Source of the DNA: an uncultured Nitrososphaerota archaeon
GTDB lineage: Archaea > Thermoproteota > Nitrososphaeria > Nitrososphaerales > CADDZS01
Length of the DNA: 64,000 nucleotides
Assembly: GCA_963799845.1 (NCBI GenBank)
Contig: CAWCYI010000004.1
Coordinates: forward strand, 1,280,001 to 1,344,000
Reading direction: 5' to 3'
Shown here: positions 1-64,000 of the stretch, piece after piece
Position numbering within the stretch: position 1 is the stretch's first letter
Layout: every line of letters starts with the position of its first letter
Notes under the pieces: model-generated
What the model was told of the DNA's origin: nothing
Database searches by the model: none
The model's input: the letters and a program-made list of their open reading frames with translations, nothing else
Position numbers and translations under genes: made by a program

Positions 1-146
1 TGTTCGGAAGCGGAAATTCCTGGATATCAAGGCTCCCAGGTTCATTCATTACCGCTGCTCTTACAGGCTCTGTCTGGGTCAAGAATCGTGTTCATTTTGT
101 CAGCAAATTATTTCCCGTAATACGCGTTTTCGTGCAGGGACGAATT

Positions 147-521
147 TTACGTTGTAGAACTTGGACCTGAAACCTCATAAGAAGTCGGTCCCTTTCCAAT
201 GCTAAATATCAGGACCAGAGCTTCTTCGCGGTTTGGATTTACGTCGCGATGCACGAGTTCAGGGGGAATCAGAAAGAAATCACCCCGAGATAGAATGGCA
301 CGCTCTTGACCATTTTGGCCGAACTCAATGTTCGCTTTCCCGGACATAATGTATCCGTACATGGTACGTTTTCCATGATGATGCCAACCACCGGTCGTTC
401 CTCCACTAATTCGAACCTCTCCGACATGATCAGAGTCTGACTCGAAGATCGGTCGCGAATCGAAACCCTCTTTGGTTTTACCTCGTTCCTGTTCGGGATG
501 TACGACTTGAATCTTATCCAT
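147..521 (-). CDS. Cupin-domain protein
   Basis: Cupin motifs GWHHHG..MYGYIMSG and GDFFLIPPELVHRDVN in a 124-aa ORF. Confidence 0.85.
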   Translation of the reverse strand: MDKIQVVHPEQERGKTKEGFDSRPIFESDSDHVGEVRISGGTTGGWHHHGKRTMYGYIMSGKANIEFGQNGQERAILSRGDFFLIPPELVHRDVNPNREEALVLIFSIGKGPTSYEVSGPSSTT

Positions 522-819
522 ATTCCCACAAATTCAAAATTATGCTTTCTAGTAAAGCATTTTGTCGTGACTTTGAGCGGTTCGATAGCATCTAGTCACT
601 TCTTATCGATAGATAGAGGAAGTAAGGGCTATTTTTGAAAAGGACGATTACTCAAAAGCGACTACTACCCGGACAAACACCTGAACACTTTCCGATAGAA
701 ATCAATTATATCGTTTCACAGCTGCCCTAGACTCGCAGACTTACTAGTAAGACCAAACCCAAAGGCATATTCAAAGCTACGATGAGGAAGGAATCAGGTA
801 AACTAGTAACCACTTGCAC

Positions 820-1145
820 TCACGATGAAGTCAAGTTAGTGTATGTGCAAACGCCCAAGTCGGTAAATGAAGTTGAGTGCCCCAGAGTCTCCGAAGTTGA
901 AACGTTCGTCTCAAAATTTGAGGTGTAGGTTCCTTGTGCAAAGAAAGTGAAGTTCCGAATTGTGGTCGTGGTCTCATTCGTATAGCATTCGATTTCGCCA
1001 CCGTAGATAACCTGCGTCCCGCAGATAACAATGGTGTACTCAGCGACTTTCGGCGTGCGATAGGAATCCCAAATACGACAACTGCAAACGCAATAATGAT
1101 GATTACAAGCATTAAAACAGCAGGAAGTGTCACTTCATCATCCAT
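820..1145 (-). pseudogene. Small membrane-anchored Ser/Thr-rich protein, apparently frameshifted near 1055-1070
   Basis: N-terminal hydrophobic helix (VLMLVIIIIAFAVVVFG); an alternative frame continues TPKVAEYTIVICGTQVIYGGEIECYTNETTTTIRNFTFF...TNLTSS-stop at 820. Confidence 0.45.
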
Positions 1146-1253
1146 CGGCTCAGGATTATCTGATATTTAGTTCTAAGGTTTGAAATCAGGTTTCGATTTG
1201 CGAAACACTCTCGAAATAAGTTCAAATTCGACATTGGGCTCTTTTGATCACTA

Positions 1254-1575
1254 ATGATAATCAGAGAGTCGACGATCTTCAGATTCCAATGGGCTCAGGG
1301 ATTGTTATGCTTCATACTACGACGAACGCGAAGACAATCCCTATTTTGGTCTCACCATCCGACCGAAGAAACCGACAATCGGCGAAGGCCAGGAATGGTT
1401 CTCGAAATTCTACCAAGGAATTCTGGAAGGCAATAATGTTGGCGTGGTTGCAGAAGAAGGCTCGCGCATTATAGGATTCTGCGGAATTCAAAGAATAGGC
1501 ACCAAGTCTGAAGTGTCGCACAGAGCAGATCTGGGAATTTCTGTCAGAAAGGAAATATATCTTCGTGCAGGGGCT
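1254..1575 (+). pseudogene. GNAT acetyltransferase fragment (frameshifted, C-terminally truncated)
   Basis: MIIREST, then after a shift near 1275 DSNGLRDCYASYYDERE...VVAEEGSRIIGFCGIQR...SHRADLGISVRKE (GNAT beta-strands); the acetyl-CoA-binding GxG motif is missing. Confidence 0.55.
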
Positions 1576-2007
1576 TTAACCGCCTGCATAGACGGGAATC
1601 AAATCGACTTCTGTCTTGTCTTGAAGTAGTGGATTATCCTGTGTGGGGACACCATTCACTACTATTTGCATCACTGGAAGCATCGCAGCAAGTACCACAT
1701 GTTCCTGTTTTACTTGACCCAGAACATCATCAAGATACACGGGAGAAGGTAGCGTAAAATACTCTTCCTTAGTCCGGGTCATTTGAGTAGACATTCCAAA
1801 ATAAACTATCTTTATTGTGATAGATCCAGACTGAACTGCTTGCTTGCTATTATCATTGCTATTGTCTTCATTTTCTTGTGACCCTTCTTGTCCTTGCGAA
1901 AAGCCGAGAAGCGCGGAACTCCCCAGAGCTACTAGACAAATGCCACCCGAAATTAAGATAAGTCTTTTTAGGGCACTTCTTCGACTCGGGCGGGTTTCTG
2001 ATGACAT
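1576..2007 (-). CDS. MoaD/ThiS/SAMP ubiquitin-like protein with N-terminal twin-arginine-like signal or anchor
   Basis: Beta-grasp pattern ITIKIVYFG...IVVNG...EVDLIPVYAGG with C-terminal diglycine; N-terminal SRRSALK plus hydrophobic stretch; ATG at 2007 preferred over TTG at 2070. Confidence 0.8.
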   Translation of the reverse strand: MSSETRPSRRSALKRLILISGGICLVALGSSALLGFSQGQEGSQENEDNSNDNSKQAVQSGSITIKIVYFGMSTQMTRTKEEYFTLPSPVYLDDVLGQVKQEHVVLAAMLPVMQIVVNGVPTQDNPLLQDKTEVDLIPVYAGG

Positions 2008-2082
2008 TGAAATCCACATTATCTGATTAGTTTTATGACGAATTGTCTGAAGGAAACTAGGAGAAAGCAAACTCCTCCGTAT

Positions 2083-3468
2083 TTAGCCGGATTCCACAAT
2101 CACAGTTCCTTTCATCCAAGGATGGATGCTGCAATGATAGGCGTAAGTTCCCGGCGTCGTAAACGTATAGCTCCAAGTCTGTCCTTGGTTTAGAAATCCT
2201 GAATCAAACGAACCGTCGTCTGCAGTTACAGTGTGAGTTGCATCATCATTGTTTGTCCAGGTGACAGTGTTGTTTACACCGATCACTACTGTTATCGTCG
2301 TAGGTGAGTAGTACGTGGTTGTGGAATTCACTGCCGATCCCGACTGAATACTAACGGGGACTCCTGGAGCGCCAGATGTTGTCGTCAAGCCAGCAGAAGT
2401 GGAACTTGAGTTCTCAACTTTGAACACCCCAACTGCTCCCGCCTGCGCGTAAGCAAAAGCATGATTCACAAAAGGATTCAACCCGCCTGCATCTGGGAAG
2501 TACATATCAACTATGGCACCCCCGGCTGGAGGTATACTTAGAGTCTGTAATCCATGTTCTACGTTGAACGGATTCCCATCGATATAGACAGTATCCATTA
2601 TTCCACCTATGACGTGAAATGCCTCCCACAGATTGGGGCCCTCGTTGAAGACGTAAAGCCGAACCAACTCGTTTGGATTCACGACTAGCGGATTTGATTG
2701 ATACTGGAAGGCTCTCCCGTTAAAAACTACGTAATCGGGCGTCGCGGCTAGCATCTTCGTATAATTGCCGGTGTAACTACCGTCAGTGCTAGGCTGGGCG
2801 TTCAAATAAAATTCGCTTTCTATCAGCACGTAGGTTCCGCCGGGTGCAGGTGGTAAAGCCCAGCTTCCGGTTCCGTTGACGATTATGACTCCATACATCC
2901 CGTTGGCGATATGCTCCAAGACAGGTGGAACACCGCAGTGATACATGAATATCCCTGGATAGGCAGGGGTGAAGTTGAACGAGAGTGACTTGCCCGGCAA
3001 GACGGGCGCATAGACGGCAGCCCAGTTAACCTGAGCCGCGTGGAAATCTATCGAGTGAGCCATCGTGTCGTTGTTGATTAATGTGAATTCAACGTTCTCA
3101 CAGAGTGTTACCCAGATCGTGGGTCCCGGGATGGTTCCGTTGAAGCTCCAACCGTCGTATGTAACATTGTTCGCAATCTCAACTTTCGCTCTTTCGGCGA
3201 TGAGCGTAATCTTTGTGCTTCCGGCTTGAGAGTTGCAGACTGGTGTCGGGTAACCTTCCGACTGGACACCGCCCGCTTGATGTGTCGTTGTTACTGTTGT
3301 AGTAGATGCCACAGGGCTAGAACTTGAAGTGGTTGATTGGTTCTGTGCGGTCTGCATGTTGGAGTAAATTCCTATGACTCCAGCCCCTAGAATAAAGGCG
3401 ATCGTAACCATAGAGATCGCAACAACGTTTGCAACTGCAATCCTTCTCTTACTTTGGATATCGTTCAT
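2083..3468 (-). CDS. nirK: Copper-containing nitrite reductase (NirK-type) with N-terminal membrane anchor and C-terminal cupredoxin domain
   Basis: HSIDFH, YHCGVPPVLEHIANGMYG, FHVIG and FVNHAF motifs (type 1/type 2 Cu ligands plus catalytic Asp/His); extra plastocyanin-like domain HTVT...YHCSIHPWMKG. Confidence 0.8.
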   Translation of the reverse strand: MNDIQSKRRIAVANVVAISMVTIAFILGAGVIGIYSNMQTAQNQSTTSSSSPVASTTTVTTTHQAGGVQSEGYPTPVCNSQAGSTKITLIAERAKVEIANNVTYDGWSFNGTIPGPTIWVTLCENVEFTLINNDTMAHSIDFHAAQVNWAAVYAPVLPGKSLSFNFTPAYPGIFMYHCGVPPVLEHIANGMYGVIIVNGTGSWALPPAPGGTYVLIESEFYLNAQPSTDGSYTGNYTKMLAATPDYVVFNGRAFQYQSNPLVVNPNELVRLYVFNEGPNLWEAFHVIGGIMDTVYIDGNPFNVEHGLQTLSIPPAGGAIVDMYFPDAGGLNPFVNHAFAYAQAGAVGVFKVENSSSTSAGLTTTSGAPGVPVSIQSGSAVNSTTTYYSPTTITVVIGVNNTVTWTNNDDATHTVTADDGSFDSGFLNQGQTWSYTFTTPGTYAYHCSIHPWMKGTVIVESG

Positions 3469-3485
3469 GTCACTGTCGGCAGGAG

Positions 3486-3620
3486 TTGATAGTCATCAAA
3501 AGTTGTTTATCGATCATCCCTAAGACTTTAGGGATGAATCATACGTGACTCGGTTGATGATAATCAGTTGGGCGATAATTGATTTAGGGCATGCACATCA
3601 GTCTCCCAAACATCTTCGGG
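3486..3620. promoter_or_regulatory. Divergent promoter region with two classes of palindromic operator
   Basis: TTGAT-agtc-ATCAA (3486-3499) and TTGAT-gata-ATCAG (3554-3567); TCATCCCTAA-gact-TTAGGGATGA (3514-3537) and TCCCAAA-catc-TTCGGGA (3604-3621). Confidence 0.6.
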
Positions 3621-3680
3621 AAGATCGTTAAATCGAATGTGATTTGGAGTTCTTCGTCAATGTGAGAGATGTAAAGCAAA

Positions 3681-4177
3681 ATGTTGACTACACCACCATC
3701 GCTGACAGAAGAGCACGAAGAAATCATGGGTTCGCTAGATGAGTTCTCAAGACTTCGAGACGAGACCGGAAAGTCAGTAAAGGAACTTGTAGATGTATTA
3801 GAGCCGCACTTTGGGAAGGAAGAGAGACTAGCGATGCCCGTGCTCGGAACGCTGTCGGAGCTAGTCTCAGAAGATCAAACTTCTACAAATCTTAGAGCAA
3901 TAGCCGAATCGCAGGCTGCTCTTCGGGAGGAGTACGACAACATGTTTGTGGAGCATGCAGAGCTTAGAACATTCATTCAGAATGCTGGAAGATTCGCGAA
4001 GCAGGAAGATTCGCGAAGCAGGAAAATCATGAAGATGTGGTTGACCTGCTGGATGCACTTTCCCATCATGCCAGAGTCGAGGAAGAAGTCCTATACCCCG
4101 CGGTGATGCTCGCGGGGACCGTCGCAAAATTCCTACTGCATTCTGAAGAAGATAGACAAATTCATGAAGTGACGTAA
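3681..4177 (+). pseudogene. Hemerythrin/HHE-domain protein disrupted by a 17-bp tandem duplication
   Basis: EEHEEI and PHFGKEERLAMP motifs; removing one GGAAGATTCGCGAAGCA copy restores HHARVEEEVLYP and a 159-aa ORF ending at 4177. Confidence 0.8.
3987..4024 (+). repeat. 17-bp tandem duplication (GGAAGATTCGCGAAGCA x2 + GGAA)
   Basis: Read directly: 3987-4003 is identical to 4004-4020. Confidence 0.95.
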
Positions 4178-4218
4178 AATTACTTTTGAGCACATTTTCT
4201 CCCTTCAAAAGATGTATT

Positions 4219-4881
4219 ATGCCCCACTTCCCTAACAGACTTGTGCTTGAAGTCAAGCTCCTAGTTGAGGCGCCCAAGGATTGGATCAAAGAAGTCAATC
4301 GAGGTCATTCCGCATTTGTCAAGATTACTGACATCAGGAGCTCGGGCACGTCTCGAGCCGTACAGAACTTTGTCGAGATTTCTTCCCCAAAGATCGGAGC
4401 TGACGAGCTGATTAAGGCGATCAGCGCCTCAAAGGACATCAAGGATGTGGACTTGGTTCGCCTAGATCCACACCGCATTGTCGGGATGATAACTACTCAG
4501 GACTGTCCAGTCTGCTCGACTCTTTCGGGCTTGAATTGTTCGATGCTTTCTGCCTCAACTAGGGACGATGGAAAGATGGAATGGAAAGTATTGATCAGCG
4601 GAGAAGACACTCTGAAGAAGATAACAGTGAGACTGGAAGCTAATCGGGTGTCTTACAAGATTCTTGGACTCACGCACCTTACAGCAAAGAACGATCTAAC
4701 CGCAAGGCAGGAGTACATAATCAAGATTGCTTTTGAACTCGGATACTTCGAGTTTCCGAAAAAGATAAAGCTTGAGGAACTCTCAACTAGGCTAGGAATT
4801 TCGCCCGGAACACTTTCCGAAATACTGAGAAGAGCTGAAAAGAACATCCTTTCCAAGTACTTCCGAGGCCATCACGAGTAG
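4219..4881 (+). CDS. Bacterio-opsin activator-type (HTH_10) transcriptional regulator
   Basis: C-terminal LTARQEYIIKIAFELGYFEFPKKIKLEELSTRLGISPGTLSEILRRAE; CPVC in N-terminal domain; start uncertain (4186 TTG, 4219 ATG). Confidence 0.88.
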   Translation: MPHFPNRLVLEVKLLVEAPKDWIKEVNRGHSAFVKITDIRSSGTSRAVQNFVEISSPKIGADELIKAISASKDIKDVDLVRLDPHRIVGMITTQDCPVCSTLSGLNCSMLSASTRDDGKMEWKVLISGEDTLKKITVRLEANRVSYKILGLTHLTAKNDLTARQEYIIKIAFELGYFEFPKKIKLEELSTRLGISPGTLSEILRRAEKNILSKYFRGHHE

Positions 4882-5113
4882 ACGAGAGGGAGACGGCCAG
4901 TTATCTTTGAACAGTCAATTGGCATATGAGTCCTTGAGATAGAATTTACTGAACTTTTATGAAGCCAAGGTATTTTGGCCGAAACTGCCCTCAAACCCAG
5001 ACAGATTTTTCCTTTTGAGAATGCAACAGATTAGACTCCTGGAACGTTATGATTTGCACTTACACGGGTTAACGTCCAGAAGACCGATTACGCAGGACCG
5101 GAATGGCACTCTA

Positions 5114-5917
5114 CTAACTAAACGACAGCAGAAATTCACAGTACGGGTCGCCCATCGAAGCGCACTTCACTTCTGTACATTTCATTTCGGTGGCGAATAA
5201 GTGGGTCGATAGCCCGGCAAGATGCCCTCTGACGAACTGGCTGTACGGTTTGCTTTTCTTTTCCTGTCCCATGCACTCAAAGTTCTCGTCGATTCGTATC
5301 CTCGCGGAAAGCTTCTCGAACTCGACTTCGGCGATTCTTGCTTTGCCCCAGCCGAGGGATGAGTACAGATTAACGAGGTCCTCGATACGGTTCAATACGC
5401 TTCCTTCGCCGAATATCCGGATCAACTCTTCAGCGTCGTTTTGACCCGCGGAAAATCCCTGCTTGTATAGCATGACGTCGCCTCCCGTATTGAATATCTG
5501 GCGTATTTCGTTCATGCTACTTGCGATTACTTCGCTGCGCATTACAATCGCCCTCTGTCCCTGGCTCAGCTTGAGTGGAAAATTCAGCGAGTCGACGATG
5601 AGCCCGTCATTTGATTCTCGAACCGTTATCTCAGATGCGTAAGCGGAATCCTGGATCAGTCCTTTGATCTGCTGGGCGGTCATTTCACGGTTCTGAGCTT
5701 CTACGAATAAGCCGACAGATCTGTCTACCTTGTCTTTTTCTTTGGGGTCTTCTATCCCAGAAATAAATCCGCCCAAAATATTGACCTTATATTTGGCTAG
5801 CGAAACGGTAATGTCCGCAAGGGCTCCTGGAACGTCCCTTAGTTGAAGCACGATATGGAAAAGTCTAGCACGTGGTTTATAGACGTAGCTGATAATCTCT
5901 TTCGGCACGGTTTTCAA
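5114..5917 (-). CDS. ACT domain + V4R domain protein
   Basis: LRDVPGALADIT...VNILG (ACT); GWG, NFEC, RGHLAG and EVKCASMGDPYCEF (V4R). Confidence 0.85.
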   Translation of the reverse strand: MKTVPKEIISYVYKPRARLFHIVLQLRDVPGALADITVSLAKYKVNILGGFISGIEDPKEKDKVDRSVGLFVEAQNREMTAQQIKGLIQDSAYASEITVRESNDGLIVDSLNFPLKLSQGQRAIVMRSEVIASSMNEIRQIFNTGGDVMLYKQGFSAGQNDAEELIRIFGEGSVLNRIEDLVNLYSSLGWGKARIAEVEFEKLSARIRIDENFECMGQEKKSKPYSQFVRGHLAGLSTHLFATEMKCTEVKCASMGDPYCEFLLSFS

Positions 5918-6013
5918 AAGTTATTCTCGTCGGTTTTCCCAATCTATATCTGGGCCTTCCGGAGTGCTATATCTCTGCCTGCAGAGGACGAATAACTCCA
6001 GTACGAATTCCGG

Positions 6014-6331
6014 CTAGATCTCGCTTTTCTTCGCTGCGTCTATCGCTTGCGCCAAGTTACTGGCATACGGTTGGGAGATCTTGAATGAGCTCGTAATATT
6101 TTCAAGTGTGTGCATTATCACGAAGGCTGATCCAGAGGGCCCGAGTGTCTCCTTCAAGACTTCTTCGAGCCTTGAGGCGTTGCTGACAATATTTTTCTCT
6201 GTTATATCATATTCATTATCAAGGGTGAACAGCACGTCCTCCTTTTCATCCTGCCCGAGCACCAAAAGAGCTTGATCAATGCAGTCAAATATTTTCGAAT
6301 CAAAGTTCTCCTTGACCTTGGTGGAAAGCAA
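6014..6331 (-). CDS. Hypothetical small helical protein
   Basis: 105-aa ORF; pattern IDQALLVLG...LEEVLKETLG resembles the N-terminus of 6660-7178. Confidence 0.6.
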   Translation of the reverse strand: MLSTKVKENFDSKIFDCIDQALLVLGQDEKEDVLFTLDNEYDITEKNIVSNASRLEEVLKETLGPSGSAFVIMHTLENITSSFKISQPYASNLAQAIDAAKKSEI

Positions 6332-6659
6332 TTTCGTGACGGCCGTTACTTAGATCAATGGAATGACATTAAATTTCTGACCGTTTTGGCAATGTTCAGT
6401 CATCAAAAAATTGGAAATTGTTGATTTGGATAAAGTATGTAGGAAATACAAAATTATTGGTTGAAGAACTGATGGCGGAATGCTGGGCTGCAGCGCCTTA
6501 CTAACCAGCTCTATAAATTTGGCACTGAAAACGCTGCATTGATCGAGGAATGCCGGTACAGTGCACAAAGAGTATATTTCGAAATTCGACTAGCTGTTCG
6601 TATTCTAACTCCGTCACATTCAATATTCGCTATATCGCATCCCATGAGTCGGTGGAAAC

Positions 6660-7178
6660 TTGTCTCAAGGCCTTACGGATAAAATGGGAGATATCGGAAA
6701 TGGAATACTCGATGGAATAAGCAAGGGGCTCGACGCCATTGGTTCAAACGTTGAACAGGTGTTCTATTCTGAAATGATGCTCTCCCACAATCTCACCAAA
6801 AACGAGATTCTCGAACGGCCCGAGGAGTTTACAGAGGCAATGTCCAAGTTTTTCAGGGCCGGCACTATGCTGGTCGACAGAGCCATCGGCCGGGAAATAG
6901 TGAAGAATTTTGGAATCCCGGTATGTCCCGGTATAAATTTCAAAACCGCTATGGAGATCGTAATGAAACTTCCCGGGACGAAGAAAAAACCGGAGGGAAC
7001 TCAGGGATACGACCCCAACCTTTGCAAGACCTGTCAAAAGCTTGGAAGACCAGACCCGACGGTCGCGAGGGCGCCTTTCAGCGACTGCCAAGAGCACTTT
7101 ACGAAAAGGGTGATGGAATTGAAAAAGACTGTCACGACGGTGGGAAACCTTCACGTGAATCCCCTGTTCAATCTTTGA
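6660..7178 (+). CDS. Hypothetical protein with C-terminal CxxC...CxxH motif
   Basis: 172-aa ORF; ISKGLDAIG...ILERPEEFTEAMSKFF domain plus CKTC...CQEH. Confidence 0.6.
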   Translation: MSQGLTDKMGDIGNGILDGISKGLDAIGSNVEQVFYSEMMLSHNLTKNEILERPEEFTEAMSKFFRAGTMLVDRAIGREIVKNFGIPVCPGINFKTAMEIVMKLPGTKKKPEGTQGYDPNLCKTCQKLGRPDPTVARAPFSDCQEHFTKRVMELKKTVTTVGNLHVNPLFNL

Positions 7179-7276
7179 CCGCCTCGAAAATTTGGCCGAC
7201 GACTGCTTCATTCTTTCGATGGTACACTAGGAAATTCGAAGTTATGCATCATCTTGATCAGCCATTTGACTGACTC

Positions 7277-7308
7277 CTAAGGCTTGCTGCAAGGCTGTCC
7301 CTTCGCCT
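7277..7308 (+). repeat. Left subterminal inverted repeat of the IS110 element
   Basis: CTAAGGCTT (7277-7285) and GGCTGTCCCTTCGCCT (7293-7308) are reverse complements of 8747-8755 and 8729-8744. Confidence 0.9.
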
Positions 7309-7369
7309 CGCGACTCCAGTCAGTGTTGGAGTCGCTACTTGTTCGTTCGCAAAATGAGGTGTAGGAGAA

Positions 7370-8494
7370 ATGATGAGAAATAAGAGTAAGAAGATTATTC
7401 GAAGAAGTATGAGTAGCAATTGCGTAATCGCAGGAATTGACCTGGGCGATAGTAGCAGCCTTGCAACCGTTCTCTCTCCAGTCGGAGAGATCGCAGACAG
7501 GTTCTCCTTCCAGATGGATGAAGCGGGGTACGCCCTGTTCTCAGACAGAATTCCAAGGGATGCGAGGTTAGCTTTTGAAGCTACCAGCTCGGCATATCCG
7601 TTCTCAAGAATGCTCAAGGAACTAGGATACCACGACATAACTGTAGCTCATCCTACTGAACTTGCCTGGATCGTCAGATCAAAGAAAAAGAATGATAGAG
7701 CTGATAGCTTAAAGATAGCCAAGCTCCATCTAGCGGGTCTGTTGCCCGAATCTCATCTTTTGGCTCAAGAGGAGCAGATAGAAAGAGACCTCTTGATTCA
7801 GAGGGTAAAGCTCGGATCAGAGATAGGTAAAATCAAGAGCAGAATCATAAGCTATCTCAAGAGGGAAGGAGTGTTCGAATCTCTCCCGAAGAGCAAAGAT
7901 AACTTCTCTGCTAGAAGGAGGGTTGCAATCGCCTCAATGAAATTCAACGATGACAGAGACCTCGTGCTGAAAACCATGGTTGAGAGACTCGAATTCATGG
8001 AGAAGCAGTGCGAGCCGTTGGAGCAGAGGATAATGAAGAACGCGAAGGACAACAAATACGTCAGGATGATAATGTCTATTCCTGGCATAGATTACTACCT
8101 CGCTTCGCTATATTCTTCGTACATCGGAGATCCACACCGCTTTCCGTCTTTTGATCACGTCGCAAGCTTCCTCGGGATAATTCCAGAGAGCAAGGATAGT
8201 GCAAACGTCAGGAGGAGAGGAAGAATGTCCAAGGACGGACCTTCCATTGCGAGATGGGCTCTGGGCATAATGACCGACACGGTGCTGCTCTACAATCCGA
8301 ATATCAAGGTATACTACAACGGCGTCAAGCAGAGGACGGGTCGCGGGAGCTACGCCCATGTGCTAGTGATGAAGAAGTTAGCTCGCATGATCCATCACAT
8401 GATGATTACGGAGGAGAACTACAAGTGGGAGAACGAGGCGCTAACAGAAGCAAAGATCTCAAGACTCGATGCCGCTGGAGGTGAATCAGCCTAG
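7370..8494 (+). CDS. IS110-family transposase/recombinase
   Basis: IAGIDLG, LAFEAT, KKKNDRADS (RuvC-like DEDD); IPGID, FLGIIPESKDSA, MSKDGPSIARWAL (C-terminal Tnp20 domain with Ser). Confidence 0.95.
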   Translation: MMRNKSKKIIRRSMSSNCVIAGIDLGDSSSLATVLSPVGEIADRFSFQMDEAGYALFSDRIPRDARLAFEATSSAYPFSRMLKELGYHDITVAHPTELAWIVRSKKKNDRADSLKIAKLHLAGLLPESHLLAQEEQIERDLLIQRVKLGSEIGKIKSRIISYLKREGVFESLPKSKDNFSARRRVAIASMKFNDDRDLVLKTMVERLEFMEKQCEPLEQRIMKNAKDNKYVRMIMSIPGIDYYLASLYSSYIGDPHRFPSFDHVASFLGIIPESKDSANVRRRGRMSKDGPSIARWALGIMTDTVLLYNPNIKVYYNGVKQRTGRGSYAHVLVMKKLARMIHHMMITEENYKWENEALTEAKISRLDAAGGESA

Positions 8495-8728
8495 CGGAAC
8501 AATTGGGATGGAGTTGCAGGCCGAACCATTTGGAGATAATTGAGCCATAGAGCTTTTCCATTTGAGTGTGGCGCCCCGCCTCCGTTAAATCGTCAGAATA
8601 CGCCTAGCTTTGTACTAGAGCGTTTATCGAGTGTATGCGGAAAAGGTGAGGGCAGGTCTGTTCAGCTAGCCCTAGTCCAAACGCTAGCTTGATAAGCGGG
8701 ATGAACGATCTCAGAGATAGAGCAGGTT
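8495..8728 (+). ncRNA. Candidate bridge/seek RNA in the downstream non-coding end of the IS110 element
   Basis: Long non-coding end; short matches to target (CCATTTG, AGATAA) and donor (GAGTG, AGTC); nested stems AGCGTTT/AAACGCT and AGGGC/GCCCT. Confidence 0.5.
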
Positions 8729-8755
8729 AGGCGAAGGGACAGCCCTAAGCCTTAG
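8729..8755 (-). repeat. Right subterminal inverted repeat of the IS110 element
   Basis: AGGCGAAGGGACAGCC (8729-8744) and AAGCCTTAG (8747-8755). Confidence 0.9.
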
Positions 8756-9528
8756 ATGAGTGTTATCTTCTTTAGTCATGAAGAAATTGATCAACCCCTT
8801 TCGCAAAGGACGTGGATTGCCTGCACGATCTAGAGCTCCCGTCATGCTCCACAATAGGTCGACAGAGGCAATGGTTGGATTGACAAGTCTGATATTGATA
8901 TCCTCAATTGTTTGATGACTGTTCTTGAATACTGTTTCAAAGGACGGTGCGTGGAAGCTCTCTATACCCTGCCTTCCCTTTGCAGTCATGCCAACCACAT
9001 TCGAAAAGAAGGATTCCTCAGCGAACACTGAAGCGAAGGCATGAGCGTCGTGATGATTCCACGCATCTACGAAACGGTAGATCACTTTTCGAATGGAATC
9101 TTCTGCTTCGACAGAGTTTATCATGATTCAATTTCACCGAACAGCTCCAAGTTCTTCGGAACGAAAAATTGTACAATTACTCGAACGTGTGGACAAGGAT
9201 GAAATCGAGAATTTCCATTTCCTTCGGCTAGTGTACTCTTCAGATTCTCGCCACCAGCTGGAAGGAGGGAAGTAGTTGATCATCGTTTCGTGATCGCAGT
9301 AAGTTCTTGTTGAAGCTTAAGTATGTAAGGGAGCTCCCCATCCTTACACTTTGGTGAAGACCAGCTGCAATCAGAGTCACACTTCAATATGTCGTTCCCG
9401 AGATTCGTAAGGCCACTCTTTGCTCTTGACGAATCTGAAAGCTCACTTCAAGCATGCGAATCCTGCGGCTATCGTGCCGAAAGGTTTCAAAGCAATGTGA
9501 TTGCTGACAATCGTGGGGATACGAGATT

Positions 9529-9807
9529 TTGGTAATGTCAGTTTATCTCTGTGTAATCAAGAACGAAATGGTAGTCTACAAATCATATTTGGGACAATCA
9601 GGAACGTCTGATTCAATCCGTAGCCTTCTTCGGACTGGAGAACTTTTACCGATTGATTCGTGGTCTGAAATAGGTCTCACATATGAAAAATACAGCACGG
9701 AGGATCTTGTGCGGAATTGGAATAAGATAATCAAGGATGCAGATGGTTTGCAAGACTTGGGCAAAGTTCCTACAGAAGGATCGTGGGGAATTCTCTATGA
9801 GTACTAA
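9529..9807 (+). CDS. Hypothetical protein
   Basis: 92-aa ORF filling a gap, protein-like composition, no motif recognised. Confidence 0.45.
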   Translation: MVMSVYLCVIKNEMVVYKSYLGQSGTSDSIRSLLRTGELLPIDSWSEIGLTYEKYSTEDLVRNWNKIIKDADGLQDLGKVPTEGSWGILYEY

Positions 9808-10013
9808 AGAAAGATGAGAGAGGTGAAAGTCGGAAAGTACCCTGTATCGAGCTAGTTCCAAATTTTCAGCTGGGTAAATTAGAATTCGTAGAATATTTAG
9901 GACAAATGAAATTCTTCCATATATAGGAGGCTTGTCAGATCATACGGCCGGTCGATTCCCTAGCCTATGCAAATCTCCCGCGGACTTACGTCGGGCCCCC
10001 TGATTGCGAAGCT

Positions 10014-10181
10014 TTAATCTGCAGCGCAGGTGAATTCCCTGGCTTCCTCAGGAGTTAGAGCAGTCTCCTGGGAATAAAGACACCAAGGACACGGAGAGGT
10101 AGGATCCGGAGAAGTCAGCCCGCACTTTGGACAGTAGATCACGTAGATCTGGGGACGCGGCTGTTCAATAACTAGAGTCAT
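10014..10181 (-). CDS. 55-aa zinc-finger microprotein (CPKCG...CPWC), below the ORF-track cutoff
   Basis: Manual translation MTLVIEQPRPQIYVIYCPKCGLTSPDPTSPCPWCLYSQETALTPEEAREFTCAAD; operator-like repeats upstream. Confidence 0.65.
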   Translation of the reverse strand: MTLVIEQPRPQIYVIYCPKCGLTSPDPTSPCPWCLYSQETALTPEEAREFTCAAD

Positions 10182-10200
10182 AAGAAAAATAGATCACCAA

Positions 10201-10246
10201 GTAATATTAAAGGATGGTAATATCTTCGACGTAGTCTAATATTCGA
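10201..10246 (-). promoter_or_regulatory. Operator-like repeats upstream of the zinc-finger microprotein
   Basis: Minus-strand TATTAGACTACGTC (10228-10241) matches TATTAGACCACGTC at 11367-11380 in 13/14 positions; degenerate GTAATAT copies at 10217 and 10201. Confidence 0.6.
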
Positions 10247-10263
10247 GATGTACGCACTAACGG

Positions 10264-11307
10264 CTAATGAGTATAGGAAGATTCTGGTGGCGTCTTCAAT
10301 GGAAACTCGATCCCGTACCTCTCCTCTATTTTCTTTAACATGCTGAGTACTCTACCCTCCTTAGTGATTCCCTCGACCTGATGAATCAGTCTCAGAGATT
10401 CAAGAGCCCGTCTGCAAATTCTCGAGTTGTAGGGCATGGACTTTATCGATAGATACAGGGAATTCCTTTCTTCACTGGAGACTTTCTTTCCATAATATCT
10501 TTCAATCGCATCATCGAGTTGCCTGAAAGTATCAAGGAGGCACCTCTCTTCGCTCGTGTACCCGTAAAAGCAGTTCCTGCAGTTTGCCGAGAGAAGCTCC
10601 CTCATCGGTCCCTTTTCGTTGACACGAACGTGCCTCATCGGATAGATGTATCCTTGATCTTTGAGTCGCTCCACAATCTTGTACGCAGCACCGATCGTCA
10701 ATCCCAGACTGGACAGGTTCTCGTAAATATCCGCAATCGAACTGCCAGTTCCTGAACATAGGCTGTTCATGATCACTTCCTCGGGCCAGGAAGGGAGCTC
10801 AGAAAGAAATTTCTCGAGTATAAGTTCAACCTTCTTCCTGTCCACTTCGTACTCTGAAAAGCCGTTGATCCTGGATTCGAAAACCGTCGCATCCAGAAGC
10901 TCTTCGAAGACCTTTGCGCAATGCTTTGAATCAAGACCGGTTATTTCAGAGACAGATTCTAGAGAAACTCCACGGTTCCAACCCTTGGTCTGTAAAATGT
11001 AGACAACGGCCCAGAGGACCGCAAGATCCTTGTCCTTCCAGCTTCTCCTTAAAAACCACTCAAATTGCCTGAATGCTCTAATCGAGTCGCTCTTGGTGAC
11101 AACATAATAAGTGTGGCCCTGCTTCCTCTTTTTCAAACCTAGCGAAGAACATAGCTCATCAAGAACGAGTTCTACTTGCGTTTTCATCGGGAAGATCAAG
11201 ACCTTCCCGCCAACGTTTTCGAGTACATAGGGTGGTAATCGGCCGTATAACTCCTCGCTCCAATCCAATGGTGCAAATGAGCCCAGCAGGCTCAAGGCCG
11301 CTGGCAA
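10264..11307 (-). CDS. Putative multi-wHTH transcriptional regulator with Cys cluster
   Basis: HTH-like segments VSLESVSEITGLDSKHCAKVFEEL and SIADIYENL...AYKIVERLKDQGYI; CRNCFYGYTSEERC; divergent from the oxidoreductase operon. Confidence 0.6.
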   Translation of the reverse strand: MPAALSLLGSFAPLDWSEELYGRLPPYVLENVGGKVLIFPMKTQVELVLDELCSSLGLKKRKQGHTYYVVTKSDSIRAFRQFEWFLRRSWKDKDLAVLWAVVYILQTKGWNRGVSLESVSEITGLDSKHCAKVFEELLDATVFESRINGFSEYEVDRKKVELILEKFLSELPSWPEEVIMNSLCSGTGSSIADIYENLSSLGLTIGAAYKIVERLKDQGYIYPMRHVRVNEKGPMRELLSANCRNCFYGYTSEERCLLDTFRQLDDAIERYYGKKVSSEERNSLYLSIKSMPYNSRICRRALESLRLIHQVEGITKEGRVLSMLKKIEERYGIEFPLKTPPESSYTH

Positions 11308-11360
11308 TTCAAAGATGTCCTGTTGTATGGATTAAGAAGGAAGCAGAACTTTAATGTTTC

Positions 11361-11412
11361 GTCGTATATTAGACCACGTCTAATATACGACCACGCGCTA
11401 TTCTAGACTAAT
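11361..11412. promoter_or_regulatory. Perfect 14-bp inverted repeat plus 17-nt-period direct repeats (operator)
   Basis: GTCGTATATTAGAC-cac-GTCTAATATACGAC (11361-11391); GACCACG repeated at 17-nt spacing. Confidence 0.75.
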
Positions 11413-11450
11413 AAACGGTCATAAGATAAAATTAGCCACAAACGCCTAGT

Positions 11451-11792
11451 TTGAAAGGAATCGCTCAGCTTCACCCGACCGAAGCGACCGCAATAAGAGC
11501 GGGGAGTGTAGTTCCAAGAGCTCAAGAGCAGTTTCTACGCATCCCGATCAACGGCGACAAATTTCAAAAGCCGCTAGGAAGGGTCTACATTATTCCAGAT
11601 AGATGCAAGGAATGCAACTACTGCTGGACCTTCTGCCCGAATGAAGTCCTAGAATTATCAGATGAGATAAACGCTAACGGGTACAGGCATCCAAGGGTCA
11701 AACAAGGCAAGGAGAACGATTGCGTTAACTGTGGCATGTGCACCTGGGTCTGCCCGGAGTTTGCGATATTCGTAGTTGAGGTGAAACCATGA
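11451..11792 (+). CDS. korD: 2-oxoacid:ferredoxin oxidoreductase delta subunit (2x[4Fe-4S] ferredoxin)
   Basis: [12 protein letters not shown] and [16 protein letters not shown]; first gene of the operon. Confidence 0.85.
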
Positions 11793-12949
11793 GCCAGTAT
11801 GCTGAAAATGGTACTCTCATACCCGGGGACTATTTTTTGATGGGTAACTTTGCGTGCGTCGAAGGCGCGATAATGGCGGGTTGTAGATTTTATGCTGGTT
11901 ATCCGATCACTCCCTCCTCGGAAATCTTTGAGAGAGCAAGTACTAGATTCCCACAGGTCGGTGGTTACGCGGTTGAGATGGAGGATGAGATTGGAAGTGT
12001 GGCCGCTTTGATTGGGGCATCGTATGCCGGTGCGAAAGTGATGACCGCCACATCAGGTCCTGGCTTTAGCCTAATGATGGAGAATATCGGCCTTGCTTAC
12101 ATGATGGAAGCTCCGCTGGTCATTGTAAACGTCCAGAGAGCCGGCCCGAGCACAGGCATCGCAACCCTGGTCGGTCAGGGAGACATGATGCAGTCAAAGT
12201 GGGGTACTCATGGCGATGTCGAGACCATTGTGTATTGCCCTAACAGTGTTCAGGAGTTCTTTGACCTGACAATCCAGGCATTCAATTCCGCGGAAAAGTT
12301 CCGTACACCAGTCTTCATAATGGCAGATCAGGTGATTGCGATGATGTGGGAACGCCTTCGGATCCCGGGACGAGAGGATATCGAAGTTAAGCAACGAGTA
12401 GTCCTTGACCCGAAGGTGTTGGCTGGTCAACTGCCGTTTGACTATTCAAAGGACTTTCTTCCCATGCCAATCGCAGGGACGGGCTGTAAGGTAAACATTG
12501 ACAGTTTGACACACGATTCTAGAGGCTATCCGAGCATTGATCACTCTGTCTCTGAGATCTTGACAAGACACCTCGTAGGAAAAATCGCTGACCACGCCCG
12601 CGAGATATGGAAGTGGGAGGAGTTCCTCCTGGAAGATGCAGAGGTTGCGGTTGTTTCCTACGGATGTTCGTCTCGCTCGGCCCTCAGAGCTGTGAAGATT
12701 GCCAGATCAAGAGGAATCAAAGCGGGTCTCCTCAGACTAATTACTCCCTGGCCATTTCCGGACGAGATAATCGAGAGAGTAAGCAGCAGGGTCAACACGC
12801 TTGTTGTCGCGGAGATCAACTACGGTCAGCTTGTCCATCCAATTCGAGAGCACTCAAGATGTCCAGTTGTCGGGGCAAACTGGGCGCCAGGAACACTGAT
12901 CGAGCCTAGTGCAATACTCGATGCTTTGCAGGTGGTGGTTCCGAGTTGA
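11789..12949 (+). CDS. korA: 2-oxoacid:ferredoxin oxidoreductase alpha subunit
   Basis: [41 protein letters not shown]. Confidence 0.93.
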
Positions 12950-13839
12950 CCCAGTCCCTGTTGCCGGTTGGCGGGCCGGAGATCAAGACAGAATCTCACC
13001 AATGGGATCAGCTGATTCGCTCTGAGAGATTCCCGAACATCTGGTGTCCTGGCTGCGGAATAGGAATCGTTCTCTCCTCCTACATCAACGCTGTCCACAA
13101 GTCATTGATTCCCCCGGAAAAGCACGTCTGCATTTGTGGCATTGGATGCACGGGAAGAGTTGCCGGCTATCTCAATCTTGATTCATACCACACGACCCAT
13201 GGAAGAGGAATCGCCTTTGCAACCGGTATGTCGGTGATCCGGCCTGACCTTGAGATCACCGTAGTCGCCGGTGACGGCGACATCAGCACTATTGGTGGAA
13301 ACCACCTGATTCATGCAGCACGGAGGAACGCCGACCTCAATGTAATCATGGTGAACAACCTAAACTACGGAATGACTGGCGGACAACACGGAGCGACAAC
13401 TCCGCTAGGAGCAAGGACTCACACGTCTCCCTATGGAAACGTCGAATCTCCATTCAATGTCCCCTACCTTGTCTCAGCTGCTGGAGCTTCCTTTGTCGCC
13501 CGCTGGACAACTATCCATGTGAGGCAGCTGTTTAGGGCAATCAGGCGTATGATGGAGATAGAGGGCTTTGCATTCCTCGAAGTTATCTCTCCATGTCCCC
13601 CAACTTTTGGAGAGTTCAACAACTATCCTGAAGCTTTGGACATGATGAAGTACTTCAGGGACAAATCGGTCGTGGACGACGACGCTGATCTCAGGGATAT
13701 TACAATAACTGCACATCCCGAAGATCCGATAGTTGTGGGGAACTTTGTTGACAGGCGCAGGCCTTCTTACCAAGAATTACTGGGCGGTCTACTAGAGAAA
13801 TCTTCGGAGAAAAGTGTACGGGGAGGCGCTAGCAAGTGA
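12946..13839 (+). CDS. korB: 2-oxoacid:ferredoxin oxidoreductase beta subunit (TPP-binding)
   Basis: WCPGCG, GIGC, HTTHGR, GDGD..IGGNHLIHAARRN, YGMTGGQ, SPCP. Confidence 0.93.
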   Translation: MTQSLLPVGGPEIKTESHQWDQLIRSERFPNIWCPGCGIGIVLSSYINAVHKSLIPPEKHVCICGIGCTGRVAGYLNLDSYHTTHGRGIAFATGMSVIRPDLEITVVAGDGDISTIGGNHLIHAARRNADLNVIMVNNLNYGMTGGQHGATTPLGARTHTSPYGNVESPFNVPYLVSAAGASFVARWTTIHVRQLFRAIRRMMEIEGFAFLEVISPCPPTFGEFNNYPEALDMMKYFRDKSVVDDDADLRDITITAHPEDPIVVGNFVDRRRPSYQELLGGLLEKSSEKSVRGGASK

Positions 13840-14399
13840 GGCGGGAAATCAGGATAACTGGACTCGGTGGTCAGGGCGCCATAACCGCCGGACACATCTT
13901 GGGCAGGGCGGCCTCGATTTATGATCGAAAGGAGGCAGTGATGACCGAAGGATACAGCCCTTACATCACAGGAGGGTGGTCGAGAGCAGATCTCATCATC
14001 TCGGATGATCCGGTAGATTTCCCTCTCGTATCGAGCTTGGATGTCCTAGTTGCAATGTATCAGGAGGGACTGGAAACAAACCTGAAAATGGTGAAGCCAA
14101 ACGGGATTGCCATCTCGGAAAGCAGACTCGCAAGAACCTTCGCGGCAAATCAAACTGAGAGACGGAGAGTCCTTTCGGTTCCTGCAGTCGCAGAAGCTGA
14201 GAGGCTCGGGAAGAAGATGCTGACAAACGTTTTGATGTTGGGATCTCTCGAAGCAATCGCTCCCGTCGTAAATCTTGACTCGCTGAAAAAAGCGTTGGTT
14301 GACAGGTTTCCCAAAGCGGCCGAACTCAACCTCAAGGCAATCGACGCCGGATATGAACTTGGACTCAAGGCAACCACGGAGTTGAAGATCGTTGGTTGA
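13836..14399 (+). CDS. korC: 2-oxoacid:ferredoxin oxidoreductase gamma subunit
   Basis: EIRITGLGGQGAITAG, NVLMLG, NLKAIDAGY. Confidence 0.9.
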   Translation: MRREIRITGLGGQGAITAGHILGRAASIYDRKEAVMTEGYSPYITGGWSRADLIISDDPVDFPLVSSLDVLVAMYQEGLETNLKMVKPNGIAISESRLARTFAANQTERRRVLSVPAVAEAERLGKKMLTNVLMLGSLEAIAPVVNLDSLKKALVDRFPKAAELNLKAIDAGYELGLKATTELKIVG

Positions 14400-17300
14400 A
14401 GAAGACTCGAACACAATACTCGTGATCGGCGGTGGGATAGCAGGGATACAGGCTGCCCTGGATGCAGCACACGCCGGTGCTAGAGTCTCCCTAGTTGAAA
14501 AGGAAGCAACGATTGGGGGAAAAATGTCGGTTCTTGACAAAAACTTTCCCACGCTTGACTGCTCGATCTGTATAGAGTCTCCGAAGATGAGTGATGTCGG
14601 ACTGCATCCAAACATAGAACTACTCACCCTTTCCGAACTTCAGAGTCTTGAGGGCGAGCTCGGAAACTTTAGGGCAACGATAATGCAGAACCCAAGATAT
14701 GTCACTGACGCCTGTACAAGGTGTGGAGAGTGCGTACCAGTCTGCCCAATTGTTTTGAAGAGCGAGTTCGACGTCGGAATGTCCGCAAGAAAGGCAATCC
14801 ACACGCCGATAGAGCAGTCAGTGCCGGGAGCTTACGTTATCGATTCCAAGAATTGCCTCAACAAGCCGCCCAATTTCCTACCCTGCAGTAGGTGCATGGA
14901 CGCCTGTGGGCCAGATGCGATCGACTTCAACATGAGGCCGAAGATCCTCCAAAGGAAGGTTGCCTCTGTGGTTGTCGCAACAGGCTTTGACATGCTTGAT
15001 CCCCTGATGCTTCCGCAGTTTGGATATGGAAAGCACCCGGACATTCTTACCTCGATGGAACTCGAACGTTTGCTCCAGGCGTCTGGTCCGAGCCTGGGCG
15101 AGGTCGTGAAACCTTCCGACGGAAGACATCCGAAGAACGTTCTGTTCGTCCTCTGCGTCGGCTCAAGGGACCAGAGATTCTGCAACTATTGTAGTAGAAT
15201 CTGCTGCATGTACAGCATCAAGGAAGCATACCAGCTGAAGGATCACGGAATCGAATCTGTTGACGTTGCGTACATGGATATCCGAGCGTACGGAAAGGGA
15301 TTCGACGAGTTCTACGACCGAACAAGAAACTCCGGAGTAAGGTTCGTTAGGTCAAAGCCCGCAAAAGTCGTTTCAAATGGCAAGAATCTGAGCGTTTTCT
15401 TCGAAGACACGGAATCAGGTACATCTGGGAAGATCAAGGAGGACTATGACATGGTTGTCCTTGCCACTGCAATCATTCCCCCAAAGAGCACAGAACAGCT
15501 GAAGCAAGGTTCTTGGAGCCGAACTTGCCTATGATGGCTTTTTTGAGACTCGCGATGAGTCTGGAGATTTCGTAACAAGCACTAGAAACGGTGTCTACCT
15601 CGCTGGTTGCGCCACGGGACCTAAAGACATACCCGACAGTGTTCTCGAAGCAGGTGCAGCAGTCTCAAAAGCCCTAACTCATGTAAAGCATAGATCATGG
15701 CCTGAAGCCGCGCCAGTAGTTCAACTCGAGTCCGAAGGTGAACCGAGGATCGGAGTCTTTGCTTGTCACTGCGGTTCAAACATCGCAGGCACCGTGAACA
15801 TCCCAGAGCTTGTCTCTTTCGCAAAGACGCTTCCAAACGTAGTACATGCCCAGGACCAAAAGTACTCCTGCGCAGCGAATACGCTCAACGACATTAGTGG
15901 TGTCCTCAAGGAGAAGAAGATTAACAGAGTGGTAGTCGCAGCATGCTCGCCAAAGACTCACTATTCCACATTTCAAGGCTCGCTAAACAGAGCGGGACTA
16001 AACCCCTACCTCTTGGACATGGCGAACGTCCGCAACATGGATTCCTGGGTACACAAGGAGGACAAGGAGGGAGCGCTCAGGAAGGCAAAGGACATGGTGA
16101 AGATGTCAGTGCTCAAAGCCCTAAACATGAAGCCACTTGAACCGATGAAGTTTCCGGTTACCCAGAAGGCGCTTGTCATCGGCGGCGGAGTGGCCGGAAT
16201 CGTTGCTGCGACAAACCTAGCTTCCCAGGGATTTGAGACGCATCTCGTAGAAAGAGCCGAAAAGTTAGGCGGAGTCCTCAACGAATTGAAGGAAATCGCC
16301 CCGCTCGGGATCAAATCTAAGGATCTTCTTGACATTCTTCTAAAGGAATTGAAAGAAAGCGGAGCGATATTACACCTAAACAAGAAGATCGAAAGTATCG
16401 GAGGTTTTGTTGGAAACTACGACATACAGCTATCGGATGGAACCTTGCTGAAAGCCGGAGCTGTTGTGCTTGCCACGGGGGCTCAGCCCTACTCCCCAAA
16501 CGAACTTGATTACCACAAGAATCCCAACGTCCTTACTAGTCTCGAACTTGAAGGAATCGCGGATAACATCGATTCAAAGAACGTTGCAATAATCTCCTGC
16601 ATCGGTTCGAGGAATGAAAAACTAGGTTGCTCAAGGTTCTGCTGCCAGACCATGATAGGTCAGGCAACCAAGCTCAAGGAAAGAGGAAACAACGTAACGG
16701 TGCTCTACAAAGACCTGAGGTCTTTTGCGAGATTCGGCGAAGAAGAATACGAAAAGGCGTGCAGGACTGGCGTCAACTTCGTTCAATATCCGCAGAGCTC
16801 CCTCCCGGAGCAGTCTATCAAGCTTGATTCAAATCACTTGATCGTGAAGGACGAACTCCTCGGCGAAGAGCTTGAGATTCCCGCGGACCTCGTGGTCCTC
16901 AATGTAGGGCTCTCTCCAATCAAGGAGGAGGGCGGAGTGATCCAGCAACTCAAGGTCTCAACCGATCAAGCCGGCTTTACTTTGGAAAGCCACCCCAAGC
17001 TCGGACCGGCAGAGTCGATGGTCCAGGGCGTTTTCCTCGCGGGAACAACTCAATATCCAAAGAGCGTGAAGGAATCAGCAATCCAAGCACTTGCAGCAGC
17101 GGCAAAGGCCTCGTCAATAATCTCAAGGGATGAGATTGAACGCGAACCTTTTGTCGCCGTTGTAGACCCTCTGAAGTGCACAAAGTGCGTTAGGTGCATT
17201 CCCGTCTGCCCATACAACGCGATCAGAGGAGAGCTCGGCAAGAGGATCGAATTCATCACTGCGATGTGCCAAGGTTGTGGAACCTGCGTCGCAGAGTGCA

Positions 17301-17842
17301 TGGTCGAGAGTGCCCTAACCCAGGAGGGTTTTACAGATCGACAGATCATGGCCCAGATTGACGCGGCGCTCTCGGAAGAAGCTTCAAAGAAGGTTCTCAT
17401 CTTCGCTTGTAACTGGTGCTCATACGCAGGAGCCGACCTGGCAGGAGTGATGAAGATCCAGTACCCATCGAACACCAGAATCATTCGAACGATGTGCTCC
17501 GGCAGGGTATCACAGAAGCTCATGCTCTACGGATTTGCAAAGGGAGCCGGTGCAGTACTCGTAACGGGATGCCATCCGGGCGACTGCCACTACATCAGCG
17601 CAAACCAGCAGACGCTCAAGAGAGTCGAAAGGTGGAAGCATCTCCTGAAGACGAGAGGGGTTAATCCCGACAGGCTCCAGCTATGGTGGGTGAGCGCCGC
17701 CGAGGGTAAGAGGTTTGCCGAGAAGGCGAGGGAGATGGATGAACTGCTGAAGCACCTCCCGAGTGAGGAACTGGAATCAACCACCCTCAAGATCAAGGTT
17801 GCTTCGAGAAGTCCTCCGACAGGAGTAGGCGCAAGGAGTTAG
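14392..17842 (+). CDS. hdrA: Tandem HdrA-HdrA-MvhD fusion flavoprotein (about 1150 aa), with one apparent extra base near 15502
   Basis: Two FAD-binding GGGIAG/GGGVAG motifs, FPTLDCSIC, CVGSRD..CSRICC, CHCGSNI, VAACSP, C-terminal MvhD CNWCSY..MCSGRV..GCHPGDCHY; sequence 15503-15793 is open in the frame of the 15794 ORF (GVYLAGCATGPKDI). Confidence 0.88.
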
Positions 17843-17852
17843 TGACGAGCTA

Positions 17853-19010
17853 ATGGCTATGAAAACCGTTCTAAAACAGGAACCAGACTTCTCCAAGAGA
17901 GTGGGAGAAATGTCTGGAGAGATGCTTTCGCTCTGCTACCAGTGCGGAACCTGCACGGCGTCCTGCCCGATGGGAGTACCGGTGAGGCGCCTGATTCGCT
18001 CTTCGCAGTTAGGGTTGAAGGATTTTACCCTAGCGAATTGCGATCTTTGGAACTGCGCGACATGCAAACTATGCGAAACTACATGTCCCAGAGGCGTTCA
18101 GATCACTGACATACTTCATGCGCTCCGAGTCATTGGATATGAAGAAAAGAAAAGCCCGAAGAAACTTGACGGGCCGCTCTGGGGAGTTTACGAAGATGCA
18201 AACCCTTGGGGCGGGAAGAAGGGCGACAGAGCGAAATGGGCAGATAATTTAGGCATAAAGAACGCAGAGAAGAGTAAGGCAAAGTACCTACTTTACGTCG
18301 GTTGCGCAGCATCTTTTGATCCCCGTCTCCAGAAAATTACGCAATCCCTAGCAAAGGTTTTGAGCGAAGCTGGAGTCGATTTCGGAATTTTGGGAGAGAA
18401 GGAAAACTGCTGCGGTGACGTGATTTACCACATAGGCGAGGAAGGCTTTCTTGAAGAACTGGTTCAGAACAACCTCAAGGAGTTTGAGAAAACAGGAGCG
18501 GAGGCAGTCATCTCAATTTCTCCCCACTGCTTCAACATGTTCAAGTCTGTTTATCCGAAGTACGGAAAGATGATTTCTGCCTATCACTACACTGAACTCC
18601 TCTCGGAGTTCATGGACAAGGACCTCCTTCCGATGGTCCCCTCAGATAGGAAGCTCAACATCACCTACCACGATCCGTGCTACCTCGGAAGATATCAGGG
18701 GATCTACGAGGGGCCAAGGAAGATCCTCGAAGGATTGCCGGGTGCTTCCATGACGGAGATGGCGGATAACAAAAGCAACGCCCTGTGCTGCGGGGGGGGC
18801 GGCGGGCAGATGTGGATGGAATCAATCGGTGAGCGGCCTAGCCACCAAAGAGTACTGCAGGCGGTTGATTCAGGGGCATCAATCTTGGCGACATCGTGTC
18901 CTTACTGCGTGCAGAATTTTGAGGATGCGGCGAAGACAAAGGGAGTCCAGAACTTGCAGGTGATGGACGTGGCCGAGATTGTTGCAAAGTCGATGAAGGT
19001 TAAGGGATAA
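17853..19010 (+). CDS. HdrD/GlpC-like Fe-S oxidoreductase (2x[4Fe-4S] plus two CCG domains)
   Basis: CYQCGTCTASCP, CATCKLCETTCP, ENCCG, YHDPCYLGR, CCGGGGG, TSCPYC. Confidence 0.88.
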   Translation: MAMKTVLKQEPDFSKRVGEMSGEMLSLCYQCGTCTASCPMGVPVRRLIRSSQLGLKDFTLANCDLWNCATCKLCETTCPRGVQITDILHALRVIGYEEKKSPKKLDGPLWGVYEDANPWGGKKGDRAKWADNLGIKNAEKSKAKYLLYVGCAASFDPRLQKITQSLAKVLSEAGVDFGILGEKENCCGDVIYHIGEEGFLEELVQNNLKEFEKTGAEAVISISPHCFNMFKSVYPKYGKMISAYHYTELLSEFMDKDLLPMVPSDRKLNITYHDPCYLGRYQGIYEGPRKILEGLPGASMTEMADNKSNALCCGGGGGQMWMESIGERPSHQRVLQAVDSGASILATSCPYCVQNFEDAAKTKGVQNLQVMDVAEIVAKSMKVKG

Positions 19011-19015
19011 AGAAA

Positions 19016-20041
19016 ATGCAAGTAGTAGTTGAGAAAGAATCTGAAAGAAAGAAGACGGGTGGTGTCTTTGTCTTCTTAGAGCAGACAGGAGGAACTCCCG
19101 AGACGGTTTCCCTTGAAGTTCTTGGAAAAGGAAGAGAGATCGCCGATCAGTTGGGCGTCGGCCTTACTGGAATCTTGCTCGGAGAAAATCTCGAAGAAGC
19201 CTTCAGGGAGTGCGCACTCAGGGGCGCGGACGTCGTTCTTGTCGGGGAGTCTCCGTTTCTGGGAGACTTCACGACGGAGGCGTATTCCAAGGTCATATCT
19301 GGCATTGTGAAGGAGTACGATCCAGATATCTTCCTCGTTGGCGCGACTCACAACGGCACGAGTCTAGCCGCAAATCTGGCGATCCAGTTACATGCGGGTT
19401 TGATGGCCCATGTTGTCGACCTTGACGTCGAGAAGGAAACCGGAAAGCTTCTCGGATCAGTCCCTGGATTCGGAGGAAACATCGTCGCGGTCTGCAAGTG
19501 CAAGAAGGGCAGACCGCAGATGGCAACTGTTCGTCCCGGGATATTCAAACCTCTTCCAGCCTCGGAGTCTCGCAAGGGAACTGTTCAGCCAATCAAGCTT
19601 GACACACTCAAACCTGAAGACGTAAAGTGTAGGATAGTCGAAAAGTCGGTCGGAGAAAGCTTTGAGATAAGCCATGCGGAGAAGGTCGTCGTAGCAGGAC
19701 TCGGATTGAAGGAGGACCTGACTCTTGCCAAAACACTTGCTGAGAAGATCAGCGGAATTTTGGCAGTTTCAAGGCCAGTCGCAGACAAGGGTGCAGCTCC
19801 AAAGGATCTTGTAGTGGGTTCAACAGGGTCTAGTCTCAACGCCAAGCTCGCCTTGGTTTTAGGCGTAAGCGGTGCAGCTCATTTTTCATCTGGAATCAGG
19901 GACGTCGAAACTGTAATAGCGATCAACTCTGATCCGGACGCGCCCATCTTTAGTCAGGCCGATTATTGCGTGAATGGAGACCTTTTCAAAATCGTGCCGG
20001 AACTTGTTTCCGAGCTCGAATCCAAGAGAGATGCAAAGTAA
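19016..20041 (+). CDS. etfA: Electron transfer flavoprotein alpha subunit
   Basis: PQMATVRPG, SRPVAD, VGSTG, GVSGAAHFSSGI, AINSDPDAPIF. Confidence 0.92.
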   Translation: MQVVVEKESERKKTGGVFVFLEQTGGTPETVSLEVLGKGREIADQLGVGLTGILLGENLEEAFRECALRGADVVLVGESPFLGDFTTEAYSKVISGIVKEYDPDIFLVGATHNGTSLAANLAIQLHAGLMAHVVDLDVEKETGKLLGSVPGFGGNIVAVCKCKKGRPQMATVRPGIFKPLPASESRKGTVQPIKLDTLKPEDVKCRIVEKSVGESFEISHAEKVVVAGLGLKEDLTLAKTLAEKISGILAVSRPVADKGAAPKDLVVGSTGSSLNAKLALVLGVSGAAHFSSGIRDVETVIAINSDPDAPIFSQADYCVNGDLFKIVPELVSELESKRDAK

Positions 20042-20823
20042 TGAAGCAAGTCGTATGTCTCAAGGTGACACCGAAGATTGAGCAGCTCAAATTCGACGAA
20101 GCAAAGAAGACGATGATCCGCGAGGGTGTTGAGAACGAGATCAACGAGGCGGACAAAAATGCTCTAGAAATGAGCCTGAGCCTCAAAGATAAGCTGGGCG
20201 GACAGGTTGTTGTTCTATCCATGGGTCCTCCGGCGTTTGATCCTTATCTCAAACTCGCGATTGCGATGGGAGCTGATGGGGCGATTCTCTTGAGCGACAG
20301 AGCTTTCGCAGGGGCAGATACATACTCGACATCTCTCGTTCTCGCAACAGCAGTCAAGAAAATCTCCGATTATGATCTGATTTTCTGCAGCGAAGCTTCC
20401 TCTGACGGGAGCACGGAACAGGTTTCTCCAAGTATCGCAGCTTGGCTTGGAGTTCCACTGATTAGCTATGTGAGCAGCATGTCTGTGAATGATGGCCGGG
20501 TCCAGGCAAAAAGAATCATCCGCGGCGGCTATGAAGTCGTCGAAACTACTCTCCCGACACTCCTAAGCGTGGAACTTGGCTGCAACACTCCGAGGTTTCC
20601 AGATTTCAGGAGAAAAAGATGGGCAGAGAAGGAATTCAAGACCACTGTCTGGGGAATAAATGATCTTGGGCTGAGTCCAAACGAGGTCGGTCTGGAAGGA
20701 TCCCTAACCAGCGTCAACGAGCTGAGACACATGAGATCGCCACAAAGAAAGAAAGAGTTTCTTACGGGAGAGCCGAAGAAGATTGCTGCAAGGCTTGCCG
20801 AAATAATCAGAAGCACTGCCTAA
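20041..20823 (+). CDS. etfB: Electron transfer flavoprotein beta subunit
   Basis: VVCLKVTP, INEADKNALE, SMGPP, AMGAD, DRAFAGADT, SSDGSTEQV; ATG at 20041 overlaps the etfA stop. Confidence 0.92.
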   Translation: MKQVVCLKVTPKIEQLKFDEAKKTMIREGVENEINEADKNALEMSLSLKDKLGGQVVVLSMGPPAFDPYLKLAIAMGADGAILLSDRAFAGADTYSTSLVLATAVKKISDYDLIFCSEASSDGSTEQVSPSIAAWLGVPLISYVSSMSVNDGRVQAKRIIRGGYEVVETTLPTLLSVELGCNTPRFPDFRRKRWAEKEFKTTVWGINDLGLSPNEVGLEGSLTSVNELRHMRSPQRKKEFLTGEPKKIAARLAEIIRSTA

Positions 20824-20942
20824 TTTCTTGATTAGCGCCGATGTGATAGTTTATGAGCTTGGACCGTTCCTCTAACACCGGGATTGGAGTGTGCGGACAA
20901 GATTCGTTCAGATTAGTTCCCACCATCCTAGCGTGAACCAAG

Positions 20943-21278
20943 TTGTGCGAACATCTTGAAATCGAGGAATTTGGAGCCTACATTATTCGTCGGGGCAGAA
21001 AAGAGGAAACTGCTACCCTTCTGAAGTGTAGCTCATGTGGGAAGTTCTTAGCACTCGATTCCAAAGTAGTACCAGAAAGGAACATTCTTAGAAAGACAAG
21101 CATGACAAGGGCGAATATGCGAACAGTAACCATCCAGCTCAACAGTGACGTCTACGAAAGAATTCAGAAACTCATCAGTGAAGAAAGCCTTAGAGAGAAT
21201 CAATCAAAAGTCATGAATGAGCTTCTAGGCCTAGGTTTGCATTACTACCATACTATCATTCCGAAAGCTCGCCACTAG
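20943..21278 (+). CDS. Hypothetical zinc-ribbon + ribbon-helix-helix-like protein
   Basis: CEH...CSSCGK at the N-terminus; TVTIQLNSDVYERIQKL...SKVMNELL at the C-terminus. Confidence 0.55.
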   Translation: MCEHLEIEEFGAYIIRRGRKEETATLLKCSSCGKFLALDSKVVPERNILRKTSMTRANMRTVTIQLNSDVYERIQKLISEESLRENQSKVMNELLGLGLHYYHTIIPKARH

Positions 21279-21294
21279 AATTCAGTTATGCTTG

Positions 21295-22053
21295 TTAAGT
21301 AAGAATTTGTCCCAGAAACATAGTCGTTGCGTAAATTAGCGTAATCAGACCATCTCTTTGATGCGCATCGAATAGTCTTTTGAGATCCTGCTTCATGATC
21401 TCAAAGCCAGAGTCGTTCTTCGTTGGAAGATACGAAGCGGAAGCAGCGCGTCCTACTAGGGCGTCGAAATCCAGTACCTGTTTATTTGGAACCGTGAATT
21501 CCCTGTAATTCTTGTTGTTGAAGAATTTCGCAAGATATTCTGCGTCGATATCGGGGACTACGTTCGCCTTCGCATTCTTGTTGATCAAATTTTCATAATC
21601 ATCCATCACACCATCGTCTCCTGTTCCTCTTTCATTGTAAACGATCATCACGTATCCTGACGGCCTGAGAATCCGTGCAAATTCTACCCGAGACTGGTCG
21701 GGGTCAAACCAGTGAAGCGCCTGCCCGGCGGTCACGAGGTCGATGCTATTGGAGGGAAGGCCGGTGTTTTCGGCTGATTGATTCATGCTGACAAAATTAT
21801 CATAGCGAGAGAGATTTTTCTCGGCAAACGATCTCATTTCATCGTTGGGCTCAATTCCAAAGACGCGGTTCCCATTATCGAGAAATACTTTCGTCAATAT
21901 TCCCGTGCCGGATCCGACGTCTGCGACGATCTTGTCTTTGTTGAAACCGATTTGCGCGTTCAGTATGTCAATGATTTCTTGCGGATAAGTTGGTCTGTAT
22001 TTTGAGTATGCCTCTGCCCTGCCGGTAAATCTGTTCATGAATTTCCCTGACAT
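21295..22053 (-). CDS. Class I SAM-dependent methyltransferase
   Basis: YSKYRPTYP, VADVGSGTG, GIEPN, AGQALHWFD, RILRPSG. Confidence 0.92.
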   Translation of the reverse strand: MSGKFMNRFTGRAEAYSKYRPTYPQEIIDILNAQIGFNKDKIVADVGSGTGILTKVFLDNGNRVFGIEPNDEMRSFAEKNLSRYDNFVSMNQSAENTGLPSNSIDLVTAGQALHWFDPDQSRVEFARILRPSGYVMIVYNERGTGDDGVMDDYENLINKNAKANVVPDIDAEYLAKFFNNKNYREFTVPNKQVLDFDALVGRAASASYLPTKNDSGFEIMKQDLKRLFDAHQRDGLITLIYATTMFLGQILT

Positions 22054-22059
22054 GCCTCA

Positions 22060-22407
22060 TCACGACTTTACGAGCTTCTTGAATCCGATCATAGCGCAAA
22101 CTTCCTCGAATATTTCCATGTGACCCTCAAACCATGGACTCAGCATAAACACCGTGCCGTATCTTTCTCCCGACGAAACTAGAAGAGAACTGCTGACTAG
22201 GATGCGCATATGATGCTGGACTGCTTTGTATTGCAGATCGAGTTCGTTTGCGAGCTGATTAATGTTCTTCGGTCTCACTCTAATGATCTGAATTATTCGC
22301 GCTCGGTTTTCTCCTCCCCTTTTCCCACCTAGGAGGAACCACAGGAGCCGCCTTAATTCAGGATCGTCAAGCATCAGAATGATCCGGATCCTGGAATCAG
22401 TTGGCAT
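22060..22407 (-). CDS. ArsR-like wHTH transcriptional regulator
   Basis: LLWFLLGGKRGGENRARII...NINQLANELDLQYKAVQHHMRIL...GERYG. Confidence 0.85.
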   Translation of the reverse strand: MPTDSRIRIILMLDDPELRRLLWFLLGGKRGGENRARIIQIIRVRPKNINQLANELDLQYKAVQHHMRILVSSSLLVSSGERYGTVFMLSPWFEGHMEIFEEVCAMIGFKKLVKS

Positions 22408-22456
22408 AATTTGGAAGAACGGTTAAAGTCTTGTTCAAAATGTGAGAGTTCTGCGA

Positions 22457-22738
22457 ATGTATCCGCTAGTGGCGATGGCCACATTTTTCTCATTTCTAAA
22501 TTCGGCCCTCCTGCTCGGCCTTCTCTACCTCTACGCGAGGATTCTCGTAAAGACCCATGCAAAGTACACTTTCGGTTTGATCATATTTGCCGCACTGTTG
22601 CTGGTACAGAATCTGATAACGATGTCGTCGTACCTATTCATGATAGAATTTTATTCCTGGCAGCTATATCCGGTGCTCGACCTTATCGCGGTCTTCGAAT
22701 TTGCCGCCCTCATCGCCCTCTTCAAGGTTACCCTGTGA
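22457..22738 (+). CDS. Small three-TM membrane protein, partner of the ArsR-like regulator
   Basis: Three hydrophobic helices; YTFGLIIFAALLLVQN; divergent from the regulator. Confidence 0.75.
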   Translation: MYPLVAMATFFSFLNSALLLGLLYLYARILVKTHAKYTFGLIIFAALLLVQNLITMSSYLFMIEFYSWQLYPVLDLIAVFEFAALIALFKVTL

Positions 22739-22775
22739 TCAGTTGGCTACTACTCCAATCGTAATAAAGTTTCAC

Positions 22776-22800
22776 AGATTTGGATGAGATTTGGATGAAC
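22776..22800 (+). promoter_or_regulatory. Tandem AGATTTGGATG operator-like repeat
   Basis: AGATTTGGATG x2 just upstream of GATATAA; related ATTTGGAAGAAC at 22409-22420. Confidence 0.55.
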
Positions 22801-22834
22801 CTTGATATAACGTAATGGCACTATCAGCCAGATC

Positions 22835-23455
22835 ATGACCAATTTCAAGACACTTTCTGTAGTGTTTGCGGTTCTCGCCATAATTTTCATAGCTTCTACC
22901 GGTTATCTGGTAGCGTCTCCAAGGTCTCTTACATCATTGCTAACTACTGTTCAGACGACAACAGTGGCAGGTGGAGGGGGAGTGCAAACGACAACTGTAT
23001 CTGTCGGAGTTCAATCTAGTATCAGCCAATCAAGTAGCACGTCCGTCGCTAGCTCCGGAGGAGTTACGATTGCCCTCGCGTACAAACCTGCGCTTGGAAC
23101 TTTTCTTACGAATGCTTCCGGATGGACCCTTTACTTATTCACCAACGACACGCAGAATAGCGGTGCAAGTTCTTGCTATGGACAGTGTGCGACGTTCTGG
23201 CCGGCTTTCCATGGCTCTTCCAGCAGTTTGACGCTTCCCCCAGGTGTTAACGCATCCAGCTTCGGCACAATCACCCGAACGGACGGAACGACGCAGCTGA
23301 CCTACCAAGGTTGGCCTCTGTACAATTATGCGGGGGACAAGGCAGCCGGCGAAACAAACGGGCAGGATAAATTCGGTACATGGTTTGTCGTGAATATCCC
23401 GACGATTACGATACCTGCGAACGCGACGAAGACCGTCAGCACGAGTTCAGGATAG
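22835..23455 (+). CDS. Secreted or membrane-anchored protein with Lipoprotein_15 (COG4315-like) repeats
   Basis: Signal anchor, Ser/Thr linker, GWTLYLFTND, CYGQCATFWP, RTDGTTQLTYQGWPLYNYAGD..GETNGQ. Confidence 0.85.
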   Translation: MTNFKTLSVVFAVLAIIFIASTGYLVASPRSLTSLLTTVQTTTVAGGGGVQTTTVSVGVQSSISQSSSTSVASSGGVTIALAYKPALGTFLTNASGWTLYLFTNDTQNSGASSCYGQCATFWPAFHGSSSSLTLPPGVNASSFGTITRTDGTTQLTYQGWPLYNYAGDKAAGETNGQDKFGTWFVVNIPTITIPANATKTVSTSSG

Positions 23456-23468
23456 CCCGCCGAATTTA

Positions 23469-24020
23469 TTGACGCGAAGCCCTTTCCTTTTCAGGTGGAT
23501 TATCTTGAACGTCGGAAACCTGCTTACCCGAGTCGGCGGGGTATTGATGCTCGGGATTTTTGGTGTCAATCTATACATCGGTCTTTATGACACGAACCTC
23601 AGCCAGGTCAGCCCCGTTCACACGGAGCTTAATTGGGTAATAGTCGCGGCCGACCTGCTTGCTGCAATTTTCCTGCTCGTGAAGCCCGGTAATTTGATCT
23701 TCAAATCGCTCGGAGGAATTGTCTGGCCGATTTTTTACGTCGCAAACCTGTTCATTGACGTTGAAACGCGTCTCTGCCTTGGGGGAGCAGAAACGACCTG
23801 TTCTACGACAGTATCGGACGCGTATCAGTACCTGATACTTGGTAGCGCCGGCCAGGAGTGGGTGCTCTGGCCGTACACCATCCGATTCGCGATCGGACTC
23901 GCGGTAGCTGTGTTGATACTTTCGTTAGTATCGTTGAAATTTAGAGTACCTAAAGAAAAAAAGTCGCAGCAGACAATACAGCAGGATAAGCAGGTTCAAT
24001 CCGGCACTGACGACAAATGA
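23469..24020 (+). CDS. Hypothetical multi-pass membrane protein
   Basis: About four hydrophobic helices with a Cys pair in a loop; 13 bp after the previous gene. Confidence 0.7.
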   Translation: MTRSPFLFRWIILNVGNLLTRVGGVLMLGIFGVNLYIGLYDTNLSQVSPVHTELNWVIVAADLLAAIFLLVKPGNLIFKSLGGIVWPIFYVANLFIDVETRLCLGGAETTCSTTVSDAYQYLILGSAGQEWVLWPYTIRFAIGLAVAVLILSLVSLKFRVPKEKKSQQTIQQDKQVQSGTDDK

Positions 24021-24224
24021 AATTCTAGCTAATCTTAATCTCGTATCCCTCCTCCGGTTTGAATTCTCGGCATTATCATTCCTGCAGAGGAGACAAGGGC
24101 CCAGGATAAGGTCACTTAAGATCAAAGTGTCAACCTTGCGCGAGCTAAGGCACACCCACGAAGAAATTGAGTTTGAGTATCCTCCGAAGTGAAATCATTT
24201 CTCTATACTATCGAAAATCCTCTT

Positions 24225-24638
24225 TCATTGTCCATCTGCGCGTTTGAGTACTACAACAGGAATCTTCCTGGTAGTTTTCTTTTGATAATCATCGTAAGTT
24301 GGATATATTTTGGTAAGCAGTGGCCAGAGTCTTGCCTTTTCATCGTCTGATACCTGCTCGGCTGTAACTTTTTTCTTTTCATTCTTAATCTGGATCTGGG
24401 CATCTGGACTTTTTTTCAAGTTCATCCACCAAGAAGGATAACTATCTCGACCCCCGTTTGAAGCCACCACAGCAAAATTCTTGTCATCGATAATATAGAG
24501 CAGTGGAGTGGTCCGACGCTTTCCAGTCTTTCGGCCTGTTGTTGACAAAAGCAGAACCGGCGCGCCCCTGAAGGTACCGCCAATTCGGCCACCTGACAGC
24601 TGGTAAAAGAATACGTGTAAAGTAGTGAAGGCATTCAT
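24225..24638 (-). CDS. Deazaflavin (F420)-dependent nitroreductase family (Ddn-like) protein
   Basis: PVLLLSTTGRKTGKRRTTPL, VVASNGG...PSWWMNL, YDDYQKKTTRKIPVVVL. Confidence 0.92.
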   Translation of the reverse strand: MNAFTTLHVFFYQLSGGRIGGTFRGAPVLLLSTTGRKTGKRRTTPLLYIIDDKNFAVVASNGGRDSYPSWWMNLKKSPDAQIQIKNEKKKVTAEQVSDDEKARLWPLLTKIYPTYDDYQKKTTRKIPVVVLKRADGQ

Positions 24639-24771
24639 TTTAGCAGATCGTAAATGCTCATCCTTTTTTCGTTATCGGAGCTCTGCGAGGGTGGGAATTC
24701 CCCCTGGTGTAAATCACAGTCAAACGACGGTTGTAATCTAAAATAATCGAGCACAAGAAAAATGCAACTCC

Positions 24772-26043
24772 ATGTCCGCTTCGCGACTCCGCAAAGTAAT
24801 CACGCTGAGATACGCGATAGCCCTTTACGTGAGCTCAGTCATTGGATCCGGAATCCTCGTTCTGCCTGGTCTCGCGGCCAAGATCGCCGGGCCGTCTTCT
24901 ATCATCGCGTGGGTAATCCTGTCGTTTGCCAGCTATCCGTTCGCGTATACTTTTGCCTCGATGTCCGCTCGACGCCCGGAGTCTGGTGGCGTTTACTCAT
25001 TTGCGAAGGAGAGTTTCGGCTTCAGAATATCGACGGTCACAAGCTGGCTCTTCGCCTTCTGGTTCATTACTGGTGGACCGGCCGTAACTCTCATAGCCGC
25101 TTCGTATCTAGGTTACGCTTTTCCCCTCAATCGCCCTGAAACGTTTGTCGCCGCCTTTGGGATAATATTGGCTACATTCATAGTAAACTACCGCGGAATA
25201 GTAGTAAGCTCCAAGGTTCAGCTCGCAGTCATAGTTTCTGTTATCACTTTGATCGTTGTTGCGACCCTCTCATCGCTTTCTCTTGTGCGAGTTCAGAATT
25301 TCACCCCGTTTTTTCCCAACGGGCCGTTCGCAGTCGGAACCGCTGCCGCTCTAATCTTCTGGTCGTACCTGGGATATGAGAACGTGTCGAATGTTGCTGA
25401 AGAATTCGAAAACCCCAAGAGAGATTTTCAACGGAACATTTTGCTCAGCGTGTTCGTCATCGGTATTCTTTACATTTCGGTTTCATTTGTAACGATTGGG
25501 ACGCGCGCGTATTCGGCCGGCGGAGGAGTTGCTCCATTTGCCGCGATCCTTTCGAACGTTCTCGGAACTTACGGCGCAGCAGGAACCGCGATTCTCGCCG
25601 CCTTCATCATATTCGGGGCAGGCAATGCGTACATGACGGGGATGTCTCGCGTTGTCTACGCCGCCGCGAGAGACGGCGCTTTTCCAAAATTTCTCGATCA
25701 TCTTGATGTAAAGACAGGATCGCCCAACCGCGCTCTGGTCGTGTTGTTTAGTTCTGCAGTCGTGGTCCTGGTCGTCTTCTACTTTCTCAATGTAGATCTC
25801 GAAACGGCTCTTCTTATCCCAAGCGGGGCAGCCATCACTGTTTACGTCATTGGATCGGCTGCCGGGGTTAGGCTCTTGAAAGAAAAGGGTGCCAAGAGAA
25901 TACTACCCGTGATATCCCTTGCCATTTCTCTGCTGGTTCTCCCATTCATCGGAGTCTTGCTCTCAGCAAGTATTTTCGTCGTGATTCTGGCTCTAGTCTA
26001 CGCGACATATGCCGCAAGACGCTTAGTATCTAGAAAAGTGTAG
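24772..26043 (+). CDS. APC-family amino acid permease
   Basis: SSVIGSGIL, PESGGVY, FWSYLGYE, AEEFENPKRD, SRVVYAAARDG; about 12 TM helices. Confidence 0.9.
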   Translation: MSASRLRKVITLRYAIALYVSSVIGSGILVLPGLAAKIAGPSSIIAWVILSFASYPFAYTFASMSARRPESGGVYSFAKESFGFRISTVTSWLFAFWFITGGPAVTLIAASYLGYAFPLNRPETFVAAFGIILATFIVNYRGIVVSSKVQLAVIVSVITLIVVATLSSLSLVRVQNFTPFFPNGPFAVGTAAALIFWSYLGYENVSNVAEEFENPKRDFQRNILLSVFVIGILYISVSFVTIGTRAYSAGGGVAPFAAILSNVLGTYGAAGTAILAAFIIFGAGNAYMTGMSRVVYAAARDGAFPKFLDHLDVKTGSPNRALVVLFSSAVVVLVVFYFLNVDLETALLIPSGAAITVYVIGSAAGVRLLKEKGAKRILPVISLAISLLVLPFIGVLLSASIFVVILALVYATYAARRLVSRKV

Positions 26044-29000
26044 TCTGAAACTGCTCGACCGGTCGAAGTTTCTTCTTCTTTTCTTGTTTCTGATCGCTTT
26101 CGATCTCTTCGGTCGTACTGAGGCTGACCTCCGCGATTTTCGGAGTTTTGACGAAGGCCGGCGGTATCAGTATTGTCTCAGTTTCCGTCTCAACGAGGCC
26201 GCTCACGAAGTAATCCTTCATGTCGGACTGATGTCCTTCCGGCGTGAATAAAGTCGCAAGCTCTTCCGAGGCAAGTATGAACCTCGATCTGAGATACTCG
26301 CCGACATCGTATTTGTGGGACAATCGCAGGCCCAGCTGCAGATATTTCTCAACTGAGCCGCGGGTGACGGAAGCCTGAAGGGTTCCACCGCAGGATAGGC
26401 ATACACCCTTGATCGGCATACGCCTGTACTTTGTCGAACAGTCCTTGCACCTGAATCGCTGGGAAGTATACGCCTTTGTGTTGCCGATTATGTCAGGGAG
26501 CAGATGGGTTCGTAGAACCGATTTTACCACATCGTGCGGATTTACTGCGTTTATCTTCTCTGCAATCTCGATCTGCCTGTCCAGTTTTTCAGTCAGCGTG
26601 ACGAGGGTGGAGTAGCTGGATCTATTGTTCTTGACTGTGATCGTGTTTGTGTCATGGGTGAATCCAAAGCCGTGATACTGCTTTTCTGTGTCGAGCCTAT
26701 CCTTGACTATCTCGATGAATTTTTTTGCCTCACTGGGTGTAACTTTTCTCTCCGCTGCTTCGTAAAACTCCAGCGGGTACAGGGAGGTGACGTCCATATG
26801 GTGCGCCTGCCTTTGCACCTCCTTGGGCAAAATAAGCGGTTGGATCAACAAAGGGGCGTCCATAAGGCCCCCAATGATTGAGGGTAGGAATTTTTTCGAA
26901 AAGTTGAGCAGTACATCCATCATCAAAAGGATCGAATCCCCGTCGCCGTCGCAATCCCTCCTCTTCGCTGAATGCCAGTACGGCGTCGCAAAGCACGCCT
27001 GCGCATTTGAGAATCCCACGACCCTACCCACTATTCCTACCGAGGTGTGCGGCGCCAGTCCTATGATAAGGTGACCTATCAGGTCCTGCGGGTTTTCGAC
27101 GTTATAGTAAGGCTCAAGGTTGTACTGATGCACCAAGAGATCATCGACGTACTTTGCGACGGAGACAAGAAACGTCCCCGCTTCGAAGGGGACTATCACG
27201 TCCTGCATCAGGAGCTCCACCGTCTGGTCGTCTCGCTCCAGTGGTTTCCCGTTGACATCGAGCGAGTAGCCTATTTCCTTGAGTTTGGTTATGCTCGTCT
27301 GGATCTGCTTCGGCTTGAAGTGAGTCAGCGGAACGTTGGTTGCATCGAACCTGATCGTGCCGTCCCGGTAGACGGAAAGGTCGTACTTTTGTCGGAGCAA
27401 AACTTTCTCCAGGCGCTCCGGGATCTTCAATTCGTTGGTCAGTCCCAGCACTCCCTTCAGCGGTTTCTGCGGAATGTAATCAACCCTGAGCGAGGCCTTG
27501 CGAAGCTCCTGTTTCAACGGAAATTCGAACCCGGAAGAGAACCTGAGCTGTCCTCCGCAGGCCGGGCATCTTGTCGCCGAACTATCAAGAGCTCGAGTAT
27601 GGCACTGCACGCAAACCTTGAATAGAACCGGAGTGGAGTCGCAGAGGGCACATTTTGCAGTAATACATCGCGTCCCGCATTTAGGACACTCCAAGTTTAC
27701 AATCTCGATTGAAAGACTGTGGTTTTCGGAGGCCAGGAGAATGTCTCTGGACATCCCTACGGACTTACCGACGGGGAAAAGTCCCTGAACCGGTGGGCGC
27801 ATCTTCCTCGGCATCCCCTTCTCAGGCCTCCCCACCCTCACGCCCACGAACGTGGAAGATTTGTTTTTGATCTGCATGTCGGAGAGCTTGCCCACGAGCT
27901 CACAGGTGTTCGTCCAGCCTTCGCCCGAAAGTTCTCTCGTCCTTTCTCTTCGCAGATCCAAGCACTCCATGATGACCAGAGCGTCAATGCCGGTTACAAT
28001 AATTTGGTTTTCCGCAAGCAACGAATGCTCCACCCCCAGTTTCTCAAGAATCGGCTTCAGAGCAACGTCGCCTCTGAGCGAGACGAGAGCTTCATTATTG
28101 TACACAGACAGACCGTCGCGAAGGCGAATCAATTCCGAGGGACTGATCTGGTCCCAGTAAAACAAAGACCTGGGATGCAGTGGGACCTGCATAACGCGGC
28201 TGATTCTTTGGGCTTCGAGAAAAGTTGGAAATGTATGAAGAGGTTCCTTCATGAGCTTTTCCAGTCGCGTTCCCTCGATCCCGAGATCCGCCGCGCCTGA
28301 TGCAAGCCCGGAGTACCGCTGCTTGAAGGCTTTGGCGAAATCCTGCGCCCACCATTCCTCTACGTAGGCGGATGGGACAAGTTTGTAGTTGTTCTCGAGG
28401 AAATCCCCGAACGAGATCAGAATATCACCGAGGTAAAGTATCGAGTCAAGCTGCGCCGCAAGCGAAGCAGCGTGCTCAGCGTCCTTGACCCTCAACACAC
28501 TGCCGTCCTTGAGACGCACGATTGGAGTTTCCAGGGTGTCGACGATCGCAATGCTCGCGCCCTTCCCTGGCATATCTACCTTGATCTGCGTTCCGATGAC
28601 TATCGGAAAATTGAGTAGCGAGCAGACGGCGGGATGGATTCCCACCGCGTGAATTCCCGTGTTTGGAGCCCTCCCGTATCTCAGGCGGAACCCCCCGGGT
28701 TTGTTGGGCATCGAAAGGACCGGCCTGCCGGAGATTACTTCCTCAAAGTGGGAAGAGCTTGCCTTCGTCTCGTCGGTTCCCTGCTGTTTTCCGCCGGAGA
28801 GCTCGGAAAGCCACGTCCAGTCGTCAATACCGAGCTCGCCAAGAAGCTTCAACAGTTTCTTTGATTTTCCAACCACTCCATCGTTGAGGACCCTGAGCGC
28901 CCCGCCTCTAACTCTGTTGGAGGAGATTCTCTTCATGTCGCGGTGAACAACCACTTCGTAATTATCAGTCCACACGCCGTCAATTTCAACAGGCAGATTT

Positions 29001-29638
29001 TCTATTGCCTTTTGCACATCCTCGTCGGTAATCTTGTACTGAAAGTTACCGACGTCCCGCTCGTAGATTCTGAGCTCTTCGACAAAGCGCCCAACTTCGT
29101 CGTCGAATCCGGATCCAATGTATTTGTCGAGGCCCAGAGATTTCCTGACCTGATCAGCTATTACAAGCGTTAGGGCAGACTCGGTTCCCCCGGCTGATCT
29201 AATCGGGCCCGCAAACTCTATGCTGAGGTAATCTGATCCGTTCTGGTTTTGTTTGATTCGGACAGCGGAGACGCCCTGAATTGGAGCAACGGTTACACCA
29301 TCGGTCACTATCGCAAGCCCCAACCTGACAGCGGCTTCGGCTGGCGTCTGACCTTCGGGAAGGGAATATTTTCCCGAAGCTACTTCTCTTGCGAGGATCA
29401 ACGCCGCGACCTCTGTACGGTTGGATTGCATCAACTCCCGAAGGCGATCCGCAATTGGAACCTCCAGCAACTTCGCTACCCTGTCGGCCAAATCGAGGGC
29501 AAGTGGAGACTCTACGATTAATGACGGATCTGAGCCCTGAGTTTTAGCTACGGCTGCTAGTGAGTATTGCTTTTGGAGCTCTTTCTCGATCAAACTATGA
29601 TACTGCAAATACGACGCGGGCTTTGAAGTACTGTCCAC
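26030..29638 (-). CDS. polC: DNA polymerase II (PolD) large subunit DP2
   Basis: AGPIRSAGGT, GGFRLRYGR, RVGRPEK, DGTIRFDATN, LAPHTS, HSAKRRDCDGDGD, GGLMDAPL, C-terminal Zn fingers. Confidence 0.97.
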   Translation of the reverse strand: MDSTSKPASYLQYHSLIEKELQKQYSLAAVAKTQGSDPSLIVESPLALDLADRVAKLLEVPIADRLRELMQSNRTEVAALILAREVASGKYSLPEGQTPAEAAVRLGLAIVTDGVTVAPIQGVSAVRIKQNQNGSDYLSIEFAGPIRSAGGTESALTLVIADQVRKSLGLDKYIGSGFDDEVGRFVEELRIYERDVGNFQYKITDEDVQKAIENLPVEIDGVWTDNYEVVVHRDMKRISSNRVRGGALRVLNDGVVGKSKKLLKLLGELGIDDWTWLSELSGGKQQGTDETKASSSHFEEVISGRPVLSMPNKPGGFRLRYGRAPNTGIHAVGIHPAVCSLLNFPIVIGTQIKVDMPGKGASIAIVDTLETPIVRLKDGSVLRVKDAEHAASLAAQLDSILYLGDILISFGDFLENNYKLVPSAYVEEWWAQDFAKAFKQRYSGLASGAADLGIEGTRLEKLMKEPLHTFPTFLEAQRISRVMQVPLHPRSLFYWDQISPSELIRLRDGLSVYNNEALVSLRGDVALKPILEKLGVEHSLLAENQIIVTGIDALVIMECLDLRRERTRELSGEGWTNTCELVGKLSDMQIKNKSSTFVGVRVGRPEKGMPRKMRPPVQGLFPVGKSVGMSRDILLASENHSLSIEIVNLECPKCGTRCITAKCALCDSTPVLFKVCVQCHTRALDSSATRCPACGGQLRFSSGFEFPLKQELRKASLRVDYIPQKPLKGVLGLTNELKIPERLEKVLLRQKYDLSVYRDGTIRFDATNVPLTHFKPKQIQTSITKLKEIGYSLDVNGKPLERDDQTVELLMQDVIVPFEAGTFLVSVAKYVDDLLVHQYNLEPYYNVENPQDLIGHLIIGLAPHTSVGIVGRVVGFSNAQACFATPYWHSAKRRDCDGDGDSILLMMDVLLNFSKKFLPSIIGGLMDAPLLIQPLILPKEVQRQAHHMDVTSLYPLEFYEAAERKVTPSEAKKFIEIVKDRLDTEKQYHGFGFTHDTNTITVKNNRSSYSTLVTLTEKLDRQIEIAEKINAVNPHDVVKSVLRTHLLPDIIGNTKAYTSQRFRCKDCSTKYRRMPIKGVCLSCGGTLQASVTRGSVEKYLQLGLRLSHKYDVGEYLRSRFILASEELATLFTPEGHQSDMKDYFVSGLVETETETILIPPAFVKTPKIAEVSLSTTEEIESDQKQEKKKKLRPVEQFQTTLF

Positions 29639-29654
29639 GGTGATATATCACGCA

Positions 29655-30440
29655 TCACTTATGTGATACTGCCTGACATATCGCAGTGAGCACAGAATCA
29701 AAATTTCCACTCTCCAGCACCGTGCCAACAACGACAATATCAGCGCCCGCGGTTGAGGCAAGTGTGGCTGCTTCCGGAGACGTTATTCCTCCACCTACTA
29801 TGAGGGTGCCCGCATAGACCTTCCTTACCGCCGAGATCATCGCTTGTGATACCCGTCCATCGGCACCTGATCCTGCCTCCAAATACACGAAACGCATGCC
29901 AAAATACTCCGCAGCGAGTGCGTACATCGCAGCAAGACTCGGTTTATTTGGTGGGATCCCCTTAGCCCTGCCCACAAATCCGGCAGCTCCCCCATCTCCC
30001 ACGATCAAATATGCCATCGGAATCGCTTCAAGATTGTACTTTCTTATAGCTAAAGCACCTAAAGCCTGTGCTTCGGTGATAAAATACGGGTTATCAGAAT
30101 TCATCAGACATGAAAAGAAGATGGCATCCGCGCTTGGTGACACACCTGTGACATTTCCCGGAAACAGTATCACTGGTGATGTCACAGAAGCCTTTATCGT
30201 TCTCACTACCTCTTCGAGTTCGATCTGGTCCACCGCAGTCGAGCCCCCCACGAGAATAGCTCTCGCTCCGCAGTTTTCAACTCTTGCAGCAATACTTGCT
30301 GCCTGGGCGGGGGAAATATTCTCAGAGTCTAAGAGGCCGACGCAAATAGTACCTTGAGATTTTATGAGGTCTCTAAGCTTCGATTCTGTTTGCCTCAGAG
30401 GTAGGCGCACCCGTTTGTCCTGCGTTGAATCGATCAACAA
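29655..30440 (-). CDS. Geranylgeranylglyceryl phosphate synthase
   Basis: ILVGGST, PVILFPG, MNSDNPYFI, YLEAGSGA, LIVGGGI, GADIVVVGT; true start may be the GTG near 30410. Confidence 0.92.
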   Translation of the reverse strand: MLIDSTQDKRVRLPLRQTESKLRDLIKSQGTICVGLLDSENISPAQAASIAARVENCGARAILVGGSTAVDQIELEEVVRTIKASVTSPVILFPGNVTGVSPSADAIFFSCLMNSDNPYFITEAQALGALAIRKYNLEAIPMAYLIVGDGGAAGFVGRAKGIPPNKPSLAAMYALAAEYFGMRFVYLEAGSGADGRVSQAMISAVRKVYAGTLIVGGGITSPEAATLASTAGADIVVVGTVLESGNFDSVLTAICQAVSHK

Positions 30441-30654
30441 ACTCGTTGTAAATATCTATAGGCTCTTTCCCCGCATTCGGGATCTCCTGACTTGTACCGC
30501 AGCTTCCGCATGAGATAATAGTCGTTGTTTCCTTCGGCTGTAATCTCACCGAAACCATTCCACAATTCGGACAAGTGAAAACTTTAGGCAGTGTCTTCTT
30601 TACTACGTGAACTACTCTTCTTCGTCTACGACCCAATTCCTTTCTTACCGTCAT
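30373..30654 (-). CDS. elf1: Transcription elongation factor Elf1
   Basis: GRRRRR..KKTLPKVFTCPNCG...CGSCG...EPIDIYNEFVD. Confidence 0.88.
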   Translation of the reverse strand: MTVRKELGRRRRRVVHVVKKTLPKVFTCPNCGMVSVRLQPKETTTIISCGSCGTSQEIPNAGKEPIDIYNEFVDRFNAGQTGAPTSEANRIEA

Positions 30655-30834
30655 ATTTCACGCATCTCCGAACGCATAAATTAGTTGCTAGACGAGCGTT
30701 ATAATAAATCCAATATCTGCGCCCAAATGTTATCCAAATTGTATAAAATATAAGGAAAATATCGGCCAATTTGAATTTTCGACTGTCCTGAATTTGTAAT
30801 ACATTTTTGTATAACCGCCTGTAGATCTGGATCA

Positions 30835-31233
30835 ATGCTAGAGGACATCAGAAACGATACCATTGCTACTTTCCTTCTGCAAAAAAGCAATTTGACGGAG
30901 GTTCAGCTTGACACGATTCTCGCCTCGGAAGAAATTGGAAATTTGGATTTCAAAAGAGGATTGAGAGAGAAACGCAAGGTTTCAAAAGGATCCTTTGCCC
31001 GGACACTTAAACAGGCTCATGAAAATATAGAAGCATCGCTCTACACAATTTTCCTACTCGCTTATCTTGACTTGGTGCGCCCAGAGAAAATCGGGCAGTT
31101 CGTTCGAAATACCCTGATGCTGGGGGAATTGAAGAGCGTGAAACCGCAAAGGGAAGATTTCTTGAAAGTCATAGATGCAATGGAAGGTTACGTTCAAAGC
31201 TTTGCCAAGGGCGAGCGAAAGCTTATTGTGTGA
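30835..31233 (+). CDS. Conserved-type hypothetical protein (HTH-like)
   Basis: LLQKSNLTEVQLDT...VSKGSFARTLKQAHENIEASLYTIFLLAYL. Confidence 0.7.
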   Translation: MLEDIRNDTIATFLLQKSNLTEVQLDTILASEEIGNLDFKRGLREKRKVSKGSFARTLKQAHENIEASLYTIFLLAYLDLVRPEKIGQFVRNTLMLGELKSVKPQREDFLKVIDAMEGYVQSFAKGERKLIV

Positions 31234-31251
31234 TATTGTCTTTCGATTTTT

Positions 31252-31908
31252 GTGATGGCCGTCACGACCGATGACTATATCACGATATTATCGCTCGGGA
31301 TATCGATTGTTTCTGTTGCACTTGTGATTTTTGTATCCGCTCGCATGGAAAGACGGGTCAAGTCGCAATATCACATCCCGGAAGCAGCCTCTTCCGATTA
31401 TCAGGTAGAAGTTTCTGCCATCGTAACTGAATTTAATCAGCGACTGAAACGGCTTGAGGAAAACTTGGTTGATCAAAAAGTGAAGCTTGAGATTATGGAA
31501 TTGAAAGCGTCCCGGGCGGTTCAGGGTCCAAATTTGCCAGTTCATGAAGTAGAGACGGGGAGAACTTTCTCGCAACGCGATAAGTTGCATAATCCTGTGA
31601 TGAATATGGAACGAGCTTCAATGGAAAAGGCAGCTCAAGCTTCGGGTACGAGAATTCCCTTACAGGGACAGTTTCCCGATCAGGATAAGAAGCTGGGAGT
31701 AACTGAATTGGAGGCCCTGCGATTGGTGTTTGAGGGCCGCGGTAAGATCAGCGCCAAAGAGATTCAACAGAGGATCGGGCGTACTAGAGAACACACTGCG
31801 CGGATGATGAACTCTCTCTATCATGACGGGCTCGTGGAACGTGATGTGACAGCCAGGCCTTTTTCATACTCCATCACAGAGAAAGGTCGAGATTTACTGA
31901 ACGATTAG
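31252..31908 (+). CDS. Membrane-anchored coiled-coil protein with C-terminal wHTH
   Basis: N-terminal TM helix, FNQRLKRLEENLVDQKVKLEIMEL coiled coil, SAKEIQQRIGRTREHTARMMNSLYHDGLVER..PFSYSITEKG. Confidence 0.8.
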   Translation: MMAVTTDDYITILSLGISIVSVALVIFVSARMERRVKSQYHIPEAASSDYQVEVSAIVTEFNQRLKRLEENLVDQKVKLEIMELKASRAVQGPNLPVHEVETGRTFSQRDKLHNPVMNMERASMEKAAQASGTRIPLQGQFPDQDKKLGVTELEALRLVFEGRGKISAKEIQQRIGRTREHTARMMNSLYHDGLVERDVTARPFSYSITEKGRDLLND

Positions 31909-32015
31909 AATGTAGTTGAACGAATTTCTGAAAAGAGATCTGAAAAAATGGGAAAGTTTTTGTCTAGATCATGCAATCAACATATTACCTTCCTGGGGGC
32001 AATGATGTCGAGTAG

Positions 32016-32618
32016 ATGTCCGCAAAACAAGTGACCAAGAGCAAGATCAGGTTTGCCAGATACGGACCTTCGGATCATTACGAGGAGGCTCCGGCGGCGG
32101 GCATGTGCATTAGTGTGTTTGCACTGGTTAGGAGAGCTGGCAAAAAGGGAGTCCTGCTGGGACAGCCAAAGCAGGACAGTAGATGGGCTTCTGAGTGGCT
32201 AGGTGCTTGGAAGGCGTACTCCGAAAAGGAACTTGCCGAAGCCTACCATCAGTGGAGGCTGCCGTCAAGTTATCTCATAGAAGGGGAACATCCTGAAGAT
32301 GCGATCAAGCGGATAATGGTGGATCAGGTTGGGATGAGTGATTATATTATTTCGAAGAAAGGACCACGTGTGTTTTCGTACAGCACGCCTTCGGACTGGT
32401 ACCCGGGAAATAATCACTGGGATCTTGTCTTCGTTTACGATCTTAAAGTCAAAACCAAAGGCAAGGACAAAGAAATCCCGAAATGGTGGCAGGAGCTTCT
32501 ATTTGTAAAGAAAAAGAAAGATTTTCGCGACAAAGACTATGGCTGGAATGAAGACTTCATGCGCGACCTCGGCCTGATCGAACACGAGAGAACCTCGAAG
32601 AAGAAAGAGGATCTTTGA
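32016..32618 (+). CDS. NUDIX-fold protein (degenerate Nudix box)
   Basis: WRLPSSYLIEGEHPEDAIKRIMVDQVG, HWDLVFVY. Confidence 0.7.
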   Translation: MSAKQVTKSKIRFARYGPSDHYEEAPAAGMCISVFALVRRAGKKGVLLGQPKQDSRWASEWLGAWKAYSEKELAEAYHQWRLPSSYLIEGEHPEDAIKRIMVDQVGMSDYIISKKGPRVFSYSTPSDWYPGNNHWDLVFVYDLKVKTKGKDKEIPKWWQELLFVKKKKDFRDKDYGWNEDFMRDLGLIEHERTSKKKEDL

Positions 32619-32655
32619 TCCTCTTGAACTAGATCATGGTTGATGGTGCTCATTC

Positions 32656-34182
32656 TTGAACTCGGGCCTGAAGATCATGGTTCTCGCAACCTTGTTCTTG
32701 CTCGTCGCTTCAAGTTTGCTGGCTTCAGCGATCCGCAAGGACGCTTTTTCGAAACAAACTCTACTTCCCGCTGCTCAATCGATAACAGTCCCTTCGCAGT
32801 ACTTTATTCCGCTAGGAATCGATACTTTTTCAAACTCTAGCTTGATTGACTACTACGTTAATAGCAACGTTTCGATTTCGACGGCACTCATGAATTCTGA
32901 GCAATTCAATTTGTTCAACAGCAGCAGTCCTGACAATACTGATGATATTTCAAATGCGCTATCGGATCGGAATGGAACGATTGATAATGAGCAGGTCAGC
33001 GTCTCCTCTGGTGCTTACTATCTAGTGTTCTTCGATTATTCGCAGTCGGACGCCAATGTGACATTCTCTTATCAAGCGTACCCCGTCACCCCATTTGTTG
33101 CCGGTCCCCTCTTCCCACCAGAACCGACAGGCCTTGCATCGTTCGGCATAAACAACGATTCGGGTAACGCGATACCTTACGAAATCAAGACAAGCAGCGT
33201 CGTTGGAGTTGCGAATATCTCCTCTATTCAGGCATACAACTCCTCGGCTCCCAGCCTCAATGACACGGTCTCGGGAGCAACTTTGCAGCTCAATGCCGTG
33301 TTGGTCGTCGACAAAAATGGAACGCAGTATGTATACTGGTGCCAGGACACCCCGGATTTTGTGACGAATGTCTCTCAGGTCTCGTTCGGCGATAACCTGT
33401 GGAACAATACGGACGTGACCGGATTTTTGTCAAACCAGTCGGTTACTTCTCCAAATGGAAACTCCGTCTATGCTACGGATGACAATGGAACTTCGCAGGA
33501 CTACTATGGATTTGGCACGAACAACTACACCTACGTCGAACCTTTCGACATCAGACTTCTGATGAACGAAAGCATTCTCTCGGGGGGCGTCCTTTTGCAA
33601 ATGGGGACCCAAGTGCTTCGCAATGGTTCCCAGACGTTTGCCCAACCGATTTTCTGGTTTGATAACATTACGATAAACGATCCCGGGGTTCAGAGCGCTT
33701 ACTTTTACGTTTCTGGGAATGATTCGACTCCGATCGGCAGCTTTTACGATGCCGAGCTGGTGTTTGCCGGTGAGGGAAATTTGGAGGCTACTAACTTTAC
33801 CCAGATGGATTCGACGCTGGGACTGTTTTACGTGAATTCTTCCAACGAATTGTCCCCCTTCCCCACCTACTACAGTTTCGGAGGAGACACTGGCGAAGCG
33901 ACATACAACCTGCACGTACAGTACTCTGGAAATGGCGTAGCCCAAGTGACGATTGGTTCGCCCAACTACATCTACCTGAACGCCGTTTCCAATTCTACCA
34001 CATCTTCATCAACTTCCGTGAATACTTCGACTGGGATAGGTACGGTGCTTTCATCAGCCACAACCGTGACTTCGCCGGGCGCTAGTAGTATTTCGAGCAG
34101 TTATCTTCTGGTCGTAATTCCAGTCGTTACGATCATGATCATTTTAGGGACTATCGCCTCTAGACGGAGGAGGATAGTCTAG
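32656..34182 (+). CDS. Thermopsin-family (peptidase A5) secreted acid protease with C-terminal membrane anchor
   Basis: PTGLASFG, TLQLNAVL, YWCQD, DNLWN, YDAELVFAGEGN, YSFGGDTGE; signal peptide, Ser/Thr linker, TM plus RRRR tail. Confidence 0.88.
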   Translation: MNSGLKIMVLATLFLLVASSLLASAIRKDAFSKQTLLPAAQSITVPSQYFIPLGIDTFSNSSLIDYYVNSNVSISTALMNSEQFNLFNSSSPDNTDDISNALSDRNGTIDNEQVSVSSGAYYLVFFDYSQSDANVTFSYQAYPVTPFVAGPLFPPEPTGLASFGINNDSGNAIPYEIKTSSVVGVANISSIQAYNSSAPSLNDTVSGATLQLNAVLVVDKNGTQYVYWCQDTPDFVTNVSQVSFGDNLWNNTDVTGFLSNQSVTSPNGNSVYATDDNGTSQDYYGFGTNNYTYVEPFDIRLLMNESILSGGVLLQMGTQVLRNGSQTFAQPIFWFDNITINDPGVQSAYFYVSGNDSTPIGSFYDAELVFAGEGNLEATNFTQMDSTLGLFYVNSSNELSPFPTYYSFGGDTGEATYNLHVQYSGNGVAQVTIGSPNYIYLNAVSNSTTSSSTSVNTSTGIGTVLSSATTVTSPGASSISSSYLLVVIPVVTIMIILGTIASRRRRIV

Positions 34183-35026
34183 TCAGGTCATTTGCGCAGG
34201 GAAGATTCTGTTTTTTACGTTATGAGCTCCCACCAGCAGCAAGATTGGCGAGACAAAATCGAGCAATGGAATTATGAGAAGTATTGCTGCCACCTTGATC
34301 AATGTATCGTCGTACCTGGAGCCCATTCGCCACAACCCAAGGATTGGTCCCCCAATTATTCCCACAAATGCAATGATGCCACCGATGGAGGTAATCACTA
34401 GACCGCCTAAAAATACGCCGAGGCTTCCGGCCGGAAAAGAATTGATTGGCTGTCCTAGATGTTGACCGATTTCGTTGAGTATAGGTTGCATTCCCGAGAG
34501 GACGACGAGATACCCGAGGAACACTATTCTAACTCTCCTCTTGATGATAATCTTGCCAATAGATGGTATTCTGAAATGTGGTCTGTCGACCGTAGCAAGA
34601 CTCTTGAAAGCGGAACGTCAGCTGCTGATAAGTTATGGTCTCAACCACTATCCCGACTAGAATAATTATTGCAAATATCGTCAAGTAATTGGGAGCAAAG
34701 CTAAAACTTGTCGGAGTGGCGCTCGTAGAATTTCGGTTTACGATTACCAAGTCCCTAAACGGATTCAGAAGGAAGGTGGATACAAAACCAATTACAATTG
34801 ATGCAAGAATTATCGCCGAGAATATTGTGAGCTTTCTCAGCGCCTTCCTGTCTGCATCGCCAAATACTGAAGGGATGATTGTTGGTTGATAGTGGGAACT
34901 AGGTGGGGGCGGCGGTGCGACTGTCCCGGGAACAGTGCTTGTAGTCGAAAGCCGCTTGCCGCAGGCCGGGCAGTAGAGTGCGTTGTCTTCCAGACTGTGA
35001 CCGCACGCTGGGCAGAATGGCATCAT
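34183..35026 (-). CDS. Zinc-ribbon + DUF973-like membrane protein, frameshifted near 34618
   Basis: FCPACG..YCPACG N-terminus; removing one base gives QQLRSAFKSLATVD..., which runs into the 34183-34524 ORF (LGLWRMGSRYDDTLIKVAAIL). Confidence 0.7.
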
Positions 35027-35243
35027 CAGATGATTTTTGTATGCGACTAATCAATATTCTCAGAGTTTTCAAAGATCGTAACTAATTTTGCCTCATGTTT
35101 CGAATGGAGGAATTATGGATTTCAGATACCGATCGCAGATTCCATATCGAAATCTATTCCCAAGATCTGTTTAGCCCTAATTTTTGTTTCTGGCAAGTTT
35201 TGCTTTATCCCGCTTTTCGCGTTTGGTCTCGCTTGTGCTTTAA

Positions 35244-37439
35244 TTGCCAGAGGCATCTCACTCCAAGCGTCGTTTATTTGTTGTAGGTATCGTTGGATCA
35301 ATTATCGTCGTTGCTTTGATGGTCGGAGTTATTCTCGTTCAAACCGGATCAAACGTCAATGAAGTTTCAATCTCATCCTCATCTGCATCTCTCGGATCAG
35401 AAACGAGTTCTCAAATTGTTTCTACAACTAGTTCAGGAACCACGAGCGAATCCTCTTCGACCAGTTCCACATCGACCTATACCGGTCCGACCGGCATATT
35501 GGGGGTCTCTCTGACAGATCCTCCAATTGTTCCGCCCGGAGTGACTAATATTTACATTTCTTATTCCAGCGTCCAAGTCCATGTAGCCGAAGCTGGTAAC
35601 CAAGATGGTTGGTACCTGGTCGCCGAATCTGGCAGTGTCGATCTTATGAGTTTAGTGAATGTTAGTTTGACGCTCGGCAGCGCTGCAGTCCAGACTGGTG
35701 TATTCAATCTAATTTCTTTCAATATTACTTCGGCCTCAGTGACGATAAATGGACAGAATGAAACTGCCTACGTTCCGGCAAACAGGATCAATGTCCCAAT
35801 CGTTGGCGGAATATCTGTAACTTCCGACAACTCCTCAGGGGTGCTCGTAGATCTCAGCCCGGAGGTCGTCCCGTACCAGAATGGAACCTCGGTGTCCTAC
35901 GTTCTTGTGCCGGAAGCAAGAAGCCTTCCAATACCTAGTGATGTGTGGAACTACAGGCTTGAAGTGAAAGGAGCAAAGATAGATGAAATTCAGAACCAGA
36001 CGTGGGTCTCGCAGGCCGCAGGACAGGTTGTGGTCACTGGAGTCCACCTGACTCCCAACTCTTTCTCGCTCACTCTTCAAAATCAGGGAACGACAAACGC
36101 GAGCTTCTCCTCCATAGTCCTTGGACAGGTTTTGCAACTGCCACAGTGTCTGGCTGCTTCTGCGCCTGATTCACCCAGGCCGACTGATGAAAATGGGAGC
36201 TATGTTTCAGTGTCAGTAGAAGGAGGATCATTTGTCGGTGCGCAATCAGTATTCGTCGGCGGCAGGGTCTATCCCCCTCCAAGTGTTCCCAATACTACGG
36301 CGGCTGTACTTGTGACCGATCCGAATGGCGTCGTCGTAGAGTCGCTAAATTCTTCTGTTGAAGTTTCAGGAGCATTCCATGCAACTTTTATTTCTGGAGG
36401 TTCCAGATTGCCTTGGATTGGCGGCCTGTATACGGTGTCCGCGACCTATAATGGTACGACAGCCAGAGCGACATTCAGCTGGACACCTGCGGTTGAAATT
36501 ACAACTAGCACGTCATATCAGTACACGAATGCAACTTCTTTCGCTACATCATATGATTCCAATACAACAACGCAAACTGAGCATTCTTACAATGCAACCA
36601 CGACGATTGAGTATCCAAATTCCACCTATGCTCGTCCCAACAATCTGACAGTTCTCACTAATGGCACTTCATATTACGGCCAGGCCAGAGTCTTTGTATA
36701 CGGTGGGGTCAGCCCTGTACCGACCAGCTCAGATTACTGGGTTTCCGTCCGTGTTTTGAACCCGAACAAAGTTGTCGTGTTCTCTACCGAAGTTCAAGTA
36801 TCATCGAATGGTCAGTTCAACGCCTCGTTCGTTGTAGGAACACCATCGGGCGATAGCGCTGGGAATTATCTTTGGACTAACGGCACTTACCTCGTCTATG
36901 CATATCACGGAAGTGTTGTTTCAGCTACGAAGTTTCAATGGAGCGGGCCCAGTCCGGTAGTTACCTCTTACACTGAGACGTCAACCTATGTGACGAATAC
37001 GACTCTGAACAGTGGAGGATTCCAGAAATATTTCTGCGGCCTGTACTCAAGTCAGGATCGTGGTCACCTTCCACCGAGCTTCCCGGTCGCCTACTATGCC
37101 ATCCTCGCCAATGGTACTCTGTATCCGGTAAATTACACGTCGTTGATCCTCAATGGAATCTCTCACTACTCAACCGTCCACCCGGATGAAAACAGTTCCA
37201 CGTCAAACCGCGTCTCCGGAAACATGTTGGTCTACACACTGGCACCTGGTCAGTCTGTTACATTCACATACAATGGCACGATCGACAGTCTGACAGGTGC
37301 TCTCATTTCCTACTTACCAGCCAACTTTGCTGTCCCGAGTTCACTCTTCCATATCAACCTCGGCCTAGAGTACACCGTGAGCGCATCCGGACCGTTTGAG
37401 ACAAGAATCGCGACCATCGTGAACGCAAGTACAAGTTAG
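35244..37439 (+). CDS. Large membrane-anchored surface glycoprotein with DUF4382-like domain
   Basis: N-terminal TM, Ser/Thr linker, LGVSLTDPP..VTNIYISYSSVQVH; two internal Ig-like repeats (V.DPNG/VLNPNK ... G.F.A.F ... G.Y.V.A.Y); many NxS/T sequons. Confidence 0.75.
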   Translation: MPEASHSKRRLFVVGIVGSIIVVALMVGVILVQTGSNVNEVSISSSSASLGSETSSQIVSTTSSGTTSESSSTSSTSTYTGPTGILGVSLTDPPIVPPGVTNIYISYSSVQVHVAEAGNQDGWYLVAESGSVDLMSLVNVSLTLGSAAVQTGVFNLISFNITSASVTINGQNETAYVPANRINVPIVGGISVTSDNSSGVLVDLSPEVVPYQNGTSVSYVLVPEARSLPIPSDVWNYRLEVKGAKIDEIQNQTWVSQAAGQVVVTGVHLTPNSFSLTLQNQGTTNASFSSIVLGQVLQLPQCLAASAPDSPRPTDENGSYVSVSVEGGSFVGAQSVFVGGRVYPPPSVPNTTAAVLVTDPNGVVVESLNSSVEVSGAFHATFISGGSRLPWIGGLYTVSATYNGTTARATFSWTPAVEITTSTSYQYTNATSFATSYDSNTTTQTEHSYNATTTIEYPNSTYARPNNLTVLTNGTSYYGQARVFVYGGVSPVPTSSDYWVSVRVLNPNKVVVFSTEVQVSSNGQFNASFVVGTPSGDSAGNYLWTNGTYLVYAYHGSVVSATKFQWSGPSPVVTSYTETSTYVTNTTLNSGGFQKYFCGLYSSQDRGHLPPSFPVAYYAILANGTLYPVNYTSLILNGISHYSTVHPDENSSTSNRVSGNMLVYTLAPGQSVTFTYNGTIDSLTGALISYLPANFAVPSSLFHINLGLEYTVSASGPFETRIATIVNASTS

Positions 37440-37456
37440 ATCAAAAAATCTAACCT

Positions 37457-37924
37457 TCAGGGCGAGATCTCGTTTGGTACAACCTGCTGGATCGGTTGCT
37501 GAATTTTGGGTAACTTGTAGATCCATCCCGAGCCGTGCCGCGATCTCGTGAGCAGCCCTCTGCTTGCGAGACGTGAAAGGTAGGTAGAAACCACGCTCAG
37601 ACTGGTTGGGGTATGGAACTCTTCCAGATAGGCCTCAAGTGTATCGCTTGAAGTGAAAGATCCAAGGCGGAACCTGTCCTGAATCAAGGTGTATACTCTC
37701 GCGAAGTTTGTGTCCATCGGCTCCTGTTGTCCTGCATTCTGGGGTTCCTTTGTAGAGACAGCCTGCGCGAAATCTATCAGTTTGCTAATATTCTCCTTTG
37801 AGGTCCCCTCAATGTTGAATGAGTACTTCGTCCCAGAGTCGTCGGCAAACTCGATTTTTATCTTCACAGGCCTTTGAGGCGGCTTGAATGTGGCTGAAAG
37901 CGGAATTTCCTCTGGTGGTATCAT
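37457..37924 (-). CDS. Origin-adjacent wHTH protein
   Basis: FTSSDTLEAYLEEFHTPTSLSVVSTYLSRLASRGLLTRSRHGSGWIY; divergent from cdc6 across oriC. Confidence 0.75.
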   Translation of the reverse strand: MIPPEEIPLSATFKPPQRPVKIKIEFADDSGTKYSFNIEGTSKENISKLIDFAQAVSTKEPQNAGQQEPMDTNFARVYTLIQDRFRLGSFTSSDTLEAYLEEFHTPTSLSVVSTYLSRLASRGLLTRSRHGSGWIYKLPKIQQPIQQVVPNEISP

Positions 37925-38458
37925 TCGAATTCACAGGTAGACAATTAACGGCTTCACACGGCCTGAAAGAGGAGTAGATAACATGTGAAGGTGTTAATCT
38001 GCTCAAGTGTTTGTCAAATTGATCGAAGCACCATGGGGTGATCAGAAATTGAATAGAAAGCTATTGGAACGTATATTCTGGATAGATTTTTTGTGAATTG
38101 ATTGAAACTCATAATTGGCGAATGCTTCTGCAGTGGAAATGAAGGGGTGTGTAATAGAGCCCGTATACATGTTTAGAAGACCGATCCTAGCTCCAGTGGA
38201 AGAGAAGGGGTCGCATTCAAGGACTTCATCGAATGCCTGAAGGATGCTGGTTCACAGGCACCCTAGCAGTTCCAGTGGAAATATCCCGAAAGATAGGTCT
38301 TGTATATACGTGCTGATGTATGCTTGGAACAGACGGTGTTGATCATTATTGACTTTACTGTTTTTCATTACTATAGCATGATCGCTTCAATCATTATTTT
38401 TTAGATTGATTATGTAATGAAGACTCTAAAAGCACACTTCCAATAGAAATCAAGGTAG
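37925..38458. other. Replication origin (oriC) with ORB elements and AT-rich segments
   Basis: CTGCAGTGGAAATGAAGGGG (38128-38147), CTCCAGTGGAAGAGAAGGGG (38191-38210), GTTCCAGTGGAAAT (38269-38282), TTCCAATAGAAATCAAGG (38438-38455); directly upstream of cdc6. Confidence 0.88.
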
Positions 38459-39676
38459 GTGGGTAGTTACTTGGATCAAAATTCAGAATCATTGGAAACT
38501 ATTTTCCAGAAGGCCCTTTCTGCTCCAACGCTTTTCAATAACCATGAAGCCCTGCGATCCGATTACGTCCCCGACCACCTACCGTTCCGGAGTGATCAGA
38601 TAACCTCCGTCGCCCAAGTGCTTTCACCTCTTTTACATTCATCCAAACCATCCAATCTTCTAATCTATGGAAAAACGGGAACCGGGAAGACTGCCGCTAC
38701 AAAACATGTAATTTCAAAACTTGCCCTAACATCGAAGACCAACAGAGTTAAAGCAAGCTTCGTTTACTCCAATGTCAGGATGGCCGGAACCGAGTACAGG
38801 GTCCTGGCGGACCTTGCAAATAATACCGGATTATCGATTCCTTTTACAGGCCTTGCTGTAAGCGAGGTCCTTTCCAGAGTACAAACCCAAATAAAAACAA
38901 AGAATCTTCACGTAGTATTTGTACTCGACGAGATAGACTTTCTCGTAAAATCGTTCGGAGACGGGTTGCTGTACGACCTAACTACTTCTTCTGATGCAAT
39001 CACTCCGGGGTTTCTCTCCCTGGTCGGCATTTCAAACGATTTACAGTTCAAAGAAGAATTAGGCGCAAGAGTCCTCAGCCGCCTGTCCGAAGAGGAAATT
39101 GTATTCCCACCGTACTCTGCGCAAGAACTCACGACGATCCTTCAAGAGAGGGCCAAATTCGCCTTTAATGCTGGCGCCTATACGGAGGCTGCGGTAAATC
39201 TCTGCGCCGCGTGTTCAGGGTTGGAACACGGAGACGCAAGACGCGCCGTAGATCTGCTAAGGATTGCCGGAGAAGTTGCGGAGAGAGAAGGATCAAGCCA
39301 GCTCGATGAGAAGCACGTGCGCATCGCGCTCCAAAAAATTGATCAGGACAGGATTAGTGACGCACTCAAGAGTCTCCCACTTCACGCTAAGCTCGTGCTA
39401 ATAGCCGTAGTGAGAAACAACCCGGAGAACAAGTCAAGCGGCTCAATTTACGAGAATTACTCTAGCCTCTGCAAGCGTTCAGGTATCGAGTCTCTTACAA
39501 CAAGGCGCGTATCCGGGCTTGTAACGGAGCTAGACACGCTTGGACTCGTCAGCGCGACTCTTGTGAACTATGGCAGGTACGGCAGGACGAAGAAGGTTAC
39601 TCCCCAGATATCTCAAGATGTGTTGAAACAGGCTTTCCAAGAAGATGGAAGTGTTAACCAGCTTCTGCAAGATTAG
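38459..39676 (+). CDS. cdc6: Orc1/Cdc6 replication initiator
   Basis: DYVPDHLPFR, YGKTGTGKT (Walker A), VLDEID (Walker B), FPPYSAQEL, HGDARRAVDLLR, GRYGRTK wing. Confidence 0.96.
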   Translation: MGSYLDQNSESLETIFQKALSAPTLFNNHEALRSDYVPDHLPFRSDQITSVAQVLSPLLHSSKPSNLLIYGKTGTGKTAATKHVISKLALTSKTNRVKASFVYSNVRMAGTEYRVLADLANNTGLSIPFTGLAVSEVLSRVQTQIKTKNLHVVFVLDEIDFLVKSFGDGLLYDLTTSSDAITPGFLSLVGISNDLQFKEELGARVLSRLSEEEIVFPPYSAQELTTILQERAKFAFNAGAYTEAAVNLCAACSGLEHGDARRAVDLLRIAGEVAEREGSSQLDEKHVRIALQKIDQDRISDALKSLPLHAKLVLIAVVRNNPENKSSGSIYENYSSLCKRSGIESLTTRRVSGLVTELDTLGLVSATLVNYGRYGRTKKVTPQISQDVLKQAFQEDGSVNQLLQD

Positions 39677-41266
39677 CCTTGGATGTCGAGACTGCTTTCC
39701 CTTTGGCCGCAGGGATAGAACTAACTAGGAATTCGCGCAATCTTACTTCGAGAGTCGCAAGGTTGACTATCGGAACGAGACCAGGCCGGGGACTGATCCC
39801 CAGATTTGCCTGATATCCAGTCTGAGCCTGCCACGTCCCGGAGTTTATTATCAGGGTCGATTTGTATCGGTCAACTCCAACAGTGTGAACGTGACCGGCG
39901 TGGAAGATATCAGGGACCTGTTCGATTACCAGATGATCTTCAAGTTCCGGCGCAATAGGAGTTCTCAGGCCGAATATCGGCGCCAAGTGTCTTGCCCTGA
40001 GCAACACCTTCATCGCCTCTTCCGGTTTTTCGTAAGAAAGTCCGGGAGTGGTTGCAAGCACGTCGTCAAGGCTTCTGCCGTGATAGGCGAGTATGGAAAC
40101 TCCGTTTAGCTTGAACAGGCAGGGATCGCCCAGCATTGTGAGGTTTTTCAATTCATGAAGTGACGGAGCATATTTTTTTGGTATCATCGGCTGGGGGAGT
40201 GCTTGCCTTGTGGCATCATGGTTTCCCGGGATCATGAACATCTGCAGGTGCTGCGGTACGAGCTTCAACTTCTCGTAGACCATCTCATATTGCTTGAAAA
40301 TGTCCAGCTCGCTCAATTCATATTCTTGGTTCGGGAATACACCAACTCCGTCGACGACATCGCCTCCAATTACCACGTATTTCAGTCGACGCACAATCTC
40401 TTCGTCATCTTCTGAAATCACGCCCCGGCCTGCAATCCACTCAAGGAAGCGATCGAACGCTCCCTCAAGGAATTTGTTGCTACCAATGTGAAGGTCAGAA
40501 AGGAAAACGGCATAGACGGTCTTCTTTGAAGTAGACGGAACCCTGCTCGGAATGTCCGGCTGGATGACATTCTTCAGAATCAGTCTGCCCTGAACCGCTT
40601 CTACATCAGCGATCACGCACTGGTCCAGAGCTATCTCGCTTGCAGCTTCTTCGCCTCCGGACTGAGCGCAAGGATAGACGTACTTCCAGTGTCGTCGTCG
40701 ATCGTAAACTCGATCCCGTTTTTCGTCGGCCTGCGGGAGAAAACGAGCCCGGCGATCTTGGAGTTGCCCTTCTCTTTGTTTATCTTTGATACCTTCGTGA
40801 GAGAACGTCCTTCCGGCCTCTCGGAAAGAATGCGGACAATCTTCTCGTAGCGGCTCTTGAAAAGCTGGGGGAAACCTTCGATGCCGGTCGGCTGTATGTG
40901 GGAAGAAGGATCTCTTACGATTTCGACGTCCTGTTCAATCGACTCAGATGTCACGGCGACGGATTGAGAAACAACGGAGGGAGTCTCGGAGACATCAAAA
41001 ATCTCCGGGAAGGCCTCAACAAGGTCAACACGCTCGATTTCCAGCGACTTGGACTTGGCCCTCGCTTTAATTTCAATCACTTCTCGAATGATTGTTTCGA
41101 ATGTAATTTCGTTCTCGACAGGCCTGGGAGATTTTCTTCGCTCGCCGACCTTTTGAAGAATCTTGACCGCATCGGGGCTAATCTGGTAGCCGTGGGAAAG
41201 GGCTTCCTCGACCGCCCGCGTAATCAACGACGAGAACGAAAGATTGCTCCTGCTCATTTCGCGCAA
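39654..41266 (-). CDS. polB: DNA polymerase II (PolD) small subunit DP1, with one apparent missing base near 40648
   Basis: FKSRYEK, OB-fold IDDDTG; phosphoesterase motifs SDLHIG, GDVVDG, PGNHD, YHGRS, RHLAP, FHAGHVH, NSGTWQ; adding one base gives KK-AASEIALDQCVIADVE. Confidence 0.92.
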
Positions 41267-42669
41267 CCAATCGCAATACTAACGGCAGAATCTAGCAGGC
41301 TTCGAGCCTCATCTTCCTTCGGCGATTCAACATACACCCGCACTTTCTTCTCAGTCCCGGAGCTTCGAACCATGAGCCAACCCCCACCTTTAAGATAGAG
41401 CTTGACGCCGTCAAGCTCGTCGAACCTGTCGACCTGTCCCGAGAATTTCTCGTACATTACCGAGCGAACGCAGCCCTGGTCAAGAACTCCAGAGGGGAGG
41501 AGGTTCTTCTGGTAGTTGTAGTAAACTGGGATCCAATCGAGAGCCTTACTCAAAGAGAGGTTGTTATTAGAGAGATACTGGGTGATCAACACGCTTGCGT
41601 AAATCCCATCCTCCCAGTAACCCCACCTAGGATCGACGATCTTGCTCGGTTCCGATCCGTAAATGCCTCGCCGTTTGTACAACTCCTCGAAAGTTTTGCC
41701 GAGCCGCGATCTCGTCACCGTGCAACCGGCATCGCGAGCGGTCTTTTCAAGAGCGCTCGAAGAGTTCACCGAGATGATCACATTTCCTTTCTTTACCCGC
41801 TCAAGGACTATCTTCAAGACAAGGGCGGAAAGCTTGTAATCCGGGACTACCTGCCCCTGTTCGTCTATCATCACGAGCCGGTCAGCGTCGCCATCATGAG
41901 CAACTGTAAAATCCGCTCCAGCAGCCTTCGAGAACTCTGCCACCTCACTGAGAGTCTCCAGCATGGGCTCTGGAAGACGACCTGGAAATTTCTCGCTTGG
42001 ATGGGCATTTATCGTGATTACATGGTGACCGAGTTCGGCCAGAATCCCGGGAGTGACTCCGCCAGCGGCTCCGTTGGCGCAATCGACGAGTATCTTGAAG
42101 GACTTTTTTCCGGGGGCTGCTCGCTTCAACAGAGCTTCACGGTACGAGAAAATCGCTTCCTCATTCTCGAATGTCGTGCCGAAGTTTGTGAGATCCTCGT
42201 CCCTTTTTACAAGGCTCGTACTCCCCTGGAGCAGCTGCTCGACCTTGTGTTCGGCCTCAAGGGAGAACTCTATCCCATCAGTACCAAAGACCTTGACCCC
42301 CGCGTATTCCGGCGGGTTGTGAGAGGCAGTGATAGAAAACCCGGCGTGAAGTTTGTTAACTTTGATGTTGTATGCGAGAACCGGTGTGGGAATCAGACCA
42401 TAGTTTTCAACGTCACTCCCGTACCAGTTCATCGCGGCACAAGCGATCCTGGCAAGTATGGCAGAAGTCTTTCGACTGTCATACCCGAGACCAAACTTAC
42501 CCTCTCCGAGCAATTCGTTCACTGCGAAGCAGACTGAGATAGTCTCGCGTATGGAGACCTCCTGTCCGTAAATACCTCTAATCCCCGCGGTACCGAACTT
42601 TACACGAATTTTTGGCCGTACTAGACCAGTTTCCTGGTCGATATCCTGTTGCACGTTTCTTGCTTTCAC
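41254..42669 (-). CDS. Phosphohexomutase (phosphomannomutase/phosphoglucosamine mutase family)
   Basis: FGTAGIRG, ITASHNPP, DGDADR, VRSSGTE. Confidence 0.92.
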   Translation of the reverse strand: MKARNVQQDIDQETGLVRPKIRVKFGTAGIRGIYGQEVSIRETISVCFAVNELLGEGKFGLGYDSRKTSAILARIACAAMNWYGSDVENYGLIPTPVLAYNIKVNKLHAGFSITASHNPPEYAGVKVFGTDGIEFSLEAEHKVEQLLQGSTSLVKRDEDLTNFGTTFENEEAIFSYREALLKRAAPGKKSFKILVDCANGAAGGVTPGILAELGHHVITINAHPSEKFPGRLPEPMLETLSEVAEFSKAAGADFTVAHDGDADRLVMIDEQGQVVPDYKLSALVLKIVLERVKKGNVIISVNSSSALEKTARDAGCTVTRSRLGKTFEELYKRRGIYGSEPSKIVDPRWGYWEDGIYASVLITQYLSNNNLSLSKALDWIPVYYNYQKNLLPSGVLDQGCVRSVMYEKFSGQVDRFDELDGVKLYLKGGGWLMVRSSGTEKKVRVYVESPKEDEARSLLDSAVSIAIGCAK

Positions 42670-42799
42670 AAGGTAAGAATGAGAGTGTAATCAGGTTTCT
42701 GTTGAACAAGACGAGGACAACGGTATCGTCAGAAAAGGCTAGGAAAAACGACCTAGCCAACTTTTTCGTGAATTAATCAACACATTTTGGCATCGAATT

Positions 42800-43237
42800 C
42801 TAGGCCGAGTAGACTGAAAGGAACATTACGAAGATTGAAAGAATCAATGCAGCCACAGCTTCAACGCTGATAGCGGTCAGGAAACTATCTGACAGATGTA
42901 CCGATCGCATAAGCAGCAGGATCAAGCCAAAGAAAGCAGCAAACCCGCACGTTACTGAAAATGTAATTTTGCTAAAATATCTGTACCTCAGCAGAAAAAG
43001 ACCTGTTAGAATTGCAAATATCGCTCCAAGCATATCCAGAGTTGCAAAAGTGTTGGTGGATACCACGCCATTCCCTAAACTCTCTAGGCTTTGGAAGGAA
43101 TTATTCGAAGAGAGCACAATTGCTGCAAGATCGGCCCCCAGGGCAATCGAGACGACGCCCATTGTCTTTCCGTACTTGGCCTTCTTTCTATCTTCAAGGA
43201 TCATCCTGTTTATCGGATTGTCGGCTTTGGGGAGCAA
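42800..43237 (-). CDS. Hypothetical four-TM membrane protein
   Basis: Four hydrophobic segments in 145 aa. Confidence 0.6.
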   Translation of the reverse strand: MLPKADNPINRMILEDRKKAKYGKTMGVVSIALGADLAAIVLSSNNSFQSLESLGNGVVSTNTFATLDMLGAIFAILTGLFLLRYRYFSKITFSVTCGFAAFFGLILLLMRSVHLSDSFLTAISVEAVAALILSIFVMFLSVYSA

Positions 43238-43325
43238 TGCGATAATACACTGTAACCGGATTTATTTTCAATTATGAATTAGTGATTAGTAATCAACGCA
43301 TATATCGAATCACGCTATATTTTCC

Positions 43326-43712
43326 TCAACTTACTACAGCATCTGCTTCGATTTCCACCAGGATCTTAGGATCGAGGAAGCTGCAGACGAGCATGCTAGA
43401 GGCGGGCGCGATGGAACTAAAAAACTCCAGATGTGCCTTTGCAATATCCTGCCAGTCGGCCTTCGCACTGACAAACACTCTAGTTCTAACTACATCACTC
43501 AGGGAAGCGCCGGCTTTTTCTAGAGCAGTTTGGATATTCCGAACGGCTTGCTTTGCTTGGACATATGAATCATCGTCTGAGACTAGGTTGCCCATTGAAT
43601 CCGTTCCTGTGGTCCCGGAGATGAATATCATGTTCCCAAATTTTACAGCCCGCGAATAACCAACTACCTTTTCGAACTTTCCGCCAGATGAAATATTTTG
43701 ACGAGAAGACAT
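43326..43712 (-). CDS. RidA/YjgF/UK114 family protein
   Basis: VGYSRAV, IFISGTT, DVVRTRVFV, LVEIEADA; ATG at 43712. Confidence 0.9.
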   Translation of the reverse strand: MSSRQNISSGGKFEKVVGYSRAVKFGNMIFISGTTGTDSMGNLVSDDDSYVQAKQAVRNIQTALEKAGASLSDVVRTRVFVSAKADWQDIAKAHLEFFSSIAPASSMLVCSFLDPKILVEIEADAVVS

Positions 43713-43834
43713 GATTTTAGACCACGCTTTGGACATCAATAAGGTTAGCATTCCAACCCGAAAAGACTGGAAAATTCACGACGCAAAGAAAAGTTAAATG
43801 AACGGCCGAGATTTTTCCGACAAATCCTCACGCG

Positions 43835-45502
43835 GTGACTCCCGAAATTCAAAATCTCGAAACTGACGTTCTCATTGTCGGCGGCGGAGGAGCGGGCGCG
43901 CGGGCAGCTATTGCGGCGCAAGAAAGTGGAGGAAAAGTAATCCTTGCGACAAAGCATTTCCTGGGGAGGAGCGGTTGCACGCCCCAGCTGGCATACATGT
44001 CAGCAGTGGGACCTTGGGGAGCTAAAGATGACAGCGTCGAGCTCGCAGTTCAAGATCTCCTAAAGTCTGGAGGAAACCTGGGAGATTCTGTACTTCTGAA
44101 GATACTCGTAGAAGAATCGCGAGACAGAATAGCGGATCTTGAATCTTACGGCGCCCGCTTTGACAAAGGTCAGGGCGGGAAGTACATCGTCGGTCAGCTG
44201 GCGGGACATTCGAAGCCGCGAACCCTGACCTTCAACGCAAGAAAGCTCGGCTCGACAATGATGCAAGCGCTGACGAACGAGATCCGAAGGAGGAAAATTC
44301 CCGTGCTGGAACAGGTGATGCTAACTAAAATTTTCACAAGGGATGGTTCTGTGATAGGTGGTTCCTTCTTAGATTACGCACGTGGTGAATATTTTACTGT
44401 TTCATCGAAATGCATCGTCATCGCTACTGGAGGGTACGGGGCGGTCTATTCTCCGTCAACGGTCTCAAAGGAGGATACCGGAGATGGTCTTGTGCTTGCT
44501 CTGGACGTGGGAGCCGAGGTTATCGACATGGAAAACGTCCCCTTTCTTCCAGGGAACAATAGAGCCTGGGGCTCCCAAAAGAGCTGGGGCGAGACGCCGC
44601 ATTTTCTGAACACGAAAGGTGAGAGATTCATGCTTCGATACAATCCAAGCGGGGCCGAATTTGGAACAAAGGAAGTTCTGGTTCAATCAATTGCGAAAGA
44701 GGTGAGGGAAGGACGAGGTACGAAGAGGGGTGGGATTTACTCTGATCTCTCTCATCTTCCATGGGACAAACCGAGCGTTCAAACAGACATGTCCGACCTC
44801 GTGGAGCACGGAAAGAATTTCGGCTACGACCCGAGAAAAGATCCGGTGGAGATGTGGCCAGTAGCTCACACGCCGACCGGAGGTATTCCTGTTGATGCGA
44901 ACGGAGAGACCAGCATTCCCGGATTGTACGCCGCGGGTTCTGTTGCATTCGGAATGTACGGCTTCGGGCGGATCGAGGGTTTCACATCGATGATAACTCA
45001 GGTGTTTGGGAAACGTGCAGGAGATGCGGCGGCGAAGAAGGCGGCATCAATTTCCTCGGCAAAGCCCACGGTCGAAGAAGTAGAGGAGGAAAGGAAAAAA
45101 GTGTATTCAGTCCTGGATCAGCAAGACGGTTTGCGTCCCGCTGAGATAAAGCAGCGAATACACTCCATCATGTATGAACACGCGTGGGTACTCCGGGATG
45201 AAAAGAGCCTCTCGGCCGGCCTGGGTGAAATCTTGAAGTTGCGCGAGAAGAAAATGATGGTGCAGTCAAAATCCGAAGTCCTCAACATTGACTGGCTCGA
45301 AGCCCTCGAAGTGCCAAATCTATTGCTCATGGCCGAACTGCTGCTCCGGGCGAGCATGATGAGGAAAGAATCGCGCGGTTCGTTCTCGAGAACCGACTAT
45401 CCGACCACCGATGAGGTAAACTGGCGTGTAAACATCGCTTTCAAGAAAAATGGAGGCTCGATCTCAATTTACACGAAGAAGGCTCCCAAGCTGATGACAT
45501 GA
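43835..45502 (+). CDS. SdhA/FrdA/NadB-superfamily flavoprotein with atypical active site
   Basis: DVLIVGGGGAG, GHSKPR, IATGG, DTGDG, GERFM, IPGLYAAG, RKESRG; lacks the covalent-FAD His and the QFHPT His. Confidence 0.85.
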   Translation: MTPEIQNLETDVLIVGGGGAGARAAIAAQESGGKVILATKHFLGRSGCTPQLAYMSAVGPWGAKDDSVELAVQDLLKSGGNLGDSVLLKILVEESRDRIADLESYGARFDKGQGGKYIVGQLAGHSKPRTLTFNARKLGSTMMQALTNEIRRRKIPVLEQVMLTKIFTRDGSVIGGSFLDYARGEYFTVSSKCIVIATGGYGAVYSPSTVSKEDTGDGLVLALDVGAEVIDMENVPFLPGNNRAWGSQKSWGETPHFLNTKGERFMLRYNPSGAEFGTKEVLVQSIAKEVREGRGTKRGGIYSDLSHLPWDKPSVQTDMSDLVEHGKNFGYDPRKDPVEMWPVAHTPTGGIPVDANGETSIPGLYAAGSVAFGMYGFGRIEGFTSMITQVFGKRAGDAAAKKAASISSAKPTVEEVEEERKKVYSVLDQQDGLRPAEIKQRIHSIMYEHAWVLRDEKSLSAGLGEILKLREKKMMVQSKSEVLNIDWLEALEVPNLLLMAELLLRASMMRKESRGSFSRTDYPTTDEVNWRVNIAFKKNGGSISIYTKKAPKLMT

Positions 45503-45509
45503 TAGTACA

Positions 45510-46232
45510 TCAGAAATATCCGCGGATCATTTCATTTAGGTGTTTTGCATCTGAATCGAAAGAGCTTGAAATTTTCTGCAATTCTTGAATGCAGCCGAGT
45601 ACGTTAATCTTTGCCGGACAGACCGTATTGCACGCGTAACACCGGGTGCAGTATTCGAGATTGGATTTCATTATAGATGAAAGAAAGTTTTTGGAAGCGC
45701 CCTCGCGATCCATGTGCGAAGCCAGCATGACGGAAATTGCCGGTCCGGCAAAACCAATTGGTTCCTTGATGTCTACCGTGGGGCACGCACCGACGCATGA
45801 AAAGCAGCGGATGCAGGTTGAAGCCGACTCTGACAGTTCCTCCTCCCTCTTACTAACTTTCTGAGATGATTGCTCGGGAAGAGTGGGAAGCAACTCCTCC
45901 ATCTTTCGCTCATAAGGGCCCCAGTCAACAACCAGGTCTTTCACAACTTTGAAGCCTGGCAACGGAGAAATTTCTTGCCCCTCGCGTACCGGAGTATAGC
46001 AAGCGAGAGAAATCTTCCCGTCAATTTTCATCGCGCAGGATCCACACCGCTGTTTCTGGCATGAATAATTGAAAGCAAGAGTACCGTCAATTTGCTCCCG
46101 GGCATACTGAAGTGCGTCAAGGACCGTCATCTGGTCTGATAGCGGGATTTCGAATTTTTCAAAGAAAGGTTTGATTTCTTTGCCGGTCGCATCCGATCTC
46201 GAGACTTCTATTGTGAGAGTTTCGTTGTTCAT
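45510..46232 (-). CDS. SdhB/FrdB-like iron-sulfur subunit
   Basis: SCQKQRCGSC..LAC ([2Fe-2S]), VVKDLVVD, CIRCFSCVGACP, CTRCYACNTVCP. Confidence 0.9.
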   Translation of the reverse strand: MNNETLTIEVSRSDATGKEIKPFFEKFEIPLSDQMTVLDALQYAREQIDGTLAFNYSCQKQRCGSCAMKIDGKISLACYTPVREGQEISPLPGFKVVKDLVVDWGPYERKMEELLPTLPEQSSQKVSKREEELSESASTCIRCFSCVGACPTVDIKEPIGFAGPAISVMLASHMDREGASKNFLSSIMKSNLEYCTRCYACNTVCPAKINVLGCIQELQKISSSFDSDAKHLNEMIRGYF

Positions 46233-46440
46233 TGAACCGTCCTCTTAGAGTACGATGGATTAATCCAAACTCGCTATAGGGTCAGATCTTAAAAATGATT
46301 TATTGGTGATTCGATTCTCATAAACAAGCATATGAGATCGGCGTCCCACTAATTAGCGGGATACTTTTGACCATGGTCAAGGTAGACAACAAAATCCCGT
46401 AAATCTTGAAATACGGAAAATCGATCGCTAGAATCGGAAT

Positions 46441-47190
46441 TTGCTGTCCCTGCTGATCAACTTCAACACTTTTCTTCAAAAGCGCTACGTTGACATCGGC
46501 GGCGTCATCGTTCTCATCGTGGTGATATTTGGAATTGCCTACGGACTTTTGAGATGGCGAAAAGCTCTCGCGGAGAGACTGCCGCATATAACCAGCTACT
46601 CGCTCTCTGCTGCATCGAAGGCGAAGGTACTTGCGAATAATCTGGGAATTGATGTCTTTTACCAAAAGCCGATCGCGGATTGCAGCCGCGCTAGGTGGAT
46701 AGCCCACCTTGCCATTTTCTGGGGCTTCCTCGGACTGGCCGTTACCACAACTCTCGACGAAATTGTAAATCCAGCTGCCGCACCTCTTGGGCTGACCAGC
46801 CCGGTAAGAATTCTGGGAAATATCAGCGGGGTGTTGTTTGTTGCCGGTGTTTCTGTTTCGCTTGGCCGCCGGCTGTTCGTTCCTTCAGTTCGCGAGAACT
46901 CGACCCTCGGCGATTTCGTGTTTCTTTTGCTCCTATTTCTAACTGGAGTTAGCGGTTTTACGACGGAAATTTTTTCAGACCTGAACGTGGTTTTTCCCGA
47001 CGGTTTCTCGTACTGGTTTCACATAATTCTCGTGACGGCACTACTGGCGAGCGCTCCGTTCAGCAAATTTGTTCATACAATAGGGAGACCCATCCTGCTG
47101 TTGGTTAAGAGATCGGAAATTGAGAAATCAAAGCTGGCTGATTCCAAGAATCCAGTCCAGATGACTAGCCAAAAAGACGACACGAAATGA
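46441..47190 (+). CDS. NarI/HdrE/QmoC-like b-type cytochrome membrane anchor
   Basis: RWIAHLAIFWGF, GRRL, LTG, YWFHIILV, PFSKFVH; five TM helices. Confidence 0.75.
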   Translation: MLSLLINFNTFLQKRYVDIGGVIVLIVVIFGIAYGLLRWRKALAERLPHITSYSLSAASKAKVLANNLGIDVFYQKPIADCSRARWIAHLAIFWGFLGLAVTTTLDEIVNPAAAPLGLTSPVRILGNISGVLFVAGVSVSLGRRLFVPSVRENSTLGDFVFLLLLFLTGVSGFTTEIFSDLNVVFPDGFSYWFHIILVTALLASAPFSKFVHTIGRPILLLVKRSEIEKSKLADSKNPVQMTSQKDDTK

Positions 47191-47255
47191 ATCCCATATC
47201 TTATCAAACTACCTCGCGAATAGTCTAAATTCTATTCTTCCTGCGGGAAGTCTCC

Positions 47256-48272
47256 ATGGACACTCTTAGAGTTGGACTGGTCGGCTTTGGAAGATTCGGA
47301 AAAATTCATGCAAGCGCGATCGATAAATTAATGGGTGTAAAAGTCGCCAGCATTTGCGTCGGAAGCGAAGAGAGCGCGACCGAAGCTAAAAAACAGCTGG
47401 ACGTTCCGGTTTATTCTAACTACGACAGTTTTTTGTCCCAAGGCGGTTTCGATATTATTGACATCGTATCGCCCAACTATCTTCATGCGAGTCAAGCGAT
47501 AAGCGCGATGGAAAAGGGAAAGGACGTAATTCTGGAAAAGCCGATTGCGATCAACATTGAAGACGCCCTAAGAATGTCCGAAGTTCAAAAAAAGACATCC
47601 ACCAAAGTTCAGGTTGTATTTGAGTACAGATATGCCCCGTTCTGGAAGTCATTCAAATCCGCGCTCAATGAAGATCTTGTCACCAATCCGACTTTTGCCA
47701 AGATTGAATCATGGCGAAGTCCATTTCGCACAGGTTCTAGAGGATGGCGGTACGATGGAGCAAGAGTTGGACACCAGCTTCTGGAGGAAGCGATACACTA
47801 CTTCGATCTCGCGGTATGGTATTTCGGAATGCCCCAGAAGGTCTCAGGCTTTACCGATTCTCCTTCGACTTGGAAGGAGGGCAAGTTTTCTACCGCCGTA
47901 ATTACTTTGGAATATGCAAGCGGCCTCAAAGTTTTGATCGAGGACACTTTGAATGGAGTTGCTGGACAGAACGTGGTGTCGGCGAGCGGGCAGGGAGCGA
48001 TGATCGGAATGATGTATTCCGGAGTAGAAAGCCCGGAAGAGACGGCCTGGATCAGGATAAGAGAAAAGGATGGGGGCTACAGGGCTGAGATGCTGAAAAC
48101 AATCGATGAAGTTGACGGCATTGCTTTACTCCTCGAGGATTTTGTGTCGAAACTGAGGAGGCGAGAAGAGCCCTCCGTGTCATTATCAGACGGTTTTAAC
48201 GCACTGTCCCTTGATCTGTCGTCAATTTCGGCGATCCAATCAGGCGTGCCTGAAATACCGAAGTCTGTCTAG
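47256..48272 (+). CDS. Gfo/Idh/MocA family NAD(P)-dependent sugar dehydrogenase
   Basis: VGLVGFGRFG, SPNYLH, VILEKP, EEAIHYFD. Confidence 0.9.
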   Translation: MDTLRVGLVGFGRFGKIHASAIDKLMGVKVASICVGSEESATEAKKQLDVPVYSNYDSFLSQGGFDIIDIVSPNYLHASQAISAMEKGKDVILEKPIAINIEDALRMSEVQKKTSTKVQVVFEYRYAPFWKSFKSALNEDLVTNPTFAKIESWRSPFRTGSRGWRYDGARVGHQLLEEAIHYFDLAVWYFGMPQKVSGFTDSPSTWKEGKFSTAVITLEYASGLKVLIEDTLNGVAGQNVVSASGQGAMIGMMYSGVESPEETAWIRIREKDGGYRAEMLKTIDEVDGIALLLEDFVSKLRRREEPSVSLSDGFNALSLDLSSISAIQSGVPEIPKSV

Positions 48273-49302
48273 GATTTGTCCCAGTCAATTACAACAGCCA
48301 TGTACTCTTCTTTGTTGTTTAACAAGCCATCGTAAGCTCGTTTCATTTCCTCCGGAGCCACTACATGACTTACTAGCTCCTTGACTTTCAGCTTTCGTCG
48401 CTTAACGAGATCGAGAACGTGTGTTACGTCCCGGATATACGAATGGGGTGAATTATCGCCCGGCGGCGAGATCTGGTCTCGCTCAAGCGCTCCCCTTATG
48501 GTGAGCCACCTGAGATGTATTTGTCTGAAAAGCTGCGTGACGTCGGCGTTGTACGACGCGAAGGGTGTCCCGAGCAAGATCACCTGTCCCATCGGTCGGA
48601 CCAGTCCCACATTTGACATGATAAGCTGACTCACCCCGGTTGCATCAACGAGTGTATCAACTCCTTTTCCATCGTTGAATTCGGATGCTATGTCCTTGAG
48701 ATTGGTTTGGGAAGGGTCGTAAATCCCGACGCAATATCCAATGCCCCTCGCAATTGATCTCCTGAAATTTATGGGATCGAAAGCTACCACGTCTCCGCCG
48801 GCAAGGCTGAAGAGTGGGATGCGATCTGTCCAATTATTCCCAGACCGGTTAGAGCAATTTTGTCTCCGAGTTCGATTTTACTCAATCTAATGCTTCCACT
48901 GAGCACTATTGCTGCGAAACGGACCAGAGATACCTCGGGCAAAAGCAGATCTTCAGAAATGTTCGCATAGTGAGAGTAGCCGCTGTAGAGCTTGTCGTAA
49001 GTCGAGTGGTGGGCATGATGAAAGACTAGATCGCCAGGCTTGAGATCGACTTCCGAACCGGTTGCGATGACTTCGCCTAGTCCGGCATAACCCGGGACGT
49101 GTGGATAATTGCACCACGAATTTGGCTCGTACACTTTGGGGTTTGTGCCTGTGTATATTGAAAGCTCGGTACCGGCACTGATGGCCGTATACCTATTTTT
49201 AACGATGAATTCCGAGCTCCCAACATCAAAGTCGATAGAGTACTTTTCCACTTCAAGATCAAGCGGGCCCTTAATTACGAGGCGACGACCTTCCAAATTC
49301 AT
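48269..49302 (-). CDS. MDR-family (zinc-type alcohol dehydrogenase-like) oxidoreductase, frameshifted near 48814
   Basis: AISAGTE, YPHVPGY, TGLGIIG; adding one base gives QIASQLFSLAGGDVVAFD, continuing into the 48269-48790 ORF (VDATG, GQVILLG). Confidence 0.8.
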
Positions 49303-49384
49303 TGTGAACCTGGTTGGATATTGACTATCCCTAATTTATGTAATAGGAATCAACCCTTATCGCTGTTGGATTGGGTAAGAGAAT

Positions 49385-49758
49385 GTGTTGAATTACTCTA
49401 ATACAGAGAAAGAGCTCCTTGCTTCCAAGGATATCTGTCATCTTTCAGCACTGAGCGCAAACGGATGGCCGCACACAGTTCCTACTAGTTATATCTTGAT
49501 TGAAGGTGTGTTCTACATTCCTTCTGATCCTGAATCAAAGAAAGTGAAAACATTCGAAGGAATCCTAAATCGTCAATAACTATCGATGACGAGGTTTCCG
49601 AAGGCGGAATAACACTTGAAAGCGAGGCGAATATCCTCGCGGAGGGAGAAGCTACAGTCTTGAGAGACCAAATGAAAATCCTCAAGGGATGGACGAATAC
49701 TGTTTCAACAATAATAATCAAGCTGGATCCGCTTCGTAAGGCTAGTTGGTCTCTTTGA
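49385..49758 (+). CDS. Pyridoxamine 5'-phosphate oxidase-like split-barrel protein, frameshifted at the A-run near 49547
   Basis: CHLSALSANGWPHTVP...SKKVK, then with A4 to A5 NIRRNPKSSITIDD...KLDPLRKASWSL-stop. Confidence 0.75.
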
Positions 49759-51641
49759 CATTTGAAATAGCCAAAAATGGAATTCCCAAATGCGAAATCG
49801 CAATTCGGGAAAACAGCGAACTCCCGGAACGCTTTGCAGCTTCGGAACTTCAAAAATACTTGCAGCGGATTACAGGCGGACAATTTCCAGTTCGAGAAGC
49901 AAAAGAAAAGACAAAATCTACGTCAAATCGAAAGAAGTTACCAGTGATCATGGTTGGAGGCACACCAGCTTCTCGATCCAGTAAGTCCAGTAAGCAGAGA
50001 GAGGACGACAGCTTTTCAATCACTAGAACCAGAGCGAGTTTGGCAATTTCAGGCAATAACCCCCGGGCAACTCTTTTCGGGGTCTACTGGCTTATTCGGC
50101 AGCTGGGCGTCTCATTTCTTGCACCGGAATTCGATTATTACAGCCGTTTGGGCGGGAGTGAATTTGTCACTCTAAATCGTGACCTCAAAGTCTCTGAAAC
50201 ATGCTTCGGGACTCATAGACCCACTTTCGCTTGGCGACCGAAAGACATCGGAGAGGGGGCGAGCCACACAAAATCGAACATTTTACCATTGATAGATTGG
50301 ATGGCAAAAATGGGACACAACATACTGCGGTGCCCATCGCATGGCGAGGGAACCCATAGCAATCCTCACAGGACGAGCTGGGATATGTGGCGAGACTTCG
50401 TAACTCCTGAGTTGAAGAAAAGAGGAATCCTGATCCAGGTAGGCCAGCACGGGTATCAGAACTATTTGCCCACAGAGGAATACTTTCACGACCATCCGGA
50501 ATGGTTCGGCGAACTCAACGGGAAACGCGTTCCGATGAGCGAGTGCGTATTCTGCACTTCGAATTCTGATGTTTTGCAAGAATTCAAGAAGAATGTGATA
50601 AGCTACATTAAAGCGCGTCCGGAAATCAATATTTTTGATCTGTGGCCCCCAGACTCTGTTCCTTGGTGTGATTGCTCTAACTGCGTTGCATTGGGGAGCG
50701 AGTCCGAAAGACACGCTATAGTCGTTGAAACGATCAGGAGTGCCCTGAAAAGAGAGTGACCAGATGTCAAGTTAGGAATCCTCGCTTATGTCCACTATAC
50801 CGAGTTTCCCGAAAGGACTCCGATTTCATCGGAAGTTCGATTGGATTTTTGCCCGATTTATCGCGATTACAAATACAAGCTCAACGATGTCGTAAGCGAA
50901 TTTAACAGATCGGAATGCTGGGATAAGCTCCTGCGATGGAAGAACGGCTGGGCAGGAGAAATTGTGATCTACGAGTACTACATGAAATACCGATTTCGGA
51001 GTTTTCCGATAGTAATGCCGAGGCTTATTGCAGACGAACACTCGACATACGAAAAACTTGGAATTCGCGGAGTGAGCAGCTACTCCGAACCTGACACTTG
51101 GCTCGCCTACGAGATTTCGCATTGGATGCTCGCGATTTGCGGTTGGAACGGTGCGGTGGATGTGGATAAGGAGGTGCTTCGCTGGGCTTCGCTGCGCGTC
51201 GGCGAAAATCTCTCCGGACGACTTGATGAGGCTCTAAAATTGATGGAGGGAAATCTGCGTGGCCTTTATTCCGGACATTTTGGGTTTCATCCCCTCTGCG
51301 CAGTGGGAAAACTCGCGGTTGCTAAAGACGAGATGCGTGAAAGGGTAAATGCTCTCAAAAATGCCTTGGGAATTCTCGACGAAATTGTGAAAAGCGCAAC
51401 CGCTCTGGGATCAAAGGCTTGGGTTGAACACCTGAGACGAGCTCTCTACTATGCGATATGTGATTTTGAAGTGCAAATTGCTTGGGATCAGAACGATTCC
51501 AGACAGATTGCGCTTGAAAATTACCAAAAGTCGCTTGCCGGCCCGCAGGAAGATTTTGATGGAGTGATTCACTACGGCGAGGCGGGTCGCAGGGGGTTGA
51601 GCATCCATTACGATTCTCTAGAGCTGAAACCTCACTGGTAA
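49755..51641 (+). CDS. DUF4838-like glycoside-hydrolase-fold protein, with in-frame TGA at 50757-50759
   Basis: FAASELQKYLQRITG, DDSFSI, ISGNNPRATLFGVY, EYFHDHPEWF, FCTSN, WCDCSNC; both ORFs share a frame and the sequence after TGA is open (PDVKLGILAY..Y.EFP). Confidence 0.7.
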
Positions 51642-51712
51642 TAGCGCTCAATCAATGTTTTTAGCGAGACCATAGCTGAAGCTGATCGCAAGGTTTTCGG
51701 GGTAAAGTCAAT

Positions 51713-53155
51713 TTGATGAAAGCAATTATCGGCGAAGAGTTTGTGGAAACGGAAAAACGGCTTCAGGTGATGGAGCCAGCAACTGGAAATGTCCTGGATG
51801 AAATACCGAGCCTGAGTATCGAGCAGGTTAGATACGCGATCGATGTCGCATACGATTCTCTCCCGAAACTACAGAGTCTCTCTATCGCTCAAAGAGGTTC
51901 TCTTCTCCGAAAAGTTGCGGAACTCATCAGGAGCGATCCGGAACCCCTTGCAACTCTCATGTCACGAGAAATTGGCAGGCCGTTGAAGAGTTCAAGAGGG
52001 GAAATTCAGAGAACCGCGCAGATTTTCGATCTTGCCTCAACGCAAGCTCGCGAAGTTTTCGCGGGGAGCTTCATACCGCTCGAAGCTTACGACTTTCCAC
52101 CGGGAAATGAAAAGAGAATCGCGATCCTCACGAGAGAACCAATGGGGGTAGTCGCCTCCATCACGCCGTTCAATTTTCCATCTTCGAGCATTGCTCACAA
52201 AGTTGCACCAGCTCTTGCTGTTGGAAACACGGTTGTTCACAAGCCGAGTGTATTTGCTCCGCTTGTTCAAATCAAGATTGGTGAAATTATTCTAAAGGCT
52301 GGTTTTCCAGCCGGTTCATTAAACATAGTGACCGGCGACTCGCGAATGATCGGAAACGAGTTCGTTGAAAACCCAAAGATTTCCCTGATCACGTTTACCG
52401 GCTCGGAAAAGGTGGGCCTCGATCTCGCTAGCAGAGCGACTCTGAGAGGCAAGAGGGCAATAATGGAGCTCGGGGGAAGCGATGCGCAGATAGTCCTGGA
52501 AGATGCGAATTTGGAGAAAGCAGCCGACGCAGCGATCCTGGGCAGGTTCGACTATTCCGGTCAATTCTGCAATTCCACAAAACGGCTTCTTGTCAGAAAG
52601 GAGATCGCGCAAAAATTCACTGAAATGGTGCGCGAACGCCTGATGAAAACCAAGGTTGGAGATCCGATGTCTCTTGACACAACGGTCGGACCACTCATAT
52701 CTAGCGATGCGGTAGCTTCGATGAAAAACTTTGTTGATGATGCCCAGAGAAACGGTGGGCATGTCATATATCAGGGAACGACACCGCAGGGCGGATACTA
52801 CTTTCCTCCAACTCTTATGACGGTTGAGGGTAACAGTGCGAAGGTACTCAGCGAGGAAGTGTTCGGCCCCATCTTTCCCGTGATCGAAATCGGGAGCGAC
52901 GACGAAGCAATCCAGATCGCTAACTCGACTCCGTACGGATTGGATGCCTCAATATTCACCAAAGATTTCCCCCGAGCATACCGGATTGCTGGGAAGCTCA
53001 AGGTAGGAGCCGTGTTGATCAACGACACGACAAGGCTTCGCTGGGACAATCTTCCATTCGGAGGCCCCAAGAAGAGCGGCATTGGGCGGGAGAGCGTGAC
53101 GGACTCGATGATGGAGATGACGGAACCCAAACTGATCGCGTACAATCTTGGATAG
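51713..53155 (+). CDS. NAD(P)-dependent aldehyde dehydrogenase (lactaldehyde dehydrogenase-like)
   Basis: REPMGVVASITPFNFP, FTGS, MELGG, SGQFC, EEVFGP, PFGGPKKSGIGRE. Confidence 0.93.
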   Translation: MMKAIIGEEFVETEKRLQVMEPATGNVLDEIPSLSIEQVRYAIDVAYDSLPKLQSLSIAQRGSLLRKVAELIRSDPEPLATLMSREIGRPLKSSRGEIQRTAQIFDLASTQAREVFAGSFIPLEAYDFPPGNEKRIAILTREPMGVVASITPFNFPSSSIAHKVAPALAVGNTVVHKPSVFAPLVQIKIGEIILKAGFPAGSLNIVTGDSRMIGNEFVENPKISLITFTGSEKVGLDLASRATLRGKRAIMELGGSDAQIVLEDANLEKAADAAILGRFDYSGQFCNSTKRLLVRKEIAQKFTEMVRERLMKTKVGDPMSLDTTVGPLISSDAVASMKNFVDDAQRNGGHVIYQGTTPQGGYYFPPTLMTVEGNSAKVLSEEVFGPIFPVIEIGSDDEAIQIANSTPYGLDASIFTKDFPRAYRIAGKLKVGAVLINDTTRLRWDNLPFGGPKKSGIGRESVTDSMMEMTEPKLIAYNLG

Positions 53156-53165
53156 GTGTAGATAA

Positions 53166-54035
53166 TTGGTTCACAGGATAGTCCCGGTAATCACTCCATT
53201 TAGGGCAAATAGAGTTGATATTGAGAAGCTCAAGCACCACGCTCGCGCACTCTTGGATGATGGGATGGATTTCTTGTTCATCGCCGGAACGACTGGCCTT
53301 GGACCCTCTTTGACCTCGGATGAAAAACTGCAGATGGTTGACGAGCTTCAAGAATTCTCATCAAAGTTGATTCTACAGGCAAGTTCGCTGGATCTTGCGG
53401 AGAGCGTGAAGCTAGCGGAGCATGCAAAGCGTTTGCATCTTCACGCGATCGCCTCCTACCCGCCGTACTTCTATCCAAGAATGCAGGATGATTGGGTTGT
53501 AAAGTACTTCCTTACGCTCTCCAAGATTTACCCGTTGCTCGCATACAATTATCCGCTCGCGACCGGGTACGAAATCGCGCCCGGAATTATCAAGAGGGTT
53601 ATTCAGGGCGGGGGCAACGTGATTGGTGTCAAAGATACTCTTCCAGAGCTTGCGCACATGCTCTCGTTCAAGTACCAGCTCGGAAATGATTTCCTCGTGT
53701 ACTCCGGTCCGGATACCGTCGTCACGTCGGCGGTAAGATCCGGATTGGACGGTTCAGTTGCGGGCAGCGCCAATTATGTCCCCGAGCTTCTCATAAAAGC
53801 CACCGACGTTGATTCGCCTTTGTCCGATGCTCTGAAGGCGCAAAAAACCATTACATCTCTCGCCGGCCTATCGAGGAAGTATGGCCAGTGGTCTGCAAAC
53901 TATAACCTCGTCAAGATAATCCGGGGATACGATGTTGGAGTCCCGCGAGAGCCGATCTATGCTCTTGGAAACGATGTGGAAGAAAAACTCGCGGCGGAGG
54001 CTCGCGCGGCGTATCCACTAATGAAATCGAAGTAG
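53166..54035 (+). CDS. 2-keto-3-deoxygluconate-type class I aldolase (DHDPS/NAL family)
   Basis: PVITPF, AGTTGLGPSL, PPYFYPRM, YNYPLATG, GVKDT, VYSGPD; pattern of the Sulfolobus-type KD(P)G aldolase. Confidence 0.85.
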   Translation: MVHRIVPVITPFRANRVDIEKLKHHARALLDDGMDFLFIAGTTGLGPSLTSDEKLQMVDELQEFSSKLILQASSLDLAESVKLAEHAKRLHLHAIASYPPYFYPRMQDDWVVKYFLTLSKIYPLLAYNYPLATGYEIAPGIIKRVIQGGGNVIGVKDTLPELAHMLSFKYQLGNDFLVYSGPDTVVTSAVRSGLDGSVAGSANYVPELLIKATDVDSPLSDALKAQKTITSLAGLSRKYGQWSANYNLVKIIRGYDVGVPREPIYALGNDVEEKLAAEARAAYPLMKSK

Positions 54036-55134
54036 CTTCGAATCGGACGATTCCGGAATCGGTTCAACGGGCGCGATTCCCAGGCCCGGTCCGTCTACCT
54101 GTATTGACTGCTTGTCCAATTTCCCCTTGAATTCGAAATACTTTGCCGGGATTTCGTTGGGCGGGCTTTCGATTATTGCCGATCGGTCAAACGACGAAGC
54201 GACCTGCGCTCCGGCAACCAGACCGACCCATCCGTTGTGGGGCCGATTATGAAGAGCTACTCTTGAGCCATGAGACATGACTGCCTCGACAATTTCGCTT
54301 AGAGTCTGTTATGCCGCCGCACTTCGCCACGTCAGGCTGATAAAAAGTGAGAGAGTCAGTCTCGAGCAGTCTGCGATATTCGTGGATGCTGAAAAAGTTC
54401 TCACCGGCTGCCACAGGTCCAATTCGATTCAATTTTCGCAGCGACTCGAAATCATCGGGAGGCCAGACGGGCTCTTCTATCCACTTTAATTCAAATGGTC
54501 CGACCCGTCGCATAAATTCCTCTGCGGCGGAGTAACTAAATCCACAGTTCAGATCAACCATCAGTTCAAAATTTTTTCCAAAAGACTGTCTCAGAATTCT
54601 TACTCCGTCAAGTGTATCTTCTGCCGACTGATGAATTTTGATTGATTTGTATCCCTGCTCAATCAGATTTCCAACAGCGTCCCTGAGCTTTTTATTGTCC
54701 GAATATCTCGACAGGGAAACATATCGAGCTAATTTAGGCGGTGAGGTTGACTTTCCTCCCAACAACCTGAACAGCGACGAATAATGTTTTTTCCCTCGAA
54801 TATCCCAGAGAGCGATGTCAATTCCGGACATCGCGCCCGTCGTTATGCCATAGCCTCCGGTGAAACTCATCCTGCGCATCGTTTTCCAAAGTTTTTTGAT
54901 CCCGGCTTCGTTCTCTCCAGTGATTCCCTCGGCAAATCTCTGAATCATTGCTATGTACGGTTCCCTCGTATTGCCTGCCGCAGGAAGCACTTCGCCCCAG
55001 CCAACTACCCCACTCGCAGTCAGCCTCACAAACAACTGGTTGCTCCATTCGGCAATCCAGAGCTGCGGCGGTACAGTCTCAGAAAGCGGAATTGAACCCC
55101 TCCTGATCTGGATTTCTTCAATCATCGTGGGCAC
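54018..55134 (-). CDS. Mandelate racemase/enolase-superfamily sugar-acid dehydratase, frameshifted near 54305
   Basis: GWGE, SGIDIALWDIRGK, KIH, LMVDLN, WIEEP, AAGEN, QPDVAKCGGIT; removing one base joins the 54018-54278 ORF (GPGLG). Confidence 0.85.
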
Positions 55135-55221
55135 ACGACGATTTTTCGTGAATCATATTCAAACTTTCGGACCAAGTACTAATGAAAATTTAAATCCGAA
55201 CCATAGAAAAGATGCAAAAAT

Positions 55222-55506
55222 ATGATGACCAAAGCGCTGATTCACGCTCACCCTGATTTTGTTGCAGTTGCAACTGACGATATAGCAAAAGGTGAAGAGA
55301 TCGTTGCTGTTTATATGGATGACAACAAGCAAACTTCTGTCCGAAGTAAGGAGGACATCGCTCTGGGACACAAGATTGCTCTAAGAAATATTGGAAAAGG
55401 CGAGAAGGTTATCGAGTACGGAGATGTCATCGGTGCTGCGATGAAGGACATCGCAACCGGGGAGCACGTGCACGTTCACAACTTGAAGTCGCTGAGATGG
55501 CAGTAG
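55222..55506 (+). CDS. suyA: Sulfolactate sulfo-lyase alpha subunit-like (UxaA SAF domain)
   Basis: ALIHAHPDFVAVATDDI, DIALGHKIAL, VIEYG..IG, GEHVHVHNLKSLRW. Confidence 0.75.
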   Translation: MMTKALIHAHPDFVAVATDDIAKGEEIVAVYMDDNKQTSVRSKEDIALGHKIALRNIGKGEKVIEYGDVIGAAMKDIATGEHVHVHNLKSLRWQ

Positions 55507-56669
55507 GTGCAGAGCAATTGACAACCTTCATGGGATTTGAAAGAGAAAACGGCAGGGTCGGAACCAGAAATCACGTCCTGATCATTCCTCTTGATGACCT
55601 GTCCAACTCGTCGGCGGTCGCGGTCGAGAAGGAGATTTGGGGAACTCGGGCGATCCCCCATCCTTACGGTCGACTGCAGTTTGGAGCTGATCTCGATCTG
55701 ATGTTCAAAACGCTCTCCGGATTTGGGAAGAATCCAAACGTCGCGAGCGCAATCGTCATCGGGATTGAACCGAACTGGACGCAGAAGATCGCGGACGACA
55801 TCGCGAAGACTGGAAAAAACGTCGAAGCTCTTTCCATCGAGGAGAACGGGGATCTCAAGACAATTGAAAGGGCTTCGAGGTTCGCAAAGAAGATGGTAGT
55901 CGATGCCTCTGAGAAACAACGGAAAGAATTTGATGTGTCAAACCTCGTGGTCAGCACAAAATGCGGAGAGTCTGACACAACATCTGGTTTAGCATCAAAC
56001 CCGACCGTCGGTGTTCTTTATGACCGACTCGTCGATGAAGGTGCAACCCTCTTGATCGGAGAGACTTCAGAACTAACCGGCGCTGAACAGTATTTCGCCC
56101 AAAAGATGGTGACCCCCGAGCTCAAGCGAAAGTTCCTCAAAATGTTTGATGACTATACCAAGGAGTTGACGAGCAAGGGGGCTGATCTGTTCGGCTCGCA
56201 GCCAACGCAGGGCAACATCAAAGGAGGACTGAGTACCATCGAAGAAAAGGCACTAGGAAACATCCAGAAAGCCGGAAAGAGCCCGATGGTGGATGTCCTG
56301 GAGTACGCGGAAGAACCCACGAAAAAGGGGCTGAGCTTCATGAACTCTTCCTCAGCGGCTGCGGAATGCGTCACGCTGTTTGCTGCGGCCGGAGCAGTGG
56401 TGCACGTTTTTCCCACCGGGCAGGGTAACGTTATAGGAAATCCCATCGAGCCGGTCATCAAAATCTCCGCGAATCCGAAAACAGTCAGGACGATGTCAGA
56501 ACACATAGATCTCGACGTGTCCGGCTTGTTGCGACACGAGATCAATCTGAAGGAAGCTGGAGATCGCCTGTACAAACTTCTGATCAAGACTGCCTCCGGA
56601 AGAATGTGCGCGAACGAGGTTTTAGGACACTTTGAATTCGCTCCGACGAAACTGTACATTTCAGCGTAA
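55497..56669 (+). CDS. suyB: Sulfolactate sulfo-lyase beta subunit-like (UxaA family)
   Basis: RENGRVGTRNHVLIIPLDDLSN, PHPYGRLQFGADL, VIGIEP, STKCGESDTT, SQPTQGNI, SSAAAECVT, FPTGQGNVIGNPI, KLYISA; pattern recalled for SuyB rather than altronate or galactarate dehydratase. Confidence 0.78.
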   Translation: MAVGAEQLTTFMGFERENGRVGTRNHVLIIPLDDLSNSSAVAVEKEIWGTRAIPHPYGRLQFGADLDLMFKTLSGFGKNPNVASAIVIGIEPNWTQKIADDIAKTGKNVEALSIEENGDLKTIERASRFAKKMVVDASEKQRKEFDVSNLVVSTKCGESDTTSGLASNPTVGVLYDRLVDEGATLLIGETSELTGAEQYFAQKMVTPELKRKFLKMFDDYTKELTSKGADLFGSQPTQGNIKGGLSTIEEKALGNIQKAGKSPMVDVLEYAEEPTKKGLSFMNSSSAAAECVTLFAAAGAVVHVFPTGQGNVIGNPIEPVIKISANPKTVRTMSEHIDLDVSGLLRHEINLKEAGDRLYKLLIKTASGRMCANEVLGHFEFAPTKLYISA

Positions 56670-56732
56670 ATATCTCCACTGCCAAGATACGTGTTTGGCC
56701 TCCAGGCCTGTCCTAATTTTTACGAGAACAGA

Positions 56733-57536
56733 TTAGGTTGAAGCTTCAACAAGTTTCTCTGGAGTGGCTGACAAAAGATCCTTCGTATACTGCTCCTTGG
56801 GATTTCCGAGGACATTGTCTTTGCTTCCATATTCCACAATCCTTCCTTTTTGCATGATCGCGACATCATCGCAGATATCAGCAGCGATAGATAGATCATG
56901 AGTGATCAGAAGGAATGACGTATTGAACTCCGTTTTCAGTCTCTGAAGAAGTTCGAGAATGGAGTTTCGATGAATGGAGTCAATCATCGTTGTCGGTTCG
57001 TCGGCCACCGCATAAACCGGATTTGTAATAAATGCCCTCGCGATCATAATCCTTTGTCTTTCCCCACCACTAAGTTCCTGCACTCTTTTGTCCAGAAAAG
57101 TCATGTCCAGTCCGATAACCTCCATCATCCGCGCTATTGGTTCCCGGAGTTCCTTTTGCTTCCAATTGAGCAGGAATCTCAATGGCCTTTCGAGCACTTC
57201 CCGAACCGACATGTACGGATCAAGCGAACTGTAAGGATCCTGATGGATGTACTGAGCCTTTACCCAGAGTTGTTTTCGATCTTTGATCTTTCCGACGTCG
57301 ATCCCGTCAACAAGGACACGACCCTTGCTCGCCGGCGTTAGCGCGACAGAGATTCTTGCCGCAGTTGTCTTGCCTGAACCACTTTGACCGACAAGTCCAA
57401 GTATCTTCCCCTTTCCGATGCTAAAAGAAATATCATCTACCGCGGTTACGATATTCTTGTTTCTGTCCCTGAAGTACTTGCTGACCGATTGGAATTCAAC
57501 GATTGTTGGTGAGCTCAAAAATTCACTCCCCTCCAT
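56733..57536 (-). CDS. Opp/Dpp-type ABC transporter ATPase (OppF-like)
   Basis: GQSGSGKTT, QDPYSSLDP, LSGGERQR, DEPT, ITHD. Confidence 0.92.
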   Translation of the reverse strand: MEGSEFLSSPTIVEFQSVSKYFRDRNKNIVTAVDDISFSIGKGKILGLVGQSGSGKTTAARISVALTPASKGRVLVDGIDVGKIKDRKQLWVKAQYIHQDPYSSLDPYMSVREVLERPLRFLLNWKQKELREPIARMMEVIGLDMTFLDKRVQELSGGERQRIMIARAFITNPVYAVADEPTTMIDSIHRNSILELLQRLKTEFNTSFLLITHDLSIAADICDDVAIMQKGRIVEYGSKDNVLGNPKEQYTKDLLSATPEKLVEAST

Positions 57537-58494
57537 AGAGAAAACAAGCAACCTTACGCCCATCAGGAGTTACGATAGTCTCTGGAAATTTCTCGGAACA
57601 TATCTTCATGGCGTATGGACAAAACACAACATACGGACAAGACTCACTTCCAAGACTGGAAATCGATGGATCGCTTCTGTTAACCGCTTTCTCTTTCTTT
57701 CCTCCTATTCGAATCGAGCTTATCAATAATTTCGTGTATGGGTGAAGCGGATTCGCAATAACTTCTTTGGTCTTGCCCTCCTCGATTTGGCGCCCCCTGA
57801 ACATTACTACGAGCCGATCTGTCATTAAGGCGTGGACAGAGATGTCATGCGAGATGAATATGATGCTCCGGATCTTTGAATCCTTCCTCAATGACTTGAT
57901 TACTTTGAGAATAGAGGATTGTGTTATAGTATCCAAAGCGGTCGTCGGTTCGTCTGCGACTAAAATCGTCGGATTTGTGGAGATAGCCATCGCAATGGCA
58001 ACACGTTCCTTCATGCCGCCACTTAGTTGGTGGGGATAAGCATCAATTACCGAAGGATCAAGTTCCACCAGCTTTAGCGTCTCCCGAACTAATTCCTTCG
58101 CTTCATTTTTGTTAGCAGTTACTTTTTTGCTCTTCAAAAGATCAACAAAACTGGTGCCCACAGTAGTTACAGGGTCTAGAGTGTTCATTGAAGCTTGGAA
58201 AATCATTGATGCCTTACTCCACCTGTAAGTCCTCAGCTCAGAATCGTTCATTTCAAGCACATTCTTTTGATCTACCATAATCCGACCAGTCACAACGTTG
58301 GGTTTGGTTATCATACCCAGAATCGCCCAACCGACTGTACTTTTGCCGGCTCCACTTTCGCCCAAAAGTCCAACCGATTCACCAATTTGGAGTTCCAGTC
58401 CAAAGCTCTTGACAGCTTGAATGTTGTGATTTCTTGTTACATACTCAACGTCTAGGTTTTCGATGTCAAGACTAACGTTGGTGCTGTCTCCCAA
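57523..58494 (-). CDS. Opp/Dpp-type ABC transporter ATPase (OppD-like)
   Basis: GESGAGKST, YPHQLSGGM, DEPTTALD, PLHPYT, C-terminal Cys cluster. Confidence 0.92.
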   Translation of the reverse strand: MGDSTNVSLDIENLDVEYVTRNHNIQAVKSFGLELQIGESVGLLGESGAGKSTVGWAILGMITKPNVVTGRIMVDQKNVLEMNDSELRTYRWSKASMIFQASMNTLDPVTTVGTSFVDLLKSKKVTANKNEAKELVRETLKLVELDPSVIDAYPHQLSGGMKERVAIAMAISTNPTILVADEPTTALDTITQSSILKVIKSLRKDSKIRSIIFISHDISVHALMTDRLVVMFRGRQIEEGKTKEVIANPLHPYTKLLISSIRIGGKKEKAVNRSDPSISSLGSESCPYVVFCPYAMKICSEKFPETIVTPDGRKVACFLYGGE

Positions 58495-58557
58495 ATTCTT
58501 CCACTATTCCCTCGTCTCAGCAGACTTTTTCATGAGACATTTTTGATACGTTTCTCC

Positions 58558-59991
58558 TCACGTCACTATTTCTGATATTGCTTTTCTTTTGGCAAATGAA
58601 GCGGGGAAGATAGCTAGGCCATTAATGATGGCAAGAACTACCGCAACAATTTGAAACCCAATGATAAATTCCTGTTTAGCAGCAAATGTTTGCACCTGAG
58701 TCGTATTGCCTAACACTAGAAGGCTGAGTGTTTTAAACGGAATAGCTAATGTCATCAGGAGGATGGCGAAACCAAAACTCAGGGTATCTCCAATATTTGA
58801 AAGCGTAATTCTAAATGCCGACGCTATTCCTCTGCGATTTGCCGGGACCGAACCCATAACTGAGCTAATATTTGGTGGGATCCATAATCCTTCCCCTAGA
58901 CCAAAGGTTACTAGTGCAATAAGCAAGATTGGGATGGTCTTGATTGAGTTAATAAATACAAACATGAAAAAACCTACGCTGCAAATAGCGAGACCAATAA
59001 TCGCGAATTTTCTCGATCCGAATCTGTCTGATAGTCTTCCGCTCAAAGGCGCAACAACCAGCACGGTAAGATCAAGAGCTAGAAATTGTAATCCTGTCTC
59101 AAGAGGCGTATAACCCATTACAACTTGCAAATAGAAAGAGGCCATAATCACTATTCCAGATGAAGCGATTGCGTTGATCAGTTGAGCAATCGATCCTCCA
59201 GCAAATTGCTTAATCTTGAAAAGACTGGGATCAAGCAAAGGAGCAATTTTTCTATCTTTTAGTTCAAGTAGAACAAATTGTATCAGGAGTCCTGATCCAA
59301 CGGCCAGCAATGTGAACCCCCATAAGTAACCAGAAAGACCGTAACTGAGTAATGTAATTGAAAGTAAAACCAAACTTAGTCCAGCGGTAAACAAGACGAA
59401 TCCAATCCAATCCATTTCCCTCTTTTCGATCTTGCCGGAAATATCCTTCAGTCTCTTGTAAGCCCATACTGTACCGAATATCCCTATCGGGATGTTGATG
59501 TAGAATAATGCTCTCCAACTTGTGATGGCAAGTATTACTCCAGATAACGTTAATCCGGCCATAGATCCGATCCTATAAGCAATACTGTTTATACCAAGGA
59601 ATTTCCCTAACTCATTTCTTGGTACGGCGTCAGTGATTATTGCAGCACTGTTAGAAAGAATCATGGAAGCGCCGATGCCCTGTACAATCCGCGCGGCTAT
59701 TAGCTCAAGACCTGTAAATGAAAAGGTTGCAAGCGCAGATCCAATGGTGAACACAAGAAAGCCGTAATTGTATATCCTCACCCTTCCAACCACATCAGCG
59801 GTCCTTCCAATGAACAGTAAACCAATAGTACTTGCGAGAAGATATGCCTGGCTGACCCAAATAATCTGATCTACATTGGCGCCCAGCTGTTTCGCAATAC
59901 TTGGAAGACCGACAAGAACGATTCTCGCATCTACGCCGGCCATGAGGGCGCCCACTGTGGTTACACTTAGGGCGACCCATTTGTATTGCAA
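58558..59991 (-). CDS. MFS transporter (DHA2-like, 14 TM)
   Basis: WVSQAYLL, GRTADVVGR, ARIVQGIG, WRALFYINIPIG, GRLSDRFGSR. Confidence 0.92.
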   Translation of the reverse strand: MQYKWVALSVTTVGALMAGVDARIVLVGLPSIAKQLGANVDQIIWVSQAYLLASTIGLLFIGRTADVVGRVRIYNYGFLVFTIGSALATFSFTGLELIAARIVQGIGASMILSNSAAIITDAVPRNELGKFLGINSIAYRIGSMAGLTLSGVILAITSWRALFYINIPIGIFGTVWAYKRLKDISGKIEKREMDWIGFVLFTAGLSLVLLSITLLSYGLSGYLWGFTLLAVGSGLLIQFVLLELKDRKIAPLLDPSLFKIKQFAGGSIAQLINAIASSGIVIMASFYLQVVMGYTPLETGLQFLALDLTVLVVAPLSGRLSDRFGSRKFAIIGLAICSVGFFMFVFINSIKTIPILLIALVTFGLGEGLWIPPNISSVMGSVPANRRGIASAFRITLSNIGDTLSFGFAILLMTLAIPFKTLSLLVLGNTTQVQTFAAKQEFIIGFQIVAVVLAIINGLAIFPASFAKRKAISEIVT

Positions 59992-60224
59992 TTGATCTCC
60001 TTGATTTCTGGAGAAAAGTAATAAACTGAGATGTCTATGTAACCATCAGAATTCAGGTTGTAATTTCTGTTAAGATCTTGCTGCTTTCGAAAGATTTGTA
60101 TCCGTACATCAGATTAGTCCATGAGGACTAAATTCTTCGTTCGTTTGATTTTGGAGAGACAAGACTGGTTCGCATTTCAGCTTATCAATCCCTACTAGCA
60201 TGTAGCTACGATTCTTCAGCCTGC

Positions 60225-60430
60225 TCACACCCGAGCATTTATACAAGGTCCAACAGATCAATCCTGTTGGTAGAGTAGAGCGACAACTTCAGCGTTAAAC
60301 AGGAAGGATTCGCTTCATGGTAAGCTCGGGCACTCAACCCGCCATACAGAAATCGTAAGCTGAAATCATACGGATCAAGACCCGAGAGCCCAGGTTCACG
60401 GAGGAGAAACCTCGAGCACAGTGAACGGAG
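60225..60430 (+). ncRNA. Candidate structured RNA or orphan IS end
   Basis: Several nested complementary segments: CCCGAGC/GCTCGGG, CCAACAG/CTGTTGG, GGGCACTC/GAGAGCCC, CGTA/TACG, GTTCAC/GTGAAC. Confidence 0.35.
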
Positions 60431-60532
60431 AACCCATTTGGCAACCAAGAAACATCGTAAGGATTGCATAACGGAAGTTCTGTAGATTCACAGAAGAGTT
60501 TTATTATCTGAGCCCATTCCTCGTAATTTCAT

Positions 60533-61561
60533 TTGCAGGCTCCAAGATCGTCAATTTCTCGCTTTCTAGATAGATACACTCGTGGTTATCTTATACGAAG
60601 ACTTGGCAATCTTGCAATAATTTTCTTCATAACAGTAACGATCAACTTTGTCCTGCCAAGATTGGAGCCGGGGAATTTCGCACAGACTTACATCGCGCAG
60701 CTGGTGGCGGACGCCCATGATGTCAGCCCAGCCACTCAACACATTCTAGTCCAGCACATGACGAGTGTTTTCGGTCTGAATGAACCCGAATACGTACAAT
60801 ATGTGAAATATCTAGAGGCGCTGTTTTCATTTCCTCCCAATTTTGGCTTTTCGTTCGAGTTTTATCCTACATCTGCTTGGCAAATAATTTCAATCGCATT
60901 ACCCTGGACTCTCCTCCTGGTTGGCTCTTCCCAGATCATAGCTTGGGTTATAGGAATCTTCTTGGGAGTGAGTATGGCTCTGCGGAAGGGAAGTATATTT
61001 GACAGATTGATGCAACCTCTAAACATCTCGTTGCTGACCGTTCCTGCGTTCTGGCTCGCAACGGTCTTCATCGTGGTCTTTGCAATAGATCTAAGGGTGT
61101 TGCCTGCCGCTACGGCTTATACAATTACCCCGACTGTTCCAAGCGTTCTCGTGCACATGATCCTACCTCTTTCAGTGCTCGTGATCACAACGCTTCCCTC
61201 CCACGTTATCGTGATACGTAGCGCGGCATTGGAGGTTCTCCAAAGCGACTTTGTGACCGCAATGAGGGCACAGGGGCTGGGAGGAGGACTGCTCCTCAAA
61301 CGCGTAATGAAGAACTCGATGCTCCCTTCTCTCACCGCATTCTTCCTCACTTTAGGCAATGTGATTGGGGGGGTCTTTGTAGTGGAGTATACATTTTCCT
61401 ACCCTGGACTCGGTAGTGTATTTGCAGACGCTATCTTTGCGAGAGACTATCCTGTTTTGCAAGCGGGCCTCTTCATGACAGTGGTGGTTGTGTTGCTTGC
61501 CAATCTCGCTGCCGACTTGATGTATCCCATCATCGATCCGAGAGTATCGTACACCAGGTGA
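60533..61561 (+). CDS. Opp/Dpp-type ABC permease (OppB-like)
   Basis: INFVLPRLEPG, FGLNEPEYVQY, LPWTLLL, PAFWLA, DFVTAMRAQG, VEYTFSYPGLG, RDYP, DPRV. Confidence 0.92.
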   Translation: MQAPRSSISRFLDRYTRGYLIRRLGNLAIIFFITVTINFVLPRLEPGNFAQTYIAQLVADAHDVSPATQHILVQHMTSVFGLNEPEYVQYVKYLEALFSFPPNFGFSFEFYPTSAWQIISIALPWTLLLVGSSQIIAWVIGIFLGVSMALRKGSIFDRLMQPLNISLLTVPAFWLATVFIVVFAIDLRVLPAATAYTITPTVPSVLVHMILPLSVLVITTLPSHVIVIRSAALEVLQSDFVTAMRAQGLGGGLLLKRVMKNSMLPSLTAFFLTLGNVIGGVFVVEYTFSYPGLGSVFADAIFARDYPVLQAGLFMTVVVVLLANLAADLMYPIIDPRVSYTR

Positions 61562-62403
61562 TTCGCCAAGAGTTGAACCTTCGAGATTCAGGTTTCATAA
61601 GGGTAGTAAGGGAACGACTTTACGTGAAAGTGGGTCTAATCATTATCTCATTCTTCGTTGGGCTTGCGATCCTGAGTTTCGTTTACTTATTGTACAATCC
61701 TTTAGCAACAACCGGACCAAATTTCGCTCCCCCCTCGTTTGCTCATCCCTTTGGAACCACAGTAATCGGACAGGACGTTTTCAGCCAGTGGATTTATGGG
61801 AGCAGGGCTACCCTGTTCGTAGGCTTTTTGACCGCAGTGCTCACAACAATCATCGGGACGACGACAGGAGTTGCATCCGGTTTTATCCGGAACCTCGATG
61901 AACCCTTGATGCGAATTGCCGATGTGGTACTAACACTGCCAACCCTGCCCCTACTCATTGTGATCTCTTCCTTCTTCAAACCGAGCCTCGTAATCGTCGC
62001 GGTGCTCATCTCGTTATTGGCGTGGCCCGCGATGGCGCGGGTGCTGCGATCAAGTGTCTTCTCGCTGCGCGAACTATCATATGTAGAGGTCGCTTTGTTA
62101 AGCGGGGTTCCTAGGGTGCGGATAATGTTTTCCGACCTTCTGCGACATCTCATCCCTCTAATAATTGCATACTCGCTGTTCGCGGTAATTGGGGCAATCC
62201 TAGCAGAAGCCGCTCTTGATTTTATAGGTGTGGGTCCGATCAACTCTTACAGTTGGGGAGCGATGCTCGCGCTGGCGCAGGATAGTTCAGCAGAGCTTTA
62301 CAATGCTTGGTGGTGGGTAGTTGTGCCAGGGTTAAGCATAGCTATTCTTGGAACAGGGTTTGCCTTCATAGCGTACGGTCTGGAAGATTATTACAAACGT
62401 TAG
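61558..62403 (+). CDS. Opp/Dpp-type ABC permease (OppC-like)
   Basis: PPSFAHPFGT..GQDVFSQWIYGSR, WPAMARVLRS, EAALDFIG, SWGAML, WWWVVVPG. Confidence 0.92.
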   Translation: MIRQELNLRDSGFIRVVRERLYVKVGLIIISFFVGLAILSFVYLLYNPLATTGPNFAPPSFAHPFGTTVIGQDVFSQWIYGSRATLFVGFLTAVLTTIIGTTTGVASGFIRNLDEPLMRIADVVLTLPTLPLLIVISSFFKPSLVIVAVLISLLAWPAMARVLRSSVFSLRELSYVEVALLSGVPRVRIMFSDLLRHLIPLIIAYSLFAVIGAILAEAALDFIGVGPINSYSWGAMLALAQDSSAELYNAWWWVVVPGLSIAILGTGFAFIAYGLEDYYKR

Positions 62404-62456
62404 TTGTCAAAGGGCAGAAGCCCCAAAAGGGTCGAGCTCGGCACCTGTCACTTTCA

Positions 62457-62470
62457 TAAAAAGTTTATAT
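62457..62470 (+). promoter_or_regulatory. BRE/TATA promoter of the substrate-binding protein gene
   Basis: A-rich run followed by TTTATA (62464-62469), 27 nt before the TTG start, consistent with a leaderless archaeal transcript. Confidence 0.5.
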
Positions 62471-62496
62471 TAGGAAATTCGTCTTGTGGCTTTAGT

Positions 62497-64000
62497 TTGA
62501 ACGCGCTCAATACTAAATCTATACTTATCTTAATGATCTTTGTTGGCTCCGCCTTCGCAGTAGCGTACCATCCCACAGTTGTACATGCAGTGACTCCGGG
62601 GACGACACTGAATCTTGGCCTAAATCGATTTGCTACAATTCCATCTCTAAATCCATACTCGCCAGTCTATGTCAATCCACTCGATTCCGAGATGTACCTG
62701 CGTTGCATCCAAGTTGATTACGCGCCAGCTTCACATTTTACAGACACTCTTTGTAACTCGTGGAGTTCGAACGTTAACTACACCAGTTGGACAATGAACC
62801 TGATTCCCGGCCTCAAGTGGAGTGATGGTTCACCCTTGAATGCGACCGATCTCGCCTGGTCATTGCTTTATGGCAATGCTACTGGATATTTCGCGCCGTA
62901 CCTGACATCGGTAAAGACCGACAATGCGACTGCTGTCACCGTGACAGTGCCAATCTCTCAGCCGAACTGGCTCAATAACATGGAAAATATTTTCATCGTT
63001 CCATACGAAAACTTTGGCAAGACTCCCCTTTCGAGCATTGCTAACTACACTGCTTTCTCGAATATAGTCGCTGCAGGTCCGTACATTCTCCCTTCATACA
63101 CAGCTGGTACTAATCCGCTGATAATGATTCCCAACCAGTATTACTATCAGGGCAATAATCAATACTACAGCCAAGTGGCGGTACACATTTTCTCATCCTT
63201 GTCATCAATGGAATCCGCAATTCTTGCAGGTCAGATAAACATCATGTGGTACTCGGGCACGACACAATCCACAAGTGCATTCAACTCGAGCAAGAGCGTT
63301 TCGATCTTCGAATTTACTGCTACTGACGAATATCAGATACTAAATCTCAACTATCTTCAGGCCCCGCTCAACAACGTCTCTTTTAGAGAAGGGTTGGCTT
63401 ACGCTACTGATAGAAACGCACTTTCATTGACGGTAAATGGTCCAGGATACTCGCTAGTAAACTATGGTGGAGGACCAACGGTCCAACCGGGCGAGAACAC
63501 CTATCAGTACAATACTACTACGGCGGAGTCAGAGTTTGCCAAGGCCGGCCTCACTGAATCTGGTGGAAAATTAATGTATGCTAATGGAACTCAGGTCTCG
63601 CTGACTATACAGATTCCAACCGGAGAACCTGACTCTCAGAACATCGCTACCGTGATTTCACAACAATGGGACAAGGTGGGCATAAATGCGATGACGGAAG
63701 TTACCGACGCTACCACCCTCTACTCAGACTTTGGCACCGGAGCTTGGCAGATTGCGAGCTTGACGGAAGATGGGACAACTGGCACCCCGATTCGATACAC
63801 CGACCAGTTGCAGAGCTCTGGCCTCACGATAATAACACTCGCAGCAACTCCAGGGGCTGCGGCAACTGCAGATCAGTACATAACGCCCCAAATTGGTCAA
63901 TTGATAATCAACCAATCGTTGGTACCCACCGGTTCTGCGCAGTATAACGCAATACAGGCTCAGATTACCCCCTTCATCGCCCAACTAGTTCCGTCTATCC
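62497..64000 (+). CDS. ABC transporter family-5 substrate-binding protein (runs off the window end; absent from the ORF track)
   Basis: Manual translation from TTG 62497: signal peptide, SLNPY, SWSSNVNYTSWTMNLIPGLKWSDGSPLNATD, AAGPY, PLNNVSFREGLAYATDR; same frame at the window end. Confidence 0.9.
   Translation, partial: MNALNTKSILILMIFVGSAFAVAYHPTVVHAVTPGTTLNLGLNRFATIPSLNPYSPVYVNPLDSEMYLRCIQVDYAPASHFTDTLCNSWSSNVNYTSWTMNLIPGLKWSDGSPLNATDLAWSLLYGNATGYFAPYLTSVKTDNATAVTVTVPISQPNWLNNMENIFIVPYENFGKTPLSSIANYTAFSNIVAAGPYILPSYTAGTNPLIMIPNQYYYQGNNQYYSQVAVHIFSSLSSMESAILAGQINIMWYSGTTQSTSAFNSSKSVSIFEFTATDEYQILNLNYLQAPLNNVSFREGLAYATDRNALSLTVNGPGYSLVNYGGGPTVQPGENTYQYNTTTAESEFAKAGLTESGGKLMYANGTQVSLTIQIPTGEPDSQNIATVISQQWDKVGINAMTEVTDATTLYSDFGTGAWQIASLTEDGTTGTPIRYTDQLQSSGLTIITLAATPGAAATADQYITPQIGQLIINQSLVPTGSAQYNAIQAQITPFIAQLVPSI

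Follow-up and report, generated by a model that had tools for sequence, protein, structure and literature searches.

MoaD, ThiS, SAMP and Urm1 are treated as strictly cytoplasmic, since they depend on ATP and an E1 enzyme for their chemistry. A small gene of an uncultured Nitrososphaerota archaeon, P0001, raises the question of whether a protein of this type can be addressed to the outside of the cell and what it would do there. It was found in the window, i.e. the whole stretch of 64,000 nucleotides that was analysed. The initial annotation had read in P0001 the motif SRRSALK, a hydrophobic helix, a Q/E/N/S linker and a beta-grasp domain with a GG end, encoded just after nirK, and the open reading frame, the Pfam match and the synteny confirm this description (Table 1).

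Table 1. Features of P0001 and of its neighbourhood (positions in the window)
Feature	Position	Strand	Remarks
Whole gene P0001, predicted Tat-signal MoaD-like protein	1576..2007	-	143 aa plus stop; ATG start
Twin-arginine motif S8-R-R-S-A-L-K14	1966..1986	-	RR codons 1978-1983; read from the sequence
Hydrophobic uncharged stretch L16-F36, 21 residues	1900..1962	-	read as Tat h-region or signal anchor
Low-complexity Q/E/N/S/D linker S37-G61	1825..1899	-	length and sequence vary among homologues (alignments)
MoaD/ThiS-type beta-grasp domain S62-G143	1579..1824	-	bears Y69, M72, E82, H103, M109 and M113
C-terminal Gly-Gly codons	1579..1584	-	stop 1576-1578 directly after
NirK-type two-domain copper oxidase with fused C-terminal cupredoxin	2083..3468	-	directly upstream of P0001, gap 75 nt
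Hemerythrin-domain protein	3681..4106	+	divergent from nirK
HTH_10 (Bat-type) transcription regulator	4186..4881	+	conserved beside the nirK/Tat-MoaD pair
Cupin-domain protein	147..521	-	downstream of P0001

A MoaD-like domain behind a twin-arginine motif

The Tat consensus is S/T-R-R-x-F-L-K, and a rule of the TATFIND type asks for an uncharged h-region of at least 13 residues behind the motif. SRRSALK agrees with this consensus and the uncharged run that follows it in P0001 (25 residues, L16-Q40) satisfies the rule, the Kyte-Doolittle maximum of the hydrophobic stretch being 2.29 over 15 residues. The charge is approximately +4 ahead of the helix and approximately -4 behind it, which predicts an N-in/C-out orientation. 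Translation cannot begin behind the helix, since the Met that follows the ATG at position 2007 is M72, which already belongs to the first loop of the domain, and since the homologues start level with that ATG. Small residues behind a conserved LG could form a signal cleavage site. The reading of SGGIC as a lipobox was rejected, as the Cys varies among homologues (it is missing from P0010 and P0011) and position -1 is occupied by Ile or Leu.

The protein ends in IPVYAGG, and its residues 68-143 match the Pfam family ThiS (PF02597) with 23.8 bits for a cut-off of 22.5; for a divergent member in locus L003, no Pfam match was obtained at E<=0.01. In the AlphaFold2 model the domain is a five-stranded beta-grasp with a mean pLDDT of 93-98 for the 10-residue blocks over residues 61-140, whereas the N-terminus and the linker lie at 53-63 (linker 53-58), with residues 9-27 modelled as a low-confidence helix. 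Its best Foldseek match in the PDB is the MoaD 6jbz_B (E 7.5e-7, TMt 0.87), with the MoaD structures 5mpo_A and 1vjk and SAMP1 (3po0) also among the top matches (TMt 0.77-0.87), and the family profile matches 1vjk_A with an E-value of 3.9e-12. Within Pfam and NCBIfam only ThiS and moaD matches were returned, none to chaperones of the CusF, CopC or PCuAC type, and the score against the moaD equivalog TIGR01682 (24 bits) is far under its cut-off of 66.15. No MoaE or Moco genes are present in the P0001 locus, and a separate MoaD-like gene is found in the host genome at C6:617815, adjoining MoaC/MoaB-like ORFs that were named by eye. In public records, the family members are called merely "MoaD/ThiS family protein" or "molybdopterin converting factor small subunit".

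The family comprises 109 representative clusters at E<=1e-3 and 52 at E<=1e-10. Both the RR and an h-region, counted as a 13-residue window with a hydropathy of at least 1.5, are kept in 64 of 118 homologues, 62 of these 64 having the C-terminal GG; most of those outside the 64 appear to be N-terminally cut, 23 of them starting inside the h-region. The motif logo drawn from 66 homologues, [ST]RRx[ALVF]L[RK], agrees with the Tat consensus. In the homologue alignment A1, R9 and R10 are nearly invariant and L18 and G22 invariant, and GG is found at 110 of 111 filled alignment columns in a family that has diverged to approximately 30% identity. Synonymous changes make up 0.32 of the codon differences in residues 1-36, 0.14 in the linker and 0.51 in the domain, and the N-terminal codons of P0001 are under purifying selection. 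The initial annotation had tied its proposal to the presence of the N-terminal extension among the homologues, to the conservation of RR and of GG, and to a true start upstream of the helix, and none of these three checks went against it. Judged from its sequence and that of its relatives, the gene is real and is part of a conserved family of MoaD-derived beta-grasp proteins with a canonical twin-arginine signal.

The conservation extends to residues specific to the family. Among the 64 Tat-type proteins, M72 and H103 are each found in 60, M109 in 62 and M113 in 63, Y69 and E82 are nearly invariant too, and the Met residues are often extended to MMxxMM, whereas the cytoplasmic relatives have F, V, L and similar residues at the positions of the three Met. 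The Met content of the Tat-type domain is 5.2%, compared with 2.4% in 21 cytoplasmic MoaD-type domains, and Cys occurs at 0.06 per Tat-type domain. In a quick tree the Tat-type proteins split from the cytoplasmic MoaDs, all 63 Tat-type rows (one doubtful row among them) being on one side of a branch with an SH-aLRT of 94. The nearest cytoplasmic relatives are MoaDs of the same phylum, e.g. the one in locus L004, downstream of an aldehyde ferredoxin oxidoreductase (AOR). One lineage carries a Usp domain fused behind the GG (P0250, with ThiS at 37-113 and Usp at 119-256; also P0005).

A sample of 401 genomes of the phylum gave, besides G000, only domain-only cytoplasmic matches, and one of 401 genomes of the class gave domain-only cytoplasmic matches plus G516; a search of genome contigs for related loci with alignment A1 found no relative. 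Two apparent members were discarded, the full-length match in G428, which proved to be an ordinary MoaD, and P0107, a repeat protein of 490 aa whose match is confined to the low-complexity linker.

The host genome encodes a TatC (143.6 bits) and a TatA-like ORF (C6:1514104-1514412, named by eye), together with one ThiF-family E1, which is fused to its own Ubl and has a JAMM protease gene beside it. Rieske proteins are the textbook Tat signal-anchor substrates, and the Rieske protein of this genome, with SRRNFLK, an h-region and a Ser/Thr linker, has the layout of P0001. Rieske-type proteins have in common with P0001 the RR consensus, the h-region, the Ser/Thr-rich stalk and a folded domain; they differ in the passenger, which is an Fe-S domain in the Rieske protein and a cofactor-less Ubl domain of 80 residues in P0001, so that the usual reason for using Tat, i.e. 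cofactor insertion, is not evident here.

Linkage to NirK and other copper proteins

The window NirK scores 185 bits against TIGR02376, under the cut-off of 296. Across 47 homologues, its HSIDFH and YHCG motifs and H186, M191, H285 and H336 do not vary; they supply the ligands of the type-1 and type-2 copper sites as well as the catalytic Asp and His. P0001 and nirK are co-oriented and probably co-transcribed. The linkage to nirK, also put forward in the initial annotation, is conserved, with a NirK-plus-cupredoxin gene immediately upstream both in the window and at 7 other loci (L040, L041, L042, L046, L047, L048 and L070), the last of which belongs to another family of the class, one with a high GC content. 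Homologues of the HTH_10 gene are present in L048 (69% identity, tblastn; Pfam) and in L070, the hemerythrin gene adjoins nirK also in L042, L047, L048 and L049, and the cupin gene recurs in L042, L048 and L049. In a paralogue group the gene is preceded by a COX2-like cupredoxin (L043) or followed by a ZIP metal transporter (L044), and in a third subgroup (G006, G007) no copper gene lies nearby.

NirK homologues are far commoner than the Tat-MoaD family (2923 proteins at E<=1e-20 versus approximately 100 clusters), and the NirK of G054, at 60% identity, is without a Tat-MoaD neighbour gene, so Tat-MoaD is not generally needed by NirK. The N-terminus of NirK does not keep the RR (SKRR in the window, RKTRK in L047, none in L070), from which it follows that NirK is probably exported unfolded by Sec; given also its own anchor, NirK is unlikely to be a conjugation target in the cytoplasm or a hitch-hiker on a Tat-exported P0001. 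The prediction of a complex between NirK (residues 74-461) and the Ubl domain (58-143) gave scores of 0.00 and 0.01 for a mark of 0.32, with a 1:1 input for a NirK that is a trimer, and speaks neither for nor against an interaction. In two peat metatranscriptome runs, taken as contigs, sequences identical to the parts 2493-2653 and 2967-3230 of nirK were found, and none over 1576-2007; as contigs they speak neither for transcription of nirK nor for silence of P0001. A search for amoA gave no match, and its controls gave no match either.

Possible roles of the putatively exported domain

As far as can be judged from sequence, the evidence supports the claim that P0001 is an exported or membrane-tethered MoaD-like protein tied to a copper redox enzyme of the cell surface. 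On this basis we tentatively favor, with a probability of roughly 0.4, a role as a Tat-exported, tethered MoaD-like accessory factor for cupredoxin-type copper enzymes, notably NirK, possibly through the handling of Cu(I). Starting from the observed architecture, conservation, fold, synteny and Tat and E1 genes, we infer the export, the tethering, the copper binding and the role of the GG as follows. P0001 would fold inside the cytoplasm and be moved in its folded state through the membrane by the Tat system (TatA and TatC); on the outer face, it would most likely stay attached through a signal that is not cleaved off and a flexible stalk rich in Ser, Thr and Gln, a layout matching those of the Rieske protein and NirK of this genome. 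Its task there could be to assist or mature copper enzymes of the cupredoxin type, in the first place the co-oriented NirK. In the mechanism that we prefer, M72, H103, M109 and M113, with Y69 and E82, would form a Cu(I) site or a docking surface; such a site would hand copper to NirK or to a cupredoxin, and the GG tail would be inserted into the partner or else make the Cu(I) site complete. From the strand topology of the model, these six residues appear to lie at the end of the beta-grasp where the GG tail leaves.

Periplasmic Cu(I) chaperones with Met/His sites include CusF, CopC and PCuAC; AccA serves the NirK-type enzyme AniA, and nirV is a nirK-linked accessory gene. Like these chaperones, P0001 is small, predicted to be exported, located beside a copper enzyme and Met-rich, with a conserved His and almost no Cys. 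It is, in contrast, unrelated to them in sequence and fold, and the likeness would be a functional and hypothetical one rather than membership. Neither PCuAC nor Sco copper chaperones were found in the host genome (86.7% complete). The Met/His residues peculiar to the family and the copper proteins encoded nearby point to copper handling or partner docking at least as strongly as the strict GG and the Usp fusion point to an activation of the GG. Besides the far larger number of NirK homologues and the subgroup without a copper gene nearby, two observations weigh against the copper role: a strictly conserved GG has no obvious use for a copper chaperone and fits activation by an E1 better, and the three Met positions are hydrophobic in cytoplasmic relatives, so that the Met could be mere core or interface residues.

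The strict GG leads to a first alternative, that of the initial annotation, which we regard as doubtful. In it the GG would be activated in the cytoplasm by an E1, by adenylation and then thiocarboxylation or by conjugation to a protein, before the export of P0001 by Tat. NirK or other enzymes of the outer face would then receive activated sulfur from the exported protein, or a metal bound to its thiocarboxylate, or a cargo conjugated to it. The near-complete retention of GG at approximately 30% identity and the kinship with the sulfur-carrier MoaD beside AOR in L004 are in its favor, as is the strict use of Tat, which would suit an ATP-dependent cytoplasmic step ahead of export. The genome also holds the Ubl-E1 fusion with a JAMM protease alongside, and in one lineage Usp is fused behind the GG; in other Ubl fusions a domain behind the GG implies proteolytic exposure of the GG, and MoaD fusions are among those treated in the relevant passages of PMC11237513. 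Against these points, neither E1 nor JAMM, rhodanese or MoaE genes are linked to the Tat-MoaD gene in any locus examined, and an extracytoplasmic acceptor of sulfur is not evident since NirK has no sulfide-containing centre. The probable export of NirK in an unfolded state would moreover deprive a cytoplasmic conjugation of its target, and the family-specific Met and His are left unexplained. A combined version, which we consider unlikely, would make of P0001 the first ubiquitin-like or sulfur-carrier system outside the cytoplasm, with the lone E1 activating the GG by adenylation or thiocarboxylation, Tat exporting the folded and modified product, and the thiocarboxylate and the Met/His residues together holding Cu(I), or giving up sulfur to NirK and other cupredoxin enzymes, on the outer face.

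It is improbable, in our view, that P0001 is a metal-free, surface-tethered adaptor, stabiliser or regulator of NirK and cupredoxins, its Met patch and GG tail docking onto a partner as the MoaD tail inserts into MoaE, with neither copper nor sulfur chemistry. The conserved synteny with NirK and HTH_10 would suit such a partner, the Met positions are hydrophobic among the cytoplasmic relatives, and the conserved residues fall, according to the model topology and known structures, where MoaD and ubiquitin touch their partners. However, three Met and a His nearly invariant at approximately 30% identity would be unusual for a purely hydrophobic patch, and the same residues are kept in subgroups without a NirK neighbour.

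That the domain stays in the cytoplasm, as an ordinary membrane-held MoaD-type sulfur carrier for which the N-terminus is a mere anchor or a non-functional relic, would agree with its being a good MoaD relative with a GG and with the normally cytoplasmic nature of Usp, its fusion partner in one lineage, but we hold it to be very improbable, as the motif is conserved and close to the Tat consensus, the charges predict N-in/C-out, the domain is enriched in Met with hardly any Cys, as would be expected of an extracellular location, the layout mirrors that of the Rieske protein, Moco-synthesis genes are absent nearby and the moaD equivalog score is low.

Place among known beta-grasp proteins and implications

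P0001 shares with MoaD/ThiS/SAMP proteins (PF02597), especially those beside archaeal AOR, the beta-grasp, the C-terminal xxGG and a detectable homology. It differs from them by the addition of the twin-arginine signal, the hydrophobic stretch and the long linker, by the specific Y-M-E-H-M-M residues of its family, and by the linkage to NirK and cupredoxin genes in place of MoaE, Moco or E1 genes. Beta-grasp domains placed outside the cell or at the membrane have been described in SLBB, in staphylokinase and superantigens, in BofC and in YukD of the ESX/Type VII system (PMC1949818, PMC1779556); these are without the ThiS/MoaD signature and the GG terminus, and in the accessible text of the two papers none is described with a Tat signal. 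In PMC2948915, PMC1949818 and PMC1779556, three papers that survey Ubl and beta-grasp proteins, the terms "signal peptide" and "twin-arginine" are absent from the accessible text, and what is said there of secreted, periplasmic, membrane or transmembrane proteins refers to other families of the beta-grasp fold. In the accessible part of the literature searched, Ubl and beta-grasp surveys included, no exported MoaD or ThiS was found described.

A conserved family joining the MoaD fold, an intact GG and a canonical Tat signal goes against the expectation that such proteins are confined to the cytoplasm. Were export preceded by activation of the GG, Tat would be the route taking an ATP-dependent modification across the membrane. 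The family raises the questions of the metal supply of archaeal surface copper enzymes such as NirK, of the passage of a pre-activated Ubl through Tat, and of further uses of a beta-grasp with a GG tail. The P0001 gene is small and easily expressed, with clear targets for mutants (RR, GG, Met/His), and it is a candidate for an accessory gene of NirK in Nitrososphaeria of soil and peat, whose NirK enzymes bear on the release of NO and N2O.

Architecture and conservation of the Tat-MoaD protein

Translation of the Tat-MoaD gene gives a 143-residue protein, P0001, which runs in the order MSSETRPSRRSALKR, LILISGGICLVALGSSALLGF, SQGQEGSQENEDNSNDNSKQAVQSG and an 82-residue domain ending in IPVYAGG. 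Residues 68-143 matched the ThiS family of Pfam (23.8 bits for a cut-off of 22.5). In the AlphaFold2 model, computed from a 63-row family alignment, residues 61-140 had pLDDT values of 93-98 with the beta-grasp order of strands and helix, and the N-terminus (helix 9-27) and linker had values of 53-63. The best fold matches in the PDB (Foldseek) were mycobacterial and human MoaD, the Pyrococcus MoaD-like protein 1vjk and Haloferax SAMP1 (E 7.5e-7 to 1e-4, TMt 0.77-0.87), and the family profile of P0001 picked up 1vjk_A with an E-value of 3.9e-12. Given this fold, the GG terminus and the passing of the Pfam cut-off, P0001 is a member of the MoaD/ThiS superfamily. All elements listed in the initial annotation, which described a Tat-signal MoaD-like protein following nirK, were recovered (ORF, twin-arginine motif, hydrophobic stretch, linker, ThiS domain, GG and the NirK gene upstream). 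The identity as the MoaD of molybdopterin synthase was rejected, since the score against the NCBIfam moaD equivalog was far too low (24 bits, cut-off 66.15) and no MoaE or Moco genes lie nearby. Short ORFs on the opposite strand converge on the 3' end of the gene and overlap it; by eye they resemble an acetyltransferase-like gene fragment, and a Pfam search of them returned no match.

Coordinates of the features discussed (G000, window genome; C, its contigs; L, compared loci)
Feature	Sequence	Position	Strand
Short ORFs	window	1244-1629	+
Tat-MoaD gene (P0001)	window	1576..2007	-
nirK with fused cupredoxin	window	2083..3468	-
IS110-family transposase	window	7370-8494	+
Decayed paralogue remnant	G000:C4 (L053 about 10325-10474)	323324-323473	
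CysM-like PLP enzyme, JAMM/MPN+ protease, ThiS-ThiF fusion	G000:C4	772402-775222	
TatA-like gene and small Tat passenger	G000:C6	1514104-1516395	
Truncated second Tat-MoaD copy	L043	389-640	-
Multi-pass membrane protein	L048	5514-6818	+
Multi-pass membrane protein	L040	835-2250	+
PF00174 protein	L048	7657-8205	+

A HMMER scan of 1.84 billion representatives yielded 109 proteins at E<=1e-3, of which 52 reached E<=1e-10. Because sequences were chosen for the family alignment A2 by their RR and GG, the invariance of these columns there proves nothing alone; the unbiased figures are counts over all 118 homologues (P0002-P0119), sorted into classes without preselection. RR and a hydrophobic stretch precede the domain in 64 (62 with a GG end), and a further 23 start within the stretch and lack RR, being short gene calls or contig ends (20 with GG). 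The extension is absent from 22 (18 with GG), is present with an unclear hydrophobic stretch in eight (seven with GG), and the remaining sequence, P0107, is a spurious repeat protein. Among the 22 without extension, M109 and M113 are kept in 16 and M72 in 14; several (e.g., P0070, P0100, P0104 and P0118) begin at or past the conserved M72 and are therefore probably fragments, and a handful (P0094, P0098, P0110 and P0116) are ordinary cytoplasmic MoaDs. The RR region follows [ST]-R-R-x-[ALVF]-L-[RK] in 66 sequences, which is the Tat consensus, and over all homologues GG is found in 110/111 filled columns. P0001 and its 10 close homologues share a common start in the alignment, upstream of the helix, with R9/R10 nearly invariant and L18, G22 and G142/G143 invariant. 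The extension, the RR and GG motifs and the upstream start assumed in the initial annotation are thus borne out. When the codons of seven genes were compared, synonymous changes made up a share of 0.32 of the differences in residues 1-36, 0.14 in the linker and 0.51 in the domain, which shows that residues 1-36 are under constraint.

TatC and a TatA-like gene were found in the window genome (4.6 Mb, 9 contigs, 86.7% complete), and its Rieske protein, a classical Tat signal-anchored protein, has the same design as P0001, with an RR motif (SRRNFLK), an uncharged stretch, a long Ser/Thr-rich stalk and a folded domain. The charge of P0001 is about +4 ahead of the helix and about -4 behind it, which under the positive-inside rule predicts an N-in/C-out orientation. 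The Tat system would export P0001, probably leaving the protein tethered, as the long stalk argues; small residues behind a conserved LG could nevertheless make up a cleavage site. The neighbouring NirK is likewise built with a hydrophobic anchor at its N-terminus and a Ser/Thr stalk, but its RR is not conserved (SKRR in the window, RKTRK in L047, none in L070), suggesting Sec-type insertion. The TatA-like gene is divergent from the gene of another small Tat passenger, which is 106 aa long and has a canonical Tat signal (SRRTFLK) and a linker rich in Ala and Ser; an ORF of 486 aa follows.

Copper-gene neighbourhood and distribution

The gene 75 nt upstream of the Tat-MoaD gene encodes a copper nitrite reductase of the NirK type to whose C-terminus a cupredoxin is fused; its copper-ligand and catalytic motifs are invariant in 47 homologues. 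The nirK linkage pointed out in the initial annotation recurs: in the window and in L040-L042, L046-L048 and L070, a NirK-plus-cupredoxin gene immediately precedes the Tat-type gene on its own strand, L040 and L041 being short contigs where just the cupredoxin end of the NirK gene is visible and L047 and L048 near-identical contigs. The high-GC locus L070 comes from another family (f79) of the same class; its 444-aa NirK-cupredoxin stops 8 nt ahead of a Tat-type gene (ARRKAVKEILL...) that is frameshifted past about residue 105, with an HTH_10 regulator alongside, as also adjoins the pair in the window and L048. Genes for hemerythrin and cupin proteins turn up repeatedly in these loci. The linkage of the family to NirK/cupredoxin is repeated and phylogenetically deep; this linkage and the predicted export or tethering of P0001 are well backed by the sequence evidence, so the initial proposal is supported in part.

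Just downstream of the pair, the metagenome loci L048 and L040 encode a multi-pass membrane protein of 434-471 aa starting RRLTLLFI..., which had no Pfam match and no homologue in the window genome by tblastn. The extended nirK cluster of L048 also encodes a protein of 182 aa that has a molybdopterin-binding oxidoreductase domain (PF00174) and in which no signal is visible; the window genome has only distant homologues of it, at other places.

Tat-type genes are present in three of the 13 genomes of the window's family (G000, G006 and G007), and a fourth, G011, has one interrupted by two stops. They were found in G000 and G516 only in the class sample, and in G000 only in the phylum sample (401 genomes each). 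Three members, all from MAGs and labelled 'MoaD/ThiS family protein', carry the source names Nitrososphaerota archaeon, Candidatus Bathyarchaeia archaeon and Terriglobales bacterium, and a ThiS cluster of 148 aa in the ESM Atlas comprises 71 archaeal members. NirK homologues far outnumber the Tat-type proteins (2923 at E<=1e-20). Since the window-type NirK was found in none of the 12 other genomes of the family, and a transposase of the IS110 family is located some 4 kb from the cassette, the latter may be mobile or horizontally acquired.

Genes of a paralogue group (P0006-P0009) stand behind a COX2-like cupredoxin gene in L043 and ahead of the gene for a ZIP-type metal transporter in L044; in L044, L045 and L049 the upstream side is outside the visible sequence. 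Outside the window, the window genome keeps a decayed 50-codon paralogue remnant with an internal TAA, beside ZIP-type transporter and CBS-domain genes, neighbours common to the intact paralogue in L044. L043 also has, on the opposite strand and upstream of the cupredoxin gene, a second Tat-MoaD copy that is degenerate and truncated to the N-terminus and first strand. A further subgroup, the third, is more divergent (TRRKALQKLL...LVGG) and occurs in G006 and G007, with no copper genes near its loci.

Possible roles of the putatively exported domain

Over 118 aligned sequences, conservation was high at Y69 (110/113), M72 (102/117), E82 (115/118), P89 (110/118), H103 (113/118), M109 (104/117), M113 (107/118) and GG (110/111); within the 64 Tat-type proteins M72 and H103 are each kept in 60, M109 in 62 and M113 in 63. 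At the three Met positions, cytoplasmic relatives have F/Q/I, V/I/L and L/A/V. The motif extends to MMxxMM in many members, and the domain, nearly devoid of Cys, contains 5.2% Met compared with 2.4% in 21 cytoplasmic MoaD-type domains of the phylum and class samples. From the strand order in the model and the known topology of this fold, Y69, M72, E82, H103, M109 and M113 would all lie at the domain end where the GG tail emerges. In a quick maximum-likelihood tree of 82 columns, with SH-aLRT as its only support measure, one branch (support 94) sets 63/63 Tat-type rows, with one doubtful row among them, apart from 28 cytoplasmic rows. The Tat signal, stalk, MoaD fold and GG form a conserved, constrained architecture with specific Met/His residues.

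Outside the cytoplasm, Cu(I) sites are as a rule Met-rich and Cys-free (CusF, CopC, PCuAC). Our preferred reading, with a probability of about 0.4, is that of a Tat-exported, probably tethered accessory factor whose Met/His cluster would handle Cu(I) for copper enzymes. It draws on the neighbours of the family, copper proteins and a metal transporter, and on searches of the 86.7% complete window genome for PCuAC and Sco, which found neither. P0001 is not a member of the known copper-chaperone families, the likeness being functional only. What speaks most against this reading is the GG, strictly conserved although a chaperone has no obvious use for it.

Both the GG and the use of Tat would be accounted for by a putative E1 activation at GG before export, initially proposed together with a possible carriage of cargo through Tat. 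However, the loci of the family show no linked activation gene, and a sulfur acceptor outside the cell is not evident; we hold this model to be unlikely. A hint in its favour comes from one metagenome/MAG lineage (P0250, 256 aa; P0005, 206 aa), where the Tat-MoaD domain continues through GG-SSQFEF- into a Usp domain (Pfam for P0250: ThiS 37-113, Usp 119-256); P0005 looks frameshifted past this junction. Either proteolysis would expose the GG, as E1 activation would need, or the tail is blocked. PMC11237513 offers a parallel for such exposure in MoaD-MoaE and MoaD-MoeB fusions. The sole E1 of the window genome, its only ThiF-family match found, is itself a Ubl fusion of this kind (ThiS-ThiF) and adjoins the JAMM/MPN+ protease, which like the nearby CysM-like enzyme was named by eye. 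The copper and E1 readings can be combined; in this boldest version, a thiocarboxylate tail of Tat-MoaD would be a Cu(I) ligand. A metal-free docking partner is a distinctly improbable role, and an anchored MoaD facing the cytoplasm, at odds with the predicted N-in/C-out orientation, is very improbable.

Subscription-only papers and supplements aside, the full-text literature available described no MoaD/ThiS or Ubl protein with a Tat signal or signal peptide. Term searches of surveys of archaeal Ubls and beta-grasp diversity (PMC2948915, PMC1949818, PMC1779556) gave neither 'signal peptide' nor 'twin-arginine', and the secreted, periplasmic, membrane and transmembrane proteins mentioned belong to other beta-grasp families. 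An earlier mention of an exported MoaD/ThiS protein elsewhere is possible. There is a real chance that Tat-MoaD would be the first extracytoplasmic Ubl or sulfur-carrier-type system.

Follow-up and report, generated by a model that had tools for sequence, protein, structure and literature searches.

The window, by which is meant the whole 64,000-nucleotide stretch of DNA that was analysed, is archaeal in its gene content: it codes for Orc1/Cdc6 and for the large subunit of PolD, which scores 1,316 bits where the cut-off is 1,269. It also carries a copper nitrite-reductase-like gene at 2086-3468 and, at 14392-19007, a run of HdrA-like and HdrC/TfrB-like genes adjoining 2-oxoacid:acceptor oxidoreductase genes. 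Between these lies a SnoaL-like gene that is split by an insertion sequence with a single transposase gene. The features of the element and of the interrupted gene are as follows.

7208-7268, minus strand: interrupted SnoaL-like gene, C-terminal 19 codons and stop
7262-7268, plus strand: left target half and core, CCATT plus TG, shared by both genomic copies as CCAyTTG and identical to the left-target guide at 8558-8564
7267-7268: TG, one of the two copies of the core
7269-8762, plus strand: insertion sequence, 1,494 bp with one TG core
7269-7275, plus strand: right donor (RD), ACTGACT, with CTGA at positions 2-5 complementary both to GUCAG 8592-8596 and to the left-end hairpin loop
7277-7308, plus strand: left sub-terminal inverted repeats (7277-7285 and 7293-7308)
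7370-8494, plus strand: IS110-family transposase (recombinase) gene, putatively of DEDD/Ser type, 374 aa, PF01548 and PF02371
8729-8762, plus strand: right sub-terminal inverted repeats (8729-8744 and 8747-8755), then left donor and core, ATGAG plus TG (8756-8762)
8763-8770, plus strand: right target half, TTATCTTC (TTATCTCC in the second copy), complementary to 8532-8539
8763-9124, minus strand: interrupted SnoaL-like gene, N-terminal 120 codons (Pfam SnoaL_2)

The transposase matches DEDD_Tnp_IS110 (PF01548; E = 7.5e-9) and Transposase_20 (PF02371; E = 2.1e-16), both above their gathering scores, and scores 161.2 bits with the NCBIfam model NF033542, 'IS110 family RNA-guided transposase', for which the cut-off is 140. 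Its C-terminal domain aligns with those of the IS621 (E = 4.8e-5) and ISCro4 (E = 8.8e-5) transposases, and S277 falls opposite the serine of the IS621 'ESG' motif, the next residue being alanine and not glycine; the catalytic loop of IS621 is S241-G242 (PMC11208160; PMC11208158). In the N-terminal part, D24, E70, D109 and D112 are invariant in four relatives and are the putative catalytic DEDD residues. Matches in a plasmid collection reach at most about 29% identity and are labelled only 'IS110 family', which makes them uninformative for the subgroup. At window position 7585, inside the gene, the window has C where all four soil DNA runs have G, which is an assembly or strain difference.

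Borders, insertion site and layout

A second, near-identical copy of the element lies on another contig of the same archaeal genome (G000:C6:337307-338818). The flanks of the two copies differ, and alignment of one with the other fixes the element at 7269-8762 with TG at both borders, which read CCAyTTG/ACTGACTCC on the left and GATGAGTG/TTATCTyC on the right (the slash marks the border); the borders assumed in the first-pass annotation were correct. The two copies have in common a 15-nt site, CCAyTTG/TTATCTyC. Insertion is thus site-specific, with only the short core TG repeated at both borders and without terminal inverted repeats. In a genome of the same genus the SnoaL-like orthologue is uninterrupted, and the conserved flanks are separated by an identical 37 nt, provided that the empty site is taken to hold one TG. 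Only one further target site with up to one mismatch occurs in the 4.6 Mb genome.

The non-coding ends are unequal, with 101 nt on the left (7269-7369) and 268 nt on the right (8495-8762), the latter downstream of the transposase gene. The sub-terminal repeats are 100% complementary over 9 nt (7277-7285 with 8747-8755) and 16 nt (7293-7308 with 8729-8744), lengths that fall inside the range of about 7-17 bp of the IS1111 group. A longer non-coding region downstream of the gene together with sub-terminal inverted repeats is the layout of that group (PMC11208160; PMC11187229). Judged by sequence, the element is a member of the IS110 family and, by layout, of IS1111 type.

Relatives and a conserved fold in the right end

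Relatives came from a protein search within the same order, in which 10 of 201 genomes, counting the own one, had matches at E <= 1e-30, from a scan of species-representative genomes (56 loci) and from a metagenome scan from which 80 loci were kept, 16 of them close; loci retrieved twice by different routes were counted once. The close loci among the 56 (49-76% identity) are all archaeal MAGs by title, with hosts in the Thaumarchaeota/Nitrososphaerota, Thermoplasmata and Bathyarchaeota, and haloarchaeal elements in the same scan are more distant (26-32% identity). The left borders of relatives were placed by the conserved ACTG...GTAA start and their right borders by the sub-terminal repeat, and guide windows were taken at fixed offsets from conserved RNA anchors.

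Of 140 sequences searched with a profile of the right end, 43 matched, each time downstream of the gene. In the own genome this profile has three matches, namely the two intact copies and one frameshifted relative, and the same search found no orphan copies of the RNA there. The frameshift of the third relative (G000:C4:2116337-2117613; L017 and L018; 52-61% identical) lies in its transposase gene; the RNA region is nevertheless intact, with guides that fit the flanks of this same element (GUAUAGGA with TCCTATAC). On contigs C4 and C6 of the genome, another and only distantly related IS110-family transposase (24% identical) is present in at least four full-length copies, one of them at C4:1233738-1234766, some 46 kb before the start of the window.

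The alignment of the right ends (alignment A4, 21 elements) was folded with RNAalifold, and gives the following elements of structure.

8499-8690, plus strand: conserved structured RNA region, the candidate bridge RNA or seekRNA
8505-8507 with 8670-8672, 8512-8513 with 8666-8667, and 8515-8522 with 8655-8662: helix P1
8526-8529 with 8568-8571: helix P2
8542-8545 with 8552-8555: helix P3
8577-8581 with 8644-8648, and 8582-8585 with 8637-8640: helix P4
8600-8603 with 8620-8623: helix P5
8689-8696, plus strand: A/T-rich box TTGATAAG, 3' of the RNA, about 67-74 nt from the right end

In the consensus fold, the long-range helix P1 closes two arms, one made up of P2, a loop and P3 and the other of P4, a loop and P5; the first is predicted to be the loop that binds the target and the second the one that binds the donor. 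The consensus helices are paired in 94.9% of cells and show double, compensatory changes in 18 of 33 pairs, a result that none of 500 shuffles equalled, and helices slid along the alignment as controls are paired in 30-50% of cells. In the window, P1 includes one U-U and three G.U pairs, and the window sequence folded alone is no better than its shuffles (z = -1.27). An Rfam scan of 7100-8900 at E <= 10 returned chance matches only and no bridge-RNA family.

The structure that the first-pass annotation had drawn from the single sequence, a stem of 8619-8625 with 8679-8685 and an inner stem of 8649-8653 with 8669-8673, did not survive this comparison: it is paired in 64.7% of cells, has two pairs with double changes and was equalled in 472 of 500 shuffles. 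In the consensus, AGCGU pairs instead with the upstream ACGC at 8600-8603, forming P5, and not with AAACGCT.

The A/T-rich box may be a TATA-like archaeal promoter that faces outward. At its position, most of the 21 rows of A4 show strings resembling TAATA or ATAAA (judged by eye, uncounted), and no such box is present in the 101-nt left end. As a promoter it may drive the transposase gene only across a circle junction. In L026 and L027, two copies in one MAG, the RNA region is cut short just past the left-target guide (...GAGTRTGAC), where unrelated sequence takes over; this looks like another insertion or a rearrangement inside the putative bridge-RNA gene.

Guide segments and the sites that they match

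The internal loops of the two arms hold the segments that correspond to the target and to the donor, and these are listed with an earlier candidate.

8532-8539, plus strand: right-target guide (RTG), GGAGAUAA, P2/P3 internal loop, 5' strand; pairs with the top strand TTATCTyC
8558-8564, plus strand: left-target guide (LTG), CCAUUUG, P2/P3 internal loop, 3' strand
8592-8596, plus strand: probable right-donor guide (RDG), GUCAG, P4/P5 loop, 5' strand; pairs with the RD top strand CTGAC 7270-7274
8626-8633, plus strand: left-donor guide (LDG), AU(C)GAGUG, P4/P5 loop, 3' strand; matches the right-end terminus and core
8674-8677, plus strand: AGUC, the earlier-proposed right-donor guide, just 3' of P1 at a conserved rGUC position

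The right-target guide is the reverse complement of the right flank, at 8 of 8 positions in the second copy and at 7 with one G.T in the window. Across relatives, the segment just 5' of P3 scores 7.57 of 9 with its cognate flank as against 3.57 (sd 1.30) with non-cognate flanks (30 distinct guide/flank pairs), a result that is unchanged with one pair per distinct guide (n = 25), and 25 different right guides each match their own flank. On the other strand, the segment just 5' of the conserved AGUGUGG scores 6.41 of 9 with the left flank and core as against 3.77 (27 pairs), the left matches being shorter than the right ones, typically 5-7 nt. With the core excluded, the scores are 6.80 of 8 against 3.07 for the right guide and 4.38 of 7 against 1.71 for the left. 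In permutation tests that ignore kinship among the elements, the observed sum was reached in 0 of 20,000 permutations for either guide. Misses are counted in: the intact relative L024 matches at only 2 of 9 positions on the right and 5 of 9 on the left, and L031 at 4 of 9 on the left.

Retargeting can be followed between close relatives. In L020, whose transposase is 76% identical, GUGAGAA stands with TTCTCAC, and in L075 (81% identical) GGCGGUAA stands with TTACCGCC; in both, the RNA scaffold is almost unchanged and the guides have been swapped along with the sites. The two target sites in the own genome differ by T/C in each half; facing these positions the guides have G (8533) and U (8561), which makes both sites wobble-compatible. 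The segment complementary to the top strand lies 5' of that complementary to the bottom strand, the guide order of IS1111 seekRNAs and the reverse of that of IS110 (PMC11187229).

Covariation of guides with targets among homologues was the comparison that the first-pass annotation had proposed, and the guides do covary. The short strings on which it had drawn are all present, with CCATTTG starting at 8526 and 8558, AGATAA at 8534, AGCGTTT at 8619, AAACGCT at 8679, AGGGC at 8649, GCCCT at 8669, GAGTG at 8629 and AGTC at 8674. Its match of AGATAA to the right target is borne out by covariation as part of the longer guide GGAGAUAA. Of the two CCATTTG strings that it had read as guides, the second (8558-8564) covaries and the first (8526-8532) belongs to stem P2: it overlaps an invariant ACCAyU, the P2 strand that pairs with GUGG 8568-8571, and is therefore structural and not a guide. 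Going by how often each string occurs in the window, 0.029 occurrences of CCATTTG and 0.092 of AGATAA are expected per 268 nt, and AGATAA falls 10-40 nt 5' of CCATTTG in 18 of 200,000 shuffles.

On the donor side, the left-donor match earlier seen in GAGTG (8629-8633) proves to lie within a covarying guide, AU(C)GAGUG. The segment before UAUGCGGAAAA scores 6.18 of 7 with the right-end terminus and core as against 4.24 (11 pairs; 0 of 20,000 permutations, kinship ignored), and it covaries with the termini GAGTG, GAATG, GGGTG, GCGTG, ACGCG, ACCTG and GTCTG. A second GAGUG, at 8564-8568 directly 3' of the left-target guide, was tried as a donor guide and rejected, as it remains GAGUG, GAAUG or GAACG irrespective of the right-end terminus.

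For the right donor, GUCAG at 8592-8596 is the probable guide, taken as such because its position mirrors that of the right-target guide. This stretch is the most conserved of the RNA and is nearly invariant, like the right donor itself, and since the donor is nearly invariant (ACTG), covariation is sparse. In 22 of the 29 distinct elements with a known left end, RD is CTGN and UCAG is found at window 8593-8596, in the P4/P5 loop, as well as in the loop of a left-end hairpin. The two elements with RD TTGA have UCAA in both loops, and L023 and L029 (RD CAGA) have UCUG in both; L024 (RD CAGT) has UCUG in the left-end loop only, its P4 loop being unchanged, and the CTCA variants L078 and L080 (RD ACTCA in both elements) are uncompensated in both loops. 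The UCAG of the P4 loop thus follows RD in four of five TTGA or CAGN variants with a known left end and in neither of two CTCA variants. The AGTC at 8674-8677, put forward earlier as the right-donor guide, shows no compensatory change with RD variants, despite its conserved rGUC position, and finds no support in that role.

The bridge-RNA reading, its precedents and its alternatives

The best explanation of these observations is that the 268-nt right end is the source of a bridge RNA (seekRNA) directing the putative DEDD/Ser recombinase to its insertion site, a reading to which a probability of about 0.9 is assigned on comparative sequence evidence. This agrees with the central proposal of the first-pass annotation, that the downstream end of an archaeal IS1111-type IS110 element encodes a bispecific guide RNA with a TG core, which now stands as a prediction backed by covariation, by PF01548 and PF02371 and by NF033542. 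By analogy with IS621 and with IS1111-type seekRNA elements, the element would excise as a circle joining right end, TG and left end, and the RNA, which is probably processed out of the transposase transcript's 3' portion, would bridge the circle junction and the CCAyTTG/TTATCTyC site. The recombinase would then exchange strands beside the TG core, leaving one TG at each border.

The nearest precedents in layout are the IS1111-group seekRNA elements ISEc11, ISPa11 and ISKpn4 (PMC11187229), which likewise have a long non-coding region downstream of the gene, sub-terminal inverted repeats and site-specific insertion. Unlike the elements of that group in the accessible text of the same source, the present one has an archaeal host, a transposase of 374 aa as against a typical 330-350 aa, an SA motif in place of SG or TG, and an extra left-end hairpin with an RD-complementary loop. 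With IS621 and ISCro4, as far as the available sections describe them (PMC11208160; PMC11208158), it appears to share a DEDD and Ser recombinase and two loops each reading both strands, of the target and of the donor, and it shares the one core copy left at each border. In contrast to these two, its putative RNA lies in the right end and not the left, the order of guides within the loops is reversed, the donor guides sit in a loop closed by a long-range helix instead of in a simple second internal loop, and the core is TG and not CT; similarity to their transposases is detectable in the C-terminal domain only (E = 5e-5).

It is conceivable, though doubtful, that the element and its RNA are relics, in which insertion was once guided but the present copies are immobile. 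The contigs of four soil DNA runs, in which the element forms its own 1,503-nt piece branching to both flanks, contain no joint, empty site or circle junction, and the 4.6 Mb genome holds only the two copies and the frameshifted relative. Rare molecules, however, are invisible in contigs, and the two copies are near-identical over about 1.5 kb, and in the RNA region one difference was noted; the gene has an open reading frame, and its putative catalytic positions are conserved.

A further alternative accepts the bridge RNA but divides the guide between the two ends, so that the right donor half would be read by a loop in the left end, and not by, or only together with, the right-end segment. 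It concerns the following feature.

7310-7335, plus strand: conserved left-end hairpin, stem 7310-7318 with 7327-7335

The loop of this hairpin, AGUCAGU (7318-7324), is the reverse complement of RD, and the stem has compensatory double changes in six of nine pairs (24 sequences). The loop follows RD in all five TTGA or CAGN elements, including L024, where the right-end loop did not. Against a split guide stand the right-end GUCAG, whose position mirrors the target loop, whose conservation is the highest in the RNA and which covaries in four of five cases, and the possibility that the left-end loop pairs with RD inside one transcript; moreover, no split guide is described in the accessible literature on IS621 and the IS1111 seekRNA elements. 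This division of the guide is accordingly considered unlikely. The hairpin itself may be a second right-donor guide, a means for the leader to pair intramolecularly, or a copy of RD inverted in the DNA.

A more elaborate and equally unlikely scheme would have the donor read in this archaeal clade by two RNA modules, the right-end bridge RNA and the left-end hairpin in the 5' leader, the hairpin serving either as a split second guide or as a switch set by the transcript start. The switch version, covered by the same low estimate, would distinguish a transcript begun outside the element from one begun at the circle junction, and transposase expression would perhaps come from the right-end TATA-like box, productive only after circle formation. 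The hairpin was noted besides in the left ends of L020, L023, L024, L046 and L083.

That the right end is only a protein-binding DNA end, with the protein choosing the target and the flank matches arising by chance, is highly improbable: AGTC and GAGTG are indeed expected 0.94 and 0.24 times per 268 nt, which leaves both uninformative alone, and the single-sequence fold is unremarkable, but guides change with flanks in 25 distinct guide sets (0 of 20,000 permutations) and the helices stay paired through double changes.

On the bridge-RNA reading, a worked-out archaeal family, from MAGs of Nitrososphaerota, Thermoplasmata and Bathyarchaeota, is added to the RNA-guided bridge recombinases. Archaeal members of the IS110 family are already known, as a survey counted 662 IS110 recombinases in 2,835 archaeal genomes (10.1101/2024.06.21.599552); in its accessible text that survey describes proteins without working out an archaeal guide RNA. 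IS110-adjacent RNAs of bacterial and archaeal genomes were grouped into clusters in a 2026 catalogue (10.64898/2026.10.21.760802), which, going by the part of it that is available, may already include the present RNA family. A literature search, beyond whose reach lay supplements and most subscription journals, found no worked-out archaeal bridge RNA. The general picture is unchanged, because most IS110 and IS1111 elements were already predicted to encode such RNAs: a bridge RNA is predicted in 85.7% of IS110-group and 93.0% of IS1111-group entries of ISfinder, according to the available text of PMC11208160.

The guides, the core, the target length of about 15 nt and the scaffold are defined closely enough for constructs to be ordered, and the retargeted natural relatives, together with the wobble-compatible pair of sites, amount to a free data set on specificity. 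A left-end hairpin that tracks RD is a testable oddity that could bear on end recognition or on the control of expression in IS1111-type elements.

A minor observation concerns the core. In the clade of L021, L081 and L078 the core is TG at the left border and CG at the right, with the left-donor and right-target guides matching CG and the left-target guide matching TG. Such borders fit strand exchange 3' of the core with a first core base that differs between donor and target, for which the top-strand cleavage of IS621 is a precedent (PMC11208160; PMC11208158).

Follow-up and report, generated by a model that had tools for sequence, protein, structure and literature searches.

The region studied comprises positions 47256 to 64000 of the 64,000-nt stretch of DNA that was analysed (hereafter the window). 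Profile matching against Pfam and NCBIfam found all of the gene families named in a first-pass annotation of this DNA. On the plus strand lie genes for a Gfo/Idh/MocA NAD(P) oxidoreductase (47256-48272, 338 aa; PF01408, PF22725, PF02894), a DUF4838 protein with a GH67 N-terminal domain (49746-51641, 631 aa when intact), an aldehyde dehydrogenase (ALDH; 51713-53155, 480 aa; PF00171, 476 bits), a DHDPS-family protein of the KD(P)G-aldolase type (53166-54035, 289 aa; NF040954, 288 bits), the small SAF-domain subunit SuyA (55222-55506, 94 aa; PF08666), the large catalytic subunit SuyB with a UxaA/GarD C-terminal region (55497-56669, 390 aa; PF04295, PF20629), two Opp-type permeases (60533-61561 and 61558-62403; PF00528), and a family-5 solute-binding protein (62404-64000, continuing beyond the window to 656 aa in the contig; PF00496). 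The minus strand carries genes for a zinc-type MDR dehydrogenase (48269-49302, 344 aa when intact; ADH_N, ADH_zinc_N, Glu_dehyd_C), an enolase-superfamily protein of the mandelate-racemase subgroup, which we call Eno#1 (54018-55134, 371 aa when intact), two Opp/Dpp-type ABC ATPases (56733-57563 and 57523-58494; PF00005, PF08352), and a DHA2-type MFS transporter (58558-59991, 477 aa; PF07690, TIGR00711).

The cluster is archaeal and not mis-binned, because it lies on a 2.1-Mb contig and genes for PolD, Cdc6 and PcrB share the window. The surrounding region is a larger carbohydrate island that also holds two GH116 genes and a second DHDPS gene, and adjacency alone is therefore weaker evidence. 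As first reported, there is no sugar kinase, with zero family matches in this region or the next 18 kb; lactonase families, including the SMP-30 lactonase, are likewise absent from the window. Except for SuyAB, every enzyme scored below the curated cut-offs of its nearest named NCBIfam families.

The window has breaks in three genes, which the first-pass annotation did not remark upon. The MDR gene has a frameshift near 48814 that spreads its domain matches over two pieces, the DUF4838 gene has an in-frame TGA at 50757-50759, and the Eno#1 gene has a frameshift near 54305 with one extra base. These breaks are assembly errors and not gene decay, because none of them is present in short-read contigs that represent the same population and come from three runs of one soil-metagenome study: the contig of run X1 has an additional C after 48814 and CTA in place of the TGA, and runs X1 and X2 have one base fewer at 54305. 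At position 53676, in the aldolase gene, all three runs have G and not C. Scripted edits gave single frames of 344, 631 and 371 aa for MDR, DUF4838 and Eno#1, compared to 344, 631 and 365-372 aa, respectively, in the intact relatives; at locus L025 the MDR orthologue is unbroken at 344 aa, and the Eno#1 relative is 426 aa if read from the first upstream start. The small subunit of PolD, which is essential, is also split in the window but has open frames of 514-583 aa in 5/5 relatives, which further indicates errors in this assembly.

The proposal that the split UxaA pair is SuyAB was borne out by a phylogenetic tree, a residue signature and the subunit architecture. The suyA and suyB genes share 10 bases, and suyB is present in a single copy in the genome. 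The SuyB protein is 58-66% identical to bacterial SuyB overall (57.9% for Paracoccus ferrooxidans, 63% for Caballeronia and 64% for Desulfovibrio), and SuyA shares 39% identity over 93 aa with the small subunit of the GntR-SAF-UxaA-sulfate exporter locus of P. ferrooxidans. In a SuyB tree of 55 rows (the window and 11 archaeal loci, 25 bacterial SuyB rows and 18 outgroup rows), the window sequence grouped with the 11 archaeal loci (support 95), and this group was sister to the 25 bacterial rows, which include that Paracoccus locus and Desulfovibrio. The joint archaeal and bacterial clade had 100% SH-aLRT support and a stem of 0.86, with other split UxaA proteins outside it. Of 123 columns that are invariant in the bacterial rows, 117 are kept in the window sequence, compared to 48-77 in the 18 outgroup rows. 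Three cysteine columns common to UxaA and GarD are missing in 37/37 rows of the clade and kept in 13/18 other family members, which fits the statement of Watanabe (2019) that only sulfolactate sulfo-lyase lacks the conserved cysteines. Recombinant SuyAB of Desulfovibrio converts sulfolactate to pyruvate and sulfite. Judged by its sequence, the pair is a SuyAB orthologue and not a dehydratase of the altronate or galactarate type.

The neighbourhoods of 18 other archaeal SuyAB loci were compared with those of 141 bacterial SuyB loci. It was found that an Eno#1-type or enolase gene lies beside SuyAB in 11/18 archaeal and 2/141 bacterial loci, an ALDH homologue in 9/18 and 8/141, and a KDG-type aldolase in 7/18 and 0/141. 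Therefore, other archaeal lineages also have SuyAB linked to an enolase, a KDG-type aldolase and an ALDH, an arrangement that is all but missing from the bacterial loci. Conversely, ComC-like genes occur at 31/141 bacterial and 1/18 archaeal loci, and 2-hydroxyacid dehydrogenase genes at 49/141 and 2/18. Locus L116 has the gene order of the window, including the ABC system. In L119 and L122, genes for an SDR, a metallo-beta-lactamase-fold protein, a second enolase, a DHDPS aldolase and an ALDH adjoin SuyAB and Eno#1, which gives both loci a complete dehydrogenase/lactonase/dehydratase/aldolase/ALDH set, and the MFS gene adjoining SuyAB in L122 is clearly of the sugar-porter type (Sugar_tr, 306 bits).

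The top NCBIfam matches of the Gfo/Idh/MocA protein were C2/C3 sugar dehydrogenases, all under the cut-off, and its orthologues are 71% (L025), 56% (L028) and 39% (L119) identical; it is a candidate sugar dehydrogenase. An ungapped alignment of its central region with SqgA (8qc2/8qc3) shows that equivalents of a Lys and of Tyr136, Arg166, Glu189 and His193 are common to both. A GH188 sulfoquinovosidase was considered and rejected for this protein, in view of a Gly at the SqgA Lys172 equivalent and no His beyond residue 181. The MDR protein, by analogy with archaeal glucose dehydrogenases, is a candidate sugar 1-dehydrogenase. The ALDH matched lactaldehyde dehydrogenase best in NCBIfam (448 bits relative to a cut-off of 650) and 8hap best in the PDB (476 bits), with GAPN and lactaldehyde dehydrogenases next, and may be a sulfolactaldehyde dehydrogenase. 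The aldolase scored 288 bits against the archaeal KD(P)G aldolase model NF040954 (cut-off 390), compared to merely 41-46 bits for KdgD models. It scored 220 bits against the Sulfolobus KDG aldolase structure 1w37 and retains the residues of the GVKDT and YNYP motifs, which contain the Schiff-base Lys and the catalytic Tyr. It is a candidate class I aldolase for 2-keto-3-deoxy-sulfogluconate or -sulfogalactonate.

Eno#1 forms a separate subfamily in which a K-x-H motif replaces K-x-K, with the three metal ligands and an Asp/His pair conserved; its best match to a solved structure was at most 115 bits. In a sample of 151 genomes it was found in 13, all among the 17 that hold SuyB, and within 2 kb of SuyB in 11. 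Its candidate roles are as a dehydratase of sulfosugar acids or as an enzyme for (S)-sulfolactate. Just beyond the window, at 18 kb from suyB, is a second enolase with 315 bits to a gluconate/galactonate dehydratase model and 65% identity to its L122 counterpart; an enolase of this kind with an SDR nearby is found in L119, L122 and this genome, where the pair is outside the window. This second enolase could be the true dehydratase, or just an ordinary sugar gene, and Eno#1 may thus not be the sugar-acid dehydratase. According to the account of a bacterial pathway in PMC12421959, SuyAB is (2R)-specific, whereas D-sulfosugars yield (S)-sulfolactate. No ComC/SlcC-type pair was found within the cluster, and the sole Ldh_2 gene of the genome, on another contig, scored 255 bits relative to the cut-off of 500 for sulfolactate dehydrogenase.

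The fold of the DUF4838 protein was compared using an AlphaFold model of the L025 orthologue (pLDDT 89, pTM 0.92). The best folds were GH115, GH138 and GH67 (TM about 0.54-0.61), such that the model is nearest to alpha-glucuronidases and an alpha-galacturonidase family, and it would fit a C6-anionic sulfosugar or a uronate alike. An N-terminal hydrophobic segment is absent, and the protein is probably a cytoplasmic glycosidase. The suggestion that it is a new sulfoglycosidase is weakened by the resemblance of the model to uronate-releasing glycosidases. Among archaeal SuyAB loci the protein occurs only in the window, L025 and L108, which is this genus's version of the cluster. The ABC ATPases have orthologues of 78-82% identity at the same position in L116 and of 58-63% in L028, and the permeases of 84-85% in L116; the binding protein has an N-terminal hydrophobic segment and a 78% identical L116 orthologue. 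The MFS transporter (TIGR00711, 199 bits relative to a cut-off of 230) has a sole homologue, 41% identical and at a different position in L116, and because its position is not conserved, the role of exporter is a guess. No sulfite exporter or sulfite oxidase gene adjoins the cluster; elsewhere in the genome there are three TauE matches and six sulfite-oxidase-family matches.

The reading that ranks best, and that we hold to be slightly better than an even chance, is a route of the non-phosphorylative Entner-Doudoroff type that breaks down a 6-deoxy-6-sulfohexose (sulfoquinovose or sulfofucose) and leads into sulfolactate sulfo-lyase. The Opp-type ABC system would take in a sulfoglycoside or free sugar, the cytoplasmic DUF4838 glycosidase would free the sugar, and an NAD(P) dehydrogenase (MDR, Gfo, or the SDR 20 kb downstream) would oxidize it at C1. 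An enolase-superfamily dehydratase would form the 2-keto-3-deoxy acid, the KD(P)G-type class I aldolase would yield pyruvate and sulfolactaldehyde, the ALDH would convert the latter to sulfolactate, and SuyAB would release pyruvate and sulfite, so that the sugar would yield two pyruvate and sulfite within a single archaeal cell. We infer every substrate in this scheme, the direction of transport, and the conversion of (S)-sulfolactate to the substrate of SuyAB. Of the route as first proposed, the identity of SuyAB and the recurrent linkage stand, and the (2R)/(S) mismatch and the ambiguous choice of dehydratase count against it.

An unlikely alternative is that SuyAB and Eno#1 are a module for C3-sulfonates only, acting on sulfolactate that is imported or derived from DHPS or cysteate, with neighbours that serve ordinary sugar or deoxysugar catabolism and no sulfosugar split. 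Thermoplasmata-type loci L030, L032 and L034, which hold just MFS, SuyA, SuyB, GntR and Eno#1 genes (and a ComC-like fragment in L030), are in keeping with such a module, as are the two SuyAB-bearing archaeal genomes without Eno#1, the several loci without aldolase and ALDH, the mostly C3-sulfonate character of bacterial SuyAB loci with their ComC-like and 2-hydroxyacid dehydrogenase genes, and the surrounding sugar island. However, the aldolase and ALDH linkage counted above spans SuyB lineages merely 74-91% identical to the window, and the L122 transporter is of the sugar-porter type. It is more doubtful still that the cluster encodes an oxidative uronate or 6-deoxysugar (fucose/rhamnose) pathway, with the UxaA pair and the enolase as sugar-acid dehydratases, the DHDPS protein as a KdgD or keto-deoxy-acid aldolase, an ALDH for ketoglutarate semialdehyde or lactaldehyde, and an alpha-glucuronidase-like DUF4838. 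All of the families are compatible with it, the ALDH is nearest to lactaldehyde dehydrogenase and the DUF4838 model to GH115 and GH67 alpha-glucuronidases and to GH138, heteromeric UxaA-type L-fuconate dehydratases were proposed earlier from gene context, and haloarchaeal split UxaA genes are located in a rhamnose-type cluster. Nevertheless, the pair falls within the SuyB clade, with haloarchaeal, Variovorax and other split UxaA proteins just 37-40% identical; its match to the SuyB-invariant columns is 95%, and the three cysteines are missing from it. The preference of the aldolase for the KD(P)G model over KdgD and the confinement of DUF4838 to this genus's cluster also argue against this pathway.

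A possibility that we rate above both of these, though below the sulfosugar route, with which it is compatible, is that Eno#1 replaces the SlcC/ComC dehydrogenase pair, either as a cofactor-independent racemase of (S)-sulfolactate or as a sulfo-lyase specific for that enantiomer, and that the second enolase dehydrates the sugar acid. This would account for the restriction of Eno#1 to SuyB genomes (13/13), the complementary occurrence of ComC-like and 2-hydroxyacid dehydrogenase genes in bacteria, and the second enolase and SDR near SuyAB in three genomes; moreover, Eno#1 has candidate bases at both canonical positions of its subgroup (the His/Asp pair, and His for the second Lys of K-x-K). [quoted passage not shown]

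The favoured sulfosugar route resembles the non-phosphorylative or branched Entner-Doudoroff pathways of Sulfolobus, Thermoplasma and Picrophilus in its MDR-type sugar dehydrogenase, enolase-superfamily dehydratase, DHDPS-family KD(P)G aldolase and ALDH and in the absence of a sugar kinase, whereas the cluster copies are paralogues under the curated cut-offs and are physically linked to SuyAB, an enzyme that plays no part in breaking down glucose. Up to sulfolactate, the chemistry would be that of the sulfo-Entner-Doudoroff pathway of Pseudomonas putida SQ1 and Rhizobium leguminosarum, in which a dehydrogenase, a dehydratase, an aldolase and then an aldehyde dehydrogenase lead to sulfolactate. 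The aldolase of that pathway is class II, and the sulfolactate is excreted and not cleaved; its dehydratase is described as of the IlvD/Edd family (PF00920). In contrast, the archaeal route would use an enolase-superfamily protein, a class I aldolase and cleavage by SuyAB.

The closest system is the tandem sulfofucolytic Entner-Doudoroff and SuyAB pathway of Paracoccus wurundjeri (mBio 2025, PMC12421959), which, as outlined there, has an enolase-superfamily sulfogalactonate dehydratase (PF13378/PF02746) and terminates in SuyAB. The sequence of sulfosugar oxidation, dehydration by an enolase-superfamily protein, cleavage to pyruvate and sulfolactaldehyde, oxidation to sulfolactate and release of sulfite by SuyAB in one cell is alike, although here it is proposed from genes. 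Each cluster encodes an ABC importer together with a binding protein, and in that outline the bacterial cluster also has an MDR "threonine dehydrogenase-like" protein with no assigned role. The differences are that the aldolase is class I DHDPS/KD(P)G here and HpcH (PF03328) there, the SMP-30 lactonase (PF08450) and the SlcC/ComC pair are absent from the archaeal cluster, an ALDH is present here and the bacterial sulfolactaldehyde dehydrogenase is given in that account as not identified, no plasmid-borne enolase member exceeds 36% identity to Eno#1, and the host is an archaeon. The suggestion of an independently assembled pathway holds up in that most steps use families unlike those of bacterial sulfo-Entner-Doudoroff pathways. 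A 2026 review states that archaea have no characterised pathway of this kind, and, if the reading is correct, this may be the first archaeon found with full breakdown of a sulfonated sugar.

Bacterial suyAB loci (Paracoccus pantotrophus type, Desulfovibrio sp. DF1 and Chromohalobacter) are like the archaeal one in their two subunits, overlapping genes and retained invariant residues, and many have a GntR-type regulator. They differ in that genes for ComC-like proteins and D-2-hydroxyacid dehydrogenases are common in them and some also have a SuyZ-type exporter, whereas the archaeal loci have an enolase-superfamily gene instead.

The genes of the window were inventoried by a six-frame ORF listing with Pfam and NCBIfam scans, and every gene family that the first-pass annotation had named for a sulfosugar-degrading Entner-Doudoroff (ED) cluster was found. 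The cluster begins with genes for a Gfo/Idh/MocA oxidoreductase (47256 to 48272), an MDR dehydrogenase (48269 to 49302), and a DUF4838 protein with a GH67-N-like domain (49746 to 51641). These are followed by an aldehyde dehydrogenase (ALDH) gene (51713 to 53155), the best match of which was lactaldehyde dehydrogenase (448 bits versus a cut-off of 650), a DHDPS-family aldolase gene (53166 to 54035), which scored 288 bits with the archaeal KD(P)G aldolase model NF040954 (cut-off 390) and 220 bits with Sulfolobus KDG aldolase structures, and an enolase-superfamily gene that we call Eno#1 (54018 to 55134). A 94-aa SAF protein (SuyA, 55222 to 55506) and a 390-aa UxaA/GarD C-terminal protein with GD_AH_second and GD_AH_C domains (SuyB, 55497 to 56669) come next, and the stretch from 56733 to 64000 encodes two Opp-type ATPases, a DHA2-type MFS protein, two Opp permeases, and a family-5 binding protein that extends beyond the window end and is 656 aa long in the contig. 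The earlier statement that a sugar kinase is absent also stood, in that no sugar-kinase family was matched in the window or the next 18 kb.

The window is archaeal: it also carries both PolD subunits, Cdc6/Orc1, a PcrB-family gene, and a thermopsin-family protease (32656 to 34182, forward strand), and it lies on a 2.1 Mb contig of a 4.6 Mb genome with a completeness of 86.7%. Archaeal AmoA was present in all three genomes searched from two other families of the same order and in none of three genomes of the window's own family (the window's genome and two more, completeness 87 to 96%). Combined with how the nearest named loci are labeled, this points to a host from a heterotrophic lineage that lies within the order of the ammonia-oxidizing archaea and does not itself oxidize ammonia.

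As assembled, three cluster genes are interrupted: the MDR gene by a frameshift, the DUF4838 gene by an in-frame TGA at 50757 to 50759, and the enolase gene by a frameshift. A relative of the same genus has the Leu codon CTA at the position of the TGA and one base fewer at the enolase break. We aligned Logan contigs, assembled from the short reads of three runs within a single soil-metagenome study, to positions 47256 to 56700; these runs may include the sample behind the genome, and represent an independent assembly rather than an independent population. In run X1, one additional C follows 48814, and the bases at 50757 and 50758 are C and T, which makes the codon CTA, in a contig with a depth of 8.3. 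Both X1 and a second run, X2, had one base fewer at 54305. One base was also missing from the short-read contigs at the intergenic position 51678, and all three runs had G instead of C at 53676. When the short-read differences were applied by script, the MDR, DUF4838, and enolase genes became single frames of 344, 631, and 371 aa, compared to 344, 631, and 365 to 372 aa in intact relatives (the enolase of the intact relative L025 is 426 aa long from the first upstream start). Outside the cluster, the gene for the PolD small subunit (DP1; 39654 to 41266, reverse strand) is split into 211 and 320 aa, and the corresponding frame is open over 514 to 583 aa in five of five relatives; this split is probably a further assembly indel, and the genome needs polishing.

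Two biological explanations of the breaks were considered. Selenocysteine insertion or other recoding would account for the in-frame TGA, and is contradicted by the Leu codon in both the same-genus relative and the short-read contig. Pseudogenization of the pathway would account for all three breaks, and is contradicted by the same Leu codon, by the intact short-read contigs, and by the similar split of the essential PolD small subunit. The three breaks are assembly errors, and because of the single frames in the short reads, the intact frames of relatives, and the split PolD gene, the cluster genes are best treated as intact.

The first-pass annotation had assigned the UxaA-type pair to sulfolactate sulfo-lyase. 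The two genes are adjacent and overlap by 10 bases, and SuyB is a single-copy protein in the genome. A protein search with SuyB gave at least 120 relatives, all of those listed being at least 74% identical; they carry the automatic JGI name 'sulfolactate sulfo-lyase beta subunit' or the NCBI names 'UxaA family hydrolase' and 'galactarate dehydratase', names that are not evidence. SuyB matched 468 plasmid records, of which only 3 were above 60% identity. In an evenly spaced 60 of these records, Caballeronia insecticola (63%) and Paracoccus ferrooxidans (58%) ranked highest, and the next listed was below 40%. The Caballeronia locus includes a GntR gene on the upstream side and, downstream, a ComC-like gene. 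The P. ferrooxidans locus has the order GntR regulator, SAF protein, 'galactarate dehydratase', and 'putative sulfate exporter', which accords with the title of the paper by Rein et al. The SuyA protein shares 39% identity with the small subunit from Paracoccus.

The large subunit was placed in a 55-row tree (quick IQ-TREE run with SH-aLRT support) containing the window, 11 archaeal loci, 23 of 69 bacterial genome loci (every third locus plus that of Desulfovibrio), the Caballeronia and Paracoccus loci, and 18 outgroup rows; locus L023 was left out as a duplicate genome. It was found that the window and the 11 archaeal rows group together (support 95) with the 25 bacterial rows as sister, the joint 37-row clade having a support of 100 and a stem of 0.86. 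This clade is anchored by the Paracoccus suyAB-exporter locus and by Desulfovibrio, which are loci of studied SuyB types rather than the characterized proteins themselves. Outside it fall Escherichia coli UxaA and GarD, a split pair from Variovorax, split haloarchaeal proteins from a rhamnose-type cluster, and homologues of 38 to 40% identity from the window's own class. The window SuyB agrees with the 25 bacterial rows at 117 of the 123 columns that are invariant among them, compared to 48 to 77 for the 18 outgroup rows, and 13 columns are invariant across all 37 clade rows and different in every outgroup row.

An alternative for this pair is a sugar-acid dehydratase of the UxaA/GarD kind. 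According to Watanabe et al. (2019), four cysteines are conserved in this superfamily except in sulfolactate sulfo-lyase. Of the four Cys columns common to E. coli UxaA and GarD, three are Leu/Ile, Arg, or a gap in 37 of 37 clade rows, and only C156 is kept, so that one of the four cysteines proposed as iron ligands is present. Furthermore, the window has a small SAF and a large subunit rather than a single polypeptide, and SuyB is only 27 to 29% identical to the E. coli enzymes. Burrichter et al. (2018) showed recombinant Desulfovibrio SuyAB to convert sulfolactate to pyruvate and sulfite, with SuyB as the catalytic subunit. [quoted passage not shown]

Conservation of the cluster in other archaea was evaluated by scanning genome contigs, which gave 80 loci, 11 of them archaeal-type (SuyB identity 71 to 91%), and metagenomes, which gave 8 more among 80. 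The archaeal-type loci are labeled Nitrososphaerales, Nitrososphaerota, Thaumarchaeota, Thermoplasmata, Thermoplasmatales, or generically ('archaeon', 'uncultured archaeon', and one 'bacterium'). After dropping near-duplicates (L027, like L026; L031, like L030; and L023, L024, and L109, from genomes already represented by L025 and L108), the archaeal set comprised 18 loci in addition to the window, 14 of them 8 kb or longer. The bacterial set comprised 141 loci, of which 99 reached this length. Neighbors were counted by tblastn with the cluster proteins, the archaeal enolase being counted as Eno#1 type at 43% identity or more. An enolase adjoined SuyAB in 11 of 18 archaeal loci (Eno#1 type) and 2 of 141 bacterial loci, an ALDH in 9 of 18 and 8 of 141, and a KDG-type aldolase in 7 of 18 and none of 141. 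The reverse was seen for a ComC-like gene (1 of 18 archaeal, 31 of 141 bacterial) and a D-2-hydroxyacid dehydrogenase (2 of 18 and 49 of 141).

Locus L116 has the same gene order as the window from the ALDH through the ABC system. Loci L119 and L122 have, beside SuyAB and Eno#1, complete sets of genes for Gfo, SDR, metallo-beta-lactamase-fold, second enolase, DHDPS aldolase, ALDH, and MFS proteins by Pfam; the metallo-beta-lactamase-fold protein is a possible lactonase, and the MFS protein of L122 is a clear sugar porter (306 bits). A mutarotase-like DUF4432 gene is also present in L119, and a gene for a 2-hydroxyacid dehydrogenase in L122. The linkage of SuyAB with Eno#1, ALDH, and aldolase recurs in other archaea; the full set does not extend to the Thermoplasmata loci L030, L032, and L034, which have only a shorter module of MFS, SuyA, SuyB, GntR, and Eno#1. 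An additional fragment in L030 best matched an L-sulfolactate dehydrogenase model. A 'putative cyclase' gene (PF04199), from a metal-dependent hydrolase family, lies a few genes from suyB in L028, L116, and L117 (73 to 74% mutual identity), and could be a lactonase candidate. The 139-kb metagenome contig that carries L115 and L116 has two suyAB copies about 48 kb apart, 90% and 91% identical to the window, one with the full cluster and the other near only a different Opp-type ABC system.

The next 18 kb past the window contain two GH116 genes, a second DHDPS gene, a second enolase gene, and genes for an SDR and an amidohydrolase. The second enolase, 18 kb from suyB (at about 1354725 to 1355870 of the contig), scored 315 bits with a gluconate/galactonate dehydratase model and 297 bits (cut-off 311) with galactonate dehydratase, and shares 65% identity with its counterpart in L122. 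For the SDR, identity to those of L119 and L122 is 57 to 58%. The true extent of the cluster is probably larger than 47256 to 64000. The second DHDPS gene is dapA-like (200 bits, cut-off 206), and the same sugar island (locus L206, positions 1342001 to 1360000 of the contig, C4) also has a YbjQ gene, an IS110 transposase gene, and a gene for a 413-aa unknown protein.

Turning to the individual enzymes, alignment of the aldolase with structure 1w37 showed that the GVKDT and YNYP motifs are kept. We take the GVKDT lysine to be the Schiff-base residue and the YNYP tyrosines to be catalytic, and presume the roles of Arg106 and Arg237 from the archaeal KD(P)G aldolase; a literature search for the KDPG phosphate-binding residues of the Sulfolobus aldolase found no paper, and likewise no associated paper was found for PDB entry 8hap, the closest ALDH structure. 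The central region of the Gfo protein gave a gap-free alignment with 8qc2 and 8qc3, two NAD-dependent sulfoquinovosidases that were second and third among solved chains for that stretch. The marks of the GH188 sulfoquinovosidase SqgA are the sulfonate binders Arg166 and Lys172, together with His193 and His321 (ArSqgA numbering; Kaur 2023). Equivalents of Arg166, Glu189, and His193 are present in the Gfo protein. The Lys172 equivalent is Gly and no histidine follows residue 181, leaving no equivalent of His321, so that the protein is not a member of GH188; it is more likely a sugar dehydrogenase.

A model of a DUF4838 orthologue built from a 40-sequence alignment had a pLDDT of 89 and a pTM of 0.92. 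Its best Foldseek matches were GH115 alpha-glucuronidases (E 5e-19, TM 0.61), GH138, and GH67, at 10 to 14% identity, followed by GH84 and GH20. The family-5 binding protein has an N-terminal hydrophobic segment and DUF4838 does not. A cytoplasmic glycosidase with closest structural matches among enzymes that liberate sugars anionic at C6 would suit a sulfoquinovosidase-like role, and an alpha-glucuronidase role equally well. Among the archaeal SuyAB loci, DUF4838 was seen only in this genus's version of the cluster.

The Eno#1 proteins form a tight subfamily in which the three metal ligands and the Asp/His pair are conserved as in the mandelate-racemase subgroup, with K-x-H where relatives have K-x-K. 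They are far from characterized proteins: scores with solved structures reach at most 115 bits, and identity with plasmid genes at most 36%. The genomic context of the nearest bacterial relatives, on Agrobacterium and Paraburkholderia plasmids, was uninformative, having no sulfonate genes. Among 151 genomes sampled from the order to which one Thermoplasmata-type SuyAB holder belongs, SuyB was present in 17 and Eno#1 in 13, and all 13 holders of Eno#1 also hold SuyB, which is a pattern rather than a statistic because kin are not independent. The two genes lie within 2 kb of each other in 11 of these genomes, 10 kb apart in one, and on different contigs in one; no Eno#1 was found in the 134 genomes without SuyB. 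Two SuyAB holders, one a complete genome, lack Eno#1.

Two roles would fit Eno#1. It may be a sulfosugar-acid dehydratase, as in the first-pass annotation, for which the proven enolase-superfamily sulfogalactonate dehydratase SfcF, described in PMC12421959, is a precedent. Alternatively, it may act on (S)-sulfolactate. According to the same source, both the sulfolactaldehyde and the sulfolactate formed from D-sulfosugars are (S)-configured, SuyAB accepts the (R) form, and bacteria bridge the two by SlcC/ComC. Action of Eno#1 on (S)-sulfolactate would resolve this gap. SlcC/ComC-type genes are common near bacterial suyAB and rare near archaeal suyAB. A more specific proposal, which we make tentatively and consider rather unlikely, is that archaea of at least two phyla would carry out complete sulfosugar mineralization with non-phosphorylative ED paralogues, with Eno#1 as a cofactor-independent (S)-sulfolactate racemase or (S)-specific sulfo-lyase replacing the bacterial two-dehydrogenase racemase.

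The closest known system, described in PMC12421959, is the bacterial sulfofucose ED and SuyAB pathway of Paracoccus wurundjeri, which has the same pathway logic and differs in aldolase class, lactonase, racemization system, and host domain. The bacterial sulfo-ED and sulfofucolytic ED pathways use an HpcH aldolase and an SMP-30 lactonase, whereas the archaeal cluster has a class I DHDPS-type aldolase and neither of those: HpcH-type class II aldolase (PF03328) and SMP-30-type lactonase (PF08450) had no match in the window or the next 18 kb. A 2026 review describes every known sulfoquinovose pathway as bacterial, with no archaeal one characterized; this review and PMC12421959 state that some archaea make N-glycans bearing sulfoquinovose or sulfofucose. 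Burrichter et al. (2018) cite Lin et al. (2015) for possible archaeal organosulfonate respiration. Our literature search, which covered main texts and listings, found no published description of this cluster; Lin et al. (2015) may already mention archaeal suy genes. Searches combining Thaumarchaeota with sulfolactate found nothing on this cluster, and those combining Thermoplasmatales with sulfolactate sulfo-lyase found nothing; the main text of the Gagatemarchaeaceae paper does not mention sulfolactate, suy, sulfonate, sulfite, or Entner. For the archaeal sulfosugar cluster, gene identity and linkage are well supported, and the substrates are predicted. If the prediction is true, heterotrophic soil relatives of ammonia oxidizers and acidophilic Thermoplasmata would join sulfonate carbon and sulfur cycling, and sulfite release by these archaea would need no bacterial partner. 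The finding also provides a defined, cheap set of enzymes for assay and draws attention to an uncharacterized enolase subfamily tied to SuyAB.

With respect to companion genes and the fate of sulfite, Pfam detected no sulfite/sulfate exporter and no ComC/SlcC dehydrogenase gene in the window. Elsewhere in the genome there are three TauE and six sulfite-oxidase-family matches, and the sole Ldh_2 gene is on another contig (255 bits, cut-off 500). Directly upstream of the cluster, 43835 to 47190 encodes an SdhA/TfrA-like flavoprotein (forward), an SdhB/TfrB-like FeS protein (reverse), and a NarI/QmoC-like membrane protein (forward). This flavoprotein, FeS, and cytochrome b set could suggest an APS-reductase/Qmo-like sulfite oxidizer, a reading rejected on the flavoprotein scores of 394 bits for TfrA and 336 for SdhA versus 120 for AprA. 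In about 20 of 82 genome loci, SdhA/B-like genes (25 to 35% identity) are found no more than 10 kb from suyB; those of L032 form an ordinary SDH-fumarase operon. Nothing seen connects these genes with sulfite.

A search for RNA evidence returned only three DNA runs. A search of six intergenic regions for a shared regulatory motif yielded a single pair of 12-mers differing at one base, which is no evidence for such a motif; its sites, in the divergent intergenic regions 55135 to 55221 (Eno#1/suyA) and 59992 to 60532 (MFS/oppB), are too little for a shared operator. Elsewhere in the window there are a multicopper oxidase with a cupredoxin domain (2083 to 3468, reverse strand) and an IS110-family transposase (7370 to 8494, forward strand). 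The gene run from 11789 to 20823 (forward strand) encodes 2-oxoacid:ferredoxin oxidoreductase subunits, an FAD oxidoreductase, a 682-aa HdrA-like protein with an MvhD/FlpD domain, an HdrB/C-like CCG protein, and two ETF subunits, an electron-transfer module that is unusual for this lineage.
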